From positions 128,079 through 192,078 of the forward strand of contig CAVOLD010000012.1 in assembly GCA_963696705.1 (NCBI GenBank): 64,000 nucleotides of DNA, given 5' to 3'. The position numbers and the translations under genes are program-made. The notes below the pieces were generated by a model that did not search any database, was not told the DNA's origin, and worked only from the letters and a program-made list of their open reading frames with translations. Shown piece after piece: positions 1 to 64,000 of the stretch; position 1 is the first letter of the stretch, and each line of letters begins with the position of its first letter. This DNA comes from an uncultured Acidobacteriota bacterium. GTDB lineage: Bacteria > Acidobacteriota > Terriglobia > Terriglobales > Acidobacteriaceae.

Positions 1-727
1 ACGCCTTAATTGTCCCGCCAACGTTGTTCAGCGTAAGGCTTCCCATGGCGAGCTGGCCGCCATCGGTGGCTTCCATCAGGCCAGTGTTGGTCGAGGCGCC
101 CTGGTTCTGGTTTCGTCCCACGACCAGTTGAACTCCGGATTCGTTGGCCTTGATCACGCCGTTCTTGGTATTGTTGAATGTCATGTCGAAGCCGCCGCCG
201 CCCTGGATCGTCGACTTATTCAACAACTTCGCGCTGCCTCCGATAGAGTCGCCGCCAAAGGAGTTGGCGTTCAGCGTAATCGTCCCGCGGCCGGATAGGG
301 TCACCGTCCCACTGGATGAGAGGTTCAAACCCGTTGTGCCAAACGACACCGGAGCGGCCATGATAATCTGGCCGGCGTTCGTGATGGAGGAGCCGCTGAT
401 GCTGAGGCCATTGTTCATGTTAGTTACGGCGGGAAAGGTGAGGCTGTCGGAGCTGCCGACAGCGAGATCGGCTACTCCGTCGGCGACGTCCAACACGACT
501 GCCGCTCCTGATGTCTGAATGCAGACGGCGTCGCTGTTGCCGGGCTCCGAGCCGTTCGACCAATTGGCGCCGTTGCTCCAATTGTTATCTCCTCCCCCTC
601 CAGTCCAACTGTCGGTGCATTGCTGAGCGAGCGCCGAAGTCGCGCCGGCGAGCGCGAGCGTAACCATCACGGCCACAAATAACACAAAGTTGTGTAAGCG
701 TTTTTCCGGTTGGCACGGGCAATTCAT
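1..727 (-). CDS. secreted repeat protein, N-terminal part only (gene runs off left edge)
   Basis: Absent from ORF track because it has no stop inside the window. Reverse-strand translation from ATG at 727..725 (GGAGGC a few nt upstream) gives MNCPCQPEKRLHNFVLFVAVMVTLALAGATSALAQQ..., a signal peptide. The frame then stays open to position 1 and is G/S/N/T-rich with recurring N.G.I.A..GG.L units (beta-helix or autotransporter-passenger-like). Confidence 0.6.
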   Translation of the reverse strand, partial: MNCPCQPEKRLHNFVLFVAVMVTLALAGATSALAQQCTDSWTGGGGDNNWSNGANWSNGSEPGNSDAVCIQTSGAAVVLDVADGVADLAVGSSDSLTFPAVTNMNNGLSISGSSITNAGQIIMAAPVSFGTTGLNLSSSGTVTLSGRGTITLNANSFGGDSIGGSAKLLNKSTIQGGGGFDMTFNNTKNGVIKANESGVQLVVGRNQNQGASTNTGLMEATDGGQLAMGSLTLNNVGGTIKA

Positions 728-990
728 AAAGCCTCCTGGGAAGTGCAAGTAGATCCTCTTGGCGTTTCGCAGACAGTTGTTGAGTTGAGCTTGCATCCCG
801 GCAAATCTCGTGAGTATCTGAGACTCGCCTGGGTGTGCAAAATATTGCACTCTGCAAGCTTCGCCGGCCCATTTTGGGTGGCGAAAGACTGCGGGGGAAG
901 TATCCACGATATGAGCAGTCGCGCTATACTCTAGGAACTTGCTCCCCCAAGCAAGGGACATCACGGGACAACTCAGGACATTTCAGGTCT

Positions 991-2406
991 ATGCAAGCTG
1001 GCGCGCAGCAGGCATCGAATCGCCGTCTGGATTCGTGGAAGGAAATCGCGGCCTTCTTCGGTCGGGATGAGCGGACCGTCAAGCGATGGGAAAAGGAAAG
1101 GGCTCTCCCCGTACACCGGGTGCCGGGAGGGGTGAGAAGTGGTGTGTTCGCCTATACCGACGAGTTATCTCAATGGTTGAAAGATCCAGCCGCGTCGGAT
1201 GTTGGCGCGGGCGGAAGGGAAGTATCGTCCGCCGGCGTCTTGGAAGACGTGGACCCCGCGATATCCAAGCCGGTCCTGGTGCCGACTGCTCCGCCGGGTA
1301 GTTCGAAATTTGCAGTGGCGCGAATCCTGGGATTACTGCTGGCCATCCTGCTCGGGTTTCTCATACTCAAACATCAAATCCCGCGTCAGCCAACATCAGC
1401 GTCGGCGATAAGCAATGCCCCTCTCGACCATCGCCCTAACCCCGAAGCGGAAGAGTTGTATTTAAAGGGACGTTATTTCTGGAACAAGCGGACGCCGGAA
1501 GATCTTAACAAAGCTCTCGACCTGTTTACCCAGGCGATCGTTCGTGATCCCAGCTACGCGCAGGCCTATGTCGGCCTTGCCGACTGCTATAACCTGATGC
1601 GCGAGTATTCCGTGATGCCGCCCAACGAGGCTTATCCGCGGGCGCTGGCGGCGGCAAAGAAAGCCGTGGAACTCGACGACAATTCCGCCGAGGCGCACAA
1701 TTCGCTTGCCTTCGTCACATTTTATTGGACCTGGGATGCAGCCACGGCCGAACATGAGTTCAAGCGCGCGATTGCTCTGAATCCCGACTACGTGGCGGCT
1801 CACCATTGGTATGCGACCTTCTTAATGACGATGCGGCGTTATCCCGAGGCGCTAGTGGAAGTCGAAACTGCCAGGAAACTTGATCCTTCCTCCACCCCGA
1901 CCATGGCTGATAAGGGACTCATTCTTTATTGGGCAGGCCAACCAGAAGCAGGCATTGCGCTATTGAAACAGATAGAAGCTCGGGAACCGTCGTTTCTCTC
2001 GCCTCACCTTTACCTCGCAGAGATCTACCTGAACGGCAAGGACTATCCAAGTTACTTATCGGAGACAAAGAAGGTTGCGGCGTTGCGCCACGATTCGATG
2101 GCCCTTGCGATCGTGAGCGCGGCTGAGAAAGGCTTTTCTAGCGGTGGTGTCCAAAGCATGTGGAAAAGCATGCTGCCGGTACAGAAGAAGTTCTATGGCC
2201 AGGGCGCATTGTCGCCCTATTCCTTGGCGCAAACCTATGCCCAACTGGGAGAAGATCAGGAAGCTCTCAATTACTTGCGCGAGGCATACAACAAACGCGA
2301 CGCGGCTATGTTGTTTATGAACAACGACCGGTCTTTTGATGGGCTACGCGATGATTCTTCTTTCCAGGATTTGTTAGCCCGATCAGCCCAGCCGCAGTTG
2401 AACTGA
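991..2406 (+). CDS. membrane-anchored HTH + TPR repeat protein
   Basis: ORF 835..2406; likely start is the internal ATG at 991 (MQAGAQQ...). N-terminus RLDSWKEIAAFFGRDERTVKRWEKERALPVHR is an excisionase/MerR-like HTH. One TM follows (ILGLLLAILLGFLIL), then TPR-like repeats (AYVGLADCYN, AHNSLAFV, AHHWYATF). Confidence 0.75.
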   Translation: MQAGAQQASNRRLDSWKEIAAFFGRDERTVKRWEKERALPVHRVPGGVRSGVFAYTDELSQWLKDPAASDVGAGGREVSSAGVLEDVDPAISKPVLVPTAPPGSSKFAVARILGLLLAILLGFLILKHQIPRQPTSASAISNAPLDHRPNPEAEELYLKGRYFWNKRTPEDLNKALDLFTQAIVRDPSYAQAYVGLADCYNLMREYSVMPPNEAYPRALAAAKKAVELDDNSAEAHNSLAFVTFYWTWDAATAEHEFKRAIALNPDYVAAHHWYATFLMTMRRYPEALVEVETARKLDPSSTPTMADKGLILYWAGQPEAGIALLKQIEAREPSFLSPHLYLAEIYLNGKDYPSYLSETKKVAALRHDSMALAIVSAAEKGFSSGGVQSMWKSMLPVQKKFYGQGALSPYSLAQTYAQLGEDQEALNYLREAYNKRDAAMLFMNNDRSFDGLRDDSSFQDLLARSAQPQLN

Positions 2407-2458
2407 GCTGAGTTTGCTCCCCCAAGCTTGAAGTTCACAAGCCCCGCTGGCCCTGGCT

Positions 2459-2881
2459 TCATGAACCATTCCAGGGATCAACGACCTGAAGACCGCAGTC
2501 CCGGAAGTCTGCAACATTGCGAGTTGCGAGCTTTGCCCCTCGCACTTGGGAAATGGCCGCGATCTCTGCATCCACGTGGCTGATGGGTCGGCCCAGCTTA
2601 CGGCAGTTAGCGGCAATCTTAGAAAAGGAAAGCGCCGCGTCACTGTCGAACCCGAGGACTCGGCCCGCCAAGTCCTCTTCAAACAAGGACTCGGCAGCTG
2701 CCAGCAAACCTTCGCGGCGCTTGCCCTTGGTAAGCAGTTCGAGTCCGTAGAATATTTCTGCCTCGGTGATTGATGTCGTAAACAGTTCCGCCGCCGGTTG
2801 TTTGGCAACCCAGGCCACAACCCGCGAAGAGGGGATCGGCCTCATGAGCTCCGAGAGCACATTGGTGTCGAGGACGATCAC
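2459..2881 (-). CDS. vapC: PIN-domain toxin (VapC/FitB-like)
   Basis: MIVLDTNVLSELMRP... is a typical PIN N-terminus with acidic residues spaced as in VapC. 140 aa; 4-nt overlap with the upstream antitoxin gene. Confidence 0.85.
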   Translation of the reverse strand: MIVLDTNVLSELMRPIPSSRVVAWVAKQPAAELFTTSITEAEIFYGLELLTKGKRREGLLAAAESLFEEDLAGRVLGFDSDAALSFSKIAANCRKLGRPISHVDAEIAAISQVRGAKLATRNVADFRDCGLQVVDPWNGS

Positions 2882-3126
2882 TCGCCAAATCCCGGGGCCT
2901 GACGTATGGCATCACGACTCGGCAATTCCAGTTCAAGGCCGCCAAACGCCGCAAATCGGCGGCGGATGATCTCCGCCAGGTTCGCCTTTACCGGTGAGGA
3001 AGAGGTTAGCGCCGACCGCAAGATCTCCCTGGCTTCTTCCTCCATGGAGCGGCCGTGATGGGCAGCGCGGACCCTTAACCGGGTCTTGGTTTTCTCGTCG
3101 AGTTGACGAATGGTTATTGTGGCCAT
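2878..3126 (-). CDS. vapB: ribbon-helix-helix antitoxin (VapB/FitA-like)
   Basis: 82 aa. MATITIRQLDEKTKTRLRVRAAHHGRSMEEEAREILRSAL is an Arc/MetJ-type RHH. Overlaps the vapC start. Confidence 0.8.
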   Translation of the reverse strand: MATITIRQLDEKTKTRLRVRAAHHGRSMEEEAREILRSALTSSSPVKANLAEIIRRRFAAFGGLELELPSRDAIRQAPGFGE

Positions 3127-3469
3127 GCTGTCAATGCTATCATTGCTCGCGAAGAATGCAAGCCGGATTGGCGAGACTGTCGGATCGGCATTTGTCAGCT
3201 TCAGGCCACAGCTCGGTGCCGCAGGCTACCGGTCCGCGCTGAGATTTTGTCTCAATCTTAGACACGAAGCCTGGGATTATCTCAAGAGCTCGTCCAGTAC
3301 TGTCAATCTATCAAATAGATAAAGCAAGACTTACGATTCCTAGACCTAGGCAGCCCTTTGGCCGCTCTCGTGCATTCTGACTGAGCGATGCGGTCCGGGT
3401 GCCTGAGTCACGCTAACCGGCGGACTAAGGAATCGGGGCCGCATCGACGATCCCCCGGAATCAGGAATC

Positions 3470-3835
3470 ATGAGGAATTCTGTGTCCAAATCGGGCGCTG
3501 CGGCTGCTCCGGCACGAGAAAGCTCGACTACCAAGTTGGCTAGGTTTTTTCCCAACGCGACCCCGGTTCGTATTCCCGTCCGCCTGACTCGCGTGGCGAA
3601 TGGAAGCGGAGCGTTTAGCGAGAGCACGGTGATTGAGTTTGGTACCCCGACAGAAGTGCTGTTCGCCTCAACCTTGCCGCTTGAGTTCGCCGACAAACTG
3701 CGGCTGCGGAATTCCGATGGCACGCTGGACACCGAGGCCTGTGTCGTTGCCGTTCAGTACAACGGGGGCCGTACTGCGGTTGCCGCTCGCTTCACTGGCG
3801 AAGTGGCCAATTGGATTGTGAAACCTGAATTGTGA
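3470..3835 (+). CDS. hypothetical protein, possibly PilZ-like beta-barrel (degenerate motifs)
   Basis: 121-aa ORF, 18 nt upstream of the next gene. The R.PVRL... pattern followed by alternating beta-strand-like segments resembles PilZ. The canonical RxxxR and D/NxSxxG motifs are not clear. Confidence 0.5.
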   Translation: MRNSVSKSGAAAAPARESSTTKLARFFPNATPVRIPVRLTRVANGSGAFSESTVIEFGTPTEVLFASTLPLEFADKLRLRNSDGTLDTEACVVAVQYNGGRTAVAARFTGEVANWIVKPEL

Positions 3836-3853
3836 AATCTGAATTGTGAAATT

Positions 3854-4912
3854 ATGACACCCACATCTCAACTGAGTGAACTCGCGGCGGAGTGGCGTGA
3901 CGCGCGCCTGCTCTATCCGTTATATGCTGCGTTGGCTCGGGAGTTCGTGATCGATCTGCCGGCGCACAGCGATCTGGAAGCTGGAGTGGATGCGCCACCA
4001 CAGGAATCGGTCGAACAAGCCCGGCAATTGTTTCAGGACATGGATGCGCGTATTCAGGTGCATCAGCTTCGCCAGTTCCTGCAGACAACGACGGTGGGGA
4101 GCGATGAAGCTCTTCGCACCCTGCTGACTCATCATTTGCGCAGGCCGGAACACTCGGATTCTGATCGCGACAAGATCGACTTCCTGCTGGTGCAATTCTT
4201 TTCTCATTGTGCTCCCTCGCGCCTCGAAGATGCTGATGTCGATGTGGCTTATGTAGCGCAGACACTCGAGACTGTTTTGGGGCCTGTCGATCTGAAAGCT
4301 CCGGAGTGGCTGAATCCGCTCGATGAAGTTCTGCAAACCGCAAATGGTTGCCGCAACTTGAACCAGTTGCTTACCAGCCGGATTCTGGAAAAGGGTCGAA
4401 AGCTCAAAACTTCGTGCGGACAGAAGTATTTCATGCCCGCAGCCATGGTCGGGTTCACCCGCTTCAGCTTTCTGATGAGACGGATTTTCTTTCGCCTGAT
4501 GCATCAGGACCTCAACGCCATTCTGGATGGCTTGCGGGAACTGGAAAACCGCGGCGTGGAGACACTCGATTGCCGACGGGCCCAGTTTTCTGCCGAGGAG
4601 CCCATCGCGCGACTACGCATGATCTGCCAATCGTGGAAGGTGATGTTTCACGCCGAATACTCATCCGGACAGCCGGTGTCAATGTTGGTCGACCTCCGTG
4701 CCGTCGTGGAGGCCGCTCTGGCTAAGAATGCAAAGAACGCGAAGAGCGCGACTACTGCCAAACCGACCGCCGCCACAAAAACTCGCGCCCAGGCAGCGGG
4801 CGCAGCGGCTAACTCGGATGTACCCGATTTCGAGGTCTCCAGCGCATCCCCGGATTGGAGCGAGAACGCCCCCACCGGGCAGCAGGACGTTGAAGATAGC
4901 AACCCGAAATAG
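3854..4912 (+). CDS. hypothetical protein (352 aa), Ala/Lys/Thr-rich acidic tail
   Basis: Long ORF in an apparent operon with 3470..3835 and 5034..5717. No motif recognised. Confidence 0.65.
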   Translation: MTPTSQLSELAAEWRDARLLYPLYAALAREFVIDLPAHSDLEAGVDAPPQESVEQARQLFQDMDARIQVHQLRQFLQTTTVGSDEALRTLLTHHLRRPEHSDSDRDKIDFLLVQFFSHCAPSRLEDADVDVAYVAQTLETVLGPVDLKAPEWLNPLDEVLQTANGCRNLNQLLTSRILEKGRKLKTSCGQKYFMPAAMVGFTRFSFLMRRIFFRLMHQDLNAILDGLRELENRGVETLDCRRAQFSAEEPIARLRMICQSWKVMFHAEYSSGQPVSMLVDLRAVVEAALAKNAKNAKSATTAKPTAATKTRAQAAGAAANSDVPDFEVSSASPDWSENAPTGQQDVEDSNPK

Positions 4913-5033
4913 CGGAAAGACCAAGCCCTAGGCTTCAGGCGTGAGGCGTCCGGCAACAGTCAGGATAATTTGAAGCCCGAAGCCAGAAGCCTGCAGCCTG
5001 GAGCCTGACTTCCAAACGACACAGAAGGGAAAC

Positions 5034-5717
5034 GTGGATCAACCTTCCGTACTGATCATTTCGGATGACGTGGAGCTCTCGCGTGCCGTGACTGGCCGCT
5101 GGCAATCGGAACGAACTGTCCCCTCGTTCACTCTGATGAGCAGTGACATCTGTCTCGGCTTCGATCCGGACACTTTCCACCTGGCCATCGCCGGTGGTTT
5201 GCGGCCGCAAGCGCTCTCGGTTGTTCTGGAGGCGATGGACGCAGCAGGAAAGCGTGTGTTGTTTGTCTCCGAAAATCCGCGCGTTGTGCAGACTGTTCGC
5301 GATCGCTGGCCCGGTATGGCCGTGGTGCGGCAACAGGAGAATTGGCTGGACACGTTGGTCCTGGTAGCCGGGGAGATCCTGCATCGAGTTGGCGCCGAAT
5401 CTGAGGCGCGCCGTTTTGAGCAGGCCAATGCATTGCTCGAACGCCAGGCTCTGCTTGGCCGCTATATGCTCGAAATGCGGCACACTTTGAACAACACGCT
5501 CACCTCGGTGCTGGGCAACTCCGAATTGCTGTTGTTGGAGCCGGGATCGCTATCCTCTGGCGCTCGCTCTCAGATCGAAACCATCCGCAACATGTCTTTG
5601 CGCATGCACGAAATTCTGCAGCGCTTTTCCTCGCTGGAAAAAGAGCTCACTGTGGTCGATCGGCAGGCGGAAAAGGAAAGCGGCGCCAAGTCTCACGCCG
5701 TGGCGGCGAGTCTGTAG
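5034..5717 (+). CDS. pseudo-receiver + HisKA/DHp-only protein (no ATPase domain)
   Basis: GTG start preceded by AAGGGA. N-terminus VLIISDDVELSRAV is REC-like, but the phospho-acceptor position reads HLAIAGG. The H-box-like segment is EMRHTLNNTLTSVLGNSELLL. The ORF ends ~70 aa later with no N/G1/G2 boxes. Confidence 0.65.
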   Translation: MDQPSVLIISDDVELSRAVTGRWQSERTVPSFTLMSSDICLGFDPDTFHLAIAGGLRPQALSVVLEAMDAAGKRVLFVSENPRVVQTVRDRWPGMAVVRQQENWLDTLVLVAGEILHRVGAESEARRFEQANALLERQALLGRYMLEMRHTLNNTLTSVLGNSELLLLEPGSLSSGARSQIETIRNMSLRMHEILQRFSSLEKELTVVDRQAEKESGAKSHAVAASL

Positions 5718-5758
5718 GTCCTCCTGCCGGAATTTCTGTCGGGGCCGGGAGAACAGAC

Positions 5759-6226
5759 TCAATACGCGATCTTGTTGGGCTTCTCTTTCCACTCACGAAA
5801 CGCCGCTAGTGCTTCTTTGCGCATCATTTGAATCATCGGAATCTGGCGCTGCGCATGCGACTGGGCGATCTCGCGATAGATTGCTGAATCGTCAAATCCG
5901 GCATTGGACGCATCGGCCGCAGTATTGGCAAAATAAACGCGAGTCAGACGTGCCCAGTAGATTGCGCCCAGACACATGGGACAAGGCTCACAGGAGGTGT
6001 AAATCTCGCACCCTTGAAGATCGAAAACGCCGAGGTTCTTGCAGGCACCGCGAATGGCGAGCACTTCGGCATGTGCGGTGGGATCGCTGGTCGAACTAAC
6101 CTGATTCGTGGCTTCGGCGATAATGACGGCTTCTTTTACGATGACTGCGCCGAATGGCCCACCGCGTCCGGTGCGGACATTCTCAACCGAGAGCTGAATG
6201 GCGCGGGCCATGAAAGGGTTGTCCAT
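5759..6226 (-). CDS. guaD: guanine deaminase (CDA-fold, GuaD type)
   Basis: GGPFGAVIVK...DPTAHAEV.AIR.ACK.LG...CEIYTSCEPCPMCLGAIYWARL...AGFDDS.IY.EI closely follows B. subtilis GuaD as I recall it. Start trimmed to MDNPFMARAI (ORF track gives 5759..6439). Confidence 0.85.
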   Translation of the reverse strand: MDNPFMARAIQLSVENVRTGRGGPFGAVIVKEAVIIAEATNQVSSTSDPTAHAEVLAIRGACKNLGVFDLQGCEIYTSCEPCPMCLGAIYWARLTRVYFANTAADASNAGFDDSAIYREIAQSHAQRQIPMIQMMRKEALAAFREWKEKPNKIAY

Positions 6227-6318
6227 GCTTTTGCTCTGTCCACGCATGATCCGCAACAATAAGCCCACGCCGTTCCCGAAACACGGCGTGGTATGAACTG
6301 TGGCGTGGAACGTGTCCG

Positions 6319-6771
6319 CTATCCCTCGCCGATATCCTCGTTCCAAATCGCAGGATTCGCACGAATGTAATCGCCCAGCAGGGAAGCGCATTCTTCCGAA
6401 TCGACGTCGATGACTTTTATGCCAAGGGCTCGCAGCCACTCCACGCCGCCCAGAAAGTTACGGCTCTCTCCGACGACCAACGTGCCGAAGCCGAACTGCC
6501 GCACCAGACCGCTGCAATACCAACAGGGCGCCAGGGTCGTCACCATAATAAGGTTACGATAGCTGCGCTGGCGTCCGGCGTTGCGAAAGGCATCGGTTTC
6601 GCCATGCAACGACGGATCGCCGTTCTGCACCCGTCGGTTGTGGCCAGCGCCAATGAGTTTGCCGCTCTGATCAAAAATCGCGGCGCCGATCGGAATACCG
6701 CCCTCGGCCAGCCCTTTGCGGGCTTCCGCCTTCGCGACTTCCAGCAGTGCCAGGTAATCGGGATCGGACAT
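6319..6771 (-). CDS. cytosine deaminase, yeast FCY1-type (CMP/dCMP deaminase zinc-binding fold)
   Basis: HGETDAF...TLAPCWYCSG...VVGESRNF...WNEDIGEG parallels the Fcy1 motifs HGEI...SPCDMCTG...VVGENVNF...WFEDIGE. 150 aa. Confidence 0.8.
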   Translation of the reverse strand: MSDPDYLALLEVAKAEARKGLAEGGIPIGAAIFDQSGKLIGAGHNRRVQNGDPSLHGETDAFRNAGRQRSYRNLIMVTTLAPCWYCSGLVRQFGFGTLVVGESRNFLGGVEWLRALGIKVIDVDSEECASLLGDYIRANPAIWNEDIGEG

Positions 6772-6969
6772 GGCCTTTAATTATATGGGCGAACATCAAA
6801 TGGGCAAACCCTTAGACCAACACGTGCGACGTGGTCGGTTCTTAGTGAACACCGCGGTTCATCTGCACCAAACGGCACCTTCACCACTCGTTCTTCGCCT
6901 TTTTTAGTTGGCGGAAAGAAACCTTCCAACCAACCTGCGCATCCAGGTTAGCCGCAACTGGGAGGCCTG

Positions 6970-7509
6970 ATGAGCAAGAAGAGCGGGTTGGCAGATCCAT
7001 CCCGACTAAAACCTTTCGATTCGGATGACAAGCAGCTGCTGCGAGTCGTCATCGAAACTCCTAAAGGAAGCCGCAACAAGTTCGCGTTCAGTCCTGATGA
7101 GCATATGTTCGAATTGAAGAAAGTTCTACCAGCCGGGATGGCATTTCCTTATGACTTCGGATTTGTTCCCTCGACCAAAGCCGACGACGGCGATCCCGTC
7201 GACGTGCTGGTGCTGATGGATGAGCCCGCCTTCACCGGATGTTTGCTCAGTTGCAGGCCGATTGGGGTTATCGAAGGCGAGCAAGGCGATAAGAAAAACA
7301 AAGAACGGAACGATCGAATTATTTCGGTCGAAAAAGATGCGCACAGTTGGGCCGACATAGAAACGGTGGATGATCTGGGCAAGCAGTTCGTTCGCGAACT
7401 GGAAGAATTCTTTGTGGACTACCACAGGCTCTCGCGCGAGCAATACCGCGTCCTGGGTCTGAAGGGACCGAAGCAGGCACGCAAATTAGTGAAATCGAAA
7501 ATGCGATGA
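6970..7509 (+). CDS. ppa: inorganic pyrophosphatase, family I
   Basis: VVIETPKGSRNKFAF...YDFGFVPST.ADDGDPVDVLVLMDEP carries the classic PPase signatures. Confidence 0.9.
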   Translation: MSKKSGLADPSRLKPFDSDDKQLLRVVIETPKGSRNKFAFSPDEHMFELKKVLPAGMAFPYDFGFVPSTKADDGDPVDVLVLMDEPAFTGCLLSCRPIGVIEGEQGDKKNKERNDRIISVEKDAHSWADIETVDDLGKQFVRELEEFFVDYHRLSREQYRVLGLKGPKQARKLVKSKMR

Positions 7510-7522
7510 GGAATCGAACGCG

Positions 7523-7864
7523 ATGAGCCAGATTCTCGTTCGCTCCGTCATCGGCGGCGTGGTTGTTTCCGCCTTCGCTGTCCTGGGCGACCTCTTCAAA
7601 CCCAAGAGCTTCGCCGGACTCTTTGGCGCCGCGCCTTCGGTCGCTCTTGCTACTCTCGGCCTCACCATCGCAATCGAGGGAGCTGCGTACGCCGCTACCG
7701 AGGCTCGCTCCATGATGGCTGGGGCGATCGCCTTCTTTGCTTATGCGTCGTTCGTCAGCTGGGTCCTGATGCGATATAACCGAAGGGCACTCTGGGTGAC
7801 GCTCTGTTCGATTCCAGTCTGGCTGGGCACCGCGTTCGGGCTCTGGTACGTCTGGTTGAAATAG
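7523..7864 (+). CDS. small integral membrane protein (DUF3147-like)
   Basis: 113 aa with 4 hydrophobic helices. MSQILVRSVIGGVVVSAFAVLGDLFKPKSFAGLFGAAPSVALATLGL resembles DUF3147 as I recall it. Confidence 0.65.
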   Translation: MSQILVRSVIGGVVVSAFAVLGDLFKPKSFAGLFGAAPSVALATLGLTIAIEGAAYAATEARSMMAGAIAFFAYASFVSWVLMRYNRRALWVTLCSIPVWLGTAFGLWYVWLK

Positions 7865-7871
7865 CAAAACG

Positions 7872-8291
7872 ATGAGAATCCAAGTTGATCCCTCTAGTCT
7901 TGAGCAAACCAGGTGGTATGAATACGCCACCCGATTTCTGTTTGGAGGAATCATCACCGCGACTGCAGGCATTATCGCCGGCAAGTGGGGGCCGGGGATT
8001 GGCGGCCTGTTCCTGGCATTTCCCGCGATCCTCCCGGCGAGCGCAACGCTCATAGAGAAGCACGAGAAGGAAAAGAAAGAAAAATTAGGGCTAAAGGGGA
8101 CGCGTCGAGGCAGGGAAGCAGCCAGCATCGACGCGGCAGGCGCAGCCATAGGCAGCATCGGACTATTTATCTTCGCCCTGCTGCTTTGGCAATTCGGCTC
8201 AGGTCATCGCGCGTGGATAGTCCTGCTCGCCGCCACAGCGGCTTGGGCTGCCGTTTCTGTGCTCTGCTGGTACATTCGCAAACGCGCATAG
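7872..8291 (+). CDS. small integral membrane protein (DUF3147-like paralog)
   Basis: 139 aa. FLFGGIITATAGIIAGKWGPGIGGLFLAFPAILPASATLI parallels the preceding gene. 7-nt gap between the two. Confidence 0.65.
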   Translation: MRIQVDPSSLEQTRWYEYATRFLFGGIITATAGIIAGKWGPGIGGLFLAFPAILPASATLIEKHEKEKKEKLGLKGTRRGREAASIDAAGAAIGSIGLFIFALLLWQFGSGHRAWIVLLAATAAWAAVSVLCWYIRKRA

Positions 8292-8353
8292 CGGGTAATC
8301 GAGGCTTTGGAAATGCAACTATGCGCTTTCGCGCGATCAGTCCATCGTCAAAA

Positions 8354-9232
8354 TCACCGCACTGCGGCCAGTTCGGGAACGCCGGCCAGTTCTTCGAATT
8401 CCTCTGGTGTCAATTTCACGGAAGCTGCGCCTATATTTTCTTCGAGATGTTCGACCGATGACGTTCCCGGAATTGGCAGCATAATCGGCGAGCGCTGGAG
8501 TAACCAGGCCAGCGCAATCTGCTTGGGCGTGCTGTGGTGGGCTTTCGCGACCCGGTCGAGAATTTCGCCGGCCACTCTGCCGGCGCCTAGTGGAAACCAT
8601 GGGATGAAAGCAATTCCATTTTGCTCACAATAGTCCACCACGTAATCCCACTCGCGGTCAGCGAAACTGTAACGGTTCTGCACCGACACGATAGGCACAA
8701 TCTCGCGGGCTCTCTCTATGTGCTCCCGCGTGACGTTCGATAATCCGACCAAACGAATCTTTCCTTCTTTTTGCAATTCGGCGAGAGTCCCGACCGACTC
8801 TTCCAACGCGACGACCGGATCGGGCGCGTGGAGTTGATACAAATCAATGCGATCCACACGCAGCCGTTTGAGACTGCCCTCAACCGCGGCACGAAGATGC
8901 GCAGAACTCGAGTCATGCGTCCACTGATTCGGTCCCGGACGATTCCACCCACCCTTAGTCGCGATGACAAGACCCTTTGGATAAGGATACAGAGCCTCCG
9001 CGATTAGTTCTTCACTGATATGCGGACCGTAAGAGTCGGCGGTATCAATAAAGTTGACTCCAAGCTCCACCGCACGCCGAAGAACCGCCAGTGCGCCTTT
9101 GCGATCTTTCGGCGCGCCCCAGATCCCTTCGCCAGTAAGGCGCATCGCCCCAAAGCCGAGACGATGGACAGAAAGTTTATTGCCGAGTGAAACATTCCCA
9201 GCCAGAATTGCAGAGTTTTCCTTCGAGTTCAT
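8354..9232 (-). CDS. aldo/keto reductase
   Basis: LGFGAMRL...A.ELGVNFIDTADSYGP..SEELIAEAL...VIATKGG...LHAPDP are AKR signatures. Confidence 0.9.
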   Translation of the reverse strand: MNSKENSAILAGNVSLGNKLSVHRLGFGAMRLTGEGIWGAPKDRKGALAVLRRAVELGVNFIDTADSYGPHISEELIAEALYPYPKGLVIATKGGWNRPGPNQWTHDSSSAHLRAAVEGSLKRLRVDRIDLYQLHAPDPVVALEESVGTLAELQKEGKIRLVGLSNVTREHIERAREIVPIVSVQNRYSFADREWDYVVDYCEQNGIAFIPWFPLGAGRVAGEILDRVAKAHHSTPKQIALAWLLQRSPIMLPIPGTSSVEHLEENIGAASVKLTPEEFEELAGVPELAAVR

Positions 9233-9559
9233 ATTATTCTCCTGGATCGACTTTTATTCACAGTTAGGCGTTTGCCGCAGCGACCTTAACCCACCGACAG
9301 TTTTGCCCTCGGGCACAACTTGTGAGAAGGCGGGTAGGCCGATACGTGTTTGGATGAGGCCATCGTAGCCTGCGCTGCATCTTTGTTGCGGCAGTGCGTG
9401 ATTAACTCGATCTGTTCTCGCCGGCACGCTCCGTGCCAAACTCTTATCTTTCCCGCTCTAGCGCTACGTGCAGCGATCAAATTCCGTATCGAACGGTACA
9501 TGCTGAATCGTTCGAGCCGTAAAGAGCATCTTTTCTTCAACTGAGGTTAACGTTGATAA

Positions 9560-10132
9560 ATGTTTGAGAGCATTCTTTGCCAGGTGACCGAGTACGATCC
9601 CGAGGTGCTCGATTCTCTTATCGAGCTAGCGGTCGAGATCGCCCGCGAAGGGCGAGAGGGAAGACGCATCGGGACTCTGTTCACGCTTGGAGACGAGCAG
9701 GCCGTTCTAACAAAGTCCAGATCGTTGATTCTCGATCCGCTCATGGGGCATCCGGAGTTGTCGCGCCACGTCACGGATCTTAATCTGCGCGGGACGGTTA
9801 AGGAATTGGCGCAACTGGATGGAGGCTTCGTGGTCAGTCGCAGTGGGATTGTTCTTTCCGCCTGCCGTTACCTCGACGCCGCCGTATCGAGCGCAGAAGT
9901 GCCATTGGGCCTCGGCAGCCGCCACATCGCGGCTGCGAATATGAGTGCTGTGACCAACGCGGTGACGATCGTGGTTTCCGAGAGCTCGGTTGTTCGACTT
10001 TTCTGCCACGGCAAACTGGTCGGTGAAATCCTGCCAGAACTTTGGATGATCGATCACGCCACTTATCTTCGCGGGTCGCTGCAGAGAGAAAAAGTTGGCG
10101 ATGTCACGGTACTCACACCCAACCTGCGCTGA
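9560..10132 (+). CDS. DisA_N / diadenylate-cyclase-like domain protein with non-canonical catalytic motifs
   Basis: LDGGFVVSRSGIVLSACRYLDA...LGLGSRHIAAANMSAVTNAVTIVVSESS.VRLF aligns to the DAC core (DGA...GTRHRAA...IVVSEE). It carries DGG and RHI in place of DGA and RHR. Confidence 0.65.
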   Translation: MFESILCQVTEYDPEVLDSLIELAVEIAREGREGRRIGTLFTLGDEQAVLTKSRSLILDPLMGHPELSRHVTDLNLRGTVKELAQLDGGFVVSRSGIVLSACRYLDAAVSSAEVPLGLGSRHIAAANMSAVTNAVTIVVSESSVVRLFCHGKLVGEILPELWMIDHATYLRGSLQREKVGDVTVLTPNLR

Positions 10133-10282
10133 CGAGCCATCCTCGCAAGATTTATAAGCAACGCCATTGAAGTCCGATTGTTTCCCACAAGTGTGAACTT
10201 TGTTCACGCCGCACGCATCAGGCGGAGCAACTGCGAAGGCATCCCTCTCATCGTAACGGCTGGTTTACGCTTGGGAGAATTT

Positions 10283-10933
10283 ATGACACGTGTACTTGCC
10301 ACACTAAGCTTGATTTTACTTGCCGCGGGTGCATTCGCCAGTGATGCAACGAAGGAACTGGATGGGGCCGCAGTTGTGATCCGCAATATGACAGCATCGC
10401 ACCAGATTCCGTCCTCCATACTCGCGAACACCGAGTGCATCACGATCATACCGTCGATCGCCAAAGCAGCGATTGTCGTGGGCGGCAAGCATGGAGACGG
10501 CGTAGCGAGTTGCCGAACGGCGACGGGTTGGAGTGCGCCCGCGTTCGTGACCATCACGGGCGGAAGCATCGGGTTGCAAGCTGGCTTGGAACACCAGGAT
10601 CTGGTTTTACTAATGAACAAGCAGGGAGAACAGCAACTCAGTCAAGGACAATGGAATCTTGGGGCGCAGGCCGTGACGGCTGGACCGATGACGCCGGGCA
10701 CGGGTGGGCCGGACAGCAACGGATGGAAAACACCAGTCCTTGTCTACACGTCCTCAAGTGGCGCCTATGCCGGTGCGAGTCTCGAGGGTTCAAAGATCAC
10801 CATCGACGACGCGACAGCCCGCGCCCTTTACGGACCCAACGCTAGTCTGCAGTCCATCTTGAACGGTCAAGTGCAGGCGCCCGGGTCGGCTCAGGCGTTT
10901 CTCGCGGCGTTGCATCAGGCAGCGGCCAGGTAG
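10283..10933 (+). CDS. secreted SYLF/Ysc84-like (DUF500) lipid-binding domain protein
   Basis: Start trimmed to ATG 10283 (MTRVLATLSLILLAAGAFA signal peptide). ...ECITIIPS..KAAIVVGGKHGDGV...W.SAPAF..ITGGSIGLQAG fits the SYLF pattern. Confidence 0.75.
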   Translation: MTRVLATLSLILLAAGAFASDATKELDGAAVVIRNMTASHQIPSSILANTECITIIPSIAKAAIVVGGKHGDGVASCRTATGWSAPAFVTITGGSIGLQAGLEHQDLVLLMNKQGEQQLSQGQWNLGAQAVTAGPMTPGTGGPDSNGWKTPVLVYTSSSGAYAGASLEGSKITIDDATARALYGPNASLQSILNGQVQAPGSAQAFLAALHQAAAR

Positions 10934-10963
10934 TCGGCGCGGACCTCTCGGCGTCGGCTCAAT

Positions 10964-11224
10964 CTAGGCCGCTGTTGCGAATCCGCCGTGTACCTCGAGG
11001 CAAGTCTTCAATGCGCGAAGAGCGTAGAGCGCATCGTCAAGCGCTTCTTCCTCCTGAATATTGTCTCCCGAAGCCTTGAACAGCACTCTCGCTCTCTCTA
11101 AGATTGCGCCCTCTGCGTCCGCGATACGCGCGGACATTTTGTGGTTCTCCGGCTCCATCAGCGCCGCAACGTATGACTCTCGCCAGCTCCAGGCTCGCGA
11201 GGGTAGATTTCCAGAAGTGGCCAT
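10964..11224 (-). CDS. small helical protein, family copy 1 (W-R-x-x-Y-x-AAL-x-E ... DAL-x-x-LR)
   Basis: 86 aa. ...WSWRESYVAALMEPENHKMSARIADAEGAILERA...EEEALDDALYALRALK aligns position-for-position with 51312..51572 and 56624..56887. Confidence 0.7.
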   Translation of the reverse strand: MATSGNLPSRAWSWRESYVAALMEPENHKMSARIADAEGAILERARVLFKASGDNIQEEEALDDALYALRALKTCLEVHGGFATAA

Positions 11225-11321
11225 TTACGTCCTCCACAATGCGCACGGGAAATACATTAAAGACCTTAACCGTTTACTAGAGGACTCGCGATCCGCGCAA
11301 TACAGTCAATCCTGTAGAGTG

Positions 11322-11351
11322 CGAGAAAAAGCCCAGTCGTTAGGCTGGGCT
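11322..11351 (-). terminator. intrinsic terminator downstream of 11382..11771
   Basis: On the reverse strand, AGCCCAG-(8 nt loop)-CTGGGCT is followed by TTTTTCTC. A second 9-bp hairpin, AGTCCGAAC/GTTCGGACT (about 11361..11385), overlaps the stop codon. Confidence 0.65.
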
Positions 11352-11381
11352 TGTGCAAAGTCCGAACTTACAGGGTTCGGA

Positions 11382-11771
11382 CTAATGAGATGCGGCGCCG
11401 TTCTTACAAGTCTTGGAGATGTGCTTGACGGAACTGACGTCGATTGATTGCGGAGATGAGTTGCTTTGTCCCATAGCTCCGCTACTGGATTCGCCACTCG
11501 ACGATGTGGAAGCCGACGTCGTTTTGCCTGTGATTTTCACCGTGTGACCGACGTGCTCGCTCAGCATCGAAGTGTCTCCAGTCAGTGCAATGTTATTTCC
11601 GTGGCTGTCGGTGAGCGTGTAACCGCCATTGTTACTGCTCAAGCAGCCTTCAACCGTGGTGGTGCTGCCACTGCTGGTGGCATGAGTCGTTCCGCCTTGA
11701 CTGGGATAGTTTTGTGCGGCGGCCCAGCACGTGCCCAGTAGCAGCACCGAAAGTAGCAGCAGATATCGCAT
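11382..11771 (-). CDS. small secreted Ser/Thr-rich protein (DUF5818-like)
   Basis: Start trimmed to ATG 11771 (GGAGG upstream). MRYLLLLSVLLLGTCWAAAQ is a signal peptide. VEGCLSSNNGGYTLTDSHGNNIALTGDTSMLSEHVGHTVKITGK shows the same layout as 60755..61204. Confidence 0.7.
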   Translation of the reverse strand: MRYLLLLSVLLLGTCWAAAQNYPSQGGTTHATSSGSTTTVEGCLSSNNGGYTLTDSHGNNIALTGDTSMLSEHVGHTVKITGKTTSASTSSSGESSSGAMGQSNSSPQSIDVSSVKHISKTCKNGAASH

Positions 11772-12055
11772 ACGGAACCTCCAAAGTTGACATGTTTTGC
11801 TGGTTTGAGTTTGAGTCTTCTGGTGACAGAAACGCAATACAGCCTTTACCGGAGGTTCGGACTCGCTCAGCAACTACAAGTTAAACGGCACAAGCATACC
11901 CTGGGCGATCAATGAGCTTCGGCTCTAACCTTGTGTTTTAGATTTTGTTTCTGTTCGATCTTCTTCGATAGCAGGGACTTCGCTTTTTCAAGTTCGCTCC
12001 GACGCGCAGGGCTAAGCACGCGACCAGCCGGGTTTAATGGCCGGAATTGTCGTTC

Positions 12056-12205
12056 TTAGTGATGTTTGAAATATTGCACCGCCCGTTCGTGAGTTTCGGC
12101 CGCTTTTTTCGTACCGAACGTGCCCAGGTTGCGGCGGCGACCGGTCTTGGGATCCTTTTTGCGAGAGTACAACCGGTACTGACCGGATTTTAGTTTTCGA
12201 ATCAT
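12056..12205 (-). CDS. 49-aa highly basic small protein
   Basis: Below the ORF-track size cutoff. My translation is MIRKLKSGQYRLYSRKKDPKTGRRRNLGTFGTKKAAETHERAVQYFKHH*. GAGG lies ~7 nt upstream of the ATG. Confidence 0.5.
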   Translation of the reverse strand: MIRKLKSGQYRLYSRKKDPKTGRRRNLGTFGTKKAAETHERAVQYFKHH

Positions 12206-12361
12206 CGGATGCCTCGACAAGCTTGGATGCCAGGTGAGAGTAAGGCGTTGACCATCCCAAAGTCCGATATCGGTTGCTGCGCGGATTGTGGTTTGAGTGA
12301 AGTCGTGTTATGAAAGAACGGGAAAGCCTGAGGAAGCCAGCAGAAGAAAGGATGGCAAACC

Positions 12362-13150
12362 ATGGAAGCTGTGAGCGGAGTATTTCGTTCAAGATCGGAT
12401 GCAGAGCATGCAATGGCCGAGATGCGTTCAGTCGGCTTGGGAGACCACCAGATCGCGTTGTTGACTCCGGAAAGGTTCGATGCAGAGCTCCAATCGATTC
12501 CCACTGATGCCACGGAGCAACCGGGCATTGCGAAAGCGATCGGCGCAGTTGTCGGAGCTACTGCGGGTCTATCCGGGGCCTCTCTACTAATAGCGGCAGT
12601 CGTACCTGGCGTCGGAGTCATTACGGCGATGGGGTTGTTAGGCGAGCTAATTCTGGGCGCAGCCGGAGCGAGCATCGGCGCAGCAGCTGGCGCAAAGCTA
12701 GAAGGTTCCATGACTGAGGGACTGCCGGAGGACGAATTGTTTGTTTACGAAGATGCTCTCCGCAAAGGTCGCAGCGTGGTGATTGCCCTCGCCGACGAAG
12801 CCAAAGCTTCTCTCTTCCGCGAATTGCTGAAGGCTGAAGGCGCAGAAGAGGTAGACGCTGCCCGCGAACAATGGTGGATCGGCCTGCGTGATGCCGAACA
12901 CGAGCATTACTCAACTCTTGGCAAGAACTTTAAGGAAGATGAAAAGTTTTATCGAGTGGGTTTCGAGTCTGCGTTGCACGCTCGTACCCGGTGCAAGGAA
13001 TATGACCAAGTAATGGGTGAGATGACGGCGCAAATCGAAGACCTCGAACGGCAACATCCTGGAGTAGACGTAGCGGAACCGTTCACGCGGGGATACGAAC
13101 GCGGCCGTGACTATTATCAGCAACTGTGCAGTGAATCGAAAGCGGCGTAA
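12362..13150 (+). CDS. general-stress-type protein (YflT/GSP17M-like N-domain + glycine-zipper membrane segment)
   Basis: VFRSRSDAEHAMAEMRSVGLGDHQIALL, then the G/A-rich zipper AIGAVVGATAGLSGASLL...GAAGASIGAAAGA, then EDELFVYEDALRKGRSVVIAL. Same architecture as 62443..63006. Confidence 0.65.
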   Translation: MEAVSGVFRSRSDAEHAMAEMRSVGLGDHQIALLTPERFDAELQSIPTDATEQPGIAKAIGAVVGATAGLSGASLLIAAVVPGVGVITAMGLLGELILGAAGASIGAAAGAKLEGSMTEGLPEDELFVYEDALRKGRSVVIALADEAKASLFRELLKAEGAEEVDAAREQWWIGLRDAEHEHYSTLGKNFKEDEKFYRVGFESALHARTRCKEYDQVMGEMTAQIEDLERQHPGVDVAEPFTRGYERGRDYYQQLCSESKAA

Positions 13151-13191
13151 AAGCTCGCGAGAGCATTGCCCATCCATTGATGCCTGTGAGA

Positions 13192-13213
13192 GCTGGCTCC
13201 GCTCGGAGCCAGC
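13192..13213 (+). terminator. possible terminator hairpin after 12362..13150
   Basis: GCTGGCTCC-gctc-GGAGCCAGC is a 9-bp perfect stem 42 nt after the stop. The downstream T-tract is weak. Confidence 0.35.
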
Positions 13214-13358
13214 ATCGGGCGGGTTTCCGTTCGTGTAAGAGCGGGAAATTGATCTCACACGAACCTATTCTCAGCTACAGGAAACGTCCTGAGTTATTAC
13301 AGAAAGCATTCGATTCCTTCCTTTCGACGCACAATTTAGTTTGGCATGGGAGGTGCTT

Positions 13359-13838
13359 ATGCCTGAAAAGGAAACGGTCGAGCGTGCTCAGGAAGACGCT
13401 CACGAAGGAAAATCGCCAAGCACGCAAGCCGGAGAATTTGTGCGCGAGGAAATGGACCACATTCGCGAAGGTAAACATGGTGCACGTTCCACAAAACAGG
13501 CTATCGCGATAGGTTTATCGAAAGCGCGGCGAGCAGGCGTGAAGCTACGGGCGCCGCGCAAAGGGAAGGCCTCGGCGAAAACCAGGAAGCGGGCGAGCCG
13601 CGACTATCGAAAAGGCCAGAGCCATTCGAAAAGCAAGCCATCCGCGAGGCGTTCCCGCGCAACCAGTGCGGCTCTGAAGAGGGAAGGTCACAGCGCGGCT
13701 TCGCGGCGATCGTTATCAAAACAGGCGCATGCCAGTGCAAAACGTCGTGGTCCAGCTGCGCGCCGCCGTTCAGCGATGAAGGCGGTTCGCACAAACGGGA
13801 AGAGCGGCGCGGATCGAGCGGCGCGTAAAGCTGCTTAG
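13359..13838 (+). CDS. Lys/Arg-rich small protein (DUF6496-like)
   Basis: ATG 13359 preceded by GGGAGG. MPEKETVERAQEDAHEGKSPSTQAGEFVREEMDHIREGKHGARSTKQAIAIGLSKARRAGVKL, then a basic tail. Confidence 0.65.
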   Translation: MPEKETVERAQEDAHEGKSPSTQAGEFVREEMDHIREGKHGARSTKQAIAIGLSKARRAGVKLRAPRKGKASAKTRKRASRDYRKGQSHSKSKPSARRSRATSAALKREGHSAASRRSLSKQAHASAKRRGPAARRRSAMKAVRTNGKSGADRAARKAA

Positions 13839-16738
13839 TCAGAAGATTCTAGGAGACATAATGCTACTGGAGATTTTGCCAGGATCCCTGCGATCGCAAT
13901 CTTTGTCTGGCCATCGGCGCTCTCAGGCTCGATGGTTTCTCCGGTAAAAGCGTTTCGATACTTTTCTGCACAGCTGCAGGAAGGCAGCAGAAGATGTGTG
14001 TCCTCCCAGATTTGGGGCCCGATGGGCGGACGATCGAAATCACGCAATAGGCTGGCGATCAGGCGGGGAACAACGACGAGGACGCTTCCGGTTTCGGCCT
14101 TCCTGGTGAACGCGACGACGTGATCAGCTCTCGTGCCTCCAACTTCCAATGGCAGATATTCGCCTTCGTCGAAAAGACTGGGTCGCTGCCGGCGCAAGCA
14201 AAGAGTTTTCCAGATCACGTATAACTTGATTCGACCGTCTTCGGGCGTTTCCAGTAATCGATCCACGATCGATGCATCGTTCGACGATTCGGAAATATTC
14301 TGGAGTATCTCTTGTCGGCTGGCGTAATCGACCGGACGCCGGTTGTCTGGGTCGACCAGGCTGAAATCCCACAGTTCGCTACCTTGGTAGATGTCGGGCA
14401 CGCCCGGGCACGTAAGTTTGAGAAGTGTTTGCGCGAGACTGTTCCAAAGGCCAATGCGAGCGATTCGGTGTTGGAGGGGCAGAAAGTCGTTGAGAAAACG
14501 GTTTTGAGCTCCCGGCATTAATAATGTCCGGACGAATGATGTAACGGCGGTTTCATATTCCGTGTTTCGATTGATCCAACTGGTATTCTGCTTGGCCTCG
14601 CGGATCGCCTTTAGCATGTAGTTTTCTATGCGCTCACGGAAAGTTTGCGAGGTCGTTTCGTCGAGAGACTGTGATGGCCAGGCACCCAGCAAGGTTTGAT
14701 AGAGCAAGTATTCATCACTCGGCGAGGGAGCGGGGTGGCCGTTGACCCGGCGCTTATGGTTGCGATTGAAACGCTTCCACTCCCGAACCCGAATCCTCCA
14801 TAATCCCGATAACTCCGAGAGCACATTGATTCGCGCACGCACGTCCTCGGCGCGCTTCGAATCATGCGTGCTGGTAGTCAGCATGGTATGAGGCCAACAG
14901 CGAATGCGATCCTGGTTTGCGAGGTGAAACTCAGGCGCTGTAGTTGCAAAGCGGTGCAGATCGCTGCCGACTTCATTTAAAGACACGAGGCGGTGATATC
15001 GGTAGAAAGCGGTGTCTTCGAGGCCTTTGGCCATTACCGGACCGCTGAACTGCTGAAATTTCATCGCGAAGGTTGTGACTGCGTTCCGGTAAGCGGGATC
15101 GTGTCCTTCGGCAATGCTGGTCAAAAGCACCTCGCTAACGAAATCGAAGATGCTGGTATCAGCGGCCGGACTTCTCCATTTGGCGGCCGCGACTGCGCTG
15201 CGAATGTAGCGCACATCTTTATCCGAAACTTCACTGGCTGTGACGTAAGTGCGGTAGACCGGGAAGCAGGCGACCACTTCCGCCAGAGCATCGCGCAGGC
15301 TGTTGAGTGTAAAGTCGCAGGTACGCCGTTTTGACAGGGCGATGCGAGTGAGTTGATTGGCAAGTACATTTAATTCGCTGGCCAGCGCGACCTGCATGAT
15401 CAGCATCCGACAACTGTAAGCAAGGTCATCAACATCGATTTCGTCATCGACAAAGTTCCGATAAGTGCGCTCCATGGGCAGGGCGGCTGCGGGATCAACG
15501 AACACTCCGTTGACCAGATTTGCGAAATCGTATCCTGTGGTGCCGCAGACCGGCCACTCATCCGGCAAACGTTCCGCGCCAGAAAGGATTTTCTCAATGA
15601 CCACATAGTGCGCTTCGTTCCCGGAAGTTTGCGTCGCCTCCGCGATGCTGCGATTGAGGCGGTCGAAGTATTGACGCGGATCGTACAGGCCGTCAGGGTG
15701 GTCGATGCGCAAACCATTCACTTTGCCCTCGGCCATCAGATGAAGAACCAGGCGATGGGTCGCTTCGAAGACCACCTCGTTCTCCATGCAAATGCCCGCA
15801 AGATCGTTAGAGTCGAAAAAGCGCCGGTAGTTGATATCGTCGGAGGCGACCCTCCAGTTCGCCAGCCGGAAGGCCTGCGCCTTGATAAGTTCGTGTAGCT
15901 CCTCGAAGCTTGTGGGATCAGCAGGCGTCCCGTTTAGCAGGCTTACCGCGGCTTGGATGCAGTCGTCGATCTCACTAGAACGCGCGCACAATTCTGCCAG
16001 GCGCCGCTTGTTAATTTCCTTATCGCGATTGCGTTCAGCAATGCGCTCGGCAGTGGTCTCGTACCTCGCAGGTAAATGACTGAAAGCCGTGATCAGGCTC
16101 TGAAACTCCAGAAGGTCTGGATTTTGCTCGCCGAGCTTCGCCGCGAGTTTGTCCGGGCAGTGCTGCAGGATGCGTGGATACTCCCGGGGATCCACGGGAA
16201 AACGATGATCGTGGTACGAGATATCGAACTCGCCTCGCTCGGAGCGAAAGACGAGTTTCAGCTCGCCCGCTTCCAGCACGACTCCGTAATGATCATGAAG
16301 AACCGGAACAAGCACTTTTCCGTAGAGTTCGTCTTTTGTGGGATGCCAGTCAATATCGAAAAAGCTGGCGCGGACGGAGGATTCACCGTTTTCCAGAACG
16401 TCCAGCCACCATGCATTGTCGCTGCCCATGACTCCCATGTGGTTAGGGACGATGTCGAGGATCAATCCCATGCCATGCTCGTGCAGGGTGCTGACGAAAC
16501 GGTCAAAGTCTTCCGGGCTACCGATTTCAGGGTTCAGCGAATTGTGATCGACGATGTCGTATCCGTGCATACTGCCAGGACGTGCCTTTAAGCATGGGGA
16601 AACATAGCAATGACTGATGCCGAGCGCGGCAAGATAAGGAACGATACCGGTCGCCTGGACGAAGTTGAAACTGTGATTGAGTTGCAGGCGATAAGTCGCA
16701 CGCGGGATGGGCGAGCATTGCTTCATCTTAAAAACCAT
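13835..16738 (-). CDS. treY: malto-oligosyltrehalose synthase
   Basis: RATYRLQLNHSFNF...YLAALGISHCYVSP...ARPGSMHGYDIVDH is the TreY N-terminal signature. 967 aa. An alternative ATG at 16726 would give an ATGA overlap with the treZ stop. Confidence 0.9.
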   Translation of the reverse strand: MVFKMKQCSPIPRATYRLQLNHSFNFVQATGIVPYLAALGISHCYVSPCLKARPGSMHGYDIVDHNSLNPEIGSPEDFDRFVSTLHEHGMGLILDIVPNHMGVMGSDNAWWLDVLENGESSVRASFFDIDWHPTKDELYGKVLVPVLHDHYGVVLEAGELKLVFRSERGEFDISYHDHRFPVDPREYPRILQHCPDKLAAKLGEQNPDLLEFQSLITAFSHLPARYETTAERIAERNRDKEINKRRLAELCARSSEIDDCIQAAVSLLNGTPADPTSFEELHELIKAQAFRLANWRVASDDINYRRFFDSNDLAGICMENEVVFEATHRLVLHLMAEGKVNGLRIDHPDGLYDPRQYFDRLNRSIAEATQTSGNEAHYVVIEKILSGAERLPDEWPVCGTTGYDFANLVNGVFVDPAAALPMERTYRNFVDDEIDVDDLAYSCRMLIMQVALASELNVLANQLTRIALSKRRTCDFTLNSLRDALAEVVACFPVYRTYVTASEVSDKDVRYIRSAVAAAKWRSPAADTSIFDFVSEVLLTSIAEGHDPAYRNAVTTFAMKFQQFSGPVMAKGLEDTAFYRYHRLVSLNEVGSDLHRFATTAPEFHLANQDRIRCWPHTMLTTSTHDSKRAEDVRARINVLSELSGLWRIRVREWKRFNRNHKRRVNGHPAPSPSDEYLLYQTLLGAWPSQSLDETTSQTFRERIENYMLKAIREAKQNTSWINRNTEYETAVTSFVRTLLMPGAQNRFLNDFLPLQHRIARIGLWNSLAQTLLKLTCPGVPDIYQGSELWDFSLVDPDNRRPVDYASRQEILQNISESSNDASIVDRLLETPEDGRIKLYVIWKTLCLRRQRPSLFDEGEYLPLEVGGTRADHVVAFTRKAETGSVLVVVPRLIASLLRDFDRPPIGPQIWEDTHLLLPSCSCAEKYRNAFTGETIEPESADGQTKIAIAGILAKSPVALCLLESSD

Positions 16739-18534
16739 ACCACCGACAAAGGCGGCAGCATGCCTTGCGCGAGCGCGTCAGCGCTCAGTTCGTCGCTGGC
16801 AAAGATCACATTCGAATCTGCAGGAAGCGAGACGGACAGGGAATCGTTTCCAAGATTGGCCATCAGGATAAGTTCCTCCGCTGGCCTCGGAAAGTTCCAA
16901 TGTACTGTAATGCCTCGATCACCTTGGATTTCGTAGTTTGCGTCGACGATGCAACCGGTAAGAAGACGAGGCACGATGTGCTGGCAGCGCAGCGTTAATA
17001 GGCCGCGGTAGAAACCTAGCCACTCAGCGTGACCTGGTTGCTCAATGTCGCTCCAGTTGAGGCGCGAGGCTTCAAAGGTTGTGTCAGCGCTGGGATCGGG
17101 GATGCGTTCGCGTTGAGCGGGGTCATTAAAGCGGGCGAAACGAGCGAACTCGTTTCGCCGTCCCTCTGTTACAGCCGTCGCAAGGTTCTTCTCGAAATCG
17201 CAGAAAAACAGAAATGGTGTGTCAGCTCCGAACTCTTCACCCATGAAAAGCAACGGGGGCGAAGGCGCGAGCAGGAGAATCGCCATTGCCGCACGCACAG
17301 CGCGAGGATCCGCAAGATCAATGATCCGTTCCCCGAACGCGCGGTTTCCAATCTGGTCATGATTCTGAAGAAATGAGACAAACGCAGTAGGCGGCAAGCT
17401 CGCGCTGGCTTCGCCACGCCTTTCACCGTTGCGGTGAAGGGAAACCTCACCTTGATATGCGAACCCCTCAATCAGGCAGCGGCCTAACTGTTCGAGAGGA
17501 TGTTTCGAGTAATCGACATAATACCCGTCCCGCTCACCGGTGATGAGTACATGCAACGCGTGGTGGATATCGTCGTTCCACTGCGCGGTGTACCATTTCG
17601 GCTGGCAGTGTTCTCCATGTTCAAGGTAACGGGCTTGATTGCGGTCGTTTTCTAGGATGAGGTGGACGTGGCGACCGGACCCGACCGCGGTTCGAACTGC
17701 CCCTGCCAATTCTTCGAGAATATGCGGGGCAGAGTCGTCGATAATGGCGTGAACCGCGTCCAGCCGCAGACCATCGAAATGATATTCAGTCAGCCAGTAG
17801 AGCGCATTGTGGATGAAGAAATCACGGACCACTCGGCTTTCTGGACCATCGAAGTTGATGCCGTCTCCCCAAGGCGTGCGGTGCCGATCGGTAAAGAATT
17901 GTGGCGCGTAAGACCTGAGGTAATTTCCCTCGGGGCCAAAATGGTTGTAGACCACATCCAGCAGAACCATGATGCCGCGCTCATGGGCGCTCCGAACCAG
18001 CTCTTTCAAATCCTCCGGACGACCGTAAACGCTATCGGGAGCGAATAGAAAAACGCCGTCGTAGCCCCAATTGCGTCGGCCCGGGAAGTCGGCAACCGGC
18101 ATCAACTCCACGGCCGTAATTCCAAGATCAGCGAGATAGTCGAGGCGCTCGCGCACCGCGGTGAACGTTCCATCTGACGAAAAAGCTCCGACGTGCACCT
18201 CGTAGATGACCGCTTCTTCCCATCGGCGGCCACGCCAGGCGTGATCGCGCCAATCGAAGGCATCAGGTTGGACCACTTCGCTCGGCCCATGCACATCACG
18301 CGGCTGGAATCGGGAGGCCGGGTCGGGTACTTCTTGCTCTCCGTTGATGCGGAAATGATATTGAGTTCCGGGTCGCGCCACGTCCGTGACGAGATCGAAC
18401 CAGCCTTCGTCGCGGCGTTCGAGAGGAATCTGCGTGGAGTTGCCAGCGAGGTGAAGCTCAACCTGCCGCGCCGCGGGCGCCCACAATCGAAAGCGCACAC
18501 TCCCATCCTCACGGCACTCGGCGCCGAACGGCAT
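16723..18534 (-). CDS. treZ: malto-oligosyltrehalose trehalohydrolase
   Basis: Start trimmed to MPFGAECREDGSVRFRLWAP (ATG 18534, directly after the glgX stop). WGYDGV..FAP...YG.PEDLK.LV..AHERGIMVLLDVVYNHFGPEGNYL are GH13 TreZ motifs. Confidence 0.9.
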   Translation of the reverse strand: MPFGAECREDGSVRFRLWAPAARQVELHLAGNSTQIPLERRDEGWFDLVTDVARPGTQYHFRINGEQEVPDPASRFQPRDVHGPSEVVQPDAFDWRDHAWRGRRWEEAVIYEVHVGAFSSDGTFTAVRERLDYLADLGITAVELMPVADFPGRRNWGYDGVFLFAPDSVYGRPEDLKELVRSAHERGIMVLLDVVYNHFGPEGNYLRSYAPQFFTDRHRTPWGDGINFDGPESRVVRDFFIHNALYWLTEYHFDGLRLDAVHAIIDDSAPHILEELAGAVRTAVGSGRHVHLILENDRNQARYLEHGEHCQPKWYTAQWNDDIHHALHVLITGERDGYYVDYSKHPLEQLGRCLIEGFAYQGEVSLHRNGERRGEASASLPPTAFVSFLQNHDQIGNRAFGERIIDLADPRAVRAAMAILLLAPSPPLLFMGEEFGADTPFLFFCDFEKNLATAVTEGRRNEFARFARFNDPAQRERIPDPSADTTFEASRLNWSDIEQPGHAEWLGFYRGLLTLRCQHIVPRLLTGCIVDANYEIQGDRGITVHWNFPRPAEELILMANLGNDSLSVSLPADSNVIFASDELSADALAQGMLPPLSVVWFLR

Positions 18535-18535
18535 G

Positions 18536-20725
18536 TTATAGCGGCGCTTCACTCGACTCTTCCTTTTTGCCGTTTCCCCGCCGTTCAAGCAACACGACCA
18601 TCGAGCGTGCCTGCAGAGGATAAGGTGCGCCTCCGTCGTAGGTTTCGACGGAGCGCAAGCCCGCTTCGCGGGAAGTGTCCATCCATGCGGTCCAGCGGGT
18701 GCCGGGACGGAAGGACGGCAAGGCGAACTGCACATCTTCGTGATACGCGTTAAGAAGAACGAGGAAGTTCTCGTCGCCGAGTTTTCGTCCGCGCTCATCG
18801 GTCTCATCTAAGCCCTGACCCGAAAGAAACATTCCTAAACAGTGAAGTGAGCCGTCGCGCCACTCGTCCTCACTGATCTCGTTGCCGACGGGATTAAGCC
18901 AGAGCACATCCTTTACGTTTGCACCTTTGATTGGCCGGCCCTGAAAAAATCTTTTCCGCCGGAATAAGGGATGCCGCTTTCGCAGGTTGATCATGCGTTG
19001 AACGAATGCGAGCAAGTCGCGATCCTGCGGTTGCAAATTCCAATTTAGCCAACTGATCGGATTATCCTGACAGTAGGCGTTATTGTTTCCCATCTGCGTG
19101 TGCCCGATCGCATCGCCCGCATACAGCATCGGTACGCCTTGGGATAGGAGCAGCGTCGCCAGCAGATTCCGCTTTTGCTTAGCGCGCAGTGCCTGAATAT
19201 TAGGATCGTCGGTGGGACCCTCGACCCCGCAATTCCAGCTGCGATTGTCGTTATTGCCGTCGCGATTGCCTTCGCCGTTGGCTTCGTTGTGCTTTTCGTT
19301 GTAACTGACCAGATCCTGCAGCGTGAACCCGTCATGCGCCGTGATGAAATTCACGCTGGCATAAGGACGCCGTCCGCTGTGCGCGTAGAGGTCGCTGGAT
19401 CCGGTGATGCGATAGGCCAGATCTCCCACGACTCCTCCGTCACCCTTCCAATAAGAGCGCACCGTATTGCGGTAGCGATCGTTCCACTCCGCCCAGCCCA
19501 CGGGAAAATTTCCGACCTGATAGCCTCCTTCGCCGAGGTCCCACGGTTCGGCGATCAGCTTCACCTGAGAGAGCACGGGATCCTGATGAATAATATCGAG
19601 GAACGCGCCCAGGCGATCAACCTCATGCAGTTCGCGAGCAAGAGTGGCGGCGAGGTCAAAGCGGAAGCCGTCGACGTGCATGTCGAGAACCCAGTACCGC
19701 AGACTATCCATGATCAGCTGCAGTACACGCGGATGTTGCATGTTCAATGTGTTCCCGGTGCCAGTGTAGTCTGTGTAGTAACGCGGGTTGTCGGGCGCAA
19801 GGCGGTAGTAGGTGCTATTGTCGATGCCCTTCAACGAGAGCGTGGGCCCAAGTTGATTGCCTTCGGCAGTGTGGTTATAGACGACATCGAGAATCACCTC
19901 GAGACCCGCCGAATGCAGGGTCTTGACCATGGTCTTGAATTCGCGGATGGACTGAGTAGCCATGTACCGTGGCTCGAGCGCCAAAAATCCGATGGAGTTA
20001 TAGCCCCAGTAGTTGCGCAGACCCCGCTCCACGAGTTGGCGGTCGTCGACGAACGCGTGTACGGGCATGAGCTCAATCGAGGTCACTCCCAGGCGGGTTA
20101 AGTATTCGATAACGGGAGCTGTGGCCAGACCCGCATACGTCCCACGCAACTGAACGGGAACGTCGGGATGGCACATGGTGAATCCTTTAACGTGAAGCTC
20201 GTAGATGATGGTCTCGTGCCAGGGAATCCGTGGTGGGGCATCCGCTCCCCAGGTGAATGCGGAGTCGATCACGCGGTTCTTCGGCATTCCCGAAGCGTCG
20301 TCGCGCCGATCGAAAGACAAATCTTCTTGCTTGTGTCCTACCCGGTATCCGAAGTGTGAGTCACTCCAACGGATAGTTCCCTGAACCTGCTTGCCGTAGG
20401 GATCAAGCAGAAGTTTGTGATGATTAAATCGGTGCCCTTCCTCGGGAGCGTAGGGGCCAAACACTCGGTACCCGTACAACTGGCCGGGACGCACCTCGGG
20501 CAGGTAGCCGTGCCAGACCATGTCTGTTTGCTCGGGAAGCGGAACGCGGAGGATTTCACGTTTGCCAGTAATGTCGAACAGGCAAAGTTCAACTTTCTCC
20601 GCGTGCTCCGAGTAGAGAGCGAAGTTCACACCCTCGCCGTCCCACGTGGATCCCAAAGGATAAGGCCGGCCGGGCCAGACAATGGGCTGTGGTTGAGAGC
20701 TCATGAACTCGGGTTCCTCCGGCAC
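18536..20725 (-). CDS. glgX: glycogen debranching enzyme GlgX/TreX
   Basis: [30 protein letters not shown]...NYWGYN...[14 protein letters not shown]...GFRFDLA...EPWD are GlgX signatures. Confidence 0.9.
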
Positions 20726-21018
20726 ACGCTAATGCGAGTTTGTAACACCAGTGTTTTAGTCCAGTCCCGCCGCTCCTGCGCCGATCACGATGACATCGGG
20801 GATGCTCCACATGAGAGCTTGTTTCAACGGCCGGGGAACAAGAGATCGCCATTCGACAGCGGAACGCGCCGATCTCCAAGTGAGCTTGCTGAAAAACAAG
20901 CATCACTTGCAGCTCGACGTTAATTTAATAATGCTACTCTCTTCGACCGCAAGTGAAGATCTTGGATGACTCCCAAGCGCAAAGGTTGTGAGCTGGTGCA
21001 ACGGATATGCGGTCTGGT

Positions 21019-22623
21019 TCAGTCCGCTTCATGGTTTTTGTGGCCAAAGTCCGAACCAAAGTGAGGTTCTGACTTTGTACCGGTGACTTTGACTGGAAGC
21101 TCGGTTCCAGCGCCATTCTTGCTAAAGAAAGGATCCGCTGGCTTCAGGAGAATTGATTTCCATCCGGTCACCATATGCGAGAGTTTCGCGTCCAAGCGCG
21201 CTTTCCCATGGAATTCGAATTCGTTTCCGTCCAGGCTATACTTGCCGGTTAGGTTCACCTGGGTTCCCGGGATGTTGAACTGCAGTTGGGAAAAGTCGAT
21301 AACACCATTCTCCAAGTCAAATGTGCCGCTCAAATCGGAGCTCACGTCTTCACTCACATTTTCTTTCGCCAGTTTTGGTTTCCCTTGACTGCGCAGGCTG
21401 AGCGCGTCGATTTTGTTCTGGATCTTTTCGTTGGCAAAATGCGCCTCCGTCACTTCGAAGCGGCCCGCCAGCTTTAGCCGATCGGACATCACGGGATCTC
21501 CAGGTGGGAGATCAAAGTTTGTCTTTAATTTCACTACTCCCGTCATCACCGGTGGATCGGTTCGTACAGCCAGTTTCAGCAGGTCCTCAATTCTCCCCTT
21601 GGCAATCGTGACATCGAGCTGTACACGATGCCCATTCGGTTCTTTCATCCGTACTACCGAGCCCTTTGCCACCAACCAGGTACTCAGAATCTTCGCTTTT
21701 ACTGGCTGCAGGTACGTATCTCCGTTGGTCCCGTCAACGATTGCATGAAAGTCTGTATGCAGTGGGACGGGTCGCCCGCTGATCGCAATGCGAAAGTCGG
21801 GAGTGTCTGTTGTGCCGTTCACAACTATATTGTCCAGGCTACCTGCGTATTGCCCAGTCGATGAGAGGATCCCGCCGATGCCCTTGATCGTGCTCAAATC
21901 TGCGTGGCTGAATGAATAGGTGCCGCGCACGGGAGTATCGCGCGGACTGTCGGCCTGCCAGGGCCCAAACAATCCACTCGATACGATATTTCCGACGGGT
22001 TTCGGATTAATCAGTTTTGCGTCAAAGTGCAAAGGCTGGCCGGGTCCGATGCTGGTCATCTTCAGACTTTCGATGTCAAATTCGAGAGGAAGCTTGCCTG
22101 GCTTCGAAGTGTTGATGACCAACGCGGCCTCGTCACATACAAACTTATCGACCGTGATTTTTATCTTCGCACCCTTGGGCTCCAGATTGTTCATTTGGTC
22201 GCGTTGTCCTCGGGGCGGCAAATTCAGCGACAGCCCTTTCACGTACACGGTGTCGACGTGCATGGGAGAACGAAATAGATCCATCAGGCCAGTCCGAAAT
22301 CTAAATTCGGCCACGCTGATGATCGGCTGAATTCCCGGCTCGTGAGTGTTCGGGTCAGTGGCTCCGAAGAGTCTGAGGCCTTTGCCTGAAACCTGGAGTC
22401 CTCGTGCCAGAGAAACGTGGAATCCATCGAGCTGAACCTTCGTGTGAAAGCGAGCGGATAGAGTCTCAATTACGCGTTCCTGCAGAATCGGCTCGGCATG
22501 AGACACAAGAATCGCTGCCACCGCGCCGAGGATCGCCGCCGAAAGGAGAGCAATTCCGAGGATCCAGCGCCAAGGCTTGTGTCGCACTATCTTGGCCGAC
22601 GAATCTTGTTGATGGCCTGACAT
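21019..22623 (-). CDS. AsmA-family / DUF748-like envelope protein
   Basis: 534 aa. N-terminal TM (WILGIALLSAAILGAVAAILV), then a long beta-rich region with LDGFHVSLARGLQVSGKGLRLF-type repeats typical of AsmA-like proteins. Confidence 0.6.
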   Translation of the reverse strand: MSGHQQDSSAKIVRHKPWRWILGIALLSAAILGAVAAILVSHAEPILQERVIETLSARFHTKVQLDGFHVSLARGLQVSGKGLRLFGATDPNTHEPGIQPIISVAEFRFRTGLMDLFRSPMHVDTVYVKGLSLNLPPRGQRDQMNNLEPKGAKIKITVDKFVCDEAALVINTSKPGKLPLEFDIESLKMTSIGPGQPLHFDAKLINPKPVGNIVSSGLFGPWQADSPRDTPVRGTYSFSHADLSTIKGIGGILSSTGQYAGSLDNIVVNGTTDTPDFRIAISGRPVPLHTDFHAIVDGTNGDTYLQPVKAKILSTWLVAKGSVVRMKEPNGHRVQLDVTIAKGRIEDLLKLAVRTDPPVMTGVVKLKTNFDLPPGDPVMSDRLKLAGRFEVTEAHFANEKIQNKIDALSLRSQGKPKLAKENVSEDVSSDLSGTFDLENGVIDFSQLQFNIPGTQVNLTGKYSLDGNEFEFHGKARLDAKLSHMVTGWKSILLKPADPFFSKNGAGTELPVKVTGTKSEPHFGSDFGHKNHEAD

Positions 22624-22757
22624 TATTATCCCGAAGGGAGTGTATGCTCCTCACACACAAGGCACAATCAAGGGAAATCCCTACCACTGCAAAGAAAAAA
22701 CTGCATGACCATCCTCTGTGCTCACGCAAGCAATCTTCGGCGCATTACAATGCGAAC

Positions 22758-23957
22758 TCAATCGCCTAGCCATGCCCCGAACGCATGCAGAGAATCAATG
22801 TAATCGCAGATAATTTTAGTCATCGCCACGAGCGGAACCGCCAAAATCAGGCCCATCGCTCCCCAGATCCATGCCCAAAACAGCAGAGCCAGCGTGACCG
22901 CGAGAGGATTCAACTGCAACCGCTTACCTACTATTTTCGGAAATAGGACGTTCGTCGCGACGATATGCATTCCAACTACAGTAAAAAGAATAGTCAGAAT
23001 GCCGGTTTTATCCAGGATTCCGATACCTGCCGTCAAGGGCGGGAGGAGAGCGAGAAAAACACCCAAGTACGGGATCAAGCTTACAAAACCGCTGATTGCG
23101 GCCAGGAAATAAAAGTACGGTATGCCCAGCCGCCAAAATATGATGCCACTAATCACGGCATTGGCCAGGCCCAGAGCAAAACTTCCGGCTATGAATCTGC
23201 GAATCATCTCAGATATTCGCGCGACCGTGCGATGCGCTACCAATCGATGTTCTTTGGGGAACAGCCGCACAGTATTGGAATGTACGTGGTCCTTCCACGT
23301 CAGCATGAAGTAAACCAGGAACGGCACAAAGCTGACGGCCAACAGAGCGTCGCCCAGTGTTCCGCTTCCGGCTGAGATAATGCTGGACAGACCAGTGGAT
23401 TGGTGGATCTCAACCGCGATTGGCTGTTTGGCAGGCTTTGGCGAGGCGATCACGGACCCTGCACTCTCTTCAATCTTTTCGGTTTGCGCTCTAAAGCCCG
23501 CAATGGCGGAATGAATTTTGCCCGAGTACTTTGGCAGCTCGGTGGCAAAATCGACGGCGCGACTATAAAAGAAGTGAATCAAGCTGACCGCCAGCGCCAC
23601 CATCAACAATACCGCCAACAACGCTCCCATCGCCCGGGGAACTCGGATCCGGTGGAGCTGCTTAACCAGCGGTTCCATCGCGAATGCCAAAAGCATTGCC
23701 GACAGGATGGTCACGAGTACGATTTTCAAGAGGTAAATAAGACCGATCACGGCAATCGCAGCCACTACAATTTGGGCCACTGAACCGGCTTTAATAGACG
23801 CATGCAGAATGTCCTCTTCTTCTGTTTCTGTATTTGTGGCGGCGTTTACTGGCTCTGCGAGCCGGGCGTTGGCAACTTGGCTTGCGGCGTTCCATTCGCG
23901 AGCAGTGGAATTGGCCTGCGTCAGCAATGTCTTCGTGGGATTCGATTCAAGCGGCAT
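22758..23957 (-). CDS. AI-2E family transporter (PerM/UPF0118)
   Basis: Multi-TM protein. ...SLIPYLGVFLALLPP...LFPKIVGKRLQLNPLAVTLALLFWAWIWGAMGLILAVPL is the family's C-terminal signature. Confidence 0.85.
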   Translation of the reverse strand: MPLESNPTKTLLTQANSTAREWNAASQVANARLAEPVNAATNTETEEEDILHASIKAGSVAQIVVAAIAVIGLIYLLKIVLVTILSAMLLAFAMEPLVKQLHRIRVPRAMGALLAVLLMVALAVSLIHFFYSRAVDFATELPKYSGKIHSAIAGFRAQTEKIEESAGSVIASPKPAKQPIAVEIHQSTGLSSIISAGSGTLGDALLAVSFVPFLVYFMLTWKDHVHSNTVRLFPKEHRLVAHRTVARISEMIRRFIAGSFALGLANAVISGIIFWRLGIPYFYFLAAISGFVSLIPYLGVFLALLPPLTAGIGILDKTGILTILFTVVGMHIVATNVLFPKIVGKRLQLNPLAVTLALLFWAWIWGAMGLILAVPLVAMTKIICDYIDSLHAFGAWLGD

Positions 23958-24125
23958 ATGGTGGCGCTATAGGACGGCTCCGGAGACTCTTCTGTTGCTT
24001 TGCGCAATCTGCGGGCCAAGCAAAGCTGGAAAGATCTTTCATGCAATTCAGCGCCAGACAAGGCAACTCGCGTTTAACCGAAACCATCGAAAAGCCGCTA
24101 GTAGAGGGCAAGAGCGCGCCAGCCT

Positions 24126-26876
24126 ATGTCGAGTCCTATGTCGATGATGCGGCACTCCCTTATTTGTGGTTTGATTTGGATATCCCTGGTTCTTTCGGGT
24201 TGCGGAGGATTAGGAGGCAATTCCAGTTCTTCAAATGGTTCTTTTCAACTCAGCGTCCAAGTCGCAGGCGGCGGCAGCGGAACCGTCAGCAGCAGCCCCG
24301 CAGGCATCAACTGTGGTCAGCTGTGCAGTGCCAGCTTTGCTAGCGGGATAGTCGTGACTCTTGCTGCATCTCCGGCAGCCAATTCTTTTTTTGCTGGGTG
24401 GTCTGGGGCCTGCAGTGGCGTTGGCGCTTGCAAAATAACGTTGAGCCAAAATTCTTCCGCCACTGCTACCTTCAGCGATTCGCCAGTACTGGCGGTGAGT
24501 CTGAGCGGCACTGGCAAGGGAAGCGTCAGCAGCAATCCATCTGGTATCAATTGTGGGCAGACGTGCAGCGCTAGCTTTGGCCCGGGCACTGCGGTAACTC
24601 TCACCGCGGCCGCTGCAGAAGGCTCAACCTTCGTTGGATGGGCGGGAGGCTGCACCGGCACCGACGCGACCTGCACCGTGAAGCTCAGTGCGAGCGAGCA
24701 GGTGACTGCAACCTTCGATAATGCTCAAGCCCCACCAGTCTTAAACGTTCGCTTCGCAGGTACTGGCGTGGGTACAGTCTCAAGCAATCCCGCGGGAATC
24801 AGTTGTGCCCCGACGTGCAGCGCGAGCTTCAGCGTTGGAACTCAGGTGACGCTGACGGAGACGCCCGCAGCCAACTCATCTTTCGACGGTTGGTCCGGAG
24901 GCGGTTGCAGCGGCACCAGCACCACGTGCACGGTAACGCTTAACTCGAGCGAGCAAGTTACCGCCACGTTTAACGCAAATGCACCTATGCTAACCGTGAC
25001 CCTGGCGGGAACCGGCGCCGGCACAGTATCAAGCAGTCCTGCTGGAATCAGCTGTCCAACGACGTGCAGCGCGGCCTTTAGTGTCGGAACTCAGGTGACG
25101 CTTACCGAAACTCCTGTGACGAATTCGTCGTTTGCCGGTTGGTCAGGAGCTTGCAGCGGCACTAACTCGACTTGCACAGTCACGCTCAGTGCGAGCCAGC
25201 AAGTTACTGCGACCTTCAACATTAATCAGCTTCTCTTGACCGTGAGCCTCGGCGGAACCGGCACAGGCTCGGTATCAAGCAGTCCCGCGGGAATCAGTTG
25301 TCCCACAACCTGCAGTGCGAGCTTCAACGCCGGAACTCAGGTTACGCTTACGGAGAATCCTGCAAGTGGCTCAACTTTCGCAGGCTGGTCCGGAGGCGGA
25401 TGCAGCGGCGTAGGCTCGACTTGCCAAGTGACACTGACGACGAGCGAGCAGGTCACTGCAACCTTCAACCTTGCCCAAGGTATTAACGTTCTCAACCACA
25501 TCGTTTTCCTGGCGCAGGAAAATCGCTCATTCGATCATTATTTTGGCGAGCTGCGGCAATATTGGGCTCAGAACGGATACCCCGACCAATCGTTCGACGG
25601 TCTGCCTCAATTTAATCCCACGTCAGGCCAACCGCCACTGTATGGGCCACCGCCCGCCATCCCGGGTTGCAACCCTGACTCGCCGCCGCCGGAAGACTGC
25701 GTGTTTGACCCGAGTAATCTCATCACGTCGTATCAGTTGATAACTCAGTGCATAGAAAATCCGAGCCCCTCGTGGAACGAGGCTCACGTGGATTGGAACT
25801 ACTACGACCCGGAGGGCCAGGCTGCCGCCAATTTGGACGGCTTCGTCTGGACTGCGGGGCACGACGGTCGGGCTGACAACTTCTACGACGTCGACGGCAT
25901 CCGCGCGATGGGCTACAACACGGGCGACAACCTCAATTACTACTACTTCATGGCGTCGAACTTTGCCACTTCGGATCGATGGTTTAACCCGGCAATGACC
26001 CGAACGCATCCGAATCGCGAATATCTTATCGCCGGTACCTCGCAGGGATATGCGTATCCGGTAGGCACCGACAACAATGATAAGAAGCTGCTGACAGCAA
26101 CGACCATCTTTCAAGAGCTGCAAGCCGCAGGCATCAGTTGGAAAATTTATGTTGACCCAACGAACAGCAGTTGCACCGGGCCCCCGTATGATCCTGCGTG
26201 TCTGCTGGGATTGAGCTACGTGCAGTTTTTTCAATGGGGCCAGACGATACCGACACAGTATCCTAACAACATCGCTCCGATATCCCAGTACTTCACGGAT
26301 CTGGCGAATGGAACTTTGCCGCAAGTGGCTCAGATCGAGCCCGCAACGGACGCTGGTTTCGACGAGCATCCATCCGTCTCTGATTCAGAACCGAATGATA
26401 TTCAAAGGGGAGCAAATTACGTCTCCTCACTCATCAATGGGCTCATGACGAGTTCTTCGTGGTCGGATTCGGCGTTTATTCTCACCTACGACGAAGGAGG
26501 AGGGCTTTACGACCACGTTTCGCCGCAGCCGACCGTCAGTCCGGATGGCATCAAGCCAGTGGATTTGCTTCCCGGTGATATCTGCACGCAAACCACTGGG
26601 CCAACTTGCGATTTTGTTTATACCGGCTACCGCGTGCCTTTGATCGTGGTGTCGCCATATTCGCAGAAAAACTACGTCTCGCACACCGTCGCAGACCTGA
26701 CTGCGATTTTGAAGTTCATTGAAACTCGTTTTAACTTGCCGGCCCTTACCAATCGGGACGCCGCTCAGATGGATATGACTGAATTCTTTAATTTCAGCAA
26801 TCCAGCCTGGCTGACTCCTCCAACTCCGCCTGCCCAAATCACGGATGGCGCTTGCTATTTGAACAAGTTGCCATAG
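24126..26876 (+). CDS. lipoprotein phosphoesterase (phospholipase C / AcpA family) with five N-terminal B-repeat domains
   Basis: Lipobox LVLSGC. Five ~82-aa repeats follow. The catalytic part starts NHIVFLAQENRSFDHYFG (PF04185-type motif) and ends GACYLNKLP. Confidence 0.85.
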   Translation: MSSPMSMMRHSLICGLIWISLVLSGCGGLGGNSSSSNGSFQLSVQVAGGGSGTVSSSPAGINCGQLCSASFASGIVVTLAASPAANSFFAGWSGACSGVGACKITLSQNSSATATFSDSPVLAVSLSGTGKGSVSSNPSGINCGQTCSASFGPGTAVTLTAAAAEGSTFVGWAGGCTGTDATCTVKLSASEQVTATFDNAQAPPVLNVRFAGTGVGTVSSNPAGISCAPTCSASFSVGTQVTLTETPAANSSFDGWSGGGCSGTSTTCTVTLNSSEQVTATFNANAPMLTVTLAGTGAGTVSSSPAGISCPTTCSAAFSVGTQVTLTETPVTNSSFAGWSGACSGTNSTCTVTLSASQQVTATFNINQLLLTVSLGGTGTGSVSSSPAGISCPTTCSASFNAGTQVTLTENPASGSTFAGWSGGGCSGVGSTCQVTLTTSEQVTATFNLAQGINVLNHIVFLAQENRSFDHYFGELRQYWAQNGYPDQSFDGLPQFNPTSGQPPLYGPPPAIPGCNPDSPPPEDCVFDPSNLITSYQLITQCIENPSPSWNEAHVDWNYYDPEGQAAANLDGFVWTAGHDGRADNFYDVDGIRAMGYNTGDNLNYYYFMASNFATSDRWFNPAMTRTHPNREYLIAGTSQGYAYPVGTDNNDKKLLTATTIFQELQAAGISWKIYVDPTNSSCTGPPYDPACLLGLSYVQFFQWGQTIPTQYPNNIAPISQYFTDLANGTLPQVAQIEPATDAGFDEHPSVSDSEPNDIQRGANYVSSLINGLMTSSSWSDSAFILTYDEGGGLYDHVSPQPTVSPDGIKPVDLLPGDICTQTTGPTCDFVYTGYRVPLIVVSPYSQKNYVSHTVADLTAILKFIETRFNLPALTNRDAAQMDMTEFFNFSNPAWLTPPTPPAQITDGACYLNKLP
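24240..25470 (+). repeat. five tandem ~246-bp coding repeats (bacterial Ig-like / InlB B-repeat-type domains)
   Basis: The unit GTG.G.VSSSPAGISC..TCSASF..GTQVTLTE.P...S.F.GWSG..CSG...TC.VTL..S.QVTATF is repeated 5 times. Nucleotide similarity between units 3-5 is visible by eye. Confidence 0.8.
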
Positions 26877-26928
26877 GAAATGGACAGAAACTCGGAGCAA
26901 CCGTTTCGTGCCATTTGGCCTCTGAATA

Positions 26929-28203
26929 TTGGCATCTATGGGACTTAAGAGCAATCATAATAGCGGGGAATCACGGGTTCCCGTGCCGCGCCAGCGATGG
27001 CGCGGCAGCGTCGTGATCGTCGGGATCTGGCTTTTTGTCGGAGCAATCGGGCTTGACGCTCAAACATCTCCTCCGACGCCCGCTCCCCCCGCCGCAACCG
27101 GGGCCGCTCAACCGGTCCAGTCTCCCGGTGCTGCACCGGCGACTCAGAGCGAGGGCGCGACGGGCATGCCACAGGCGCAGCCTAACGACCAGCCGTCTGC
27201 CGACGACCAGAGTGGTGTCTTCGTATTCAAGAAAGAAGTACAAGAAGTCGTGTTGCACGCAACCGTCGTGGATGATCAACGCCGCTTGGTCACGAATCTT
27301 GATCGGCCTGCCTTTACGGTTTTCGAGGATGGCGTGCGACAGGCTACGACCTCGTTTCACCGCGATGACGTTCCCGTCGCGATGGGCATCGTTATCGACA
27401 ACTCCGGCTCCATGCGCGAGAAGCGAAACAAAGTGAACGAGGCTGTACTGAACCTGATTCGAGCCAGCAACCCGAATGACGAAATCTTCGTGGTGAATTT
27501 CAGCCAGGATTCCTATCTCGACCAGGACTTCACATCCGATATCAACCTTCTTCAACAGGCTTTGCAAAAGGTTTCCGCGCAAGGCAGTACGGCGCTCTAT
27601 GACGCTATTATTGCGTCTGCGGTTCATTTGAAGAACAATCCGCGTGTGGAACGTAAAGTCCTGCTGGTGATCACGGACGGCCGGGACAACGCGAGCCAGG
27701 AGACCCTGCAGGAAGCGACGCGCGGACTGCAGCAGCAGAATGGGCCAACCCTTTATGCCATCGGCCTGCTCAGCGACGAACTTCAGCAATCAGGAACCGA
27801 CGCGCTGCAAAGCCTCGCCGCCAGCACCGGTGGAGTTGCGTTCTTTCCGCGAAGCCTCGATGAAGTTGACGGCATTACTCGAACCGTCGCGCACGACATT
27901 CGCAGCCAATACACTATCGGTTACAAGTCGACCAACCCCAATCCGAATGGCGGATACCGGAGAATTCAGGTTACAGCGCAGGCCCCGGGCTATCGCAATC
28001 TGACGGTTCGCACTCGGAGCGGATACTCGCGGCAATCGCCCGCAGATGCAGCGATTGATTCCCAACCCTACCAGATTCCTTTATCGCTTCCCGTGATCTT
28101 CTGGCCCACCGCTGCTGCTGTCGCCAGGCAAGGCAACAAACTGAGTCGAGCGGTATTCTTTAATTCTCGATTGAGCAAGAAGGTTGCGAGTTGTGACGCG
28201 TAG
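26929..28203 (+). CDS. secreted VWA-domain protein (VWFA-related acidobacterial domain type)
   Basis: N-terminal TM or signal, P/A/Q-rich linker, then VVLHATVVDDQRRLVTNL....F.VFEDGV.Q.....H.DDVPVAMGIVIDNSGSM (MIDAS DxSGS)...GSTALYDAI. The last ~45 aa read antisense into the neighbouring gene. Confidence 0.8.
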   Translation: MASMGLKSNHNSGESRVPVPRQRWRGSVVIVGIWLFVGAIGLDAQTSPPTPAPPAATGAAQPVQSPGAAPATQSEGATGMPQAQPNDQPSADDQSGVFVFKKEVQEVVLHATVVDDQRRLVTNLDRPAFTVFEDGVRQATTSFHRDDVPVAMGIVIDNSGSMREKRNKVNEAVLNLIRASNPNDEIFVVNFSQDSYLDQDFTSDINLLQQALQKVSAQGSTALYDAIIASAVHLKNNPRVERKVLLVITDGRDNASQETLQEATRGLQQQNGPTLYAIGLLSDELQQSGTDALQSLAASTGGVAFFPRSLDEVDGITRTVAHDIRSQYTIGYKSTNPNPNGGYRRIQVTAQAPGYRNLTVRTRSGYSRQSPADAAIDSQPYQIPLSLPVIFWPTAAAVARQGNKLSRAVFFNSRLSKKVASCDA

Positions 28204-29153
28204 AGCGTGGCAGATTCCGGCATGATCGGGACCCGCAGGAAGTCTCGACGGAAGTGAAGTTTGTCTCCGCCAAATCGCGCCGACGCTCTCACGAAATCCG
28301 GCAGATCGAGCGCTTCGCCTCGATAGTGTTTTACGTAATCCGACACAATTGCGAGGTAAGTAGCCACGCCTTCCCAGATGCCGGCTGCTTTCGCCGAATG
28401 GCGCAAGTCTTCGTAATCGATGGCACCGGTCTCAGCAAGCTTAGCGCTATCGACGATATCGCATAGCCGGAAATAGAAATGGCGGTACATGCGTTGCAAC
28501 GTAGAAATCATCAGCCGATCGGAAATAGCGGGCACCCGAAATAAATGATTTCCGACGTGAACAGAGCGGGCGCGTCTGGCCAATGAATTCGCTATTACAA
28601 GTTGTTCTCCGGTTTGTCCCAGTCGTCCCATGTGAATCTCGACCGCCTCCGGCAATCCGGGGATGACGAAATTCCACTTGTTGGCCAGACGATCTCCCCA
28701 ACTGCGCGGAGAGAGTTCCGCATCAAAGCGGCGCTTCATAAGGCCGATGACTTCGGCCGGCTTCGTATTCGTATACAGATCCAAATCGCTGCCCAAGTCA
28801 GGCCAGTGATCCAGAGATTTAATGACGGCGATGTCGTGTCCTTCCAATTCAAAGGTGCAGCAGATTTTATGCAGGAACAAAATGGCATTATCGATGCGCG
28901 CACGCTCACTTCCGATCGCAGTTGCTGCCCACTCCGCCCTGCGCCAGTCGCCAGCGTCTTTTGCGATCTGTAGAAAGACATCCAGGCCGCGCACCACCAC
29001 GTGATTCGTGTTAGCGAGCGCGACCAGGTCGTTAAATTCATTCTCGCTGATCTTTGTAATGCCCGAGTCAGGCTCTGGCCCGCCAAGCAGAAACTCGGAA
29101 AGAATGGTCAGCGATTTTGTCGAACCGAAAGGAGAAGCTGTTTGTGTAGTCAT
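28068..29153 (-). CDS. uncharacterised nucleotidyltransferase family protein (NTP_transf_5-like)
   Basis: Start trimmed to ATG 29153 (MTTQTASPF...). ...NHVVVRGLDVFLQ...IAVIKSLDHWPDLGSDLDLYTN matches the layout of the PF14907-type family as I recall it. Confidence 0.6.
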   Translation of the reverse strand: MTTQTASPFGSTKSLTILSEFLLGGPEPDSGITKISENEFNDLVALANTNHVVVRGLDVFLQIAKDAGDWRRAEWAATAIGSERARIDNAILFLHKICCTFELEGHDIAVIKSLDHWPDLGSDLDLYTNTKPAEVIGLMKRRFDAELSPRSWGDRLANKWNFVIPGLPEAVEIHMGRLGQTGEQLVIANSLARRARSVHVGNHLFRVPAISDRLMISTLQRMYRHFYFRLCDIVDSAKLAETGAIDYEDLRHSAKAAGIWEGVATYLAIVSDYVKHYRGEALDLPDFVRASARFGGDKLHFRRDFLRVPIMPESATLYASQLATFLLNRELKNTARLSLLPCLATAAAVGQKITGSDKGIW

Positions 29154-29175
29154 ATGTGATGAGATCCCATTACCG

Positions 29176-30360
29176 CTATTGAGGTGATTGCGAAGTGGGT
29201 GGTTGAGAAGCCGGAGGCTGTGGAGCGGCGGGTGATTGCGATGCATCGGGCGGCGATTCCACCACGGGTGTGTTGTCACGGTGCTTCAGTTCGACAGGCC
29301 CGCGATGCTGTCGTCTTGCCTTATCTTCGTCCACAATCTTCCCGTCTACTTTCTGATCACTATCGGCTGCGACTGCGACAAGATTCATCCCTTCCGCAGC
29401 ACGTCGAGTAGCGAGTCCAACCCGCGCGTTAGCGTCCTGCGCCTTACGCGCCCTCTCGTAGAAGAACTCAGCCGTTTCGAGGTCGCCATCCATTTCGGCA
29501 ACATATCCAACATTGTTCAGCGAGAATGCACTGTTGGGATCGAGAGAGTAGGCCTGCAGAAAATCCTGTCGGGCAGCTTGCAAATCATTGTGATTCGTCG
29601 CTGAGACGCCACGCACGTTGAGTAGGGCGGCACGCGCCTGCGCGGTGGACTCGTTTTGCATGCGTTCTTGAAGTTCTTTCGCGTTGCGGGAGGCCATCTC
29701 GCTGACAGGTTTTCCTCTCCATGTCCGGTTCACCGTGACGATAGCGGGTTCTGAAGAACCTGATTTAGCGGCTGCGGTGTAATATTTGAGAGCCTCGTCA
29801 TAGTCGCCGCGAGATTCCAGGGCAACTCCCATATTGTTTAGAGTGAATGGACTTCGAGGATCGAGAGCGAGTGCCTGCTGCAGAACACTCTTTGCCTCGA
29901 GAGCGCGACCCTGGGACAGAAGGCGAATCGCCTCAACATTCATGCGGTTGACCTGCATGGGCGCATCTTTCAGGTTGCCTAATGCCTCCCTCATCGACTT
30001 GCCTTCGAGTGGCTTTGCGCTGGTGCGGTCGATGACTGCGTCGGTAGCTTGTTCCGAAGCCAGACCATAAAGTTTCTGCGCGCGATCCAGTTGACCCTTC
30101 AGTTCAGAAACGTAGCCCAGGTTGTAGAGTGTGAAAGGATCGGCGGGATCGAAAAGGTACGCCTGGTAAAACAGCGTTTCCGCCTTTTCGTATTGTTGCT
30201 TTTGAATTGCCTCAACCCCTTCGCGATTCAGCCGCTGTACTGGCGTGAGATGGCTGTGTTTTGGGAGGTTCAGCGTGATGTCTCCTGCCCGCGCGTTCTG
30301 CGGAACCCACGCTGTGACGAACGCAATTGTTATTACGAGGCTGAGTCGTTTCGTAGACAT
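29176..30360 (-). CDS. secreted TPR-repeat protein with Pro-rich C-terminus
   Basis: Start trimmed to MSTKRLSLVITIAFVTAWVPQNARA (signal peptide). Repeated A..FYQAYL.DP...F.LNNLGYV.E..G units. Confidence 0.8.
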   Translation of the reverse strand: MSTKRLSLVITIAFVTAWVPQNARAGDITLNLPKHSHLTPVQRLNREGVEAIQKQQYEKAETLFYQAYLFDPADPFTLYNLGYVSELKGQLDRAQKLYGLASEQATDAVIDRTSAKPLEGKSMREALGNLKDAPMQVNRMNVEAIRLLSQGRALEAKSVLQQALALDPRSPFTLNNMGVALESRGDYDEALKYYTAAAKSGSSEPAIVTVNRTWRGKPVSEMASRNAKELQERMQNESTAQARAALLNVRGVSATNHNDLQAARQDFLQAYSLDPNSAFSLNNVGYVAEMDGDLETAEFFYERARKAQDANARVGLATRRAAEGMNLVAVAADSDQKVDGKIVDEDKARRQHRGPVELKHRDNTPVVESPPDASQSPAAPQPPASQPPTSQSPQ

Positions 30361-30509
30361 AGTCTCTACAAGTCCAGTTAAGCTCAAATTTGGATGCGCC
30401 AGCCTGTGCAGCGTTGCCCACTAAAACTCGACATTCTTATGGCAAAAGTGAACGTCCAGACCACTGTTTGTCAGCTTCAGACATCGAAGAGACGGGCAAA
30501 ATTCCTACG

Positions 30510-31394
30510 ATGAGCAAAGGTACTCTTATGGGGCGCTTTCTATTTGTTGTGATTCTCAGCGGCGTGGCATTTGCGCAGTCGCCTGCGAACTCGACATTCG
30601 TCGAGGACCCTGGTGATCAGCTCGTATCTAATCCAGCAAGTTCTTCCGCTTTTCTCCCAGATTTGCCAGCGATCCCGAAGGGTAAGAGCACGGTGGTTGG
30701 TGGAGCGATTCGCGATGTGGATGGCGTCCGCGATCAACTCACCCTTAGTATTTTCGGCGCGCGACCGATGAAGGTTCTTTTCGACGAGCGTACGCAAGTC
30801 TATCGTGACGGGCTCAAAGGCTCACTGCGTGATCTGCGCGCCGGTGAACATGTTTCGGTCGAGACGATGTTGGACGGAACGACGATCTTCGCGCGCAGCA
30901 TTCACATGTTGTCGCAGTTGCCGGAGGGGCAGTGCCAAGGGCAGGTGTTGAGTTACGATCGCAGCACCGGGGAACTCGTCGTGCGTGATTCACTCTCTCC
31001 TGCGCCCGTCAAACTGCACGTGTCTTCTGCGACGAAGATTTCGCACCAGGGCCAGGAATCTTCTTCGGGCGATCTGATCCCGGGAACACTGATTTCCGCC
31101 GACTTTCAGGCTGATAACGGAGGAAAGAACGTCGCTCGCAACATCGCGCTGCTTGCGACCCCCGGAAGCGCGTTCGTGTTTAAAGGAAATGTTGTATTTC
31201 TCGACTTGCACTCCGGTCAACTGGCGTTGGTCGATCCACGTGATGACAAGCGATACGAAATATCTTTCGATCCCGACCGCTTCGGAATCAACCACGATGT
31301 GCGCGAGGGAAGCGATGTAACGGTCACGGCAAACTTCGACGGGCAGCACTATTCGGCGAGCGCAGTTAGTTTGAATCCGCCCGTGATTAAATAA
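30510..31394 (+). CDS. secreted protein with three internal ~85-aa beta-rich repeats (DUF5666-like)
   Basis: Start trimmed to MSKGTLMGRFLFVVILSGVAFA. Three units have the form ..G.V..VD...G.L.V.D......V.....T.I......G...DL..G..V.V. Confidence 0.65.
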   Translation: MSKGTLMGRFLFVVILSGVAFAQSPANSTFVEDPGDQLVSNPASSSAFLPDLPAIPKGKSTVVGGAIRDVDGVRDQLTLSIFGARPMKVLFDERTQVYRDGLKGSLRDLRAGEHVSVETMLDGTTIFARSIHMLSQLPEGQCQGQVLSYDRSTGELVVRDSLSPAPVKLHVSSATKISHQGQESSSGDLIPGTLISADFQADNGGKNVARNIALLATPGSAFVFKGNVVFLDLHSGQLALVDPRDDKRYEISFDPDRFGINHDVREGSDVTVTANFDGQHYSASAVSLNPPVIK

Positions 31395-31411
31395 ACCGAT
31401 TTTATTTTCCA

Positions 31412-31470
31412 TTGTCATCTCGAGCGCAGGTCATCCACATACGCGGATGATCCTACGATGTCGAGAAAGC
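31412..31470. other. imperfect palindrome between convergent genes (possible bidirectional terminator or REP-like element)
   Basis: TCTCGA(31418-23)...GGTCATCC-acatacgc-GGATGATCC...TCGAGA(31461-66). The left end, TGTCATCTCGAGCG, resembles the arm of the 61943..62042 element. Confidence 0.35.
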
Positions 31471-31521
31471 TGCTTTTTCGCGCCGCTGGCTAACGACAGG
31501 TCCTCGGGAAGATGGGGAGGA

Positions 31522-33018
31522 TTACGGGAGCTTATTCAGATAACAAGCCCCGTTGGTAGGTTGCACCGGCGTCGTCGGTGGCGTGCTCCAGGGTACATCT
31601 TGAAAGTCGAAAAATTCCGTCATATCCATTTGAGCCGCATCCCGTTTGGTGAGGCTAGGAAGGTTGAAGCGGGTTTCCACCAGCTTAAGCCACGCTGTGT
31701 AGTCGGCGACGGTGTGCGAAACGTAATTCTTTTTCGAGAATGGCGAAATCACGATCAATGGAACCCGATAGCCGGTATAGACGAAATCGCAAGTCGGCCC
31801 AGTGCCTTTGGTGCAAATATCCCCCGGCATGAGGTCGGACGGTTTTATCCCGTCCGGACTGACTGCCGGCTGTGGGGGCACGTGATCGTAGAAACCACCA
31901 AACTCATCGTAAGTAAGAATGAAAACTGAATCCTGCCAGGAGGAACTCTGCGTCAGCGCGTTGATGAGTGTGGAAACATATTGCGACCCGAGCTGCACGC
32001 TTCCGCCCGGCTCACCGTCGTCCAGTCCAGGATGTTCGTCGAGTCCGCTGTCGAATCCCGGATCGATGAAGGCTACCGACGGGAGGGTGTCGTTCGCCAC
32101 ATCTGACAAGAATTGTGAAACCGGCACAATGTTTGTCGGGTACTTGGTGGCTGCAGTGAACATGTTGATCGTGCTGTCTTGAACGGGCGGCGTAGCGTGC
32201 GTCAAGTCCGTGACGTAAACCTTCCACGTAACTCCTGCATTCTGGAGCAAATCAAAAATAGTCTGGTTGGGAAGTGGAGACGTGGGCGGATACACGTGCC
32301 CAGCTGAAGTGGCAGCCAGCATGTAAAGCCGATTCGGCTGGGTTCGCGACATGACTGGCGAAAACCAGCGATCCGACGTAGCAAAATTCGATGCCATGAA
32401 ATAGTAGTAAGGCAGGTCGGTTCCATCGTAGTACGCCATGGCGCGCACGCCGTTCACATCGGTAAAGGGCGGTTGATTTGTTCTGGCGTCATGAGCCGCG
32501 GTCCACACGAACCCGTTCAAACTCGCCGTGGGAGAGAGCGGATCGCTGAGGTTCCAATCCACGTGATCCTCGTTCCATGAGGGACTTGGATTTTCGACGC
32601 ACATCGAAACCATTGGAAAAGACGCGACCTTCGGGCTCTCGCCGCCGATTGTGCAGTCATTCGGGGGGAACGGGAACCTGGGATCGCAGCCAGGATTCGT
32701 GGGCACGGGGCCTTGATGCGGCGCAGCGCCGGAAGCCGGATTGAATTGAGGCAACCCGTCGAAGGATTGGTCCGGAATACTATTGGCGGCCCAGTACTGG
32801 CGCATGGATCCGAAGTAGTGATCGAAGCCACGGTTTTCCTGGGCCATGAAAATTATGTGATTGATGCTCTGCAGGTTGCTGTTCTGGTCGGCTGGGTCCC
32901 CCGCAAGTCCCCGGCATCCACTCCACAGAATCACCAGGCCCGACACCAACACAACTGGCAATATCGGAAACTTGGCTTTGCCATCTTGCAGCCGAGCTAT
33001 GACTTGGCGTGGGAACAT
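31522..33018 (-). CDS. lipoprotein phosphoesterase (phospholipase C / AcpA family), paralog without B-repeats
   Basis: Start trimmed to MFPRQVIARL... with lipobox LWSGC. NHIIFMAQENRGFDHYFG. Long identical stretches with 24126..26876 (TGPTCDFVYTGYRVPLIV, KNYVSHTVAD, RDAAQMDMTEFF, GACYLNKLP). Confidence 0.85.
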   Translation of the reverse strand: MFPRQVIARLQDGKAKFPILPVVLVSGLVILWSGCRGLAGDPADQNSNLQSINHIIFMAQENRGFDHYFGSMRQYWAANSIPDQSFDGLPQFNPASGAAPHQGPVPTNPGCDPRFPFPPNDCTIGGESPKVASFPMVSMCVENPSPSWNEDHVDWNLSDPLSPTASLNGFVWTAAHDARTNQPPFTDVNGVRAMAYYDGTDLPYYYFMASNFATSDRWFSPVMSRTQPNRLYMLAATSAGHVYPPTSPLPNQTIFDLLQNAGVTWKVYVTDLTHATPPVQDSTINMFTAATKYPTNIVPVSQFLSDVANDTLPSVAFIDPGFDSGLDEHPGLDDGEPGGSVQLGSQYVSTLINALTQSSSWQDSVFILTYDEFGGFYDHVPPQPAVSPDGIKPSDLMPGDICTKGTGPTCDFVYTGYRVPLIVISPFSKKNYVSHTVADYTAWLKLVETRFNLPSLTKRDAAQMDMTEFFDFQDVPWSTPPTTPVQPTNGACYLNKLP

Positions 33019-33088
33019 TGCAGGCTCACTTGAGATGGCTTTACGGGACAAAGCGTGGCCCGAACCCTCAGGGCATCGCCGCGTTACC

Positions 33089-33811
33089 CTAGGTTCGGGT
33101 GGTTGCAATGGATTGCGCAGGAGCAGAAAAGGAATGCAAATCGCGGGGAGACAGTTTCTTCAACGCCGCTTCGAGGATCTGATCTGCGGCTTCTGCGACT
33201 GGAAGTGGCGCTATGACTGTCATTCCGCCGCCCATTTCGCTCAGGGTTAGATACGCAGCGCGATTTTGATGGAGAAACTCGACGGGGTACTCGGGCTTGC
33301 GCTCGCGTGCCTTTTCCGGACACGCATCCAACAAATAGGCAATGTCTGGCTGCGGCGTGATCGTTAATAACAGGCGGGCAAACATTCGCGAAATCGGATG
33401 GTCGACTGCGAGGTTCGCGAGTTCGTCGTGAAGATATCTGTCGAAGATGATTACATCGGCACTGGATCTTCGTTGTCTCGCAACGACGAACGAAAGCGAA
33501 ATCGCATCCAGAAAATAAAGCGCAAATCGCACGGCGGTCATGTACCAGGAGCGTACATTCTTGTCCTGCCGGTTCACCGGTTTATCCGGCGCCCCAACGC
33601 CTTTCTCACCTTTGAATAGAGCGTGGCCGCTGAATTCGCGGACGCGGGTAAGCACGGCTACGTCATCCCAGAAAGCTAACAGGGCGACCCCGAAGCCCGC
33701 TTGTTTCAAGCGAGCGACCAGAAGTTCGATCTGCGTGCTTTTGCCAGCTCCGTCAATACCCGAAAAGCTTATAAGTCGGGTGCGGTGATTTCTGGGCGCG
33801 GCGTAAGTCAT
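33089..33811 (-). CDS. thymidylate-kinase-like P-loop protein
   Basis: ISFSGIDGAGKSTQIELLVARLKQAG (Walker A) ...IIFDRYLHD. The dTMP-kinase fold family is often found in glycan clusters. The specific substrate is unknown. Confidence 0.65.
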   Translation of the reverse strand: MTYAAPRNHRTRLISFSGIDGAGKSTQIELLVARLKQAGFGVALLAFWDDVAVLTRVREFSGHALFKGEKGVGAPDKPVNRQDKNVRSWYMTAVRFALYFLDAISLSFVVARQRRSSADVIIFDRYLHDELANLAVDHPISRMFARLLLTITPQPDIAYLLDACPEKARERKPEYPVEFLHQNRAAYLTLSEMGGGMTVIAPLPVAEAADQILEAALKKLSPRDLHSFSAPAQSIATTRT

Positions 33812-33840
33812 AGCGGGTAAAATTTCTCTCGTCCTGGCAG

Positions 33841-34338
33841 CTATCGAGCACCAGGGGGCCGGCTGGGACTGGCGCTCGAAAGCGCGGCAACCGTGCCGAT
33901 GGCAACACCCGCGCCTACCAGAGCACCGACTTTGATCAAGATAGATCGCGTCCGTCGTTGCTTTGCCGGGGCGATGGCAGCTCCGGCTGGATTGGAGGCT
34001 GCAACCCCGGTTGTCTCGACAGATTCCGCTGCCGCCGTGCCCACAGGCTCTTGCGTCCCCTTCGAAGATGATTGTTGCCCATCGGATTGCGGAGTCTGAG
34101 CGGAGGCCTGCAAACGAGCCGAACCGGGACTGTCGGGGAGGGTTGCAGGCTCAGACAGCGCGCCATTCATATTTGTCGCGCGAGTACTCGAGTCGTGCGA
34201 TGGGTCGTTTCCCGACGAAGTCGTGTTCGTCGACTGGCCGGCGCTGCTATCTTGCTGCTGTGCGGTCGCGACAAACGAAGCCAGCGATAACAACACAACG
34301 CAGGTGACAATATCTCGCGTAAGCCCCAACATTCTCAT
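33841..34338 (-). CDS. secreted low-complexity protein with C-terminal glycine-zipper anchor
   Basis: Signal peptide MRMLGLTRDIVTCVVLLSLASFVATA, S/T/Q/A-rich body, C-terminal LIKVGALVGAGVAIGTVAAL. Confidence 0.6.
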   Translation of the reverse strand: MRMLGLTRDIVTCVVLLSLASFVATAQQQDSSAGQSTNTTSSGNDPSHDSSTRATNMNGALSEPATLPDSPGSARLQASAQTPQSDGQQSSSKGTQEPVGTAAAESVETTGVAASNPAGAAIAPAKQRRTRSILIKVGALVGAGVAIGTVAALSSASPSRPPGAR

Positions 34339-34381
34339 GATTCGCTCCAGAGCCAGGTCCCTCTTCCGCCCTCTTCGCGGA

Positions 34382-34810
34382 TCACCCGGCCATCTTCGGA
34401 TTCCGGTAAGCCTCGCTCACTGATGCTGGTGTTGAGAGTCCCGGATCCACAACTTGATCGAAAACATATGCCGGGAATTGGTCGAAACTATTGACAGCGT
34501 CACGGATAGTTTCGAAAATCTCGAAGAGGCCATCCACCCGCGTCAGTTCCAGAATCTCTGCGGCGGCAGCAGGGATCGCGGCGAGTTTGACATCCCCATT
34601 CCGCTTCATAGCCTCCTCCAGGCATTGCAGCAGCACCTGGATGCCGGCACTGTCGAGTTCGCGGACTCTCGAACAATCAAGCACGAGACGAGGACGATCC
34701 ACCGCAAACGAAGGTTCCACATCGAGAAAAAATAAGCGACTTTGTTTAACACTTAACTTCTCAGGCAACTGCTTCACAACCACAGCTCTTGAACCGATCA
34801 TGTTCTCCAT
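34382..34810 (-). CDS. STAS-domain protein (anti-sigma-factor-antagonist fold)
   Basis: Start trimmed to MENMIGSRAVVV. LVLDCSRVRELDSAGIQVLLQCLEEAMKRNGDVKLAAIPAAAAEILELTRVDGLFEIF is a typical SpoIIAA/STAS core. Confidence 0.75.
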   Translation of the reverse strand: MENMIGSRAVVVKQLPEKLSVKQSRLFFLDVEPSFAVDRPRLVLDCSRVRELDSAGIQVLLQCLEEAMKRNGDVKLAAIPAAAAEILELTRVDGLFEIFETIRDAVNSFDQFPAYVFDQVVDPGLSTPASVSEAYRNPKMAG

Positions 34811-34961
34811 CCGGGCTCGAAAAATACCGCTCCTGCTCCCGACTGGGAGCAAAACGGCTAGTACACATTCCCAAATCTAAGTTCATCGCGACGTGGAGTC
34901 TATCCGGTGCTACCTGTAGGGGAGATCGGAGTTTTCATTAGTAAGAAAGCAGGATCGGCGC

Positions 34962-36980
34962 CTAAGAGCTTTGTAGAAGGCGCTGGAGTTCAGCTTCGGC
35001 ATCGTGAACGAGATTGGCCAACCGGTTTGCGCCATAACGGCAAAGCGTCGCCAGATTCGTCTCGTACCAACAGCATTCCGCCATTCTCGGCGAGAGTCCG
35101 CAGAAGAATTTGAACTTTTGCATGGCCTCCGGCGATGCCAGTGTGGCCGCTACCAGCCGATGATTTCCATCGAGGATAGTCAACGGTTCGCTCTCGTTAA
35201 CGCCTATGAGAAGCACGGCGCCGGGTTGGGCATCCTGGCGCAACCAATCGCGTAACGATGTGATTTTCGACAGGAATGTTCTTACGGACACATCGCGACT
35301 GCGGTATGTGCGAATGCGTTCCGCAACTGTTGTGATCCCAAAATTGCCCCGAGCGAGCTTCCGCCACATGGCGCGCGGAAATACGCGAATCTGGGCCAGA
35401 TCTGCCGGCCGGATTTCCACTTCAAACCATTCCGTTCCCTTGGGCAGCTCTTTCCACAGCGGAAGATGTCGAATGAACAACAGGGCACGCCGCTTCGCAT
35501 TTTCCACATCGTCGTCGAGATGTGGTTGCATCACAAGTTCGCGCAGAGATTCCTTATATTCCTCGAAGGCGGAGTTTTCAAAGTCGCTCTTTAAGAACTC
35601 GGCAAGGACTTCATCTTCCGGGACGCGTCGAATTATCCTTATTCCACGAACGGTTGAACTGGACTGCACATTCTCAGACCCGATCAGCGTCTTCCACAGG
35701 AACGGCACTGCGAGCACGATGAGCAGAACCAACATCAGCACAAGCTGTATCCAGATAACTTCTTGCAGCGACGAATGGAAACGGCAAATGCCTGCAACAA
35801 GGACGGCACTGAAGGCCAACTGTACCCAGCTTGTGTTTGCGATCTTGTAGGACATTTCGTAAGCGATGATCACGACGCTAAGCGAATAGACGGCCGTCGT
35901 GGCCGCGTACAATGCCAGCAGATAGGGAAGGCCGTGTTGTCCAGAGATGGCGAACTGCGAGCCAAAGAGAGCAGTCCAAATCCACGCTGGGGACAGCCGC
36001 AGGCCGACGGCGATCACCGAACCGATCCCGAACACCAGCAACAACGAAGTCACCAGGACGCTGTGATCCTTCCTCTGCTCACTGCGAGTGCCCGCCATAA
36101 CTGGAAACATCGTATTTATGATTGCTGAAGAAAAGGCAAAAACCACTCGACCGACCAACGCCACTGCGGCGTACAACCCTGCCGATGTTGGAGGAAAGAA
36201 GTGCTTGACCAGTTCGATGTCACAGTTATTGATAAGCACTTGACCAGCAAAAAAGACGATCGCCTGCAGCGCTTCACGAAAGGCATCGGGCAGATGTAGT
36301 TCGCTTGGAACTCCAGGCGCAAGTTTGGGTGCAGAGGCAAGATAGGCGACCGCGACTCCAGCAGCGTTGGCCGCTATCACCCCGCGAACACCGAAGCCCA
36401 GCCAAATCGCGAGAAGAGATCCGCCGAGCCGTACCAGTCCTTCCAAAACCAGATTGCCAGCCAGACTATGGAAACCGTAAGCACCTTGAATGTAGCCACG
36501 GCGAGTTCCCAGGGGAACGTAGAAAGCGACGCCAACGGCGAGCAGGACAACCAGAATCGGACTGGGTAGATTCAGGTAGCCAGCAATTGCTTTCTGCAAC
36601 ATCAGCAACAAAAGCGCGACGATGATTCCGCACTCCCAGGCGCTTTTGTGGAATCCTCGATAGGCTGTACTTTTTCCCTCCAGGGAACTCTGCTGCGCGA
36701 TAACTTTGGCAGAGACGATTTGGAAGGACAGGGTAACCGCGGATATCAGAATGAGCAGGGTGTAGACGGCGGTCGCGTGGCCAAACGCGGTAGGACCGAG
36801 AAATCGTGCGACCGCAATGTTGTAGGCGAAATTGATTGCAGTCACGAGCCCCGAGCCCGTGAGCAGGATGAAACTTCCCGAAAGAACGCGGGCCTGTAGA
36901 GTCTTCGATTCCGGGCTCAGACGACTCACCGTGTTTTTGGGGCTCCAACCAACTAGGCCGTGAAAATTAATAGGAATCAA
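34962..36980 (-). CDS. MOP-superfamily (Wzx/PelG-like) polysaccharide transporter fused to a C-terminal soluble domain with a ParB/Srx-like DGNHR motif
   Basis: ~430 aa of TM helices (LLTGSGLVTAINFAYNIAVARFLGPTAFG... is typical of a flippase N-terminus). A ~235-aa hydrophilic domain follows, containing AVLLIGVNESEPLTILDGNHRLVAA (Asp codon at 35169..35171). Confidence 0.7.
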   Translation of the reverse strand: MIPINFHGLVGWSPKNTVSRLSPESKTLQARVLSGSFILLTGSGLVTAINFAYNIAVARFLGPTAFGHATAVYTLLILISAVTLSFQIVSAKVIAQQSSLEGKSTAYRGFHKSAWECGIIVALLLLMLQKAIAGYLNLPSPILVVLLAVGVAFYVPLGTRRGYIQGAYGFHSLAGNLVLEGLVRLGGSLLAIWLGFGVRGVIAANAAGVAVAYLASAPKLAPGVPSELHLPDAFREALQAIVFFAGQVLINNCDIELVKHFFPPTSAGLYAAVALVGRVVFAFSSAIINTMFPVMAGTRSEQRKDHSVLVTSLLLVFGIGSVIAVGLRLSPAWIWTALFGSQFAISGQHGLPYLLALYAATTAVYSLSVVIIAYEMSYKIANTSWVQLAFSAVLVAGICRFHSSLQEVIWIQLVLMLVLLIVLAVPFLWKTLIGSENVQSSSTVRGIRIIRRVPEDEVLAEFLKSDFENSAFEEYKESLRELVMQPHLDDDVENAKRRALLFIRHLPLWKELPKGTEWFEVEIRPADLAQIRVFPRAMWRKLARGNFGITTVAERIRTYRSRDVSVRTFLSKITSLRDWLRQDAQPGAVLLIGVNESEPLTILDGNHRLVAATLASPEAMQKFKFFCGLSPRMAECCWYETNLATLCRYGANRLANLVHDAEAELQRLLQSS

Positions 36981-37167
36981 TCTGGGCCTCGCAGGGCTCG
37001 GCGCTGGCTACTGCGAAACTCTGCGCTAGGGAATATTTTCCCTGGCAGCCCTTCTGATGCAGGAAGTAAAGGTCACGCTGCCCGCAAACTGACGAGTTAA
37101 TCAGGAGTTCTCCCTGATTTCGCGACAACCGCAAGCGGGTCCTCTGCCTCTAACGTTGAGCACTTCT

Positions 37168-38139
37168 ATGATCGATCGCTATCGGGTGATTTGTGCACTG
37201 GTTTTTGTCGTGCTGCTGCAGGGATGCACTCAGCCCGTCTTGCGCCAAACGCTCCGCGAGGGCGCTCCGCCTACTGAGGCTTCGCCGCAAATCTTGGCGG
37301 TTTACGAACCCTGGTTTGGTCATCCTCGCCACATCTCCGTCGGTTACTCCTCGCAAGATCCCGCCGTCATTCGCAAACAGATCGATGAAGCAAAGGCGCT
37401 GGGAATTTCTGGATTTGTGGTGGACTGGTACGGTGATCGCGAGCCTTTCATCGATCGCAGCTATGCTCTACTTCAAACGATCGCGGCCGAAAAGAACTTT
37501 CACGTGTCGATGATGTATGACGAGAGCGACCCGGACAACGGAGACGCAACCGACGACACTCTTACTGCCTTTGAGAAATTCGATGCAAGCTATCTTGCAT
37601 CGAACGCCCCCGGTCGCCAGGCTTATCTCACGTACAACGACCGGCCAGTAATCTTTATCTTTCCTAAGGGAGGACACACGGACTGGAACCGGGTGCGGGC
37701 GCTGACCGACAAATGGAACCCTCCACCGTTGCTGATCTACGAAGATCAGGCAACCAACTTCGCATCCGCCTTCGACGGCTTTTACGCATGGATCAACCCG
37801 GGGAGAAAAGGGTGGGCGGCGGATGGCAGCAACTGGGGTGAAGAATATCTTATCGATTTCTATCGCAAAATGGAGACCAAATATCCTGACAAGATCGCCG
37901 TGGGAGCCGCATGGGCAGGCTTCGATGACAGCAAAGCTTCCTGGGGACTTAACCGGCACATGGCGCAACGTTGCGGTGAAACCTTTTCCGACACGATGAA
38001 ATTGTGGCGGCAATACTACAGTGATCGTCCATTGCCCTTCTTGTTGATAGAAACCTGGAACGACTATGAAGAGGGGACGGCAATTGAACGCGGATTAGCC
38101 AAGTGCGGCACTGACTCGCGGCAACCCGCAGGGCAATAA
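37168..38139 (+). CDS. lipoprotein glycoside hydrolase, GH99/GH71-like TIM barrel
   Basis: Lipobox VVLLQGC. AVYEPWFG...GISGFVVDWYG...IETWNDYEEGTAIE resembles GH99 YYPWYG...SFNEWHEGTQIE. The family call is tentative. Confidence 0.55.
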   Translation: MIDRYRVICALVFVVLLQGCTQPVLRQTLREGAPPTEASPQILAVYEPWFGHPRHISVGYSSQDPAVIRKQIDEAKALGISGFVVDWYGDREPFIDRSYALLQTIAAEKNFHVSMMYDESDPDNGDATDDTLTAFEKFDASYLASNAPGRQAYLTYNDRPVIFIFPKGGHTDWNRVRALTDKWNPPPLLIYEDQATNFASAFDGFYAWINPGRKGWAADGSNWGEEYLIDFYRKMETKYPDKIAVGAAWAGFDDSKASWGLNRHMAQRCGETFSDTMKLWRQYYSDRPLPFLLIETWNDYEEGTAIERGLAKCGTDSRQPAGQ

Positions 38140-38142
38140 TCC

Positions 38143-39114
38143 CTAAGCGATCCGAAATACCCGTTCCCGATCTCCATCTTGGCGGCCGATGCCAACCTGA
38201 GCGGGAGACAACTGCGAAGCGTAGTACACCTTATTGATGATCGATAGCGGCCGGCTGCGAACCTCGTCGTATACCCGTCCGAGATACTCGCCAAGCACGC
38301 CCAGGCACAAAAGAACCAGAGTCCCCATCAAGAAAATCGCCGCCGTAATACCGTAGCCAAGTCCATTCGAAAAAATGCTCGAGACTGCAAGGATGGCGGC
38401 CAAGGACATTGAAAATCCCGCTAACACAAAACTCAACCGAAGAGGTTTGTAGCTGAAACTCGTGATTGCATCCATCGCGTACTTGATTCGGCTCAGGAAT
38501 GTCAGCTTACCCTCTCCACCTGCCCGGTCTTGCCGGTCGTAGAGAACGACCGCCGTGTTGTAACCCACCCACGCCCGCAGCCCGGGAAGATACCGGTTGC
38601 CTTCGCGCAAAGAGTTAATCGAATCGACTGCCTGTCGATCGAGCAGACCGAAAATTCCCGCGTTGAGCGGGATGGGAAAATCGGAGAGTGCTCCCAGCAC
38701 GCGATAGAAAAGCGGGAAGAGTTTGGCCAGAACTTTACGCCGTTCTTGCCGGCTTCTCCGTACGGCGGTCACAACTTGCGCTCCGCCGCGCCAGGCAGCC
38801 ACCAACTCCGGCAGAACTTCCGGCGGATCCTGGAAATCGCCGTCCATTAAAACAACCGCGTCTCCACGCGCAGTCTGGAGGCCAGCCGAGATCGCGCCCA
38901 TGTGTCCCCAGTTGCGCGAGAGATCCACAACGACAACATGCGCATCCTCGAGTTGCAACTCTCTCAACAGGTTGAGGGATGAGTCCCTGGAGCCGTCGTT
39001 TACATAGACCACTTCCCAGGTTTCGTCCACATCGTTCATGGCGTCGGCCACAGCGGCATGAAGCAAACGTACGAGTTCCTGTTCATTAAAAATAGGGACA
39101 ACGATCGAAATCAT
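38143..39114 (-). CDS. GT2 polyprenyl-phosphate glycosyltransferase (ArnC/GtrB/DPM1-like)
   Basis: MISIVVPIFNEQE...VVYVNDGSRDSS...DGDFQDPPE, plus two C-terminal TM helices ending GEYLGRVYDE, the family hallmark. Confidence 0.85.
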   Translation of the reverse strand: MISIVVPIFNEQELVRLLHAAVADAMNDVDETWEVVYVNDGSRDSSLNLLRELQLEDAHVVVVDLSRNWGHMGAISAGLQTARGDAVVLMDGDFQDPPEVLPELVAAWRGGAQVVTAVRRSRQERRKVLAKLFPLFYRVLGALSDFPIPLNAGIFGLLDRQAVDSINSLREGNRYLPGLRAWVGYNTAVVLYDRQDRAGGEGKLTFLSRIKYAMDAITSFSYKPLRLSFVLAGFSMSLAAILAVSSIFSNGLGYGITAAIFLMGTLVLLCLGVLGEYLGRVYDEVRSRPLSIINKVYYASQLSPAQVGIGRQDGDRERVFRIA

Positions 39115-39141
39115 GTGGGGCTCCTCAAACAATATTCAGCT

Positions 39142-39666
39142 TTATTCGGGTTCGGCCTGGAAGACACGTACCTTCCACCGCACCTCCGTAGGCGTCAGAA
39201 CAGCAACGTAGCGTGCGCGAACATGCTGCGTTGTCTGAACCTTTTCATGATCCATAATCTGCACGTCGTAGGTCACCGTATCGATCAACTGAACGGATAG
39301 GCCCTCCGGCGAGTAGAAAACCAACTGAAGATCGTGGGCACTATCTCGATAGCGTGTCTGGAGCCCCAACTTTTCCTGTTCACGCACAGTGTCCACGAGC
39401 TTCTCTTTGGCGGTACCCACGAAATCCGGATCCAAAAGATCTGCGCGATTCTCCTCGAGCGCACTACTCAAGCTGCGCCAGGCTTGAAGATAATCACGTA
39501 CCACTGCCTCCTCGGTCTGTTTTTCTAGCACGCGGGGCCCGACTGAATCCGTGGGCGCTACGTGCACCGCGGGCTGGTCGGAACCCTGGACAGAAAGCGC
39601 AATCAAGAGGGAGCAAGCCATGACAAGAGGTCTCACAGCCGACGGTGTTCGCCTGGCGTTTTTCAT
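39142..39666 (-). CDS. secreted hypothetical protein
   Basis: ATG 39666 forms an ATGA overlap with the upstream stop. Signal peptide (LVMACSLLIALSVQG). No motif recognised. Confidence 0.6.
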   Translation of the reverse strand: MKNARRTPSAVRPLVMACSLLIALSVQGSDQPAVHVAPTDSVGPRVLEKQTEEAVVRDYLQAWRSLSSALEENRADLLDPDFVGTAKEKLVDTVREQEKLGLQTRYRDSAHDLQLVFYSPEGLSVQLIDTVTYDVQIMDHEKVQTTQHVRARYVAVLTPTEVRWKVRVFQAEPE

Positions 39667-40544
39667 TGACCTCCTCCCCAATGAATTTCATTTCCCATCA
39701 CAACACCAGTTGCGACGGAAATCGTAGCTCCTTTATAAGCCGGCATTTCCGTGCGCGCGATCCCGCGTTTGATAGGAACATCCACGGTTGTTTCTTTGCC
39801 GTTGTAGGTTTCTGTGAACGTAACAACTGTTCCGTCCGGCACGGCATTGCCGCTGCAATCGCGCACCGGGTCTGTTTCGAGGGCAAGGCTCTGGCCTGAC
39901 GGGTGAGCATTCATCCTTAGACTGCAGGGATCGCCCGGGACCTGCGTGATCACGCGCGTATCTGAAGCGCTTCCAACTCGGGCTACAAATTGAGCCGCGC
40001 CTTCCTTGGATGCGGAATTCATTTTTGTCCACGCAACGCCATTGCGCGTGAGCACGGTCCGCGCCTGAGGAGCGCCAGCGACTCCGGAAAGCTGAAACGA
40101 TGCTTGCGTCGGTTGAAGAATCAGGTTCTGAAAAGTATCAAAGACATAAACAACACCACTGATGCCATCACGCAGATCAACAGGAACGCGGGAAGGTTTG
40201 GCGAGAAAACTCAACGTCGACGGCTGAGGCGCCGCAGTGACATCAAACGCACCATTTTCCGTGGACGAGCTCCCTACGACAAGAACGAGGTAGTGACCGG
40301 CATTGTGCAGATCGCCGGCAGCAAAGGATATGGTTTGTCCCAATTGCACTTCGCGCCGCAACACTTGCCCAAGGCCCACGATGTAGAGAGTCGCATTGCC
40401 GCCGCCAGTGGTTTGGATCGAGAATGCGGCGCCTGCTTCAACCGACTTCGGCAGTTGGAGGCTGCTGGTCTGAGTTGTAGCCAGCTGCGAACTTACAACT
40501 ATGATCAGCCCGCTGAGAAGTAACGATGTGAGTCGCGATTTCAT
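39663..40544 (-). CDS. secreted hypothetical protein, beta-rich (Ig-like?)
   Basis: Signal peptide MKSRLTSLLLSGLIIVVSSQLA. ATGA overlaps at both ends (40541-44 and 39663-66). Confidence 0.6.
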   Translation of the reverse strand: MKSRLTSLLLSGLIIVVSSQLATTQTSSLQLPKSVEAGAAFSIQTTGGGNATLYIVGLGQVLRREVQLGQTISFAAGDLHNAGHYLVLVVGSSSTENGAFDVTAAPQPSTLSFLAKPSRVPVDLRDGISGVVYVFDTFQNLILQPTQASFQLSGVAGAPQARTVLTRNGVAWTKMNSASKEGAAQFVARVGSASDTRVITQVPGDPCSLRMNAHPSGQSLALETDPVRDCSGNAVPDGTVVTFTETYNGKETTVDVPIKRGIARTEMPAYKGATISVATGVVMGNEIHWGGGQ

Positions 40545-41674
40545 TGGAATCGGTTCGAGCTGTACGTAGTGGCGACTGCCCGCTCGCTCTTGACTTTGCT
40601 CGCGATGTCTGGCGGAAGAGAAACACTAAACGAAATCGGCGTCTCAGGGAACAGAGCACGATCAACGTATCCGTCGGAGACCCAAACGAGTTGGCCGCTA
40701 TTGTCGTAGAAGGTTCCGAGGACGTGGACCACGTTGACGACTTGGCCGCTTTGATTAAGCAGATTTCCAGTCAACAATGGCTTGGGCCCTGAACTTAAGT
40801 GCTGATCTTGAATCTCGATTACCGGGTCCGCCGAAGCCGCGATCAGGCTTGACGACGGCTGCATGCGAATGCTGTCGACTTGGGATAATGCCATCTTGTG
40901 AAACTCAATAAGAAACGGAGTAACCTGCCTGGGCAGAAGAATGTGGGAAATCTTGTCGAAGCTATCTTCGGTCGCCAAGGCCGACCCATTTTTCGCCAAC
41001 AATGTTGCCTTGACTCTCACGAAGGCTGGGACCACGTCTTCATTTAGCAGTTCGCCTAATACGATCACTTCTCCAGCACGCTCCACCGGATGCATGTCCA
41101 CGATACGCACGTGCGGTGACTCCACATCTTGGGCTCCCCAGTCATCCTCCGCGCCGCGGTAGATCACGTCCCAACGCAGGTAATTCACAGGAATTACCTG
41201 CGGCGGGACGCGCGGTTCTTTCACGATCGGCCAAACCACTCCCCAGCGATCTCCCGTTTTTGTCACGCGCAGGTCGCGGGTATCCAAAAACATTCCAACT
41301 ACGGTCGACCAGCGCAAGTTGAGCCGCATTTGCGCATCATCTGCGGAAGCATGAAGCGGGCGTACGTCGAAGCTGTCGAGACTGGCGTGACTGCGAAGAC
41401 TGGGATAACTCCCCCTCAGGTCACGCACAAAGTCGGATTCCGCGAACTCGCTTTTGTTCGCGAGGTTCGAGTACGCCTTTTCCCAATCTTCGCGGCCGAT
41501 TTCATCGGCGAGGTTTTCGACTGCTGCCTGTGGCGACGAGGCAGGGCGTAGCAGATCGGCTCCTGATTCGACGCCAGCCATGGCCAGCGCCGATTGGACT
41601 GGCCAAAGAGTGCCGACGACGATGAGCGCAGCGGTTGCAATCGCAATCGAAGTAGCGAGGAGGCGCCCGTTCAT
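40541..41674 (-). CDS. membrane-anchored or secreted hypothetical protein
   Basis: Start trimmed to MNGRLLATSIAIATAALIVVGTLWP (ATG 41674; ATGA overlap with the stop of 41671..43455). Confidence 0.6.
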   Translation of the reverse strand: MNGRLLATSIAIATAALIVVGTLWPVQSALAMAGVESGADLLRPASSPQAAVENLADEIGREDWEKAYSNLANKSEFAESDFVRDLRGSYPSLRSHASLDSFDVRPLHASADDAQMRLNLRWSTVVGMFLDTRDLRVTKTGDRWGVVWPIVKEPRVPPQVIPVNYLRWDVIYRGAEDDWGAQDVESPHVRIVDMHPVERAGEVIVLGELLNEDVVPAFVRVKATLLAKNGSALATEDSFDKISHILLPRQVTPFLIEFHKMALSQVDSIRMQPSSSLIAASADPVIEIQDQHLSSGPKPLLTGNLLNQSGQVVNVVHVLGTFYDNSGQLVWVSDGYVDRALFPETPISFSVSLPPDIASKVKSERAVATTYSSNRFQ

Positions 41675-43455
41675 GAGGCCAGCCTCCCTAGAGCGAGATC
41701 CTCGTGGGTCGCGGCAGGCTGAACCACGCGCCGTTGGTTCCATCGTTTCTCCGGGATGAGCGCAAGCAGCATCGCGAGAATGCTGCTGCAGATGGGAAGA
41801 GTGCCCCACATCAGGCCTTGCCAATGCGGAGGAATCTGGGGTGCGTTGATGGGAGTTGCTGGCGGCACATCTTCCTTGCTCCACACGGTGATCGTCTTGT
41901 CTTCGAGATCATCAACCTTGCGCCAGCCTGCAAAGACCAAAAGCGGTTCGTAATACGGGTCGCGGAGGAACACCCATTTCAACCCGTAACGATCGGCGTG
42001 ATGAAGGATGGCGCTCAACGCGTCGATGCCAGACTTGCCAAAATATTTAGAACTGGTGAGCGCGCCCGCGCCGTGCTGCGTCAACTCAGGCAACATGCGA
42101 CCAGAGTTCCATTCACCATCGACGCTGCTAGCGTCGGTCAGGACGGCGAGTCGAGAGATCTTGTTGCCGAATCCCAGTGTGACATAGCGGTACCGGTCGT
42201 GACCGTCGCGATTAAGCCATGCGGCCACAGAGTCGACCTTGAAATCCACAGCATCGGCTGGACGATAAGTTGCCCATGCCACGGCCAGCGCGCAGCTCAG
42301 AGCAGCTGCCATGGTCAAACCAACCACTGCGCGCATGCGAAATCGGTCGATAAGTTCGCTAGCGAGCAAACCCACAAACGGCAGCGCCAGCAAAGTCGCC
42401 CAATAGCTAAAGCGCTCCATGGTGAGTACTTCAAAAGCTCGGCCCAATACCAGTCGACCTACGGGAGTGGTTCCACCCAGGCCCAGCAAAAATGCCAGCC
42501 AGAAACCAAGAAGCAGCGGACGCAGCCGGGTGACGGAAGAGCCTCGCCAGACAATGAAGGGAAGGGCCAGAACCAAAGCTCCGTAAGGCACGATGAAATA
42601 ATTCAAACCCCATTGCGGACTCAAAATATAGTTCGCCCGACTGGGATGCGGAATCGGAGTCTGGGTTACGGGATAGTGGATAAGAGCAATCCAGAACGGC
42701 AGAAGCACTACGGCAATCGCGACGCCGACCACCAGAGCGATGCCAACGGTGCGGAAAAGTACCGCTCGCGTCGACGCCGGCTCACCATCCTTGCGATCGA
42801 CAATTGCTAACGCCAATACCGGCAGCGCAAACAGCAGCGATCCGAAAAGGAGCGTGGCGTGATGGGCAGCGGCAGCAGCCACCGAGAGCACTGCACCCTT
42901 GAAAAAAGCTCGCCAATCGCCGCGCCGAACCCAATTGTAAAGATAGGGCAAGGCATTCAAATAAAGTGGAGCGGCGAAGGTAGTCGATAATTGCCCTGCG
43001 GAGTAGACCAGAAAACACTCCGAGCCAAGAAAGACACTAGCCAATGCCGCAAGTGAAGCGGCGCGGCGATCTACCCAGAGCAGCGAAAACCGATAAACCC
43101 CCAATGCGAGCAGCAGAATCGCAACGAACTGAACCGCCATGTACGCCATGTCCAGCCCGACCAGACGCGACACCAGCGCGAGCCACTGCTGCGGCAAGGG
43201 AGGATAGGTCGTCTGCGAAAAACCGGCGTACCATTTCGCGTTCCAGGGATCGAACCAACTGTGCAAATAGTGCGACGCGAAAAATATATGGAAGTTCGCG
43301 TCGTACGACTTCAAAGGCAACTTCATGAGCAGCAGCGGCGCGTGAACTACAAGAGCCGCCAGGAAGATCATGGTTAGCGGTATCGGCTCTTTTGCAGGCG
43401 CAACCGACTCAACTCTTCGCAAGGCTCCCTCCCGAACGATCTTCGATTCCATCAA
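41671..43455 (-). CDS. polytopic membrane protein, putative GT-C-fold glycosyltransferase
   Basis: 594 aa with ~12 TM segments in the first ~400 aa. Early loop YDANFHIFFASHYLHSWFDPWNAKWYAGF. A soluble ~150-aa region and a final TM follow. Co-operonic with an ArnC/GtrB-like GT2. Confidence 0.55.
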   Translation of the reverse strand: MMESKIVREGALRRVESVAPAKEPIPLTMIFLAALVVHAPLLLMKLPLKSYDANFHIFFASHYLHSWFDPWNAKWYAGFSQTTYPPLPQQWLALVSRLVGLDMAYMAVQFVAILLLALGVYRFSLLWVDRRAASLAALASVFLGSECFLVYSAGQLSTTFAAPLYLNALPYLYNWVRRGDWRAFFKGAVLSVAAAAAHHATLLFGSLLFALPVLALAIVDRKDGEPASTRAVLFRTVGIALVVGVAIAVVLLPFWIALIHYPVTQTPIPHPSRANYILSPQWGLNYFIVPYGALVLALPFIVWRGSSVTRLRPLLLGFWLAFLLGLGGTTPVGRLVLGRAFEVLTMERFSYWATLLALPFVGLLASELIDRFRMRAVVGLTMAAALSCALAVAWATYRPADAVDFKVDSVAAWLNRDGHDRYRYVTLGFGNKISRLAVLTDASSVDGEWNSGRMLPELTQHGAGALTSSKYFGKSGIDALSAILHHADRYGLKWVFLRDPYYEPLLVFAGWRKVDDLEDKTITVWSKEDVPPATPINAPQIPPHWQGLMWGTLPICSSILAMLLALIPEKRWNQRRVVQPAATHEDLALGRLAS

Positions 43456-43573
43456 GTCATTCAGGGTTGCTCTCCTCCGCGCGTCGCTAAAACAACAAAA
43501 TGTTCGGTAGCCAACGGTTGAGGTCTTTTTCGAATCGAAGTGCGATGGATTCGACTAAACCGGTGGTGACAAT

Positions 43574-46500
43574 TTGACTTCCGCGTTGGGGCGCTTGAAG
43601 ACCGTGTTGATGTATGCGCAGATCGGTGCGCTTGCCTGTGTGGTCCAAGCGCAGACGTATAAGGTCGGCGATAGTTCTCCTCAAAAACCGCAAGACAATC
43701 CCGATCAAACATCGTCTGCCAACAAGCTCGGCTGGGGATCGAATATTCAAAACGCGCGCCTCGCCCGCGCGGCCGAACAAGCGTTGAAAAGCGGAAACTA
43801 CGCGGCCGCTGTTGGCTATGCGCAGCGCGCGGCGGAGGCTGCCCCGAACGATCCCCAGCTATGGTTCCTTTTGGGCTACGCCGCGCGATTGGACAGAAAG
43901 TTTCAGCTTGCTACCGATTCCTATGAGCGTGGTCTTCGCCTCAATCCATCTTCTCTCGATGGGATTTCAGGGCTGGCTCAGACCTACAGCAATATGGGTC
44001 GCGCGGATGAGGCCGAGCGCCTCTTGAAGCAGGTGCTTGCGTCCGACCCGAAGCGAGTCAATGATTTGCTGTTGTTAGGAGAACTGCTGATGCGCTCGGG
44101 AGATTACCCCGGCGCAATCGACTTGTTGGGGCGGGCGGAACGGGCCGAACCCGGCACGCGCTCAGAGTTACTGCTCGCGCTTTCGTATCAGCATTTGAAG
44201 CAGTTCGATCAAGCAAACCATTTTCTTGAGTTGGCCAAGCAGCACGCTCCGAACAATCCCGAGGTGCAGCGTTCGCTGGCAGGCTACTATCGAGAGACCG
44301 GGAACTATTCGGCGGCGATTGCTTCGCTGAAGTCGATCCACAATCCGAATCCAGATGTTAAAGCCGAGCTTGCGTACACCTATCAGCTCGATGGCAAACA
44401 GGATGAGGCCGCGAGGCTCTATGCGCAAGCGGCCAACGCTGCTCCCTCCGACTTGGGCTTACAGCTTTCTGCTGCGCAGGCCGAAGTCGCTGCCGGTTCC
44501 ATTGAACATGCTGCGCCGTTCCTGCAACGCGCGGCTGCGATCGATCCAGAACATTATCGGGTGCACGCTGTTCGTGGGGAAATTGCGAGACTGCAGGAAC
44601 ACAACGAAGAGGCAATTAGGGAATACAACGCCGCGCTGGTTCATTTGCCAGAGACTCCAGCCGAGGGACCTCTGTACGGAATTCAGTTGCACATGAATCT
44701 TGTCGAACTCTACAAGAGTTTGAACGATGAGAGCGCAGCTCAGCAGAATCTTGAGGTTGCCCAGAAACAGATCAGCGGGTTGGATGAACAAGGAGCCAGC
44801 CGAGCGCAATTTCTGCGCCTGCGAGCCTTAATCAAATTAAACACGGGCGATCTCGATGGCGCGGGAAATGACATTAAGGAGGCATTGACGATCAACTCGC
44901 AGGATCCGAACAGTCTGCAACTCGACGGAGACTTACTGGTAAAACTCGGTCGTCCTGAGGACGCCATCGCCGTTTATAAGAAGATACTCGCGGTCGACCC
45001 GGTGAACCGGTTCGCCCTTACCTCGCTGGGTTACGTTTCCCGCGAAGCCGGACACGACCAGGACGCCGAGAAATACTTCCAAAAGCTGGCGAACGCGTAT
45101 CCAACTTTGTATGTGCCGTATCTTGCGCTTGGAGATTTGTACGCGGCACACAAAGAGTTCGCGAAAGCTGACGCTTCGTACCGCAAGGGTTATGAACTGG
45201 CCCCGAATAACAGTTTGATTGTGGCTGGAGGCATGAACGCTGCCATCGAGACGCATCAAATGAATTTGGCGGCGGAGTGGTTGAGTCGCGCGACGCCCGA
45301 AATGCAACAGGAACCGCATGTCATGCGAGAGAAAGAAAGATACCTGAGCTTCAAGGGCGACTATGCGGCGTCCGCTGCGGTCGGTCGGGAAGTGATCAAG
45401 CAACTTCCCAAAGACCGGGACGTAGTTGTTTATCTGGGCTACGACTTGCTCAATCTCAAACAATACGATGAGTTACTGCAATTGACGTCGGAGTACGATC
45501 AGGTTCTGCCCAAAGAGCCGGATATTCCCCTGCTAGCAGGCTATGTGTACAAACAGAATGGAGATCTGGAGCAAGCGCAAAAAGATTTCAGCGAAGCCTT
45601 GCAGCGCGATCCCAACGTGGTTACGGCATATGTGAACCGCGGATACGTGTTGCATGACCTGCACGAACCGACTGCTGCCGCTGTGGATTTCGAAGCAGCC
45701 CTCAAGCTCGAACCTAAGAATGGCGAAGCTCATCTGGGGCTGGCCTACGCCAGTCTGGATATGCATCGCCCTCGAATCGCCTTGCGGCAGGTGCAACTCG
45801 CGGAAGAGCAGATGGGTGATTCGATGCCCATTCACCTGATTCGAGCCACCGCCTACGGGCAAAACGGATTGTTGATGAAGTCCGCTGCCGAATATCGCAC
45901 CGCCTTGAAATATTCGCCCAATGATGAGGCTCTTCATCTGGCGCTGGCCGATACGCTGTACAGTCTGCGGCAGTACCATGAGGCGATTAGCGAACTGCAA
46001 GCGGCACAGAAACTTTCCCCAGACGATCCTCTGATTTACGCACAGCTTGCAAGGTCGTACGCGCAACTTCACGATCGCGATCAAACCCTGCACTACGTGC
46101 AACTGGCAGAGCAGCACGCCGAATCAACGCCGACTTCCAAAGCGGACGAGAAGCGAGGAGAAAGCGCAGTATTCGTCTCCACCGGCGAGGCTTTGAGCGC
46201 GCTGGGAGATCAGAAAGCCGCCATGGAACGCTTCGAAAAAGCGCTCGACGCACCAGATAGCGATCGCGTAGCCGTGCGTCTGGCAATCGCCAAGCTCATG
46301 GCAACTGAGGACCATCCCAATGATGCTCAGCGGCAAATCGCATTGGCCCTGATGGAAGCACGTACAGGAGAGACGTTGCCGCCTACCGGCGAGCAGTTGA
46401 TGGAGGCAGCGGGTGTATTCCTCGATCTGCACGAGTATCAACTGGCAGAGACGTACCTCCAACGCGCTCAGGCAGCGGGCGCATCCGACGCATCTGTGCA

Positions 46501-47797
46501 CATTGGTTTGGCCAATACGTACTTGGCTCTAGGCGAGACGACGAAGGCCAACGCTGAATTGAATGCAGTCAGCAGTTCAGCCGACAGCGAACCGAGCTAT
46601 CAATATCTGCTGGCCAAAGCTGCCGTGCTTCGACAGCAGCACCAAAACACTCAGGCGCTTACCGCTTTTGCTCAAGCCGCAGACGCTGCGGGCGAAGACC
46701 AGATCGCGCAACAGGATTTGCTGGAAGCGGCGGCGAACGAGGGACTGAGGATCAACAGCAAATTGAGCGTCCTCTCAAATTTTTCCGTAGAGCCCATTTT
46801 TGAAGACACAACGGTTTACCCGTTGGACGCCAAGTTGGATGTCCCCAATCCCATACCAGGCCGCCAGGGACTGCTTCCGCCTCCGCGATCTTCGATTCAG
46901 ACGCAATGGACGGGCGCGTACCACCTGCACTTCGGCGGCTCGTTTCCTGACGCCAGCGGATTCTTTCAAGTGCGCAACGCACGCGGGGCGATTTCGTTGC
47001 CCAGCGCAGACGAGATCGTCAACCGCGATACGACCGACTACTCCTTCAACATCGGGCTCAACCCGACGCTTCATCTGGGCAATAACGTATTGAACTTCAA
47101 CACTGGTATTCAGGAAACGATTCGCAGAGACTCGCTGCAGCCGGTGGAAATGGATCAGAACCTGTTTCGACAATTTGTATACATGTCAACCAGTTCGTTC
47201 TTCAACATGGTTTCGGTTAATGCTTTTGGCATTCGCGAAGCTGGACCGTTTACTGAAAGCAACCTGAGTTCGCGCACTCTGGCGGGAGCGGTCGACTTCC
47301 GCGTCGGGCATCCTTGGGCTAAGACGGCTTTCGTGACCGGCTGGGGGGCTAGCGATGAGCAGTTTGTTCCGATTACGCGCGAGGTTTATTTCACCTCCGT
47401 CTACGCGGGCATTGAACGCAAAGTCTCCGAACGGCTTAGCTTCAGAGTTCTTGCGGAGGACTTGCGAGCGTGGCGCGTGGAGCAAAATGATTGGGCGATT
47501 TCCCAGGCGATTCGTCCAGCGGGAAGCGTCCAGTACTCCCCAACGCGCAACTGGAGCATCCAAGCCTCGGCGGCTTATTCGCGCAATATGGGCTTCCACG
47601 TTTATGACGCAGTGCAGAGCGGTTTTGCAGTGTCCTATGCCATGCCGTTCCATCACGAGTACAAGGACTCAACGGGGGAAGTCGAGCTGCAATATCCAAT
47701 TCGTTTCTCAGCCGGCATGCAGCAGCAGAATTTCTATAACTTTCCTGGGCCGCAGAGTCTGCAGATGAGGCCCTATGTGCAAATCAGTTTATTTTGA
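43574..47797 (+). CDS. giant TPR-repeat protein with C-terminal outer-membrane beta-barrel (PelB/BcsC/PgaA-like architecture)
   Basis: 1407 aa. Signal peptide, then ~1000 aa of TPR units (A..Y..AL...P....A...LA..Y). The last ~400 aa have alternating-hydrophobicity beta-strands and end in ...YVQISLF, an OMP-type C-terminal Phe. Confidence 0.75.
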   Translation: MTSALGRLKTVLMYAQIGALACVVQAQTYKVGDSSPQKPQDNPDQTSSANKLGWGSNIQNARLARAAEQALKSGNYAAAVGYAQRAAEAAPNDPQLWFLLGYAARLDRKFQLATDSYERGLRLNPSSLDGISGLAQTYSNMGRADEAERLLKQVLASDPKRVNDLLLLGELLMRSGDYPGAIDLLGRAERAEPGTRSELLLALSYQHLKQFDQANHFLELAKQHAPNNPEVQRSLAGYYRETGNYSAAIASLKSIHNPNPDVKAELAYTYQLDGKQDEAARLYAQAANAAPSDLGLQLSAAQAEVAAGSIEHAAPFLQRAAAIDPEHYRVHAVRGEIARLQEHNEEAIREYNAALVHLPETPAEGPLYGIQLHMNLVELYKSLNDESAAQQNLEVAQKQISGLDEQGASRAQFLRLRALIKLNTGDLDGAGNDIKEALTINSQDPNSLQLDGDLLVKLGRPEDAIAVYKKILAVDPVNRFALTSLGYVSREAGHDQDAEKYFQKLANAYPTLYVPYLALGDLYAAHKEFAKADASYRKGYELAPNNSLIVAGGMNAAIETHQMNLAAEWLSRATPEMQQEPHVMREKERYLSFKGDYAASAAVGREVIKQLPKDRDVVVYLGYDLLNLKQYDELLQLTSEYDQVLPKEPDIPLLAGYVYKQNGDLEQAQKDFSEALQRDPNVVTAYVNRGYVLHDLHEPTAAAVDFEAALKLEPKNGEAHLGLAYASLDMHRPRIALRQVQLAEEQMGDSMPIHLIRATAYGQNGLLMKSAAEYRTALKYSPNDEALHLALADTLYSLRQYHEAISELQAAQKLSPDDPLIYAQLARSYAQLHDRDQTLHYVQLAEQHAESTPTSKADEKRGESAVFVSTGEALSALGDQKAAMERFEKALDAPDSDRVAVRLAIAKLMATEDHPNDAQRQIALALMEARTGETLPPTGEQLMEAAGVFLDLHEYQLAETYLQRAQAAGASDASVHIGLANTYLALGETTKANAELNAVSSSADSEPSYQYLLAKAAVLRQQHQNTQALTAFAQAADAAGEDQIAQQDLLEAAANEGLRINSKLSVLSNFSVEPIFEDTTVYPLDAKLDVPNPIPGRQGLLPPPRSSIQTQWTGAYHLHFGGSFPDASGFFQVRNARGAISLPSADEIVNRDTTDYSFNIGLNPTLHLGNNVLNFNTGIQETIRRDSLQPVEMDQNLFRQFVYMSTSSFFNMVSVNAFGIREAGPFTESNLSSRTLAGAVDFRVGHPWAKTAFVTGWGASDEQFVPITREVYFTSVYAGIERKVSERLSFRVLAEDLRAWRVEQNDWAISQAIRPAGSVQYSPTRNWSIQASAAYSRNMGFHVYDAVQSGFAVSYAMPFHHEYKDSTGEVELQYPIRFSAGMQQQNFYNFPGPQSLQMRPYVQISLF

Positions 47798-47809
47798 GAT
47801 TGGGGTCCG

Positions 47810-49228
47810 ATGAAGATTTGTTTAGTTGCGACATTTCCTCCTAGCGGCCGGCAGTTGAACGAGTATGCGTTTTATATCGCGCGGGAACTAAAGCGCAATC
47901 CGCGCATCAGCCTGACCATTCTTGCCGACGAACTCACCGATTACGAGTTCGCCACCGACCAGAACGGAAACTCGCTCAAGGCCCACGAACAGCAGGAACT
48001 GCCTGGTTTCGACGTGATCCGCTGCTGGAAGTTCAACAGCCTGGCGACGCCAACCCGATTGTTAAGCGCAATCAATAGAGTGAAGCCCGATGTCGTATGG
48101 TTCAATCTGGTTTTTTCGAGCTTTGCGACTCCGGACTACCCGGTCGCCGCCTTCGCGGGATTGTGCGTCCCAGCCCTTACTCGAGCCCTCGGCTATTACA
48201 CCCATATCACGCTACACCACATCATCGAACACGTCGATTTTGCAAGTGCGGGAGTGCGCCAGGAAAAAATGTTTCGCCTCGGCAGTGACTTGGCCACCAG
48301 AACCTTGCTCAAGGCAAATTCAGTTTCAGTGCTGCTCTCTGGCTATCGGCGCACTCTCATCGAAAAGTACTCCGCTCAAAATGTTTTATTGGGTACGCAT
48401 GGGACATTCGCGCCATGCCCCAGCCCACCTGATTTTTCGCAACGGGGTAATCCCGAGCATCGCATTCTGGCAATTGGGCATTGGGGAACTTACAAGCGGC
48501 TGGAGACGTTGATGGACGCCTTCCCTGCGGTATTGAAGAAAGTCTCGAATGCCAAGCTGATTGTCGCCGGCGCGAATCATCACACCAGACCGGGATATTG
48601 GGAGTCGATTCGCGATTCGCAGAGCGTGGGCTCGCGGGTTGAGTTTCGCGGATATGTTCCCGAAGAAGATATTCCGGCCTTATTCCGCGCGGCGAGTGTG
48701 GTGGTGATGCCCTACGACTCGGCGACCGGATCGAGTGGTCCAGCGCACCAGGCGTGTGAGTACGGAGTTCCAATCGTCTGCGCCGATCTCGCCGATTTTC
48801 GTGACATGGCAGCGGATGAAGACATGGCGGTTAATTTCTATAAGCTCGGGGACGCGGCGGATCTCGCAGACCAACTGGTTTCGATCCTTCAGTCACCAGA
48901 GCAGCAGTGTCGAATGGCCGAGCAGAATTTCTCCGCAGCGATCCAGATGACGCTGCCCAGCGTGGTCCGCAATTACTTACGGTGGTTCGAACTCAACCGC
49001 TGCAAGAAAGAAGTTGGGTCTTTACCATTGTTTCCACATGAACGTTCTTTTTGGGAGCGTCTTGGGTTTCCTGGTCTGGGAGCTTTCTTCGCCGGATCGT
49101 TTCGCTCCGAGATCTTGTCTGAAAGCGGAAGCGGTAAGAATAACGATTCCGATCACCTGGGAAGCAGCCCGCAATCTGTCGAACTGGGGAATCCTGGTGG
49201 GTGGCAAAGATCGGAAACCGGCGACTGA
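47810..49228 (+). CDS. GT4-family glycosyltransferase
   Basis: MKICLVATFPPSGRQLNEY...; C-half ...VEFRGYVPEEDIPALFRAASVVVMPY....GSSGPAHQACEYGVPIVC (GT-B/GT4 E-x7-E region). 12-nt gap after the TPR-barrel gene. Confidence 0.8.
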   Translation: MKICLVATFPPSGRQLNEYAFYIARELKRNPRISLTILADELTDYEFATDQNGNSLKAHEQQELPGFDVIRCWKFNSLATPTRLLSAINRVKPDVVWFNLVFSSFATPDYPVAAFAGLCVPALTRALGYYTHITLHHIIEHVDFASAGVRQEKMFRLGSDLATRTLLKANSVSVLLSGYRRTLIEKYSAQNVLLGTHGTFAPCPSPPDFSQRGNPEHRILAIGHWGTYKRLETLMDAFPAVLKKVSNAKLIVAGANHHTRPGYWESIRDSQSVGSRVEFRGYVPEEDIPALFRAASVVVMPYDSATGSSGPAHQACEYGVPIVCADLADFRDMAADEDMAVNFYKLGDAADLADQLVSILQSPEQQCRMAEQNFSAAIQMTLPSVVRNYLRWFELNRCKKEVGSLPLFPHERSFWERLGFPGLGAFFAGSFRSEILSESGSGKNNDSDHLGSSPQSVELGNPGGWQRSETGD

Positions 49229-49503
49229 TTGACGCTGTAAAGCGGTCTCGTAACTCAGGTTCATGCCGCCGTCAATTTATCAGTACAAGAAAAACTGTAG
49301 CCACATACAGGAAAACCGCTCGGGTCGTCATACAGGCCGTATATTGAGATCGATGACTCCTGATTCGTCGATCTTCCCACCTTTCACTGTTGAAATGCCT
49401 CCTCGCATATCGATGAAATCCCGTCCGCGCCTACAGGCTCATTGATCTAAACCGATAATCCCAGTCGCATCAAATTATTCGAGAACAGTGAGAAAAAGGA
49501 GGG

Positions 49504-50289
49504 TTGCCCTTGGCAAACGGAAACTCGGTTGTTGAAAGGCTGGCACGGCCGAAGGTGACGCCCTTGGCTGCTGGCGCTCGTACGGACGCCGCGGGAAAGG
49601 CAGTGAACAACGTGATTCTGTTGTCGCTGCCAGATGAAGAATACAACTTGCTTCGCCCTCACCTGGAGCCAGCAGAATTGCCGCAATACCAGATCCTGCA
49701 CGAGCCCACTGAGAAGATCGATTTCGCATACTTTCTCAACCAAGGCATGACCTCTCTGGTGGCGCTCAGCGCGGATGGCAGAAGTGTCGAAGTCGGTATC
49801 GTCGGCCGCGAAGGGATGGTAGGAATGTCCATCGCGGTGGGTCTGCTGCGCGGGACCTTTCGAGCCATCATGCAAATGTCGGGGTCCGGCCTGCGAATCA
49901 GGTCAGAAATCTTCCAACAGGTTTTACTTTGCGCTTCGACCCTGCAGGCAGAAGTCAGTCGCTTCGCCCTGATGCATGGCATGCAGGTCGCTCAACTTGC
50001 AGCTTGCAACCGCCTGCATGACATCGAACAGCGTCTGGCACGCTGGCTGCTCATGTGTCAGGATCGAGTCGATTCTCCCTTGCTGCCTTTGACCCACGAA
50101 TTCCTTGCGCAGATGCTCGGCACCGGGCGTCCCAGTGTCACTCTAGCGGCGGGAGCCCTGGAAAGCGCCGGTGTGATTGAGAATTTGCGCGGCACGGTAA
50201 AGGTACTGAACCGCAAAGGCCTCGAACAGGCCGCCTGTGAATGCTATGGGGTGATTCAGAACTTCAATGGCGGGCTGGGTCTGCGATAG
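49504..50289 (+). CDS. Crp/Fnr-family transcriptional regulator
   Basis: TTG start after AAGGAGGG. cNMP-binding-like N-half. RLARWLLMCQDR....LPLTHEFLAQMLGTGRPSVTLAAGALESAGVI is the HTH. Confidence 0.85.
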   Translation: MPLANGNSVVERLARPKVTPLAAGARTDAAGKAVNNVILLSLPDEEYNLLRPHLEPAELPQYQILHEPTEKIDFAYFLNQGMTSLVALSADGRSVEVGIVGREGMVGMSIAVGLLRGTFRAIMQMSGSGLRIRSEIFQQVLLCASTLQAEVSRFALMHGMQVAQLAACNRLHDIEQRLARWLLMCQDRVDSPLLPLTHEFLAQMLGTGRPSVTLAAGALESAGVIENLRGTVKVLNRKGLEQAACECYGVIQNFNGGLGLR

Positions 50290-50407
50290 CGCATTTGCTG
50301 CACCCCTGCGTTCGGTGCCGAACAGACAAACTTCCACTTCGGCCACTAGCCTACGCCCACCTGTCCAATCATGTTGTAAGGCTTGCGCAAGCTTGCAAGG
50401 GAGCGGT

Positions 50408-51157
50408 GTGGAACGTACGACCGGTCGAAAAGAACGAAAAGCCATACGAACTGATTCCTCAGGCAGACGGGTGCAGAACTCGATTCTGCGGTCCATTCCA
50501 GAAAGCGAATACAATCTGCTTCGAGAATATCTGGAGCCGACGGAGCTGCCGGCGCAGCACATTTTGCACGAGGCCGGCGCGAAGATCGACTTCGCGTATT
50601 TCCTGAACGACGGCATGGCCTCGCTGGTCGTGCTTACCAGCGACGGCCGAAGCGTAGAGGTAGCTATTGTCGGCAAGGAAGGCATAGTGGGCACTCCCTT
50701 AGTAGTCGGATTGAGTCGCGGCCCACACCGGGCAGTTATGCAGATCGTTGGAAGTGGGTTAAGAATCAAATCCTCAGATTTGATGGAAGTTCTAAACTCG
50801 GCGCCGGAGATGCGGCTGATCTGGAACCGCTACGTCCTGGTTCAGGGATTGCAGGTCGCGCAGATCGCGGCCTGCAACCGCCTGCATGACATAGAGCAGC
50901 GGCTGGCACGATGGCTGCTTATGTGCCAGGACCGGATCGGCTCGGAAACGCTTTTAGTGACCCACGAATTCCTGGCCCAGATGTTAGGGACTGGACGCCC
51001 GAGTGTGAGCCTCGCGGCGGGAATTCTGCAAGGCTACGGGCTGATCGAGAATATCCGGGGCACCATCACCATTCTGAATCGCCCCGGCCTGGAAAACGCA
51101 GCCTGCGAGTGCTATTTTGCCATGAAGCACTTCAACGGTGGGTCCGGGTCGCAATAG
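50408..51157 (+). CDS. Crp/Fnr-family transcriptional regulator (tandem paralog)
   Basis: ORF 50267..51157. I prefer GTG 50408 (AAGGGAG upstream), which aligns the N-terminus with the preceding paralog. The HTH RLARWLLMCQDRIGSETLLVTHEFLAQMLGTGRPSVSLAAGILQGYGLI is nearly identical to the neighbour's. Confidence 0.8.
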   Translation: MERTTGRKERKAIRTDSSGRRVQNSILRSIPESEYNLLREYLEPTELPAQHILHEAGAKIDFAYFLNDGMASLVVLTSDGRSVEVAIVGKEGIVGTPLVVGLSRGPHRAVMQIVGSGLRIKSSDLMEVLNSAPEMRLIWNRYVLVQGLQVAQIAACNRLHDIEQRLARWLLMCQDRIGSETLLVTHEFLAQMLGTGRPSVSLAAGILQGYGLIENIRGTITILNRPGLENAACECYFAMKHFNGGSGSQ

Positions 51158-51311
51158 CCGCTGCCCGATTGTCCGATAACGAACAGACATTTTTCCTTAT
51201 TCCAACTTATCTTAGCTGGTATAACGCTGCTGGTAAGAGCAAGCCTTTCCTACAGCAGCGAGTTCACCTAAAACCTGCCATACGCTTGGCTGGAGGCGCG
51301 ATTTGGGGAAC

Positions 51312-51572
51312 GTGGATCAACAAAACGATTGGCGGGTTCACTATCACGCGGCGTTGCTGGAAGCGGATCCGCTGAAAATGCCGGAGCGAATTCAACTGGC
51401 GTACAACGCGGTGCAGAGTCGCTTGAATGCGCACCAGAACATCGAGAGTGCTGAGTATCAGGCGCTGGCGGATGCGTTGGCGAATTTACGAGTGCTGCAG
51501 CGCGAAATTGCATCTACTACGGACACGCCTAAGACGGATAGCGGCGCCTCAAGCAGATTGACACCGCTGTAA
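51312..51572 (+). CDS. small helical protein, family copy 2
   Basis: ORF 51303..51572 (TTG); GTG 51312 is an alternative start. ...WRVHYHAALLEADPLKMPERIQLAYNAVQSRL...AEYQALADALANLRVLQ. Confidence 0.65.
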   Translation: MDQQNDWRVHYHAALLEADPLKMPERIQLAYNAVQSRLNAHQNIESAEYQALADALANLRVLQREIASTTDTPKTDSGASSRLTPL

Positions 51573-51582
51573 GTCGCGCCTA

Positions 51583-53205
51583 TCACTGCGGTGCGGTTGT
51601 CTGCCCTGCTGGCATAGGCGTCCCGTTTGGTACCGAGGGCTGCGTTGGCGCAGTTTGATCGGTCGTGCTCGCGGGCGCGCCCGACGTGGCATTCTGACTT
51701 GGCGCGTTTTGCTGCGCCGCCTCACCGATCGACGAACCTGACACCACCAGCTCCACCCGCCGATTCTGCTGTCGCCCTGACGCCGTATCGTTCGAAGCGA
51801 TGGGCTGGCTTGGTCCGAAGCCTTGGCTGGTTATGGCCGACGAGTTGACTCCCTGGCTGGACAGGTAACTGCGCACCGCATCCGCCCTCTCTTGAGAGAG
51901 ACGCTCGTTAAGTTCCAAGCTTCCGGTGCTGTCCGTATATCCGTCTATCTCGACATGAATATCCGGGTAGGCGATCAGGATTCCCGCCACCTTGGCCAAG
52001 CGTTCGCGAGCTGTCGATTTGAGATCCGATTTTCCCGTATCGAATAGCACATCCGGCATACTCACAATCAATCCTCGCGCAGTGTCTTTCGTCTCCAGCA
52101 CCTGATTCAGTTGCTGCAACATGCGAGCACGCATTTGCGCTTTATCGTTTTCCGCTTGCTGGCGCGCCTGTTCCGACTGCTGAGCCTGTTGTGCAGCCTG
52201 CTGGCGGGCGAGTTCTGCCTGCGCTGCTTGAGCCTGAGATTGCTGCGCCTGAGCCTGAGCTTGAGCAGCGGCGGCTTGTTGCGCCTGGGCGTCCGCTTGA
52301 GCTATTGCCGTCTGATCAGCCGCCGCCTGTCGTTCCTGGTCGCGTTGCGCCTGTTCTTCACGCTGGATCGACATCACCCGCGCCTCTTCCGCGGTCTGCG
52401 AGGCTTCGCGAGCCACCGTCCCAATCGGGCCGCTGCCTTGCTTGCGCCGGTAATAGTCCTCCGCCCGGTTCAGTAGATCCTGCGCTTTTTGCAATTCGGA
52501 AGGTGCATATTGACCAGCGCCTGCATCTTTCGCGATTCGCACCGCATTTCTGGCTTCGAGCAAATCGAGAGGTGTCTTGTTGCTGACTTCGTATACCGGC
52601 GAGTTGATCGGCTGGACCTGCGAGTTGTAGGTATCGCGAGAAATAAGCTCAAACTTCACATTCACGGGCTCAACTCCGCCCTTGGTGTCGTGACGAATCT
52701 CGTTTTGCGCGACGATCAGGTCGCTTGGCTGCGTGACCGCGAAATCGGGTTCCGCGGTTACGACTAGAGCAAATGCCTGCATGTCCACCGTGGTCTGCAG
52801 CGAGCTTTTACCGTCATGCAGCACCAATTCCCCCAGGTTCCGCGGTCGCCCTTCTGGAGAAATTGCCCAAAGCACGTACGTTAGATAGGCCAACCCAAAG
52901 CTGTTTGCGGGGCGCAGGTGATCGAGATTGGCTTCGATTTTCACTCCTGCAGCTTTGCCTTCCACTTTGGCTTCTCCGCGCACGTCGGAAGAAAGATCTG
53001 TGCCTTTCAGATCCACTTTTGTGGAACCTTTGTGGCGATAGTCCACGGCCTGAGTGCTGCGCGACACCACACTCATGCGGTACCCAGAAGATTGATCACC
53101 AGTGATTGAGGCGTTCTGTTGAGAAACTGCCGGCAAAACTAAAGCCCCGAGTGTCAGAAAGAAAACGGAATACTGTCCGAATCTAGTCACATGCACCTCC
53201 ATCAT
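51583..53205 (-). CDS. OmpA-family protein with Q/A-rich coiled-coil linker
   Basis: C-terminus ...FDTGKSDLKSTARERLAKVAGIL..YPD..V.I.GYTDS.GS...N..LS..RA..V..YL...G is an OmpA_C/peptidoglycan-binding domain. Central AQADAQAQQAAAAQAQAQAQQSQAQAAQ tract. Confidence 0.8.
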   Translation of the reverse strand: MMEVHVTRFGQYSVFFLTLGALVLPAVSQQNASITGDQSSGYRMSVVSRSTQAVDYRHKGSTKVDLKGTDLSSDVRGEAKVEGKAAGVKIEANLDHLRPANSFGLAYLTYVLWAISPEGRPRNLGELVLHDGKSSLQTTVDMQAFALVVTAEPDFAVTQPSDLIVAQNEIRHDTKGGVEPVNVKFELISRDTYNSQVQPINSPVYEVSNKTPLDLLEARNAVRIAKDAGAGQYAPSELQKAQDLLNRAEDYYRRKQGSGPIGTVAREASQTAEEARVMSIQREEQAQRDQERQAAADQTAIAQADAQAQQAAAAQAQAQAQQSQAQAAQAELARQQAAQQAQQSEQARQQAENDKAQMRARMLQQLNQVLETKDTARGLIVSMPDVLFDTGKSDLKSTARERLAKVAGILIAYPDIHVEIDGYTDSTGSLELNERLSQERADAVRSYLSSQGVNSSAITSQGFGPSQPIASNDTASGRQQNRRVELVVSGSSIGEAAQQNAPSQNATSGAPASTTDQTAPTQPSVPNGTPMPAGQTTAPQ

Positions 53206-53366
53206 AAAAATCTCGGCCGCTTCCTTCCAAGTACAGGGCTGCGGCCTTCAGTAATTCGAATCAACAGCACACCTACCGCGAGTGCGAGCAGCGAATGGGC
53301 AAAACCAACCGCACCACTCCCGAGCAACCACAGAACCAGCAGGATGGCGAAACTTGTCCAAAGCAT
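53202..53366 (-). CDS. lmo0937-family small membrane protein
   Basis: Start trimmed to MLWTSFAILLVLWLLGSGAVGFAHSLLALAVGVLLIRITEGRS... (54 aa). ATGA overlap with the OmpA-like gene start. Paralog at 63700..63852. Confidence 0.65.
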   Translation of the reverse strand: MLWTSFAILLVLWLLGSGAVGFAHSLLALAVGVLLIRITEGRSPVLGRKRPRFL

Positions 53367-53713
53367 TTCTGTCTCCCGTTTTCGCTCTGCAGCGTATGGC
53401 AAACCAAGAATGACTGAATGTGACGATGTGCCCAATCGGGGAGATACGGTAAGTCCACGAAATAAGTCATGGACAATCGCATAGAAACAGTCGATTGAAG
53501 ACAGCCGAGAAAGCACGGAGAGTGCCAGAAGGATTTCGGCTGGAAAAAATTACACATGCCAGCCTACCTGACCAATCTCTCCTGCGAGCAGGTAAGTATT
53601 GCAAGATCAGCAATTTTCATATCTGTATAACTTAGGCCCACTTCATGCTCGGTTTCAGCATCGTATCAGCGACAAATTAGAGAAGATTCCTTAACGTGGG
53701 GTGGAGCCAGGAG

Positions 53714-54367
53714 ATGAGGACTTTTCGAATCTTGATTGCGGATGACCACGAAGTTGTGCGGCGAGGGATCCGCGCTTTGATCGAAAGCCATCCCGGATGG
53801 GAAGTGTGCGCCGACGCCGTAGATGGCCGTGAAGCGGTAGAACGGGCCAGGGAACTGAAGCCGGATCTGGTTCTGCTCGACATCGGAATGCCGAATCTCA
53901 ACGGGATGGAGGCAGCGCGGCAGATTCTTGCCAATCGTCCGGTGACGTACATCCTCGTCCTAACCATGCACTACTCGGAACAAACCGTGAAGGAAGTCCT
54001 GGCGGTTGGAGCTCGCGGCTTTCTGCTGAAATCGGACGCTGGCCGTGACCTCGTCACGGCTGTCGAAGCGGTGCAGGACAATCGCACATTCTTTACCAGC
54101 AAAGTCACGGAAATCGTGGTGGACGGGTATTTGAACCCCACGCGGAAGGAATCGCTTCCCCTCAAGAATTGTCTCACCCCCCGGGAGCGAGAGGTCATGC
54201 AGCTTTTGGCGGAGGGAAAAACTAGCAAGGAAGTGGCCGCAGCTTTAAACCTCAGTGTTAAAACTGCCGAAACACACCGCACCAACATCATGCGCAAGCT
54301 TGACCTACATTCCATTGCCGACTTGACTCTTTACGCCCTTCGCAACGGAATCGCCCAGGCCTTCTAG
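53714..54367 (+). CDS. NarL/FixJ (LuxR-type) response regulator
   Basis: MRTFRILIADDHEVVRRG...LLDIGMPNLNG... is REC. LTPREREVMQLLAEGKTSKEVAAALNLSVKTAETHRTNIMRKL is the LuxR HTH. Confidence 0.9.
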   Translation: MRTFRILIADDHEVVRRGIRALIESHPGWEVCADAVDGREAVERARELKPDLVLLDIGMPNLNGMEAARQILANRPVTYILVLTMHYSEQTVKEVLAVGARGFLLKSDAGRDLVTAVEAVQDNRTFFTSKVTEIVVDGYLNPTRKESLPLKNCLTPREREVMQLLAEGKTSKEVAAALNLSVKTAETHRTNIMRKLDLHSIADLTLYALRNGIAQAF

Positions 54368-54595
54368 GTCGCTTCTGATCGCTTCTATTGGTCATACGGA
54401 AAAAGGGTTGCTCTTGAAGACGGACGCCGTTCTTTGCTTCGTATGTACCGAATTGGGGAAAAAACTGACTGCCCAATCGGCAACTTTCTTGCGCTGTAAG
54501 GTGTCGAGGGTATTGTCCGGTTGTACGGGAGAGGATAGGCTCCAGGGAGCGTCGGGAAATTTGGGCTTGCGCCACGGCTGGATAGGAGAATTTCG

Positions 54596-54976
54596 TTGGT
54601 TCGTATCCTGGTAGCGGACGACAGTCCGGCCATACGACGCTGCTTACGCCAGTTACTGGATCACCACGGCGATTGGCTCGTCTGTGATGAGGCCAGCAAT
54701 GGAAGGGAAGCAGTCGAGCGTTTCCAAGACGCGAAACCTGACCTGATCGTGATCGATTTCCAGATGCCCGAGATGAACGGCTTGGATGCTGCCCGCCACA
54801 TCGCCAACCTCTCACCAAAAACTCCGATTCTGATGGTGACCATTCATCTCTCCAGACAGCTGAGCGAAGAGGCGCGAAAAGTAGGAATACGGGGCGCCTG
54901 TGCCAAGGGGAACATCAATTGCGTCGTCGATGCGGTAGACGCTCTGCTGCGCCAGGAAACCTACTTCCCGAACTGA
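54596..54976 (+). CDS. single-domain (CheY-like) response regulator
   Basis: TTG start after GGAG. VRILVADDSPAIRR...DLIVIDFQMPEMNG. 126 aa, no output domain. Confidence 0.8.
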   Translation: MVRILVADDSPAIRRCLRQLLDHHGDWLVCDEASNGREAVERFQDAKPDLIVIDFQMPEMNGLDAARHIANLSPKTPILMVTIHLSRQLSEEARKVGIRGACAKGNINCVVDAVDALLRQETYFPN

Positions 54977-54979
54977 ACT

Positions 54980-56368
54980 TCAATCCGCAGCCGTGGCATC
55001 AATGGCTTTGGCATCGCCATCGCCATCTTTGGCGGCTGGCGAAAGCGGCATAGTCGCCGAGATCAAGGTGCCGTGCCCGGAACGAATGTCTAGTTGGCCG
55101 CCAAGTTCGCGCAGGCGTTCTCGCATTCCCGCCAGGCCCACGCCCGAGTTCGTTCCCTTATCCTGAAAATTCTTTAGCAATCCGTGCGGGATGCCCGTCC
55201 CATGATCCCTGACTTCAAGAATAACTCGGTCGGGAAAAAGTTTGAGAGCAACTTCGGCCTTTGTACTGCCCGAGTGGCGATGAATGTTGGTGAGGCTTTC
55301 CTGCAGGACACGGAAAAGTCCGAGCTCAATCGACTTCGGCAGACGTCCAACGTCATCGGGAAAAGCCGTTTTCACGTCAATTCCGCTGCGTTGAGCAAAT
55401 CCATCCAGATACCATTTTGCGGCCGATGAGAAGCCGGCCTCGTCCAACAGCGGCGGGTGCAGGAGGTGCGAAATCGTTCGGGTTTCAGCGATCGATTGGT
55501 CCAGAAGGTGCATTGCCTCCGACAAAAGTCTATTGCCGGGCTGGGAATTGCTGAACATGTCCAAGTTCATTTTTACGGCCGCCAAGTACTGCCCCAGGCT
55601 GTCATGGAGCTCGCGGGAGAATCTCCGGCGCTCTTCATCTTGTAACTGCAGCAGGCGACCGGTTAGAGTCCGCAGCGATTTTTCACTTTCACGAACCGAG
55701 TGTTCCGCCTGTTCGCGGGCGTCAAGTTCCGCAGTCAGAAGCTTGTAATGTAGGGAAAAAAGAATGAGGGCCAGAATAAATGTGATCATCAGGACAACCA
55801 CCGCCAGGACGAACAGATGGTTGGAAACTTTTGCGCGGACATCCAGCAGTCTTTGCTCTTCCTCTCTCATTTGCTGCATCGTCGAAGTGATGTCCGCCGC
55901 AATCGGCAGTCCTCGACGGGATATCTCGGCCTGCCCTTGCTCGTCTTGCGGACCAGATTTCTTGAGTTCGATCGATTCTCGAAGAAGGGCCACTCGGCTC
56001 GCGCTAAGCGCTTCCAGACGCGTGCAAAGGTTCTGCTGCTCTGGGTTATCGTTGGTCAGATCCCTCAAATGCTGCAGAGCTTGGCGGATGCGGGGAACTG
56101 CCGCGTCGAACTTGGTCAGGAACTCGGCGCTCCCCGTAACCGCGTAGCCGGTACGAGCACGACCGGCGTCCAGTGCCGTCGAATCCACGTTCCCCAGAGC
56201 AGCTTGAACTTCATGACTATGTACCACCCACTTCTGACTTTCCAGTAGACGCACGATAGTGAGATAGGTTGCGAGACCGCTTAGGAAAAGCAGAACGACA
56301 GCCGATGCGAATGTCACTTGTGCCCTCTTACGCGGTGGCATCATTTGTCGTGACATAGATTCGGCCAA
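54980..56368 (-). CDS. CHASE3-domain sensor histidine kinase (HisKA_3/NarX-type)
   Basis: N-terminal TM plus a CHASE3-like segment (VVHSHEVQAALGNVDS...GYAVTG...F). H-box RRFSRELHDSLGQYL. N-box LQESLTNIHRHSGSTKA. G-box DHGTGIP...GVGLAGMRERL. Confidence 0.85.
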   Translation of the reverse strand: MAESMSRQMMPPRKRAQVTFASAVVLLFLSGLATYLTIVRLLESQKWVVHSHEVQAALGNVDSTALDAGRARTGYAVTGSAEFLTKFDAAVPRIRQALQHLRDLTNDNPEQQNLCTRLEALSASRVALLRESIELKKSGPQDEQGQAEISRRGLPIAADITSTMQQMREEEQRLLDVRAKVSNHLFVLAVVVLMITFILALILFSLHYKLLTAELDAREQAEHSVRESEKSLRTLTGRLLQLQDEERRRFSRELHDSLGQYLAAVKMNLDMFSNSQPGNRLLSEAMHLLDQSIAETRTISHLLHPPLLDEAGFSSAAKWYLDGFAQRSGIDVKTAFPDDVGRLPKSIELGLFRVLQESLTNIHRHSGSTKAEVALKLFPDRVILEVRDHGTGIPHGLLKNFQDKGTNSGVGLAGMRERLRELGGQLDIRSGHGTLISATMPLSPAAKDGDGDAKAIDATAAD

Positions 56369-56414
56369 TTCTTGGATGTTACACTCCGGTGCCTTGGGAG
56401 CCGGACTCCAGCAG

Positions 56415-56627
56415 TTACTTAGCTTTTTTGGGGTCGGCTACCAGTTGCCATAACCTCTTGGGATCCGTTTCAATCGTGGCGTGCCGGCGGAGTTGGAGCC
56501 ACATCGCATCAAGATTCTCGGCCATCACTTGTCTTCTAACCCGCGACGAAACCATTAAGTTGCGGCAGTTTCTCGCTTTCACACCTATGGTTTTGGAATG
56601 CGTGATTTTCAAACACGAGTAATTCAT
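56415..56627 (-). CDS. small hypothetical ORF, ATGA-coupled to family copy 3
   Basis: 70-aa ORF whose ATG overlaps the stop of 56624..56887. It lies 46 nt upstream of the CHASE3 kinase start. No homology recognised and the true start is uncertain. Confidence 0.35.
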   Translation of the reverse strand: MNYSCLKITHSKTIGVKARNCRNLMVSSRVRRQVMAENLDAMWLQLRRHATIETDPKRLWQLVADPKKAK

Positions 56628-56887
56628 GACGTCACTCTACCTTTAGCTAGCTCGACTTCGGGAAGACGAAGATGACCCGCCTGACATTCGCTTTGGGCGA
56701 GGACGCGCAGGGCTCGTAGGGCATCTGCCATTGCTCTCTGCTCTTCGTTGTCTTGGTTGCCAGCTTGTCTCAGCTCTTCGCTCCTTTCACAAATTGCCTT
56801 TTCCGCGTCGTCAACTCGCTGCCGCAATTGTTCGGGCTGAACTTCCAGCAGAGCCGCCCTGTATAACTCTCGCCACGAAAGATTCAT
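56624..56887 (-). CDS. small helical protein, family copy 3
   Basis: Start trimmed to MNLSWRELYRAALLEVQPEQLRQRVDDAEKAICERS...EEQRAMADALRALRVLAQ. It is the first gene of the strand-run leading into the CHASE3 kinase. Confidence 0.7.
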   Translation of the reverse strand: MNLSWRELYRAALLEVQPEQLRQRVDDAEKAICERSEELRQAGNQDNEEQRAMADALRALRVLAQSECQAGHLRLPEVELAKGRVTS

Positions 56888-57083
56888 TGTTATTCCGTCC
56901 TTCACTTGCATTTCGAAGTGAAGCATACCCCGCCCACTAAAAAAGGGTGGAAATAAGACATGCGCAAGAACTAAAGAAACTCCGAAAAACTAAAGAAGCC
57001 CTAACGAACGTCTGTGTCGCTGGAATATCGCGAACGACTTAACGATGACGCTAAAAGTATCCTTGAGAATCCTAAACAAAGAC

Positions 57084-57113
57084 TTGACAACTGTGATACA
57101 GAACTCTATAAAT
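57084..57113 (+). promoter_or_regulatory. near-consensus sigma70-type promoter for 57148..57441
   Basis: TTGACA (57084-89), a 17-nt spacer, then TATAAAT (57107-13), ~35 nt upstream of the ATG. It sits in a locally AT-rich intergenic region. Confidence 0.55.
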
Positions 57114-57147
57114 AGCCCGTAAGATTACTCAGGAGTACGCAAACCGT

Positions 57148-57441
57148 ATGACTAAGGAAAATTTAAGGAATCAAAAGCCCACGCTGAACTATGACCGTGT
57201 CGTGCTCGCGAACCTTAAGAGAAACCGACGGGGGAAGCACCACGATCTGATTCAGGGAATTTTTCAGGACCTCGAAACCCTGCCGGTTGGCTCGGCCATC
57301 AAGATCCCTCTAGCGGAGGCGGACGGAATCACCTTGGCCAATCTGCGATCGGCCGTCCATCGCGCGTCGACCTCCAGAGACCTGGCGATCGAGACGCTGT
57401 CAGACGACGACAATTTCTATATCTGGAAGACGACGGAGTAG
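57148..57441 (+). CDS. hypothetical 97-aa protein
   Basis: ORF with a strong upstream promoter-like element, upstream of the MEDS kinase on the same strand. No motif recognised. Confidence 0.55.
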   Translation: MTKENLRNQKPTLNYDRVVLANLKRNRRGKHHDLIQGIFQDLETLPVGSAIKIPLAEADGITLANLRSAVHRASTSRDLAIETLSDDDNFYIWKTTE

Positions 57442-57664
57442 CCGAAAGCAATTAGTTTGGCTGTGTTCTGGCAGTGTGTGTGGCGATTTCGCTGCTCGTG
57501 AGCTTTGTGGTCCCGCTCCGTAAAGTCCGCGAGACAAGTACAGGATTCCCTGTATGTGCCGAAATGATTCTGCACACTAGAATCACCCAGACCGTTGCCA
57601 TCCTGCTTTCGTTCTTTTCGTTCCATGTAGGCGCGAAATGCCGACTGACAAGGAGTTGATCTAA

Positions 57665-59110
57665 ATGAGCACCGCGAACACTCCGATTCCGGGCACGCTT
57701 TCGTCCGCGCCACAAACGCCATGGGCTGACCACAACCAGTCCGCGCACGTAGTTCAGTTCTACGGAGACGACGGATTTCTTCTTGACGAGTTGAGCCGAT
57801 TTATTGGCCCGGCGTTGGGAGCTGGTGAAGCCGCGGTGGTTATTGCCACCAAGGAACATCGTGATGGGCTAAGCCGAAGACTGCAAATGTGGGGCCTGGA
57901 TCCGAACTGGGCAGTCGCGCAGGGGCGTTACATCGCGCTTGACGCGGCCGAGACTCTGTCGAAATTCATGGTAGCCGGATGGCCCGACGCTACCCGTTTT
58001 GCCGAGGTGATTGGCAGTCTGATCGCAACCATCGCGGCCGGCCCCGGAGGCGAACAGCGTCGTGTTGCTGCGTTCGGTGAAATGGTCGCCCTGTTATGGA
58101 GCGACGGCAAAGTTGATGCCGCGATCCGGCTGGAACAGTTGTGGAATGAACTGGCCCGGATCCATCGCTTCACACTCCGCTGCGCGTATCCGATGTCCAG
58201 TTTTTATCGTGAGGAACACGGCGAGCTGCTGCTTAAGATCTGTGCGGAACATTCCAATGTGATTCCCAGCGAGAGCTACACCGCGCTGGCCAATGAGGAC
58301 GAGCGACTTCGTACGATCGCTCACTTGCAGCATAAGGCAAAGGCGCTCGAGACCGAAATCGCGGAACGCCAGCAAGTCGAGAATAAACTCCGGCGCAGCC
58401 AGGCCGAGCTTGAATCCCTGGTGGAGCAGCGTACGGCTGCGGTGCGTCACCTTTCGTCGCGGCTGCTGAGTTTGCAAGATTCTGAGCGCCGGCGAATTGC
58501 TCGTGAGCTGCACGATAGCCTGGGCCAATACTTGGTAGCGTTGAAACTCAACGTGGATCTCCTACGCCAGTCTCCGGAGCGAGGGGAATTGTGGACGCAA
58601 TCAGAAGAGTTGATGGAGCGATGCATCGCCGAGGTTCGAACCCTTTCTTACCTGCTTCACCCACCTACGATGGACGCAGTGGGGATCGCGTCAGCCGCGC
58701 GTTGGTATGTCGAAGGCTTTGGTCTTCGCAGCGGGCTCAAGCTAACCTTGGATGCTCCGGAAGACCCGGTGCGCTTGCCCGACGCCATCGAACTCGCCCT
58801 TTTCCGCGTGCTGCAAGAAGCTTTGACCAATGTCCATTCCGGCGCATCGGCGGCAGACGTTGTCATCCGTAGAACGTCCGGACAGGTGACTTTGGAAGTG
58901 CGGGACAACGGCCGCGGATTGGAACAAGACGTTCTCAACCGTTTTTGCGAAACCGGCGCCGGAACTGGGGTTGGCCTTATGAGCATGAATGAGAGGGCGC
59001 GTGAACTTGGAGGTAAGATTCAGCTCGAATCAACCAGCTCAGGAACGTCGGTAAAAATAACGATGCCGGTCCCTCCTGATTGCGCCCGCGTGCAGGAGGA
59101 GAACTCGTAA
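57665..59110 (+). CDS. MEDS-domain sensor histidine kinase (HisKA_3 type), cytoplasmic
   Basis: AAGGAG RBS. HVVQFYGDDGFLLDELSRFIGPALGAGEAAVVIAT is a MEDS signature. H-box RRIARELHDSLGQYL. ATPase part LQEALTNVHSGASA...DNGRGL...GVGLMSMNERA. No TM segments. Confidence 0.85.
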   Translation: MSTANTPIPGTLSSAPQTPWADHNQSAHVVQFYGDDGFLLDELSRFIGPALGAGEAAVVIATKEHRDGLSRRLQMWGLDPNWAVAQGRYIALDAAETLSKFMVAGWPDATRFAEVIGSLIATIAAGPGGEQRRVAAFGEMVALLWSDGKVDAAIRLEQLWNELARIHRFTLRCAYPMSSFYREEHGELLLKICAEHSNVIPSESYTALANEDERLRTIAHLQHKAKALETEIAERQQVENKLRRSQAELESLVEQRTAAVRHLSSRLLSLQDSERRRIARELHDSLGQYLVALKLNVDLLRQSPERGELWTQSEELMERCIAEVRTLSYLLHPPTMDAVGIASAARWYVEGFGLRSGLKLTLDAPEDPVRLPDAIELALFRVLQEALTNVHSGASAADVVIRRTSGQVTLEVRDNGRGLEQDVLNRFCETGAGTGVGLMSMNERARELGGKIQLESTSSGTSVKITMPVPPDCARVQEENS

Positions 59111-59246
59111 TTGTGGCGTCACAGTTATTGCGAAGCAGTCGGGCAAAGATTCGAATGAAGGCAAAGACGACGTGGTGGGGGGAACAAGAACGTCGATATA
59201 CGCTGAAGAATTTGTTTTCTGTTTCCCTCGAGACTAGAAGCAATTT

Positions 59247-59657
59247 ATGACGGTTCGCATTCTGGTTGTAGACGATCACCCGGTTGTGAGGCATGGTCTC
59301 AGGACCTTGCTGGGCGGGCATCCCGAGTGGGAAATCATCGATGAAGCGGCAGACGGCCTTGAAGCCGTCGACAAAGCCGATCGCCTGAAGCCTGATGTCG
59401 TGGTGCTGGATATAACTATGCCGAAGATGAGCGGGCTCGAGGCATGCCGGCTGATTCGCAAGCGGGCACCGGCATCCGAGATCCTGATTGTTACTCAACA
59501 CGACTCTCCCCACATGATGCGGGAGGCAATCGAGGCTGGTGCCAGAGGCTACGTCGTGAAGTCCAATGCGTCTCGCGATTTGCTCGCGGCAGTGGAGGCG
59601 GTAAGCCGGCATCTGCCTTTCCGGGCTCTGAATGAGCAGTCGGTTGATTCTGGCTGA
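59247..59657 (+). CDS. single-domain response regulator (REC only)
   Basis: MTVRILVVDDHPVVRHG...VVLDITMPKMSG...ILIVTQHDS. 136 aa with no HTH. Confidence 0.85.
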   Translation: MTVRILVVDDHPVVRHGLRTLLGGHPEWEIIDEAADGLEAVDKADRLKPDVVVLDITMPKMSGLEACRLIRKRAPASEILIVTQHDSPHMMREAIEAGARGYVVKSNASRDLLAAVEAVSRHLPFRALNEQSVDSG

Positions 59658-59726
59658 TTTCGACAATCGGGGTCTGTTGGCTGTGTTTTTGAGTTGGAAA
59701 CGTCACAATACTCGCGGAGGTGGGCA

Positions 59727-60428
59727 ATGAAGTTGCGAATCCTGATAGCGGATGATCACGAAGTCGTGCGGCGCGGGTTGTGTGCGCTGCTGCAGGCGCG
59801 CGAGGGTTGGGAAATTTGCGCCGAGGCGAAGGACGGACGCGAGGCCGTGGAGAAGGCGTCGCAATTAAAACCCGACGTGGTGATTCTCGACGTCGGTATG
59901 CCGAATCTCAACGGCTTGGCAGCGACCCGGCAGTTGACCCAACTGGACCCCCACTGCAAGGTCATCGTGCTGACGATCACGGATTCGGATCAGGTGATAC
60001 GAGAGGCTCTGGATGCGGGCGCTCGCGGGTTCGTGCTGAAGTCCGACGCCGCTCGTGATCTGGTCTCTGCGGTCGAGGCGCTGCAGCGCAACCGCATGTT
60101 CTTTACTCCGCGAGTCAATGACATGGTCCTCGCCGGCTTTCTGGATAAAGGACACAACGGATCCAGCAGCGAGCCTCCCCGTTTGCCGAAGCTGACCTCG
60201 CGCGAGCGCGAAGTCATTCAGCTTCTCGCCGAGGGAAAGAGCTCCAAGGAAGTCGCCTGCGTTCTCAACTTAAGTACTAAAACTGCCGAGACACATCGCA
60301 GCAACATTATGCGGAAACTTGGCTTTCACTCTATTCGCGATCTGGTGGTGTACGCAGTGAAGAACAATATTATCCAGGTCCAAATGCCAACCCAGCTTCA
60401 CAATCCGACCGAAGGGTCGGCCGCATAG
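59727..60428 (+). CDS. NarL/FixJ (LuxR-type) response regulator, paralog of 53714..54367
   Basis: ATG 59727 after GGAGGTGGG. MKLRILIADDHEVVRRG...ILDVGMPNLNG...LTSREREVIQLLAEGKSSKEVACVLNLSTKTAETHRSNIMRKL. Confidence 0.9.
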   Translation: MKLRILIADDHEVVRRGLCALLQAREGWEICAEAKDGREAVEKASQLKPDVVILDVGMPNLNGLAATRQLTQLDPHCKVIVLTITDSDQVIREALDAGARGFVLKSDAARDLVSAVEALQRNRMFFTPRVNDMVLAGFLDKGHNGSSSEPPRLPKLTSREREVIQLLAEGKSSKEVACVLNLSTKTAETHRSNIMRKLGFHSIRDLVVYAVKNNIIQVQMPTQLHNPTEGSAA

Positions 60429-60754
60429 CAGCCTCAGTCCGCTTTTTGTGAGGCGTCGCCGAAAAGCAGGGGCGTCCCTGTCGGAGGCGCCCGTCCTTCG
60501 GTCCGCCATTCCTTCCTTAGCGTATTCCCGTAAGCCTTGCGCCGGTGCGAGCAGAAATTCCGCACCTCATCTACAGCAAAGACTCTAGATAAATTCGACA
60601 ACCTGATCGCATCAGAAGTGGGTACAAATTTCTCAGCGGCTCGGCTTGGCATACGGGGCCTGTTGAGAAGAAAGAAGAATTCGCAGTGGCGATTGAGTTG
60701 CCTCTACGGTTGCGTGTTCGCGCGGGGGCGCTTCGTCACACGGAGGTTCTGACA

Positions 60755-61204
60755 ATGAAACGCGGAGCCACTACGTTGCTTGGGTTGACGCTCTTCCTCT
60801 TGGTTTCATCCTGGGTATTTTCACAGGACGCAAGTCCCCAGCCTTGTCCGGATGTGAAGGCAGACACACTGGGATGCGAACCGGTTGCGTGGTCGCGACT
60901 GCAGGAACCAGTGCCGTTGCCTGAGCCAGGTACGGCGCCCGCGCCCTCACCGGACCAGCAGGATCAGCAATCTGCTCAATCGGCGAGTTCCAAAGTCCAG
61001 CCTGATACACCGAAGCAGAGCATTAAAGGCATCATCCTGAGGCAGGGAGAAAAGTTCGTCCTCAAGGCTGGAGACAATACGACTTACCAACTCGATGACC
61101 AAAATAAAGCCGGGCAATATCAAGATAAGCAAGTAAACGTCGTCGGCGTCTTGGACGCGGATAGCAACACTCTACACATTGAGACCATCGAACTAGCTTC
61201 CTGA
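60755..61204 (+). CDS. small secreted protein (DUF5818-like)
   Basis: ATG 60755 after GGAGG. Signal peptide MKRGATTLLGLTLFLLVSSWVFS, P/Q-rich linker, then IKGIILRQGEKFVLKAGDNTTYQLDDQNKAGQYQDKQVNVVGVLDADSNTLHIETIE. Confidence 0.7.
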   Translation: MKRGATTLLGLTLFLLVSSWVFSQDASPQPCPDVKADTLGCEPVAWSRLQEPVPLPEPGTAPAPSPDQQDQQSAQSASSKVQPDTPKQSIKGIILRQGEKFVLKAGDNTTYQLDDQNKAGQYQDKQVNVVGVLDADSNTLHIETIELAS

Positions 61205-61373
61205 CACTCGGTACGATTCAGGAAACACCATTTCGAAGAGAGATGGGTACCGAACGAAGAACAACGAGTTCAGGAGTTTTTCTTGAGTGACTAAGGAGTC
61301 CGCTCGATGGCTTAGCAGGCTTCCACGCCCCAAGCTAGAACGTGACTTGGGTTATCTCTTCATCGGAGGTTAC

Positions 61374-61814
61374 ATGAACACGAAAGCAACTGTTCTATCT
61401 CTTCTATTGCTCTCTGGAACCTGGATGGTGGCGCAGAGCGCAGGTTCAGGCAGCGCAGGATCGGCGGGGGGCCACGCGGGAACTGCGGGCCGAAGCGCGA
61501 CACCCGGCCAACAGAATTCTCCCGGAACCACCAATCCGAATCCGGGTAGTGCAACGCCAACTCCAGGCACGGCGGCACCGACTCCAGGCACGGCAGCACC
61601 GCAACCCGGAACCGCAGCGCCTAATTCCGGAACCACCAACCCCAACGCCAATAACCCTTCGACGCACTCCCCGAACAATTCACAGGAACCGGGCAGCGCT
61701 TCGCCAGGTGCGGGAAATCCGGGAAATGCAACCCCGCCGTCAGACCAGACGCCTCCGAACGCGCAGCCGCCCAACGGCGGCGCGAACAACGGCACGACCG
61801 CTCCCCCCAACTAG
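61374..61814 (+). CDS. secreted low-complexity P/G/T/N-rich protein
   Basis: ATG 61374 after GGAGG. Signal peptide MNTKATVLSLLLLSGTWMVAQS, then TPGTAAPTPGTAAPQPGTAAPNSGTTNPN... repeats. Confidence 0.6.
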   Translation: MNTKATVLSLLLLSGTWMVAQSAGSGSAGSAGGHAGTAGRSATPGQQNSPGTTNPNPGSATPTPGTAAPTPGTAAPQPGTAAPNSGTTNPNANNPSTHSPNNSQEPGSASPGAGNPGNATPPSDQTPPNAQPPNGGANNGTTAPPN

Positions 61815-61942
61815 GCGAAGCGAAGGGTCGTCGTTTCTAGCGCAGGAGTCTCCTTGTCCTGGTCGGACAAGGGTCTTCTGCGCATTTCTTTTTGCGATGA
61901 CACTGCGTCGGCTAGGAGGAATCTCCCATTTAATACCCAACC

Positions 61943-62042
61943 AATTGTCATTCCGAGGGAAGCGAGGAATCTGCTGTCGCCGGGAGCAACGAAAATGCAG
62001 ATCCTCGCCAGCAGATTCCTAGCTTCGCTCGAAATGACAATT
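61943..62042. repeat. ~100-bp imperfect palindromic REP/MITE-like element
   Basis: Left arm AATTGTCATTCCGAGGGAAGCGAGGAATCTGCTG (61943-76). Right arm CAGCAGATTCCTAGCTTCGCTCGAAATGACAATT (62009-42), the reverse complement with a few mismatches. Intergenic. Confidence 0.6.
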
Positions 62043-62073
62043 AGTGCTAAAGCTACGCAATTTGTTTGAGGTT

Positions 62074-62107
62074 CAAAGAATAAAGGGAGCCGACAAAAGC
62101 GGCTCCC
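62074..62107 (-). terminator. intrinsic terminator after csbD
   Basis: Reverse strand: GGGAGCCG-cttttgt-CGGCTCCC (62107..62085) followed by TTTATTCTTTG. It lies 21 nt past the csbD stop. Confidence 0.75.
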
Positions 62108-62128
62108 TCAGCCTTACCTCGGATCGTC

Positions 62129-62365
62129 TTAGCTGGCCTTGCGTCTCTCATCCAAGTCGGCTTGGTGGGACTCGACTGCGTTCCACTCATCGACCTGCTT
62201 TTGAGCCGCTTCTTTTGCAACGCCGTACCGCTCTTGAATCTTTCCCACCAGTTGATCGTGCTTGCCGTCGATGACGTTAATGTCGTCGTCGGTCAATTTA
62301 CCCCAGCGTTCCTTCACTGAACCTTTCATCTGTTTCCACTTGCCCTGCAGTTGATCTGAGTTCAT
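62129..62365 (-). CDS. csbD: CsbD-family general stress protein
   Basis: MNSDQLQGKWKQMKGSVKERWGKLTDDDINVIDGKHDQLVGKIQERYG is the textbook CsbD motif. Confidence 0.9.
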   Translation of the reverse strand: MNSDQLQGKWKQMKGSVKERWGKLTDDDINVIDGKHDQLVGKIQERYGVAKEAAQKQVDEWNAVESHQADLDERRKAS

Positions 62366-62442
62366 TTGTATTCTCCTTTTAAGTGTTTAGTATTAAGCCC
62401 CGCCGGCTGCGCGTGCACCGGCACGAGATTGCTGCCTCGGCC

Positions 62443-63006
62443 TTAAACTGCGCGAGGGAGATGTGTCCGGGTTTCGGTGTCATCAGAGGTAGCCTCGCCG
62501 CTTGACGAGACATCCTGGGCACTGGTCCGTTCCAGGACTTGCTTTGCGAGTTTGATCGACTCCGAAGTGTCGCAGTGAACAGAAAGCAAAATGCCGCCGT
62601 CTTTCACCCTGCCTTCATAGCGCTTAGCCTCGTATTCCGGAATTCCCATGCCAATCAGCGCGCCAGCAATTCCGCCAACCGCGCCACCCACACCCGCGCC
62701 GGCGAGGGCAGCCATGATCGGACCGGCCGCGATAAATGGCCCTAAGCCAGGAATCGCCAGGGCACCAACCCCGAGCAGCCATCCCATCGCGCCCCCGAGC
62801 ACGACGCCGGTTCCGGCGCCTGTCGTCGCGCCTTCCGGGGCTTTGGTGCCCTTCTCGTGCGCAAAGTCCCTGGACCCTGCGCTCTCCGGGAGTAGCGCAG
62901 AAATATCCCGGTTGCTAAATCCCGCGGCTTTCAGGCCGTCCACTCCGGCTTCCACGCCGCTGTAGCTCGGGTAGATGCCGAATACCGCTGTTTTTTTTCC
63001 TGCCAT
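62443..63006 (-). CDS. general-stress-type protein (YflT/GSP17M-like N-domain + glycine zipper), paralog of 12362..13150
   Basis: VFGIYPSYSGVEAGVDGLKAAGFSNRDISALLPE..., then zipper GAGTGVVLGGAMGWLLGVGALAIPGLGPFIAAGPIMAALAGAGVGGAVGGIAGALIGMG, then PEYEAKRYEGRVKDGGILLSVH. Confidence 0.7.
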   Translation of the reverse strand: MAGKKTAVFGIYPSYSGVEAGVDGLKAAGFSNRDISALLPESAGSRDFAHEKGTKAPEGATTGAGTGVVLGGAMGWLLGVGALAIPGLGPFIAAGPIMAALAGAGVGGAVGGIAGALIGMGIPEYEAKRYEGRVKDGGILLSVHCDTSESIKLAKQVLERTSAQDVSSSGEATSDDTETRTHLPRAV

Positions 63007-63040
63007 TATGAATTCTCCTTGGTTGGTCTGATTGCGATGG

Positions 63041-63433
63041 TTAACGTGCCGGTTTAACGTTCAACTCGTCGTTGACATTGCCTGCGCCGGCTACTTCGGT
63101 GGCCTTGGCCTCGAGCGCTCGCTTCTCGTCGTCCGATCGCACGGGTCCCTTCAGCGTGACTTGGCCATTCTGCGTGATGATTTTCACGTTGTGGGCATAA
63201 GTCGACAAAGATTTGTCCTGCACGATTGCCTTGCGAATTTGTTGCGTCATGTGCAGGTCAGCATGATTGCCCTTCTGCTGATCCGCTGTGGGTTGGCTTG
63301 CCTTCTGGTCTCCCTGGTTCATTTTTGTGTTGTCAGCGGGAACGTCTTGAGATGCGGTCTGCGCCAGTGCCCAGCCGCCACTCAACAACGAACCCACCAG
63401 CAGGAGGGTTTTGATACCGTGATTAAGCTTCAT
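63041..63433 (-). CDS. BON-domain (OsmY-like) periplasmic protein
   Basis: Signal peptide MKLNHGIKTLLLVGSLLSGGWALA. IRKAIVQDKSLSTYAHNVKIITQNGQVTLKGPVRSDDEKRALEAKATEVAGAGNVNDEL is a BON domain. Confidence 0.85.
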   Translation of the reverse strand: MKLNHGIKTLLLVGSLLSGGWALAQTASQDVPADNTKMNQGDQKASQPTADQQKGNHADLHMTQQIRKAIVQDKSLSTYAHNVKIITQNGQVTLKGPVRSDDEKRALEAKATEVAGAGNVNDELNVKPAR

Positions 63434-63471
63434 TCAATAACTCCTTGTGCATCTTGACCATGTCCAGCTTG

Positions 63472-63500
63472 ACCATAATTCGCACGATCGCACGTGCCAA
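63472..63500 (-). promoter_or_regulatory. possible sigma70-type promoter of the BON / YflT-like / csbD operon
   Basis: Reverse strand: TTGGCA (63500-495), a 17-nt spacer, then TATGGT (63477-72), ~39 nt upstream of the BON ATG. Found by eye only. Confidence 0.35.
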
Positions 63501-63699
63501 TCGAGTTGGCCCTCTAGTTCACCCTAAGATTGCCCGTAGGCGCAGACTCAAGTACCACGAGTGACGTGCACATGTACCGCGTTCACCTGATGGTGCGAAT
63601 AATCTTCGGGACCTATGCTCGGCTGGCGAACAGGGCGGTCAAGAGTGGGGGAAGCGCCATTCTTGCGCCGCCGAAACTAAAGTCAAGAGGAGCCGAATA

Positions 63700-63852
63700 T
63701 GCTTTGGACGATTTTCGTAATACTGCTGGTCCTGTGGTTGCTGGGGTTAGTGAGTTCGTACACCTTGGGAGGGTTTATTCACATTCTCCTGGTAGTCGCG
63801 CTCGTGATCCTCGTGATCAACCTTCTGAGTGGCCGTAGAACCGCAATCTAGG
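63700..63852 (+). CDS. lmo0937-family small membrane protein
   Basis: Below the ORF-track cutoff. My translation is MLWTIFVILLVLWLLGLVSSYTLGGFIHILLVVALVILVINLLSGRRTAI*. GAGGAG lies 7 nt upstream. Confidence 0.75.
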
Positions 63853-63901
63853 AGTCGGGAATTGGAGCCGACACGCGGCGAAACGCATCTTAGAATTGGC
63901 C

Positions 63902-64000
63902 ATGCTGCAAACTCGACAGAGGTTCACGAAAGGCGCGATCCTGTTTTTCGTGCTCCTCTGTTCAGGAGTCGGAAACGGATACTCCGTACTGACTCACGAA
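63902..64000 (+). CDS. N-terminus of a secreted or membrane protein (runs off right edge)
   Basis: MLQTRQRFTKGAILFFVLLCSGVGNGYSVLTHE... has a signal-like start and an open frame to the window end. Function not assignable. Confidence 0.4.
   Translation, partial: MLQTRQRFTKGAILFFVLLCSGVGNGYSVLTHE

What the first reader, a model, noticed from the sequence alone, without database searches (positions are those of the whole stretch)
34962..49228. Candidate undescribed envelope-glycan assembly/export locus mixing Pel/Bcs-type and lipid-carrier-type parts
Within 14 kb the locus holds six components:
- a MOP flippase fusion;
- a GH99/71-like lipoprotein hydrolase;
- an ArnC/GtrB-like GT2 that should make a polyprenyl-P-sugar;
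- a GT-C-like polytopic protein that should use that donor in the periplasm;
- three co-translated secreted unknowns;
- divergently, a 1407-aa TPR + beta-barrel protein followed by a GT4.

A TPR-porin plus GT4 plus MOP protein plus hydrolase echoes PelB/PelF/PelG/PelA. However, there is no PelD/E-like c-di-GMP receptor, no processive GT2 synthase and no Wza/Wzc/Wzy. The GT2/GT-C pair belongs to a different logic (Arn/Gtr/PMT-like). This combination does not match any of the canonical EPS pathways I know.
Basis: inference. Interest (0 to 1): 0.7.

Follow-up and report, generated by a model that had tools for sequence, protein, structure and literature searches.

The report
Conserved uncharacterised GT-C glycan assembly/export locus
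This soil acidobacterium carries a 12-gene cluster, conserved across several phyla and never characterised, that most likely builds a sugar chain on a membrane lipid carrier, completes it outside the inner membrane and exports it through an outer-membrane pore.

Summary

- **Synteny:** the eight core genes keep the same order and strands in 59 of 59 fully covered Terriglobales loci.
- **Barrel:** the C-terminus of the 1407-aa TPR protein is predicted as a 16-strand beta-barrel. Its best structural matches are AlgE, PgaA and BcsC.
- **Known pathways:** no canonical EPS pathway parts lie nearby.

The interpretation needs correcting. GT4 and the MOP transporter are not Pel-like additions. They belong with the GT-C protein in one gene set: GT-C, u447, u293, u179, GT4, MOP, STAS and a polyprenyl-P-sugar-synthase-type GT2. 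Most of this set recurs in Actinomycetota, Deinococcus megaplasmids and unassigned metagenome contigs (36-65% GC).

Gene fusions tie the parts together: GT-C::u447 in about 55 clusters, plus GT-C::GT4 and GT2::GT4. In the contexts I read, only the TPR-barrel, the GH99-like lipoprotein and a ParB/Srx-like domain fused to MOP look specific to Terriglobales.

The block also extends left to 33089, adding STAS, an S/T-rich membrane protein and a thymidylate-kinase-like P-loop protein.

Best model: GT2 and GT4 build a lipid-linked glycan, MOP flips it, the GT-C complex transfers or polymerises it, and the TPR-porin exports it. The product and chemistry are unknown. RefSeq calls the Deinococcus GT-C homologues "hypothetical protein".

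The parts
33089..33811 (-). Thymidylate-kinase-like P-loop protein (240 aa). It is a conserved accessory gene whose role is unknown.
   Evidence: Pfam Thymidylate_kin scores 40.9 bits, with Walker A motif GIDGAGKST. It is present in 51 of 59 full loci. A TMK-like gene also sits in the distant P0368 context.
33841..34338 (-). u165: a small membrane protein with an N-terminal hydrophobic segment, an S/T/Q-rich low-complexity stretch predicted to lie outside the cytoplasm, and a C-terminal TM helix. It is a candidate glycosylation target or a STAS partner.
   Evidence: Sequence read and hydropathy. Present in 47 of 59 loci. It forms one continuous ORF with STAS in about 11 relatives, for example L011.
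34382..34852 (-). STAS-domain protein, the probable regulator of the MOP transporter or of the pathway.
   Evidence: Pfam STAS 1.2e-12. STAS lies beside or near MOP in L083, L084, L088 and the P0363 and P0368 contexts. In L084 and L088 it comes with SpoIIE, HATPase and response-regulator partner-switching genes.
34962..36980 (-). MOP/PST (Wzx-like) transporter. Residues 440-672 (nt 34962-35663) form an extra cytoplasmic alpha/beta domain with invariant LDGNHRLVAA and CCWY motifs, possibly of ParB/Srx fold.
   Evidence: 21 of 31 orthologues hit Polysacc_synt. The MOP HMM hits L082-L084 at 1e-48 to 1e-65 over the transporter part only. The C-terminal domain has no Pfam or PDB sequence hit. Its AF2 model has pLDDT 87. 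Foldseek gives only weak (E>1) but repeated ParB, Spo0J, Noc, PadC and SerK matches.
37156..38139 (+). GH99-like predicted lipoprotein endo-glycosidase, the putative trimming or release enzyme.
   Evidence: Profile match to BtGH99 at 5e-7 over residues 63-319. The motif ETWNDYEEGTAIE aligns with SFNEWHEGTQIE, and D303 and E306 are invariant in 31 orthologues. Present in 59 of 59 loci.
38143..39132 (-). GT2 of the polyprenyl-phosphate sugar synthase type (PgfS/CsbB/GtrB/ArnC-like). The likely start is the ATG at 39114.
   Evidence: Present in the block in 52 of 59 loci and absent in 7, including Acidipila rosea.
39142..39666 (-). u179: a secreted protein of about 174 aa from an orphan family.
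   Evidence: Signal peptide, and an ATGA overlap with u293. No Pfam or PDB hit, even with a profile. Orthologue in L082 at 2e-15.
39663..40544 (-). u293: a secreted protein from an orphan family, with conserved Cys207 and Cys230.
   Evidence: Orthologues in L082 (1e-13), L084 (3e-10) and L085 (1.5e-85).
40541..41674 (-). u447: really 377 aa, starting at M71. It has an N-terminal TM anchor and a periplasmic domain, and is a partner or subunit of the GT-C protein.
   Evidence: ATGA overlap with the GT-C stop codon. About 55 of about 63 distant GT-C representatives of at least 700 aa carry this domain fused to their C-terminus.
41671..43455 (-). GT-C-like polytopic glycosyltransferase (distant PF10131/PMT-clan relative) with a periplasmic domain at about residues 400-545. 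It is the most conserved gene of the block.
   Evidence: The Asp of the first periplasmic loop (YDAN, D52) is 93% conserved over 100 representatives of 50%-identity clusters. Median identity is 79% across the 59 full loci.
43456..43573 (.). 118-bp divergent intergenic region between the GT-C operon and the TPR-barrel/GT4 operon.
   Evidence: the gap is 118-743 bp (median 163) in the 59 loci. No Rfam hit.
43574..47797 (+). Signal peptide, about 1000 aa of TPR repeats, then a C-terminal 16-strand beta-barrel (from about nt 46760). This is the predicted outer-membrane glycan export porin with a periplasmic scaffold.
   Evidence: TPR Pfam hits. The AF2 barrel model has pTM 0.74 and pLDDT about 80 in the barrel. 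Foldseek top hits are AlgE at 4.7e-7, PgaA (4y25, TM 0.61) and BcsC. The protein ends in ...ISLF.
47810..49228 (+). GT4 cytoplasmic glycosyltransferase, 12 nt downstream of the TPR-barrel gene.
   Evidence: Pfam Glyco_trans_1_4 at 1e-19. The same GT4 family sits next to the GT-C gene in L082, L083, L084 and L087 (1e-68 to 1e-91). It is fused to the GT-C protein in P0362 (1e-125) and to GT2 in Deinococcus L088 (6e-77).

Best explanation
The block is one pathway centred on the GT-C protein. It is not a mosaic of two systems.

Inferred mechanism:
1. On the cytoplasmic face, the PgfS/ArnC-type GT2 loads a sugar onto undecaprenyl phosphate.
2. The GT4 enzyme adds to this lipid-linked intermediate, or to a companion one.
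3. The Wzx-like MOP protein flips the intermediate. STAS gates this step. In Terriglobales the fused ParB/Srx-like nucleotide-binding-type domain may also take part.
4. On the periplasmic face, the GT-C enzyme transfers or polymerises the glycan. It works as a complex with membrane-anchored u447 and secreted u293 and u179.
5. In Terriglobales the product is handed to the long TPR scaffold and leaves through its 16-strand outer-membrane barrel.
6. The GH99-like lipoprotein trims or releases chains.

Shown here: gene content, synteny, the fusions, the predicted barrel and the conserved catalytic-type residues. Inferred: every biochemical step, the identity of the sugars, and the nature of the acceptor (polymer or otherwise).
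For: **Synteny.** All eight core genes keep canonical order and strand in 59 of 59 fully covered loci from different Terriglobales species. Identities fall as low as 39-66%, and the flanks differ between loci.

**Translational coupling.** GT-C, u447, u293 and u179 are joined by ATGA overlaps.

**Fusions.**
- GT-C::u447 in about 55 representative clusters.
- GT-C::GT4 in P0362.
- GT2::GT4 in Deinococcus aquaticus pDATS01.
- One continuous STAS-u165 ORF in about 11 Terriglobales loci.

**Recurrence outside Terriglobales.** Most of the gene set recurs in these places:
- L084 (Lapillicoccus-like Actinomycetota, 75% GC);
- L088 (Deinococcus);
- L082, L083, L086 and L087 (36-65% GC);
- the P0363 and P0368 contexts.

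**Enzyme types.**
- The window GT2, and the shorter GT2s of the distant loci, best match polyprenyl-P-sugar synthases: ArnC, PgfS, PpgS, Dol-P-hexose transferase and AglJ.
- The GT-C relatives hit PF10131 and PMT_2, and keep a first-loop Asp.
- PF10131 is placed in the GT-C/PMT clan (PMC7801869).
- A MOP-superfamily flippase combined with a lipid-sugar synthase and a GT-C enzyme has precedent (PMC11127046).

**Export and trimming.**
- The barrel is predicted, and its best structural matches are polysaccharide export porins.
- A glycoside hydrolase also accompanies the system elsewhere: a GH5-like gene in L086.
- A TPR protein with a beta-amphipathic C-terminus lies beside the L082 set.
Against: - There is no biochemical or genetic evidence for any step.
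- GT-C fold membership rests on borderline profile hits, and I could not model this protein.
- The barrel has no sequence similarity to the BcsC, PgaA or PelB barrels. Foldseek TM-scores are modest (0.4-0.6), and generic porins also match.
- GT2 is missing from the block in 7 of 59 loci.
- GT4 is replaced by a hexapeptide-repeat protein in the P0363 and P0368 contexts.
- In the contexts I read, the TPR-barrel and the GH99-like protein were seen together only in Terriglobales. Their link to the GT-C module rests on conserved adjacency within a single order, plus one analogous case (L082).
- The ParB/Srx assignment is weak (Foldseek E>1).
- The identity of the lipid carrier, and whether it is mono- or diphosphate, is unknown.
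Confidence: 0.55

Rival explanations
1. Two independent systems happen to sit side by side. One is a three-component periplasmic decoration system (GT2, MOP, GT-C) that modifies LPS or another glycan. The other is a Pel-like synthase-dependent EPS system (GT4 and TPR-porin, perhaps with the hydrolase). This is essentially the first reader's picture.
For: - The two gene groups are transcribed divergently.
- TPR-barrel proteins are otherwise known only from synthase-dependent systems (PelB, BcsC, PgaA, AlgK/E), and Foldseek recovers these.
- GT2 + flippase + GT-C is a complete known module in its own right.
Against: - The GT4 family of this locus is found next to the GT-C gene in loci that show no TPR-porin gene (L083, L084, L087, L088).
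- GT4 is fused to the GT-C protein in P0362 and to GT2 in L088.
- No PelG, PelD, PelE or PelC, no PilZ or GGDEF receptor, and no inner-membrane synthase is present.
- The arrangement is invariant in 59 of 59 loci while the flanks change.
Confidence: 0.12
2. It is a protein O-glycosylation system of the PMT/Pgf type. GT2 makes Und-P-sugar, and the GT-C enzyme glycosylates Ser/Thr-rich disordered regions of envelope proteins. Targets would include u165 and possibly the co-translated secreted proteins. The TPR-barrel would then handle the glycoproteins or be unrelated.
For: - The best NCBIfam match of GT2 is PgfS.
- GtrB/PgfS with a GT-C enzyme glycosylate extracytoplasmic S/T-rich IDRs in streptococci (PMC12041528).
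- u165 has exactly such a region and is co-conserved.
- Some distant relatives hit PMT_2 or carry a Wzy_C (PglL/WaaL-type) domain.
Against: - The accompanying GT4, Wzx-like MOP, endo-glycosidase (GH99-like here, GH5-like in L086) and TPR-porin point to an oligo- or polysaccharide rather than single-sugar protein decoration.
- My HMMs did not detect u165 in the distant loci.
Confidence: 0.12
3. It assembles a lipoglycan, following the mycobacterial PIM/LM/LAM logic. GT4 glycosylates a membrane glycolipid anchor in the cytoplasm and MOP flips it. The GT-C enzyme elongates it in the periplasm from the polyprenyl-P-sugar made by GT2. The endo-glycosidase then releases chains, which leave through the TPR-porin.
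For: - The enzyme classes match PimA/B (GT4), Ppm1 (GT2) and PimE/MptA/B (GT-C) (own knowledge).
- The hydrolase is related to endo-alpha-mannanases.
- A faint GMPPB_C-like (mannose-1-P guanylyltransferase C-terminal) hit lies in the P0368 context.
- The system is present in Actinomycetota.
Against: - The GT2::GT4 fusion in Deinococcus fits two consecutive steps on one carrier better than two separate substrates.
- No lipid-anchor-specific enzyme was recognised.
- Neither the sugar identity nor the anchor has been tested.
Confidence: 0.15

Closest known systems
Three-component periplasmic glycosylation systems (GtrA/B/C, ArnC/E/F/T, CsbB/YfhO, PgfS/PgfM, and the GT136 system of Citrobacter; PMC11127046)
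   Same: - A GT2 of the polyprenyl-P-sugar synthase type.
- A membrane flippase, which can be from the MOP superfamily.
- A polytopic GT-C enzyme that acts outside the cytoplasm.
   Different: - A dedicated GT4 is an integral member here. It is fused to the GT-C protein or to GT2 in some lineages.
- The GT-C protein has a fixed set of three extra periplasmic partners (u447, u293, u179).
- A STAS regulator is conserved.
- In Terriglobales an outer-membrane TPR-porin and a hydrolase are attached.
- The GT-C protein belongs to none of the characterised GT-C families.
TPR-beta-barrel exporters of synthase-dependent exopolysaccharide systems (PelB, BcsC, PgaA, AlgK/AlgE)
   Same: - One polypeptide with a signal peptide, a long TPR array and a C-terminal 16-strand barrel.
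- AlgE, PgaA and BcsC are among the best structural matches.
- A hydrolase is encoded nearby.
   Different: - No sequence match to their barrel families.
- No inner-membrane processive synthase, no c-di-GMP receptor and no PelC-like lipoprotein were recognised.
- The partner machinery is a GT-C, MOP and GT4 set instead.
Pel system (PelA-G)
   Same: It also contains a GT4 enzyme, a MOP/PST-family membrane protein, a TPR-porin and a glycoside hydrolase.
   Different: - No PelG profile hit in the window protein or in 31 orthologues.
- No PelC, PelD or PelE.
- The hydrolase is GH99-like.
- GT4 and MOP co-occur with the GT-C protein in lineages that show no TPR-porin.
Haloarchaeal Agl N-glycosylation on dolichyl monophosphate (AglJ, AglG/I/E, AglR, AglB/AglS). 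This comparison rests on my own knowledge.
   Same: - A GT2 primes a polyprenyl monophosphate.
- Soluble glycosyltransferases extend it.
- A Wzx-like MOP flippase moves it across the membrane.
- A GT-C enzyme transfers it outside.
- The GT2s here weakly match the AglJ and Dol-P-hexose transferase models.
   Different: - The host is bacterial.
- The GT-C protein is not an STT3/AglB homologue.
- The acceptor is unknown.
- Export across an outer membrane is added.
Mycobacterial PIM/LM/LAM and arabinan assembly. This comparison rests on my own knowledge.
   Same: - Cytoplasmic GT4 steps.
- A polyprenyl-P-sugar donor made by a GT2.
- Periplasmic elongation by GT-C enzymes.
- An endo-mannanase that releases chains.
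   Different: No detectable orthology to PimA/B, Ppm1, MptA/B or Emb. The accessory proteins differ, and a TPR-porin is present.

Membership tests
Pel exopolysaccharide system | PelG-type MOP protein (Pfam PF16933) | tested here: not met
   Neither the window protein nor any of 31 orthologues hits PelG. 21 of 31 hit the generic Polysacc_synt family instead.
Pel exopolysaccharide system | PelD/PelE c-di-GMP receptor module and PelC lipoprotein ring | tested here: not met
   No GGDEF, GAF, PilZ or PelD domains in the block or its flanks. u179 is not a lipoprotein, because its Cys is not conserved.
Pel exopolysaccharide system | PelA-type hydrolase/deacetylase | tested here: not met
   The only hydrolase is GH99/GH71-like.
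TPR-porin exporters (BcsC/PgaA/PelB class) | Signal peptide plus a long periplasmic TPR array | tested here: met
   27 TPR-type Pfam families hit across residues ~60-1040, with partial matches to the PgaA, BcsC, NfrA and PrsT models over the TPR regions.
TPR-porin exporters (BcsC/PgaA/PelB class) | C-terminal 16-18-strand outer-membrane beta-barrel | tested here: met
   The AF2 model on a 60-sequence alignment shows 16 strands, pTM 0.74, and pLDDT about 80 in the barrel. Foldseek returns AlgE at 4.7e-7, PgaA at TM 0.61 and BcsC. This is a prediction only.
TPR-porin exporters (BcsC/PgaA/PelB class) | Sequence membership in a known barrel family (for example BcsC_C) | tested here: not met
   No Pfam hit for residues 1001-1407, even at E<=10. 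Homologues were found only in Terriglobales.
TPR-porin exporters (BcsC/PgaA/PelB class) | Partner inner-membrane processive synthase | tested here: not met
   No BcsA, PgaC or Alg8-type GT2 is present. The only GT2 is of the ArnC/PgfS type with two C-terminal TM helices.
Three-component periplasmic glycosylation systems | GT2 polyprenyl-phosphate sugar synthase | tested here: met
   Full-length alignment to PgfS (232 bits) and ArnC (148 bits), both below their equivalog cut-offs, plus two C-terminal TM helices. Activity was not tested.
Three-component periplasmic glycosylation systems | GT-C-fold transferase with a catalytic acid in the first periplasmic loop | tested here: inconclusive
   - PF10131 scores 24.9 bits against a cut-off of 26.4.
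- 8 of 12 close relatives and 9 of 56 distant relatives hit PF10131.
- 3 distant relatives hit PMT_2.
- The first-loop Asp is 93% conserved.
- No structure model was made, and there is no PDB sequence hit.
Three-component periplasmic glycosylation systems | Small GtrA/SMR-type or MATE-type flippase for the lipid-linked monosaccharide | tested here: inconclusive
   No GtrA or SMR gene is present. A PST-type MOP protein is present and conserved with the system. Its substrate is unknown.
Wzx/Wzy-dependent pathway | Initiating phosphoglycosyl transferase, Wzy polymerase, PCP (Wzc/Wzz) and OPX (Wza) | tested here: not met
   None was found in the block or among 20 neighbouring ORFs scanned in the window. 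Only the Wzx-like protein is present. Six distant GT-C relatives are fused to a Wzy_C domain.
Glycoside hydrolase family 99 | Family profile match and conserved catalytic acid pair in the N-E-W-H-E-G motif | tested here: met
   Pfam GH99 scores 33.9 bits against a cut-off of 33. The profile matches BtGH99 at 5e-7 over the whole domain, with N-D-Y-E-E-G aligned, and D303 and E306 are invariant. Which residues are catalytic in BtGH99 is from memory. Membership is borderline.
ParB/Srx-fold nucleotide-binding domains | Fold match and a G-x-x-R-x-x-A-A type motif | tested here: inconclusive
   AF2 pLDDT is 87. The Foldseek hits to Spo0J, ParB-CDP, Noc, PadC and SerK all have E>1 and TM<0.35. The invariant LDGNHRLVAA motif resembles the ParB GERRxRAA motif, which I recall from memory. 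No Pfam or PDB sequence hit.

The most novel reading that the evidence does not exclude
This is a previously unrecognised, cross-phylum route for making envelope glycans.
- Repeat units are built on a polyprenyl (mono)phosphate by a GT2/GT4 pair.
- A STAS-gated Wzx-like protein flips them.
- A dedicated GT-C complex (GT-C, u447, u293, u179) polymerises them in the periplasm, taking the place of Wzy.
- In diderm Terriglobales this machinery is plugged into a TPR-beta-barrel porin.

That would be the first link between a lipid-carrier/GT-C pathway and the export device thought to be exclusive to synthase-dependent systems.
Probability: 0.25. Interest if true: 0.85.

Novelty: new variant of a known kind. 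Interest (0 to 1): 0.68.

Why it matters
Terriglobales are among the most abundant soil bacteria. Their capsules and slimes matter for soil aggregation, survival of drying and carbon storage, yet the genes behind them are largely unknown.

**Spread and conservation.**
- This locus appears to be near-universal in the order. The genome scan found 541 matching stretches in a one-genome-per-species collection.
- Its central enzyme is very strongly conserved, at 72-97% identity across genera.
- Most of the gene set also occurs in Actinomycetota and Deinococcus. There it comes with partner-switching regulators, which suggests a regulated envelope process.

**If the model holds.**
- It would add a new assembly logic to the three textbook polysaccharide pathways.
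- It would show that TPR-porins are not restricted to synthase-dependent systems.
- It would give a function to at least four orphan protein families (u447, u293, u179 and the C-terminal domain of MOP) and to the PF10131-like GT-C group.

**Testability.** Culturable species carry the locus, namely Acidipila rosea and Acidobacterium sp. S8.

Tried and rejected
- **Pel homology.** No PelG, PelD or other Pel-specific Pfam/NCBIfam hits for MOP, GT4 or any block gene. Rejected.
- **PDB sequence searches.** The GT-C protein, MOP, GT4, u447, u293, u179 and the MOP C-terminal domain gave nothing meaningful, alone or as profiles.
- **Pfam at E<=10.** Nothing for u165, u179, u293, u447, the MOP C-terminus or the barrel region.
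- **u179 as a PelC-like lipoprotein.** Rejected, because the Cys is not conserved.
- **Riboswitch or other RNA element in the block.** No Rfam hit at E<=0.1. Promoter and terminator scans were no better than shuffled sequence.
- **Homology between the window barrel and the C-terminus of the L082 TPR protein.** hhalign probability 0.7%, so no detectable relation. Only a crude beta-amphipathicity index supports a barrel there.
- **Literature.** Searches for a prior description (Acidobacteria EPS clusters, PF10131/PTPS_related, TPR-porins in Acidobacteria) found only the note that PF10131 belongs to the GT-C/PMT clan with unknown function. The Actinoplanes gsf/wps clusters (PMC13390465) are a different system.
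- **Taxonomy of the distant metagenome contigs.** Obtained only for L084, through a DapB cluster.
- A structure model of the GT-C protein or of u447, u293 and u179 (the two prediction jobs went to the barrel and the MOP C-terminal domain), and a search of a library of predicted cellular structures.

Full report
**1. What is in the window**

Nine ORFs fill 34962-49228.

On the minus strand:
- a 672-aa membrane protein (34962-36980);
- a GT2 (38143-39132);
- three unknowns: u179, u293 and u447;
- a 594-aa polytopic protein (41671-43455).

On the plus strand:
- a 327-aa predicted lipoprotein (37156-38139);
- a 1407-aa TPR protein (43574-47797);
- a GT4 (47810-49228), 12 nt downstream of the TPR gene.

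| Gene | Evidence |
|---|---|
| 672-aa protein | Polysacc_synt (MOP/PST), weak |
| Lipoprotein | GH99 at 33.9 bits (cut-off 33) and GH71 |
| GT2 | PgfS 232 bits and ArnC 148 bits, both full length; two C-terminal TM helices |
| 594-aa protein | PF10131, borderline |
| 1407-aa protein | dense TPR hits |
| GT4 | Glycos_transf_1 |

The four genes from the 594-aa protein to u179 are chained by ATGA stop/start overlaps, which I read directly in the sequence. This resets the start of u447 to M71 (377 aa) and of u179 to M6. u447, u293 and u179 each begin with a signal or anchor sequence.

Pfam scans of 20 neighbouring ORFs in the window found no initiating phosphoglycosyl transferase, Wzy, Wzc, Wza, processive synthase or c-di-GMP receptor.

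**2.

*Synteny.*
- A scan of one genome per species, using an alignment of the 594-aa protein, gave 541 confirmed stretches.
- The best 80 were nearly all labelled Acidobacteriota/Terriglobales (Sulfotelmatobacter, Alloacidobacterium, Terracidiphilus, Acidipila rosea, Acidobacterium sp. S8). One MAG was labelled Acetobacteraceae.
- In all 59 loci with full 10-kb flanks, the order is GT4<-TPR-barrel<- ->GT-C-u447-u293-u179-(GH, opposite strand)-MOP, with every orientation preserved.
- GT2 is present in 52 of these loci.
- The right flank (two Crp/Fnr genes and OmpA) is kept only in the five closest genomes.
- On the left, STAS, u165 and a thymidylate-kinase-like P-loop gene are kept in 47-51 of 59 loci. 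The block therefore really extends to 33089.

*Barrel.*
- Residues 1001-1407 have no Pfam hit.
- An AlphaFold2 model on 60 homologues gives 16 strands, pTM 0.74, and pLDDT about 80 in the barrel.
- Foldseek against the PDB ranks AlgE first (4.7e-7), with PgaA (TM 0.61 on the target) and BcsC also listed.
- Generic porins match too. The fold is supported, but family membership is not.

*Known pathways.* No known pathway accounts for the genes (section 5).

**3. The decisive result: the genes form one system that is much wider than Terriglobales**

A full HMMER search of 1.84 billion cluster representatives, using the profile of the 594-aa protein, found 858 clusters at E<=1e-3 and 392 at E<=1e-30.

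Most full-length distant relatives are 900-1160 aa long. I searched them with HMMs built from the Terriglobales orthologues.
- About 55 of about 63 long representatives carry a u447-like region fused to the C-terminus.
- One (P0362) carries the GT4 family of this locus instead (E 1e-125).
- Six others are fused to a Wzy_C domain, and one to an Exo_endo_phos domain.

Genomic contexts of nine distant relatives show the same partners.

| Locus or context | Origin | Gene order |
|---|---|---|
| L082 | 41% GC | GT2-GT-C::u447-u293-u179-GT4-MOP, with a 671-aa TPR protein nearby |
| L083 | 53% GC | MOP-STAS...GT4-GT2 <-> GT-C::u447 |
| L084 | 75% GC; its DapB is >=90% identical to that of Lapillicoccus jejuensis (Actinomycetota) | GT4-MOP-GT2-STAS-SpoIIE-HATPase-STAS-RR-EEP-GT-C::u447-u293-like |
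| L081 | 56% GC | GT-C::GT4-epimerase-GT2 |
| L085 | 55% GC | GT-C::u447-u293-u179-GT2 (contig end) |
| L086 | 36% GC | GT2 <-> GT-C::u447-401 aa-GH5-like |
| L087 | 65% GC | MOP-GT4-GT-C-393 aa |
| P0363, P0368 contexts | no DNA available | [P-loop (P0368)...MOP-STAS-hexapeptide protein] <-> [GT-C-~365-~286-~176 aa] |

A tblastn search of plasmids found four Deinococcus megaplasmids with relatives. In D. aquaticus pDATS01 the order is MOP-GT2::GT4 fusion-STAS-SpoIIE-STAS-RR-GT-C::u447. RefSeq annotates the MOP and GT-C homologues there as 'hypothetical protein'.

The short GT2s of these loci again best match polyprenyl-P-sugar synthases: ArnC, PgfS, PpgS, Dol-P-hexose transferase and AglJ.

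Three kinds of evidence therefore agree: gene fusion, conserved neighbourhood across phyla, and translational coupling. GT-C, u447, u293, u179, GT4, MOP, STAS and GT2 act together.

In the contexts I read, the TPR-barrel, the GH99-like lipoprotein and the extra C-terminal domain of MOP were seen only in Terriglobales. Homologues of the barrel region were found only there too. L082 carries an analogous TPR protein, and L086 a different hydrolase.

**4. The individual parts**

*GT-C.*
- PF10131 is placed in the GT-C/PMT clan, with unknown function (PMC7801869).
- The window protein scores just below the cut-off. 8 of 12 close relatives and 9 of 56 distant relatives hit PF10131, and 3 distant ones hit PMT_2.
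- Over 100 representatives, the Asp of the first periplasmic loop (YDAN) is 93% conserved. Several His and Arg residues and a GGTT motif are conserved as well.
- The fusions fit the predicted topology. GT4 follows the last TM helix, on the cytoplasmic side. u447 follows an additional TM helix, on the periplasmic side.

*MOP.*
- 21 of 31 orthologues hit Polysacc_synt, and none hits PelG.
- Its C-terminal 233 aa carry invariant LDGNHRLVAA and CCWY motifs.
- This domain models confidently (pLDDT 87).
- Its only structural resemblance is a weak but repeated one to ParB/Srx-fold domains. This is a lead, not a finding.

*GH.* A profile of 31 orthologues matches the Bacteroides GH99 endo-alpha-mannosidase at 5e-7. 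The catalytic-motif region aligns, and D303 and E306 are invariant.

*u447, u293, u179.* None has a detectable relative in Pfam or the PDB.

*u165.* This is a small membrane protein with an S/T/Q-rich stretch predicted to lie outside the cytoplasm. It forms one ORF with STAS in about 11 relatives.

**5. How it most likely works**

Best-supported model (confidence about 0.55):
1. GT2 charges undecaprenyl phosphate with a sugar.
2. GT4 extends this intermediate. The GT2::GT4 fusion argues for consecutive steps.
3. The Wzx-like MOP protein flips it, under STAS control.
4. The GT-C/u447/u293/u179 complex transfers or polymerises it on the periplasmic face.
5. In Terriglobales the TPR scaffold and barrel export the product, and the GH99-like lipoprotein trims it.

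This logic needs no phosphoglycosyl transferase, Wzy, Wzc or Wza, and none is present. It resembles three known schemes:
- three-component periplasmic glycosylation, in which a MOP-superfamily flippase has precedent (PMC11127046);
- the haloarchaeal dolichyl-monophosphate Agl pathway (own knowledge);
- mycobacterial GT4/GT2/GT-C lipoglycan assembly (own knowledge).

Every biochemical step is inferred.

Rivals:
- Two unrelated neighbouring systems (0.12). The GT4 fusions, and GT4 co-occurring with the GT-C protein where no TPR-porin is seen, contradict this.
- A PMT/Pgf-like protein O-glycosylation system that targets S/T-rich regions such as u165 (0.12). It is suggested by PMC12041528, but it explains the porin, the hydrolase and GT4 poorly.
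- A lipoglycan on a glycolipid anchor (0.15).

**6. Comparison with known systems, and novelty**

It is not a Pel system. PelG, PelD, PelE, PelC and PelA were tested and not met. It is not a Wzx/Wzy or a synthase-dependent system either.

It shares the TPR-porin architecture with synthase-dependent exporters, and the GT2/flippase/GT-C core with three-component systems. It adds an obligatory GT4, three orphan periplasmic partners and a STAS regulator.

I found no description of it in the searchable literature.

I rate it a new variant of known kinds, with interest 0.68. The components are familiar classes and the function is unproven. Against that, the conserved cross-phylum gene set, the dense network of fusions, and the pairing of a lipid-carrier/GT-C machine with a TPR-porin are unusual and directly testable.

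Noticed in passing
window 34962-35663 (-): The MOP transporter carries a 233-aa cytoplasmic domain that I found only in Terriglobales. It has invariant LDGNHRLVAA and CCWY motifs and a confident AF2 model. Its only structural resemblance is weak, to ParB/Srx-fold nucleotide-binding domains. A ParB-like module on a flippase would be unusual.
   Followed up: partly
L011:18546-19580 and about 10 other loci; window 33841-34852 (-): STAS and the S/T/Q-rich membrane protein u165 form one continuous ORF in about 11 Terriglobales relatives, but are two genes in the window. u165 looks like the kind of Ser/Thr-rich disordered region outside the cytoplasm that GtrB/GT-C systems O-glycosylate in streptococci.
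   Followed up: partly
P0478, P0481, P0484, P0489, P0506, P0508; P0445: Some distant relatives of the GT-C protein are fused to a Wzy_C (O-antigen ligase/polymerase-type) domain. One is fused to an Exo_endo_phos domain, and an EEP gene also sits immediately upstream of the GT-C gene in L084.
   Followed up: partly
L088 (Deinococcus aquaticus pDATS01, 341687-367297) and L084: In Deinococcus and in an actinobacterial contig, the system is embedded in a partner-switching module (STAS, SpoIIE phosphatase, HATPase kinase, response regulator). In Deinococcus it is also flanked by GGDEF proteins and present in two GT-C::u447 copies.
   Followed up: partly
L082:13582-15597 (+): A 671-aa protein with a signal peptide and TPR repeats lies next to the same gene set in a 41%-GC metagenome contig. 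Its 290-aa C-terminus has strong beta-amphipathic periodicity, so it may be an independent TPR-porin partner. It shows no detectable homology to the window barrel.
   Followed up: partly
window 31522-33108 (-) and 24126-26876 (+): There are two PF04185 phosphoesterase (phospholipase C / acid phosphatase family) paralogues. The larger one has four InlB B-repeat-like domains. A ~34%-identical copy lies on the other side of the block, beyond GT4, in about 25 relatives.
   Followed up: no
window 13835-20725 (-): Three consecutive alpha-amylase-family genes (967, 694 and 729 aa, two of them with CBM48) look like a TreY/TreZ/TreX-type trehalose-from-glycogen set.
   Followed up: no
window 49504-51157 (+): Two tandem Crp/Fnr-type regulator genes overlap by 23 nt immediately downstream of GT4. 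They are conserved at this position only in the five closest genomes.
   Followed up: no
L034, L045, L047, L055, L062, L063, L080 (Acidipila rosea): In 7 of 59 loci the PgfS-like GT2 is cleanly absent from between u179 and the GH gene. Either the lipid-sugar donor is made elsewhere in these genomes, or this step is dispensable.
   Followed up: partly
window 57665-60428 (+): A MEDS-domain histidine kinase is followed by a LuxR-type response regulator. A CHASE3 histidine kinase lies at 54980-56368 (-).
   Followed up: no
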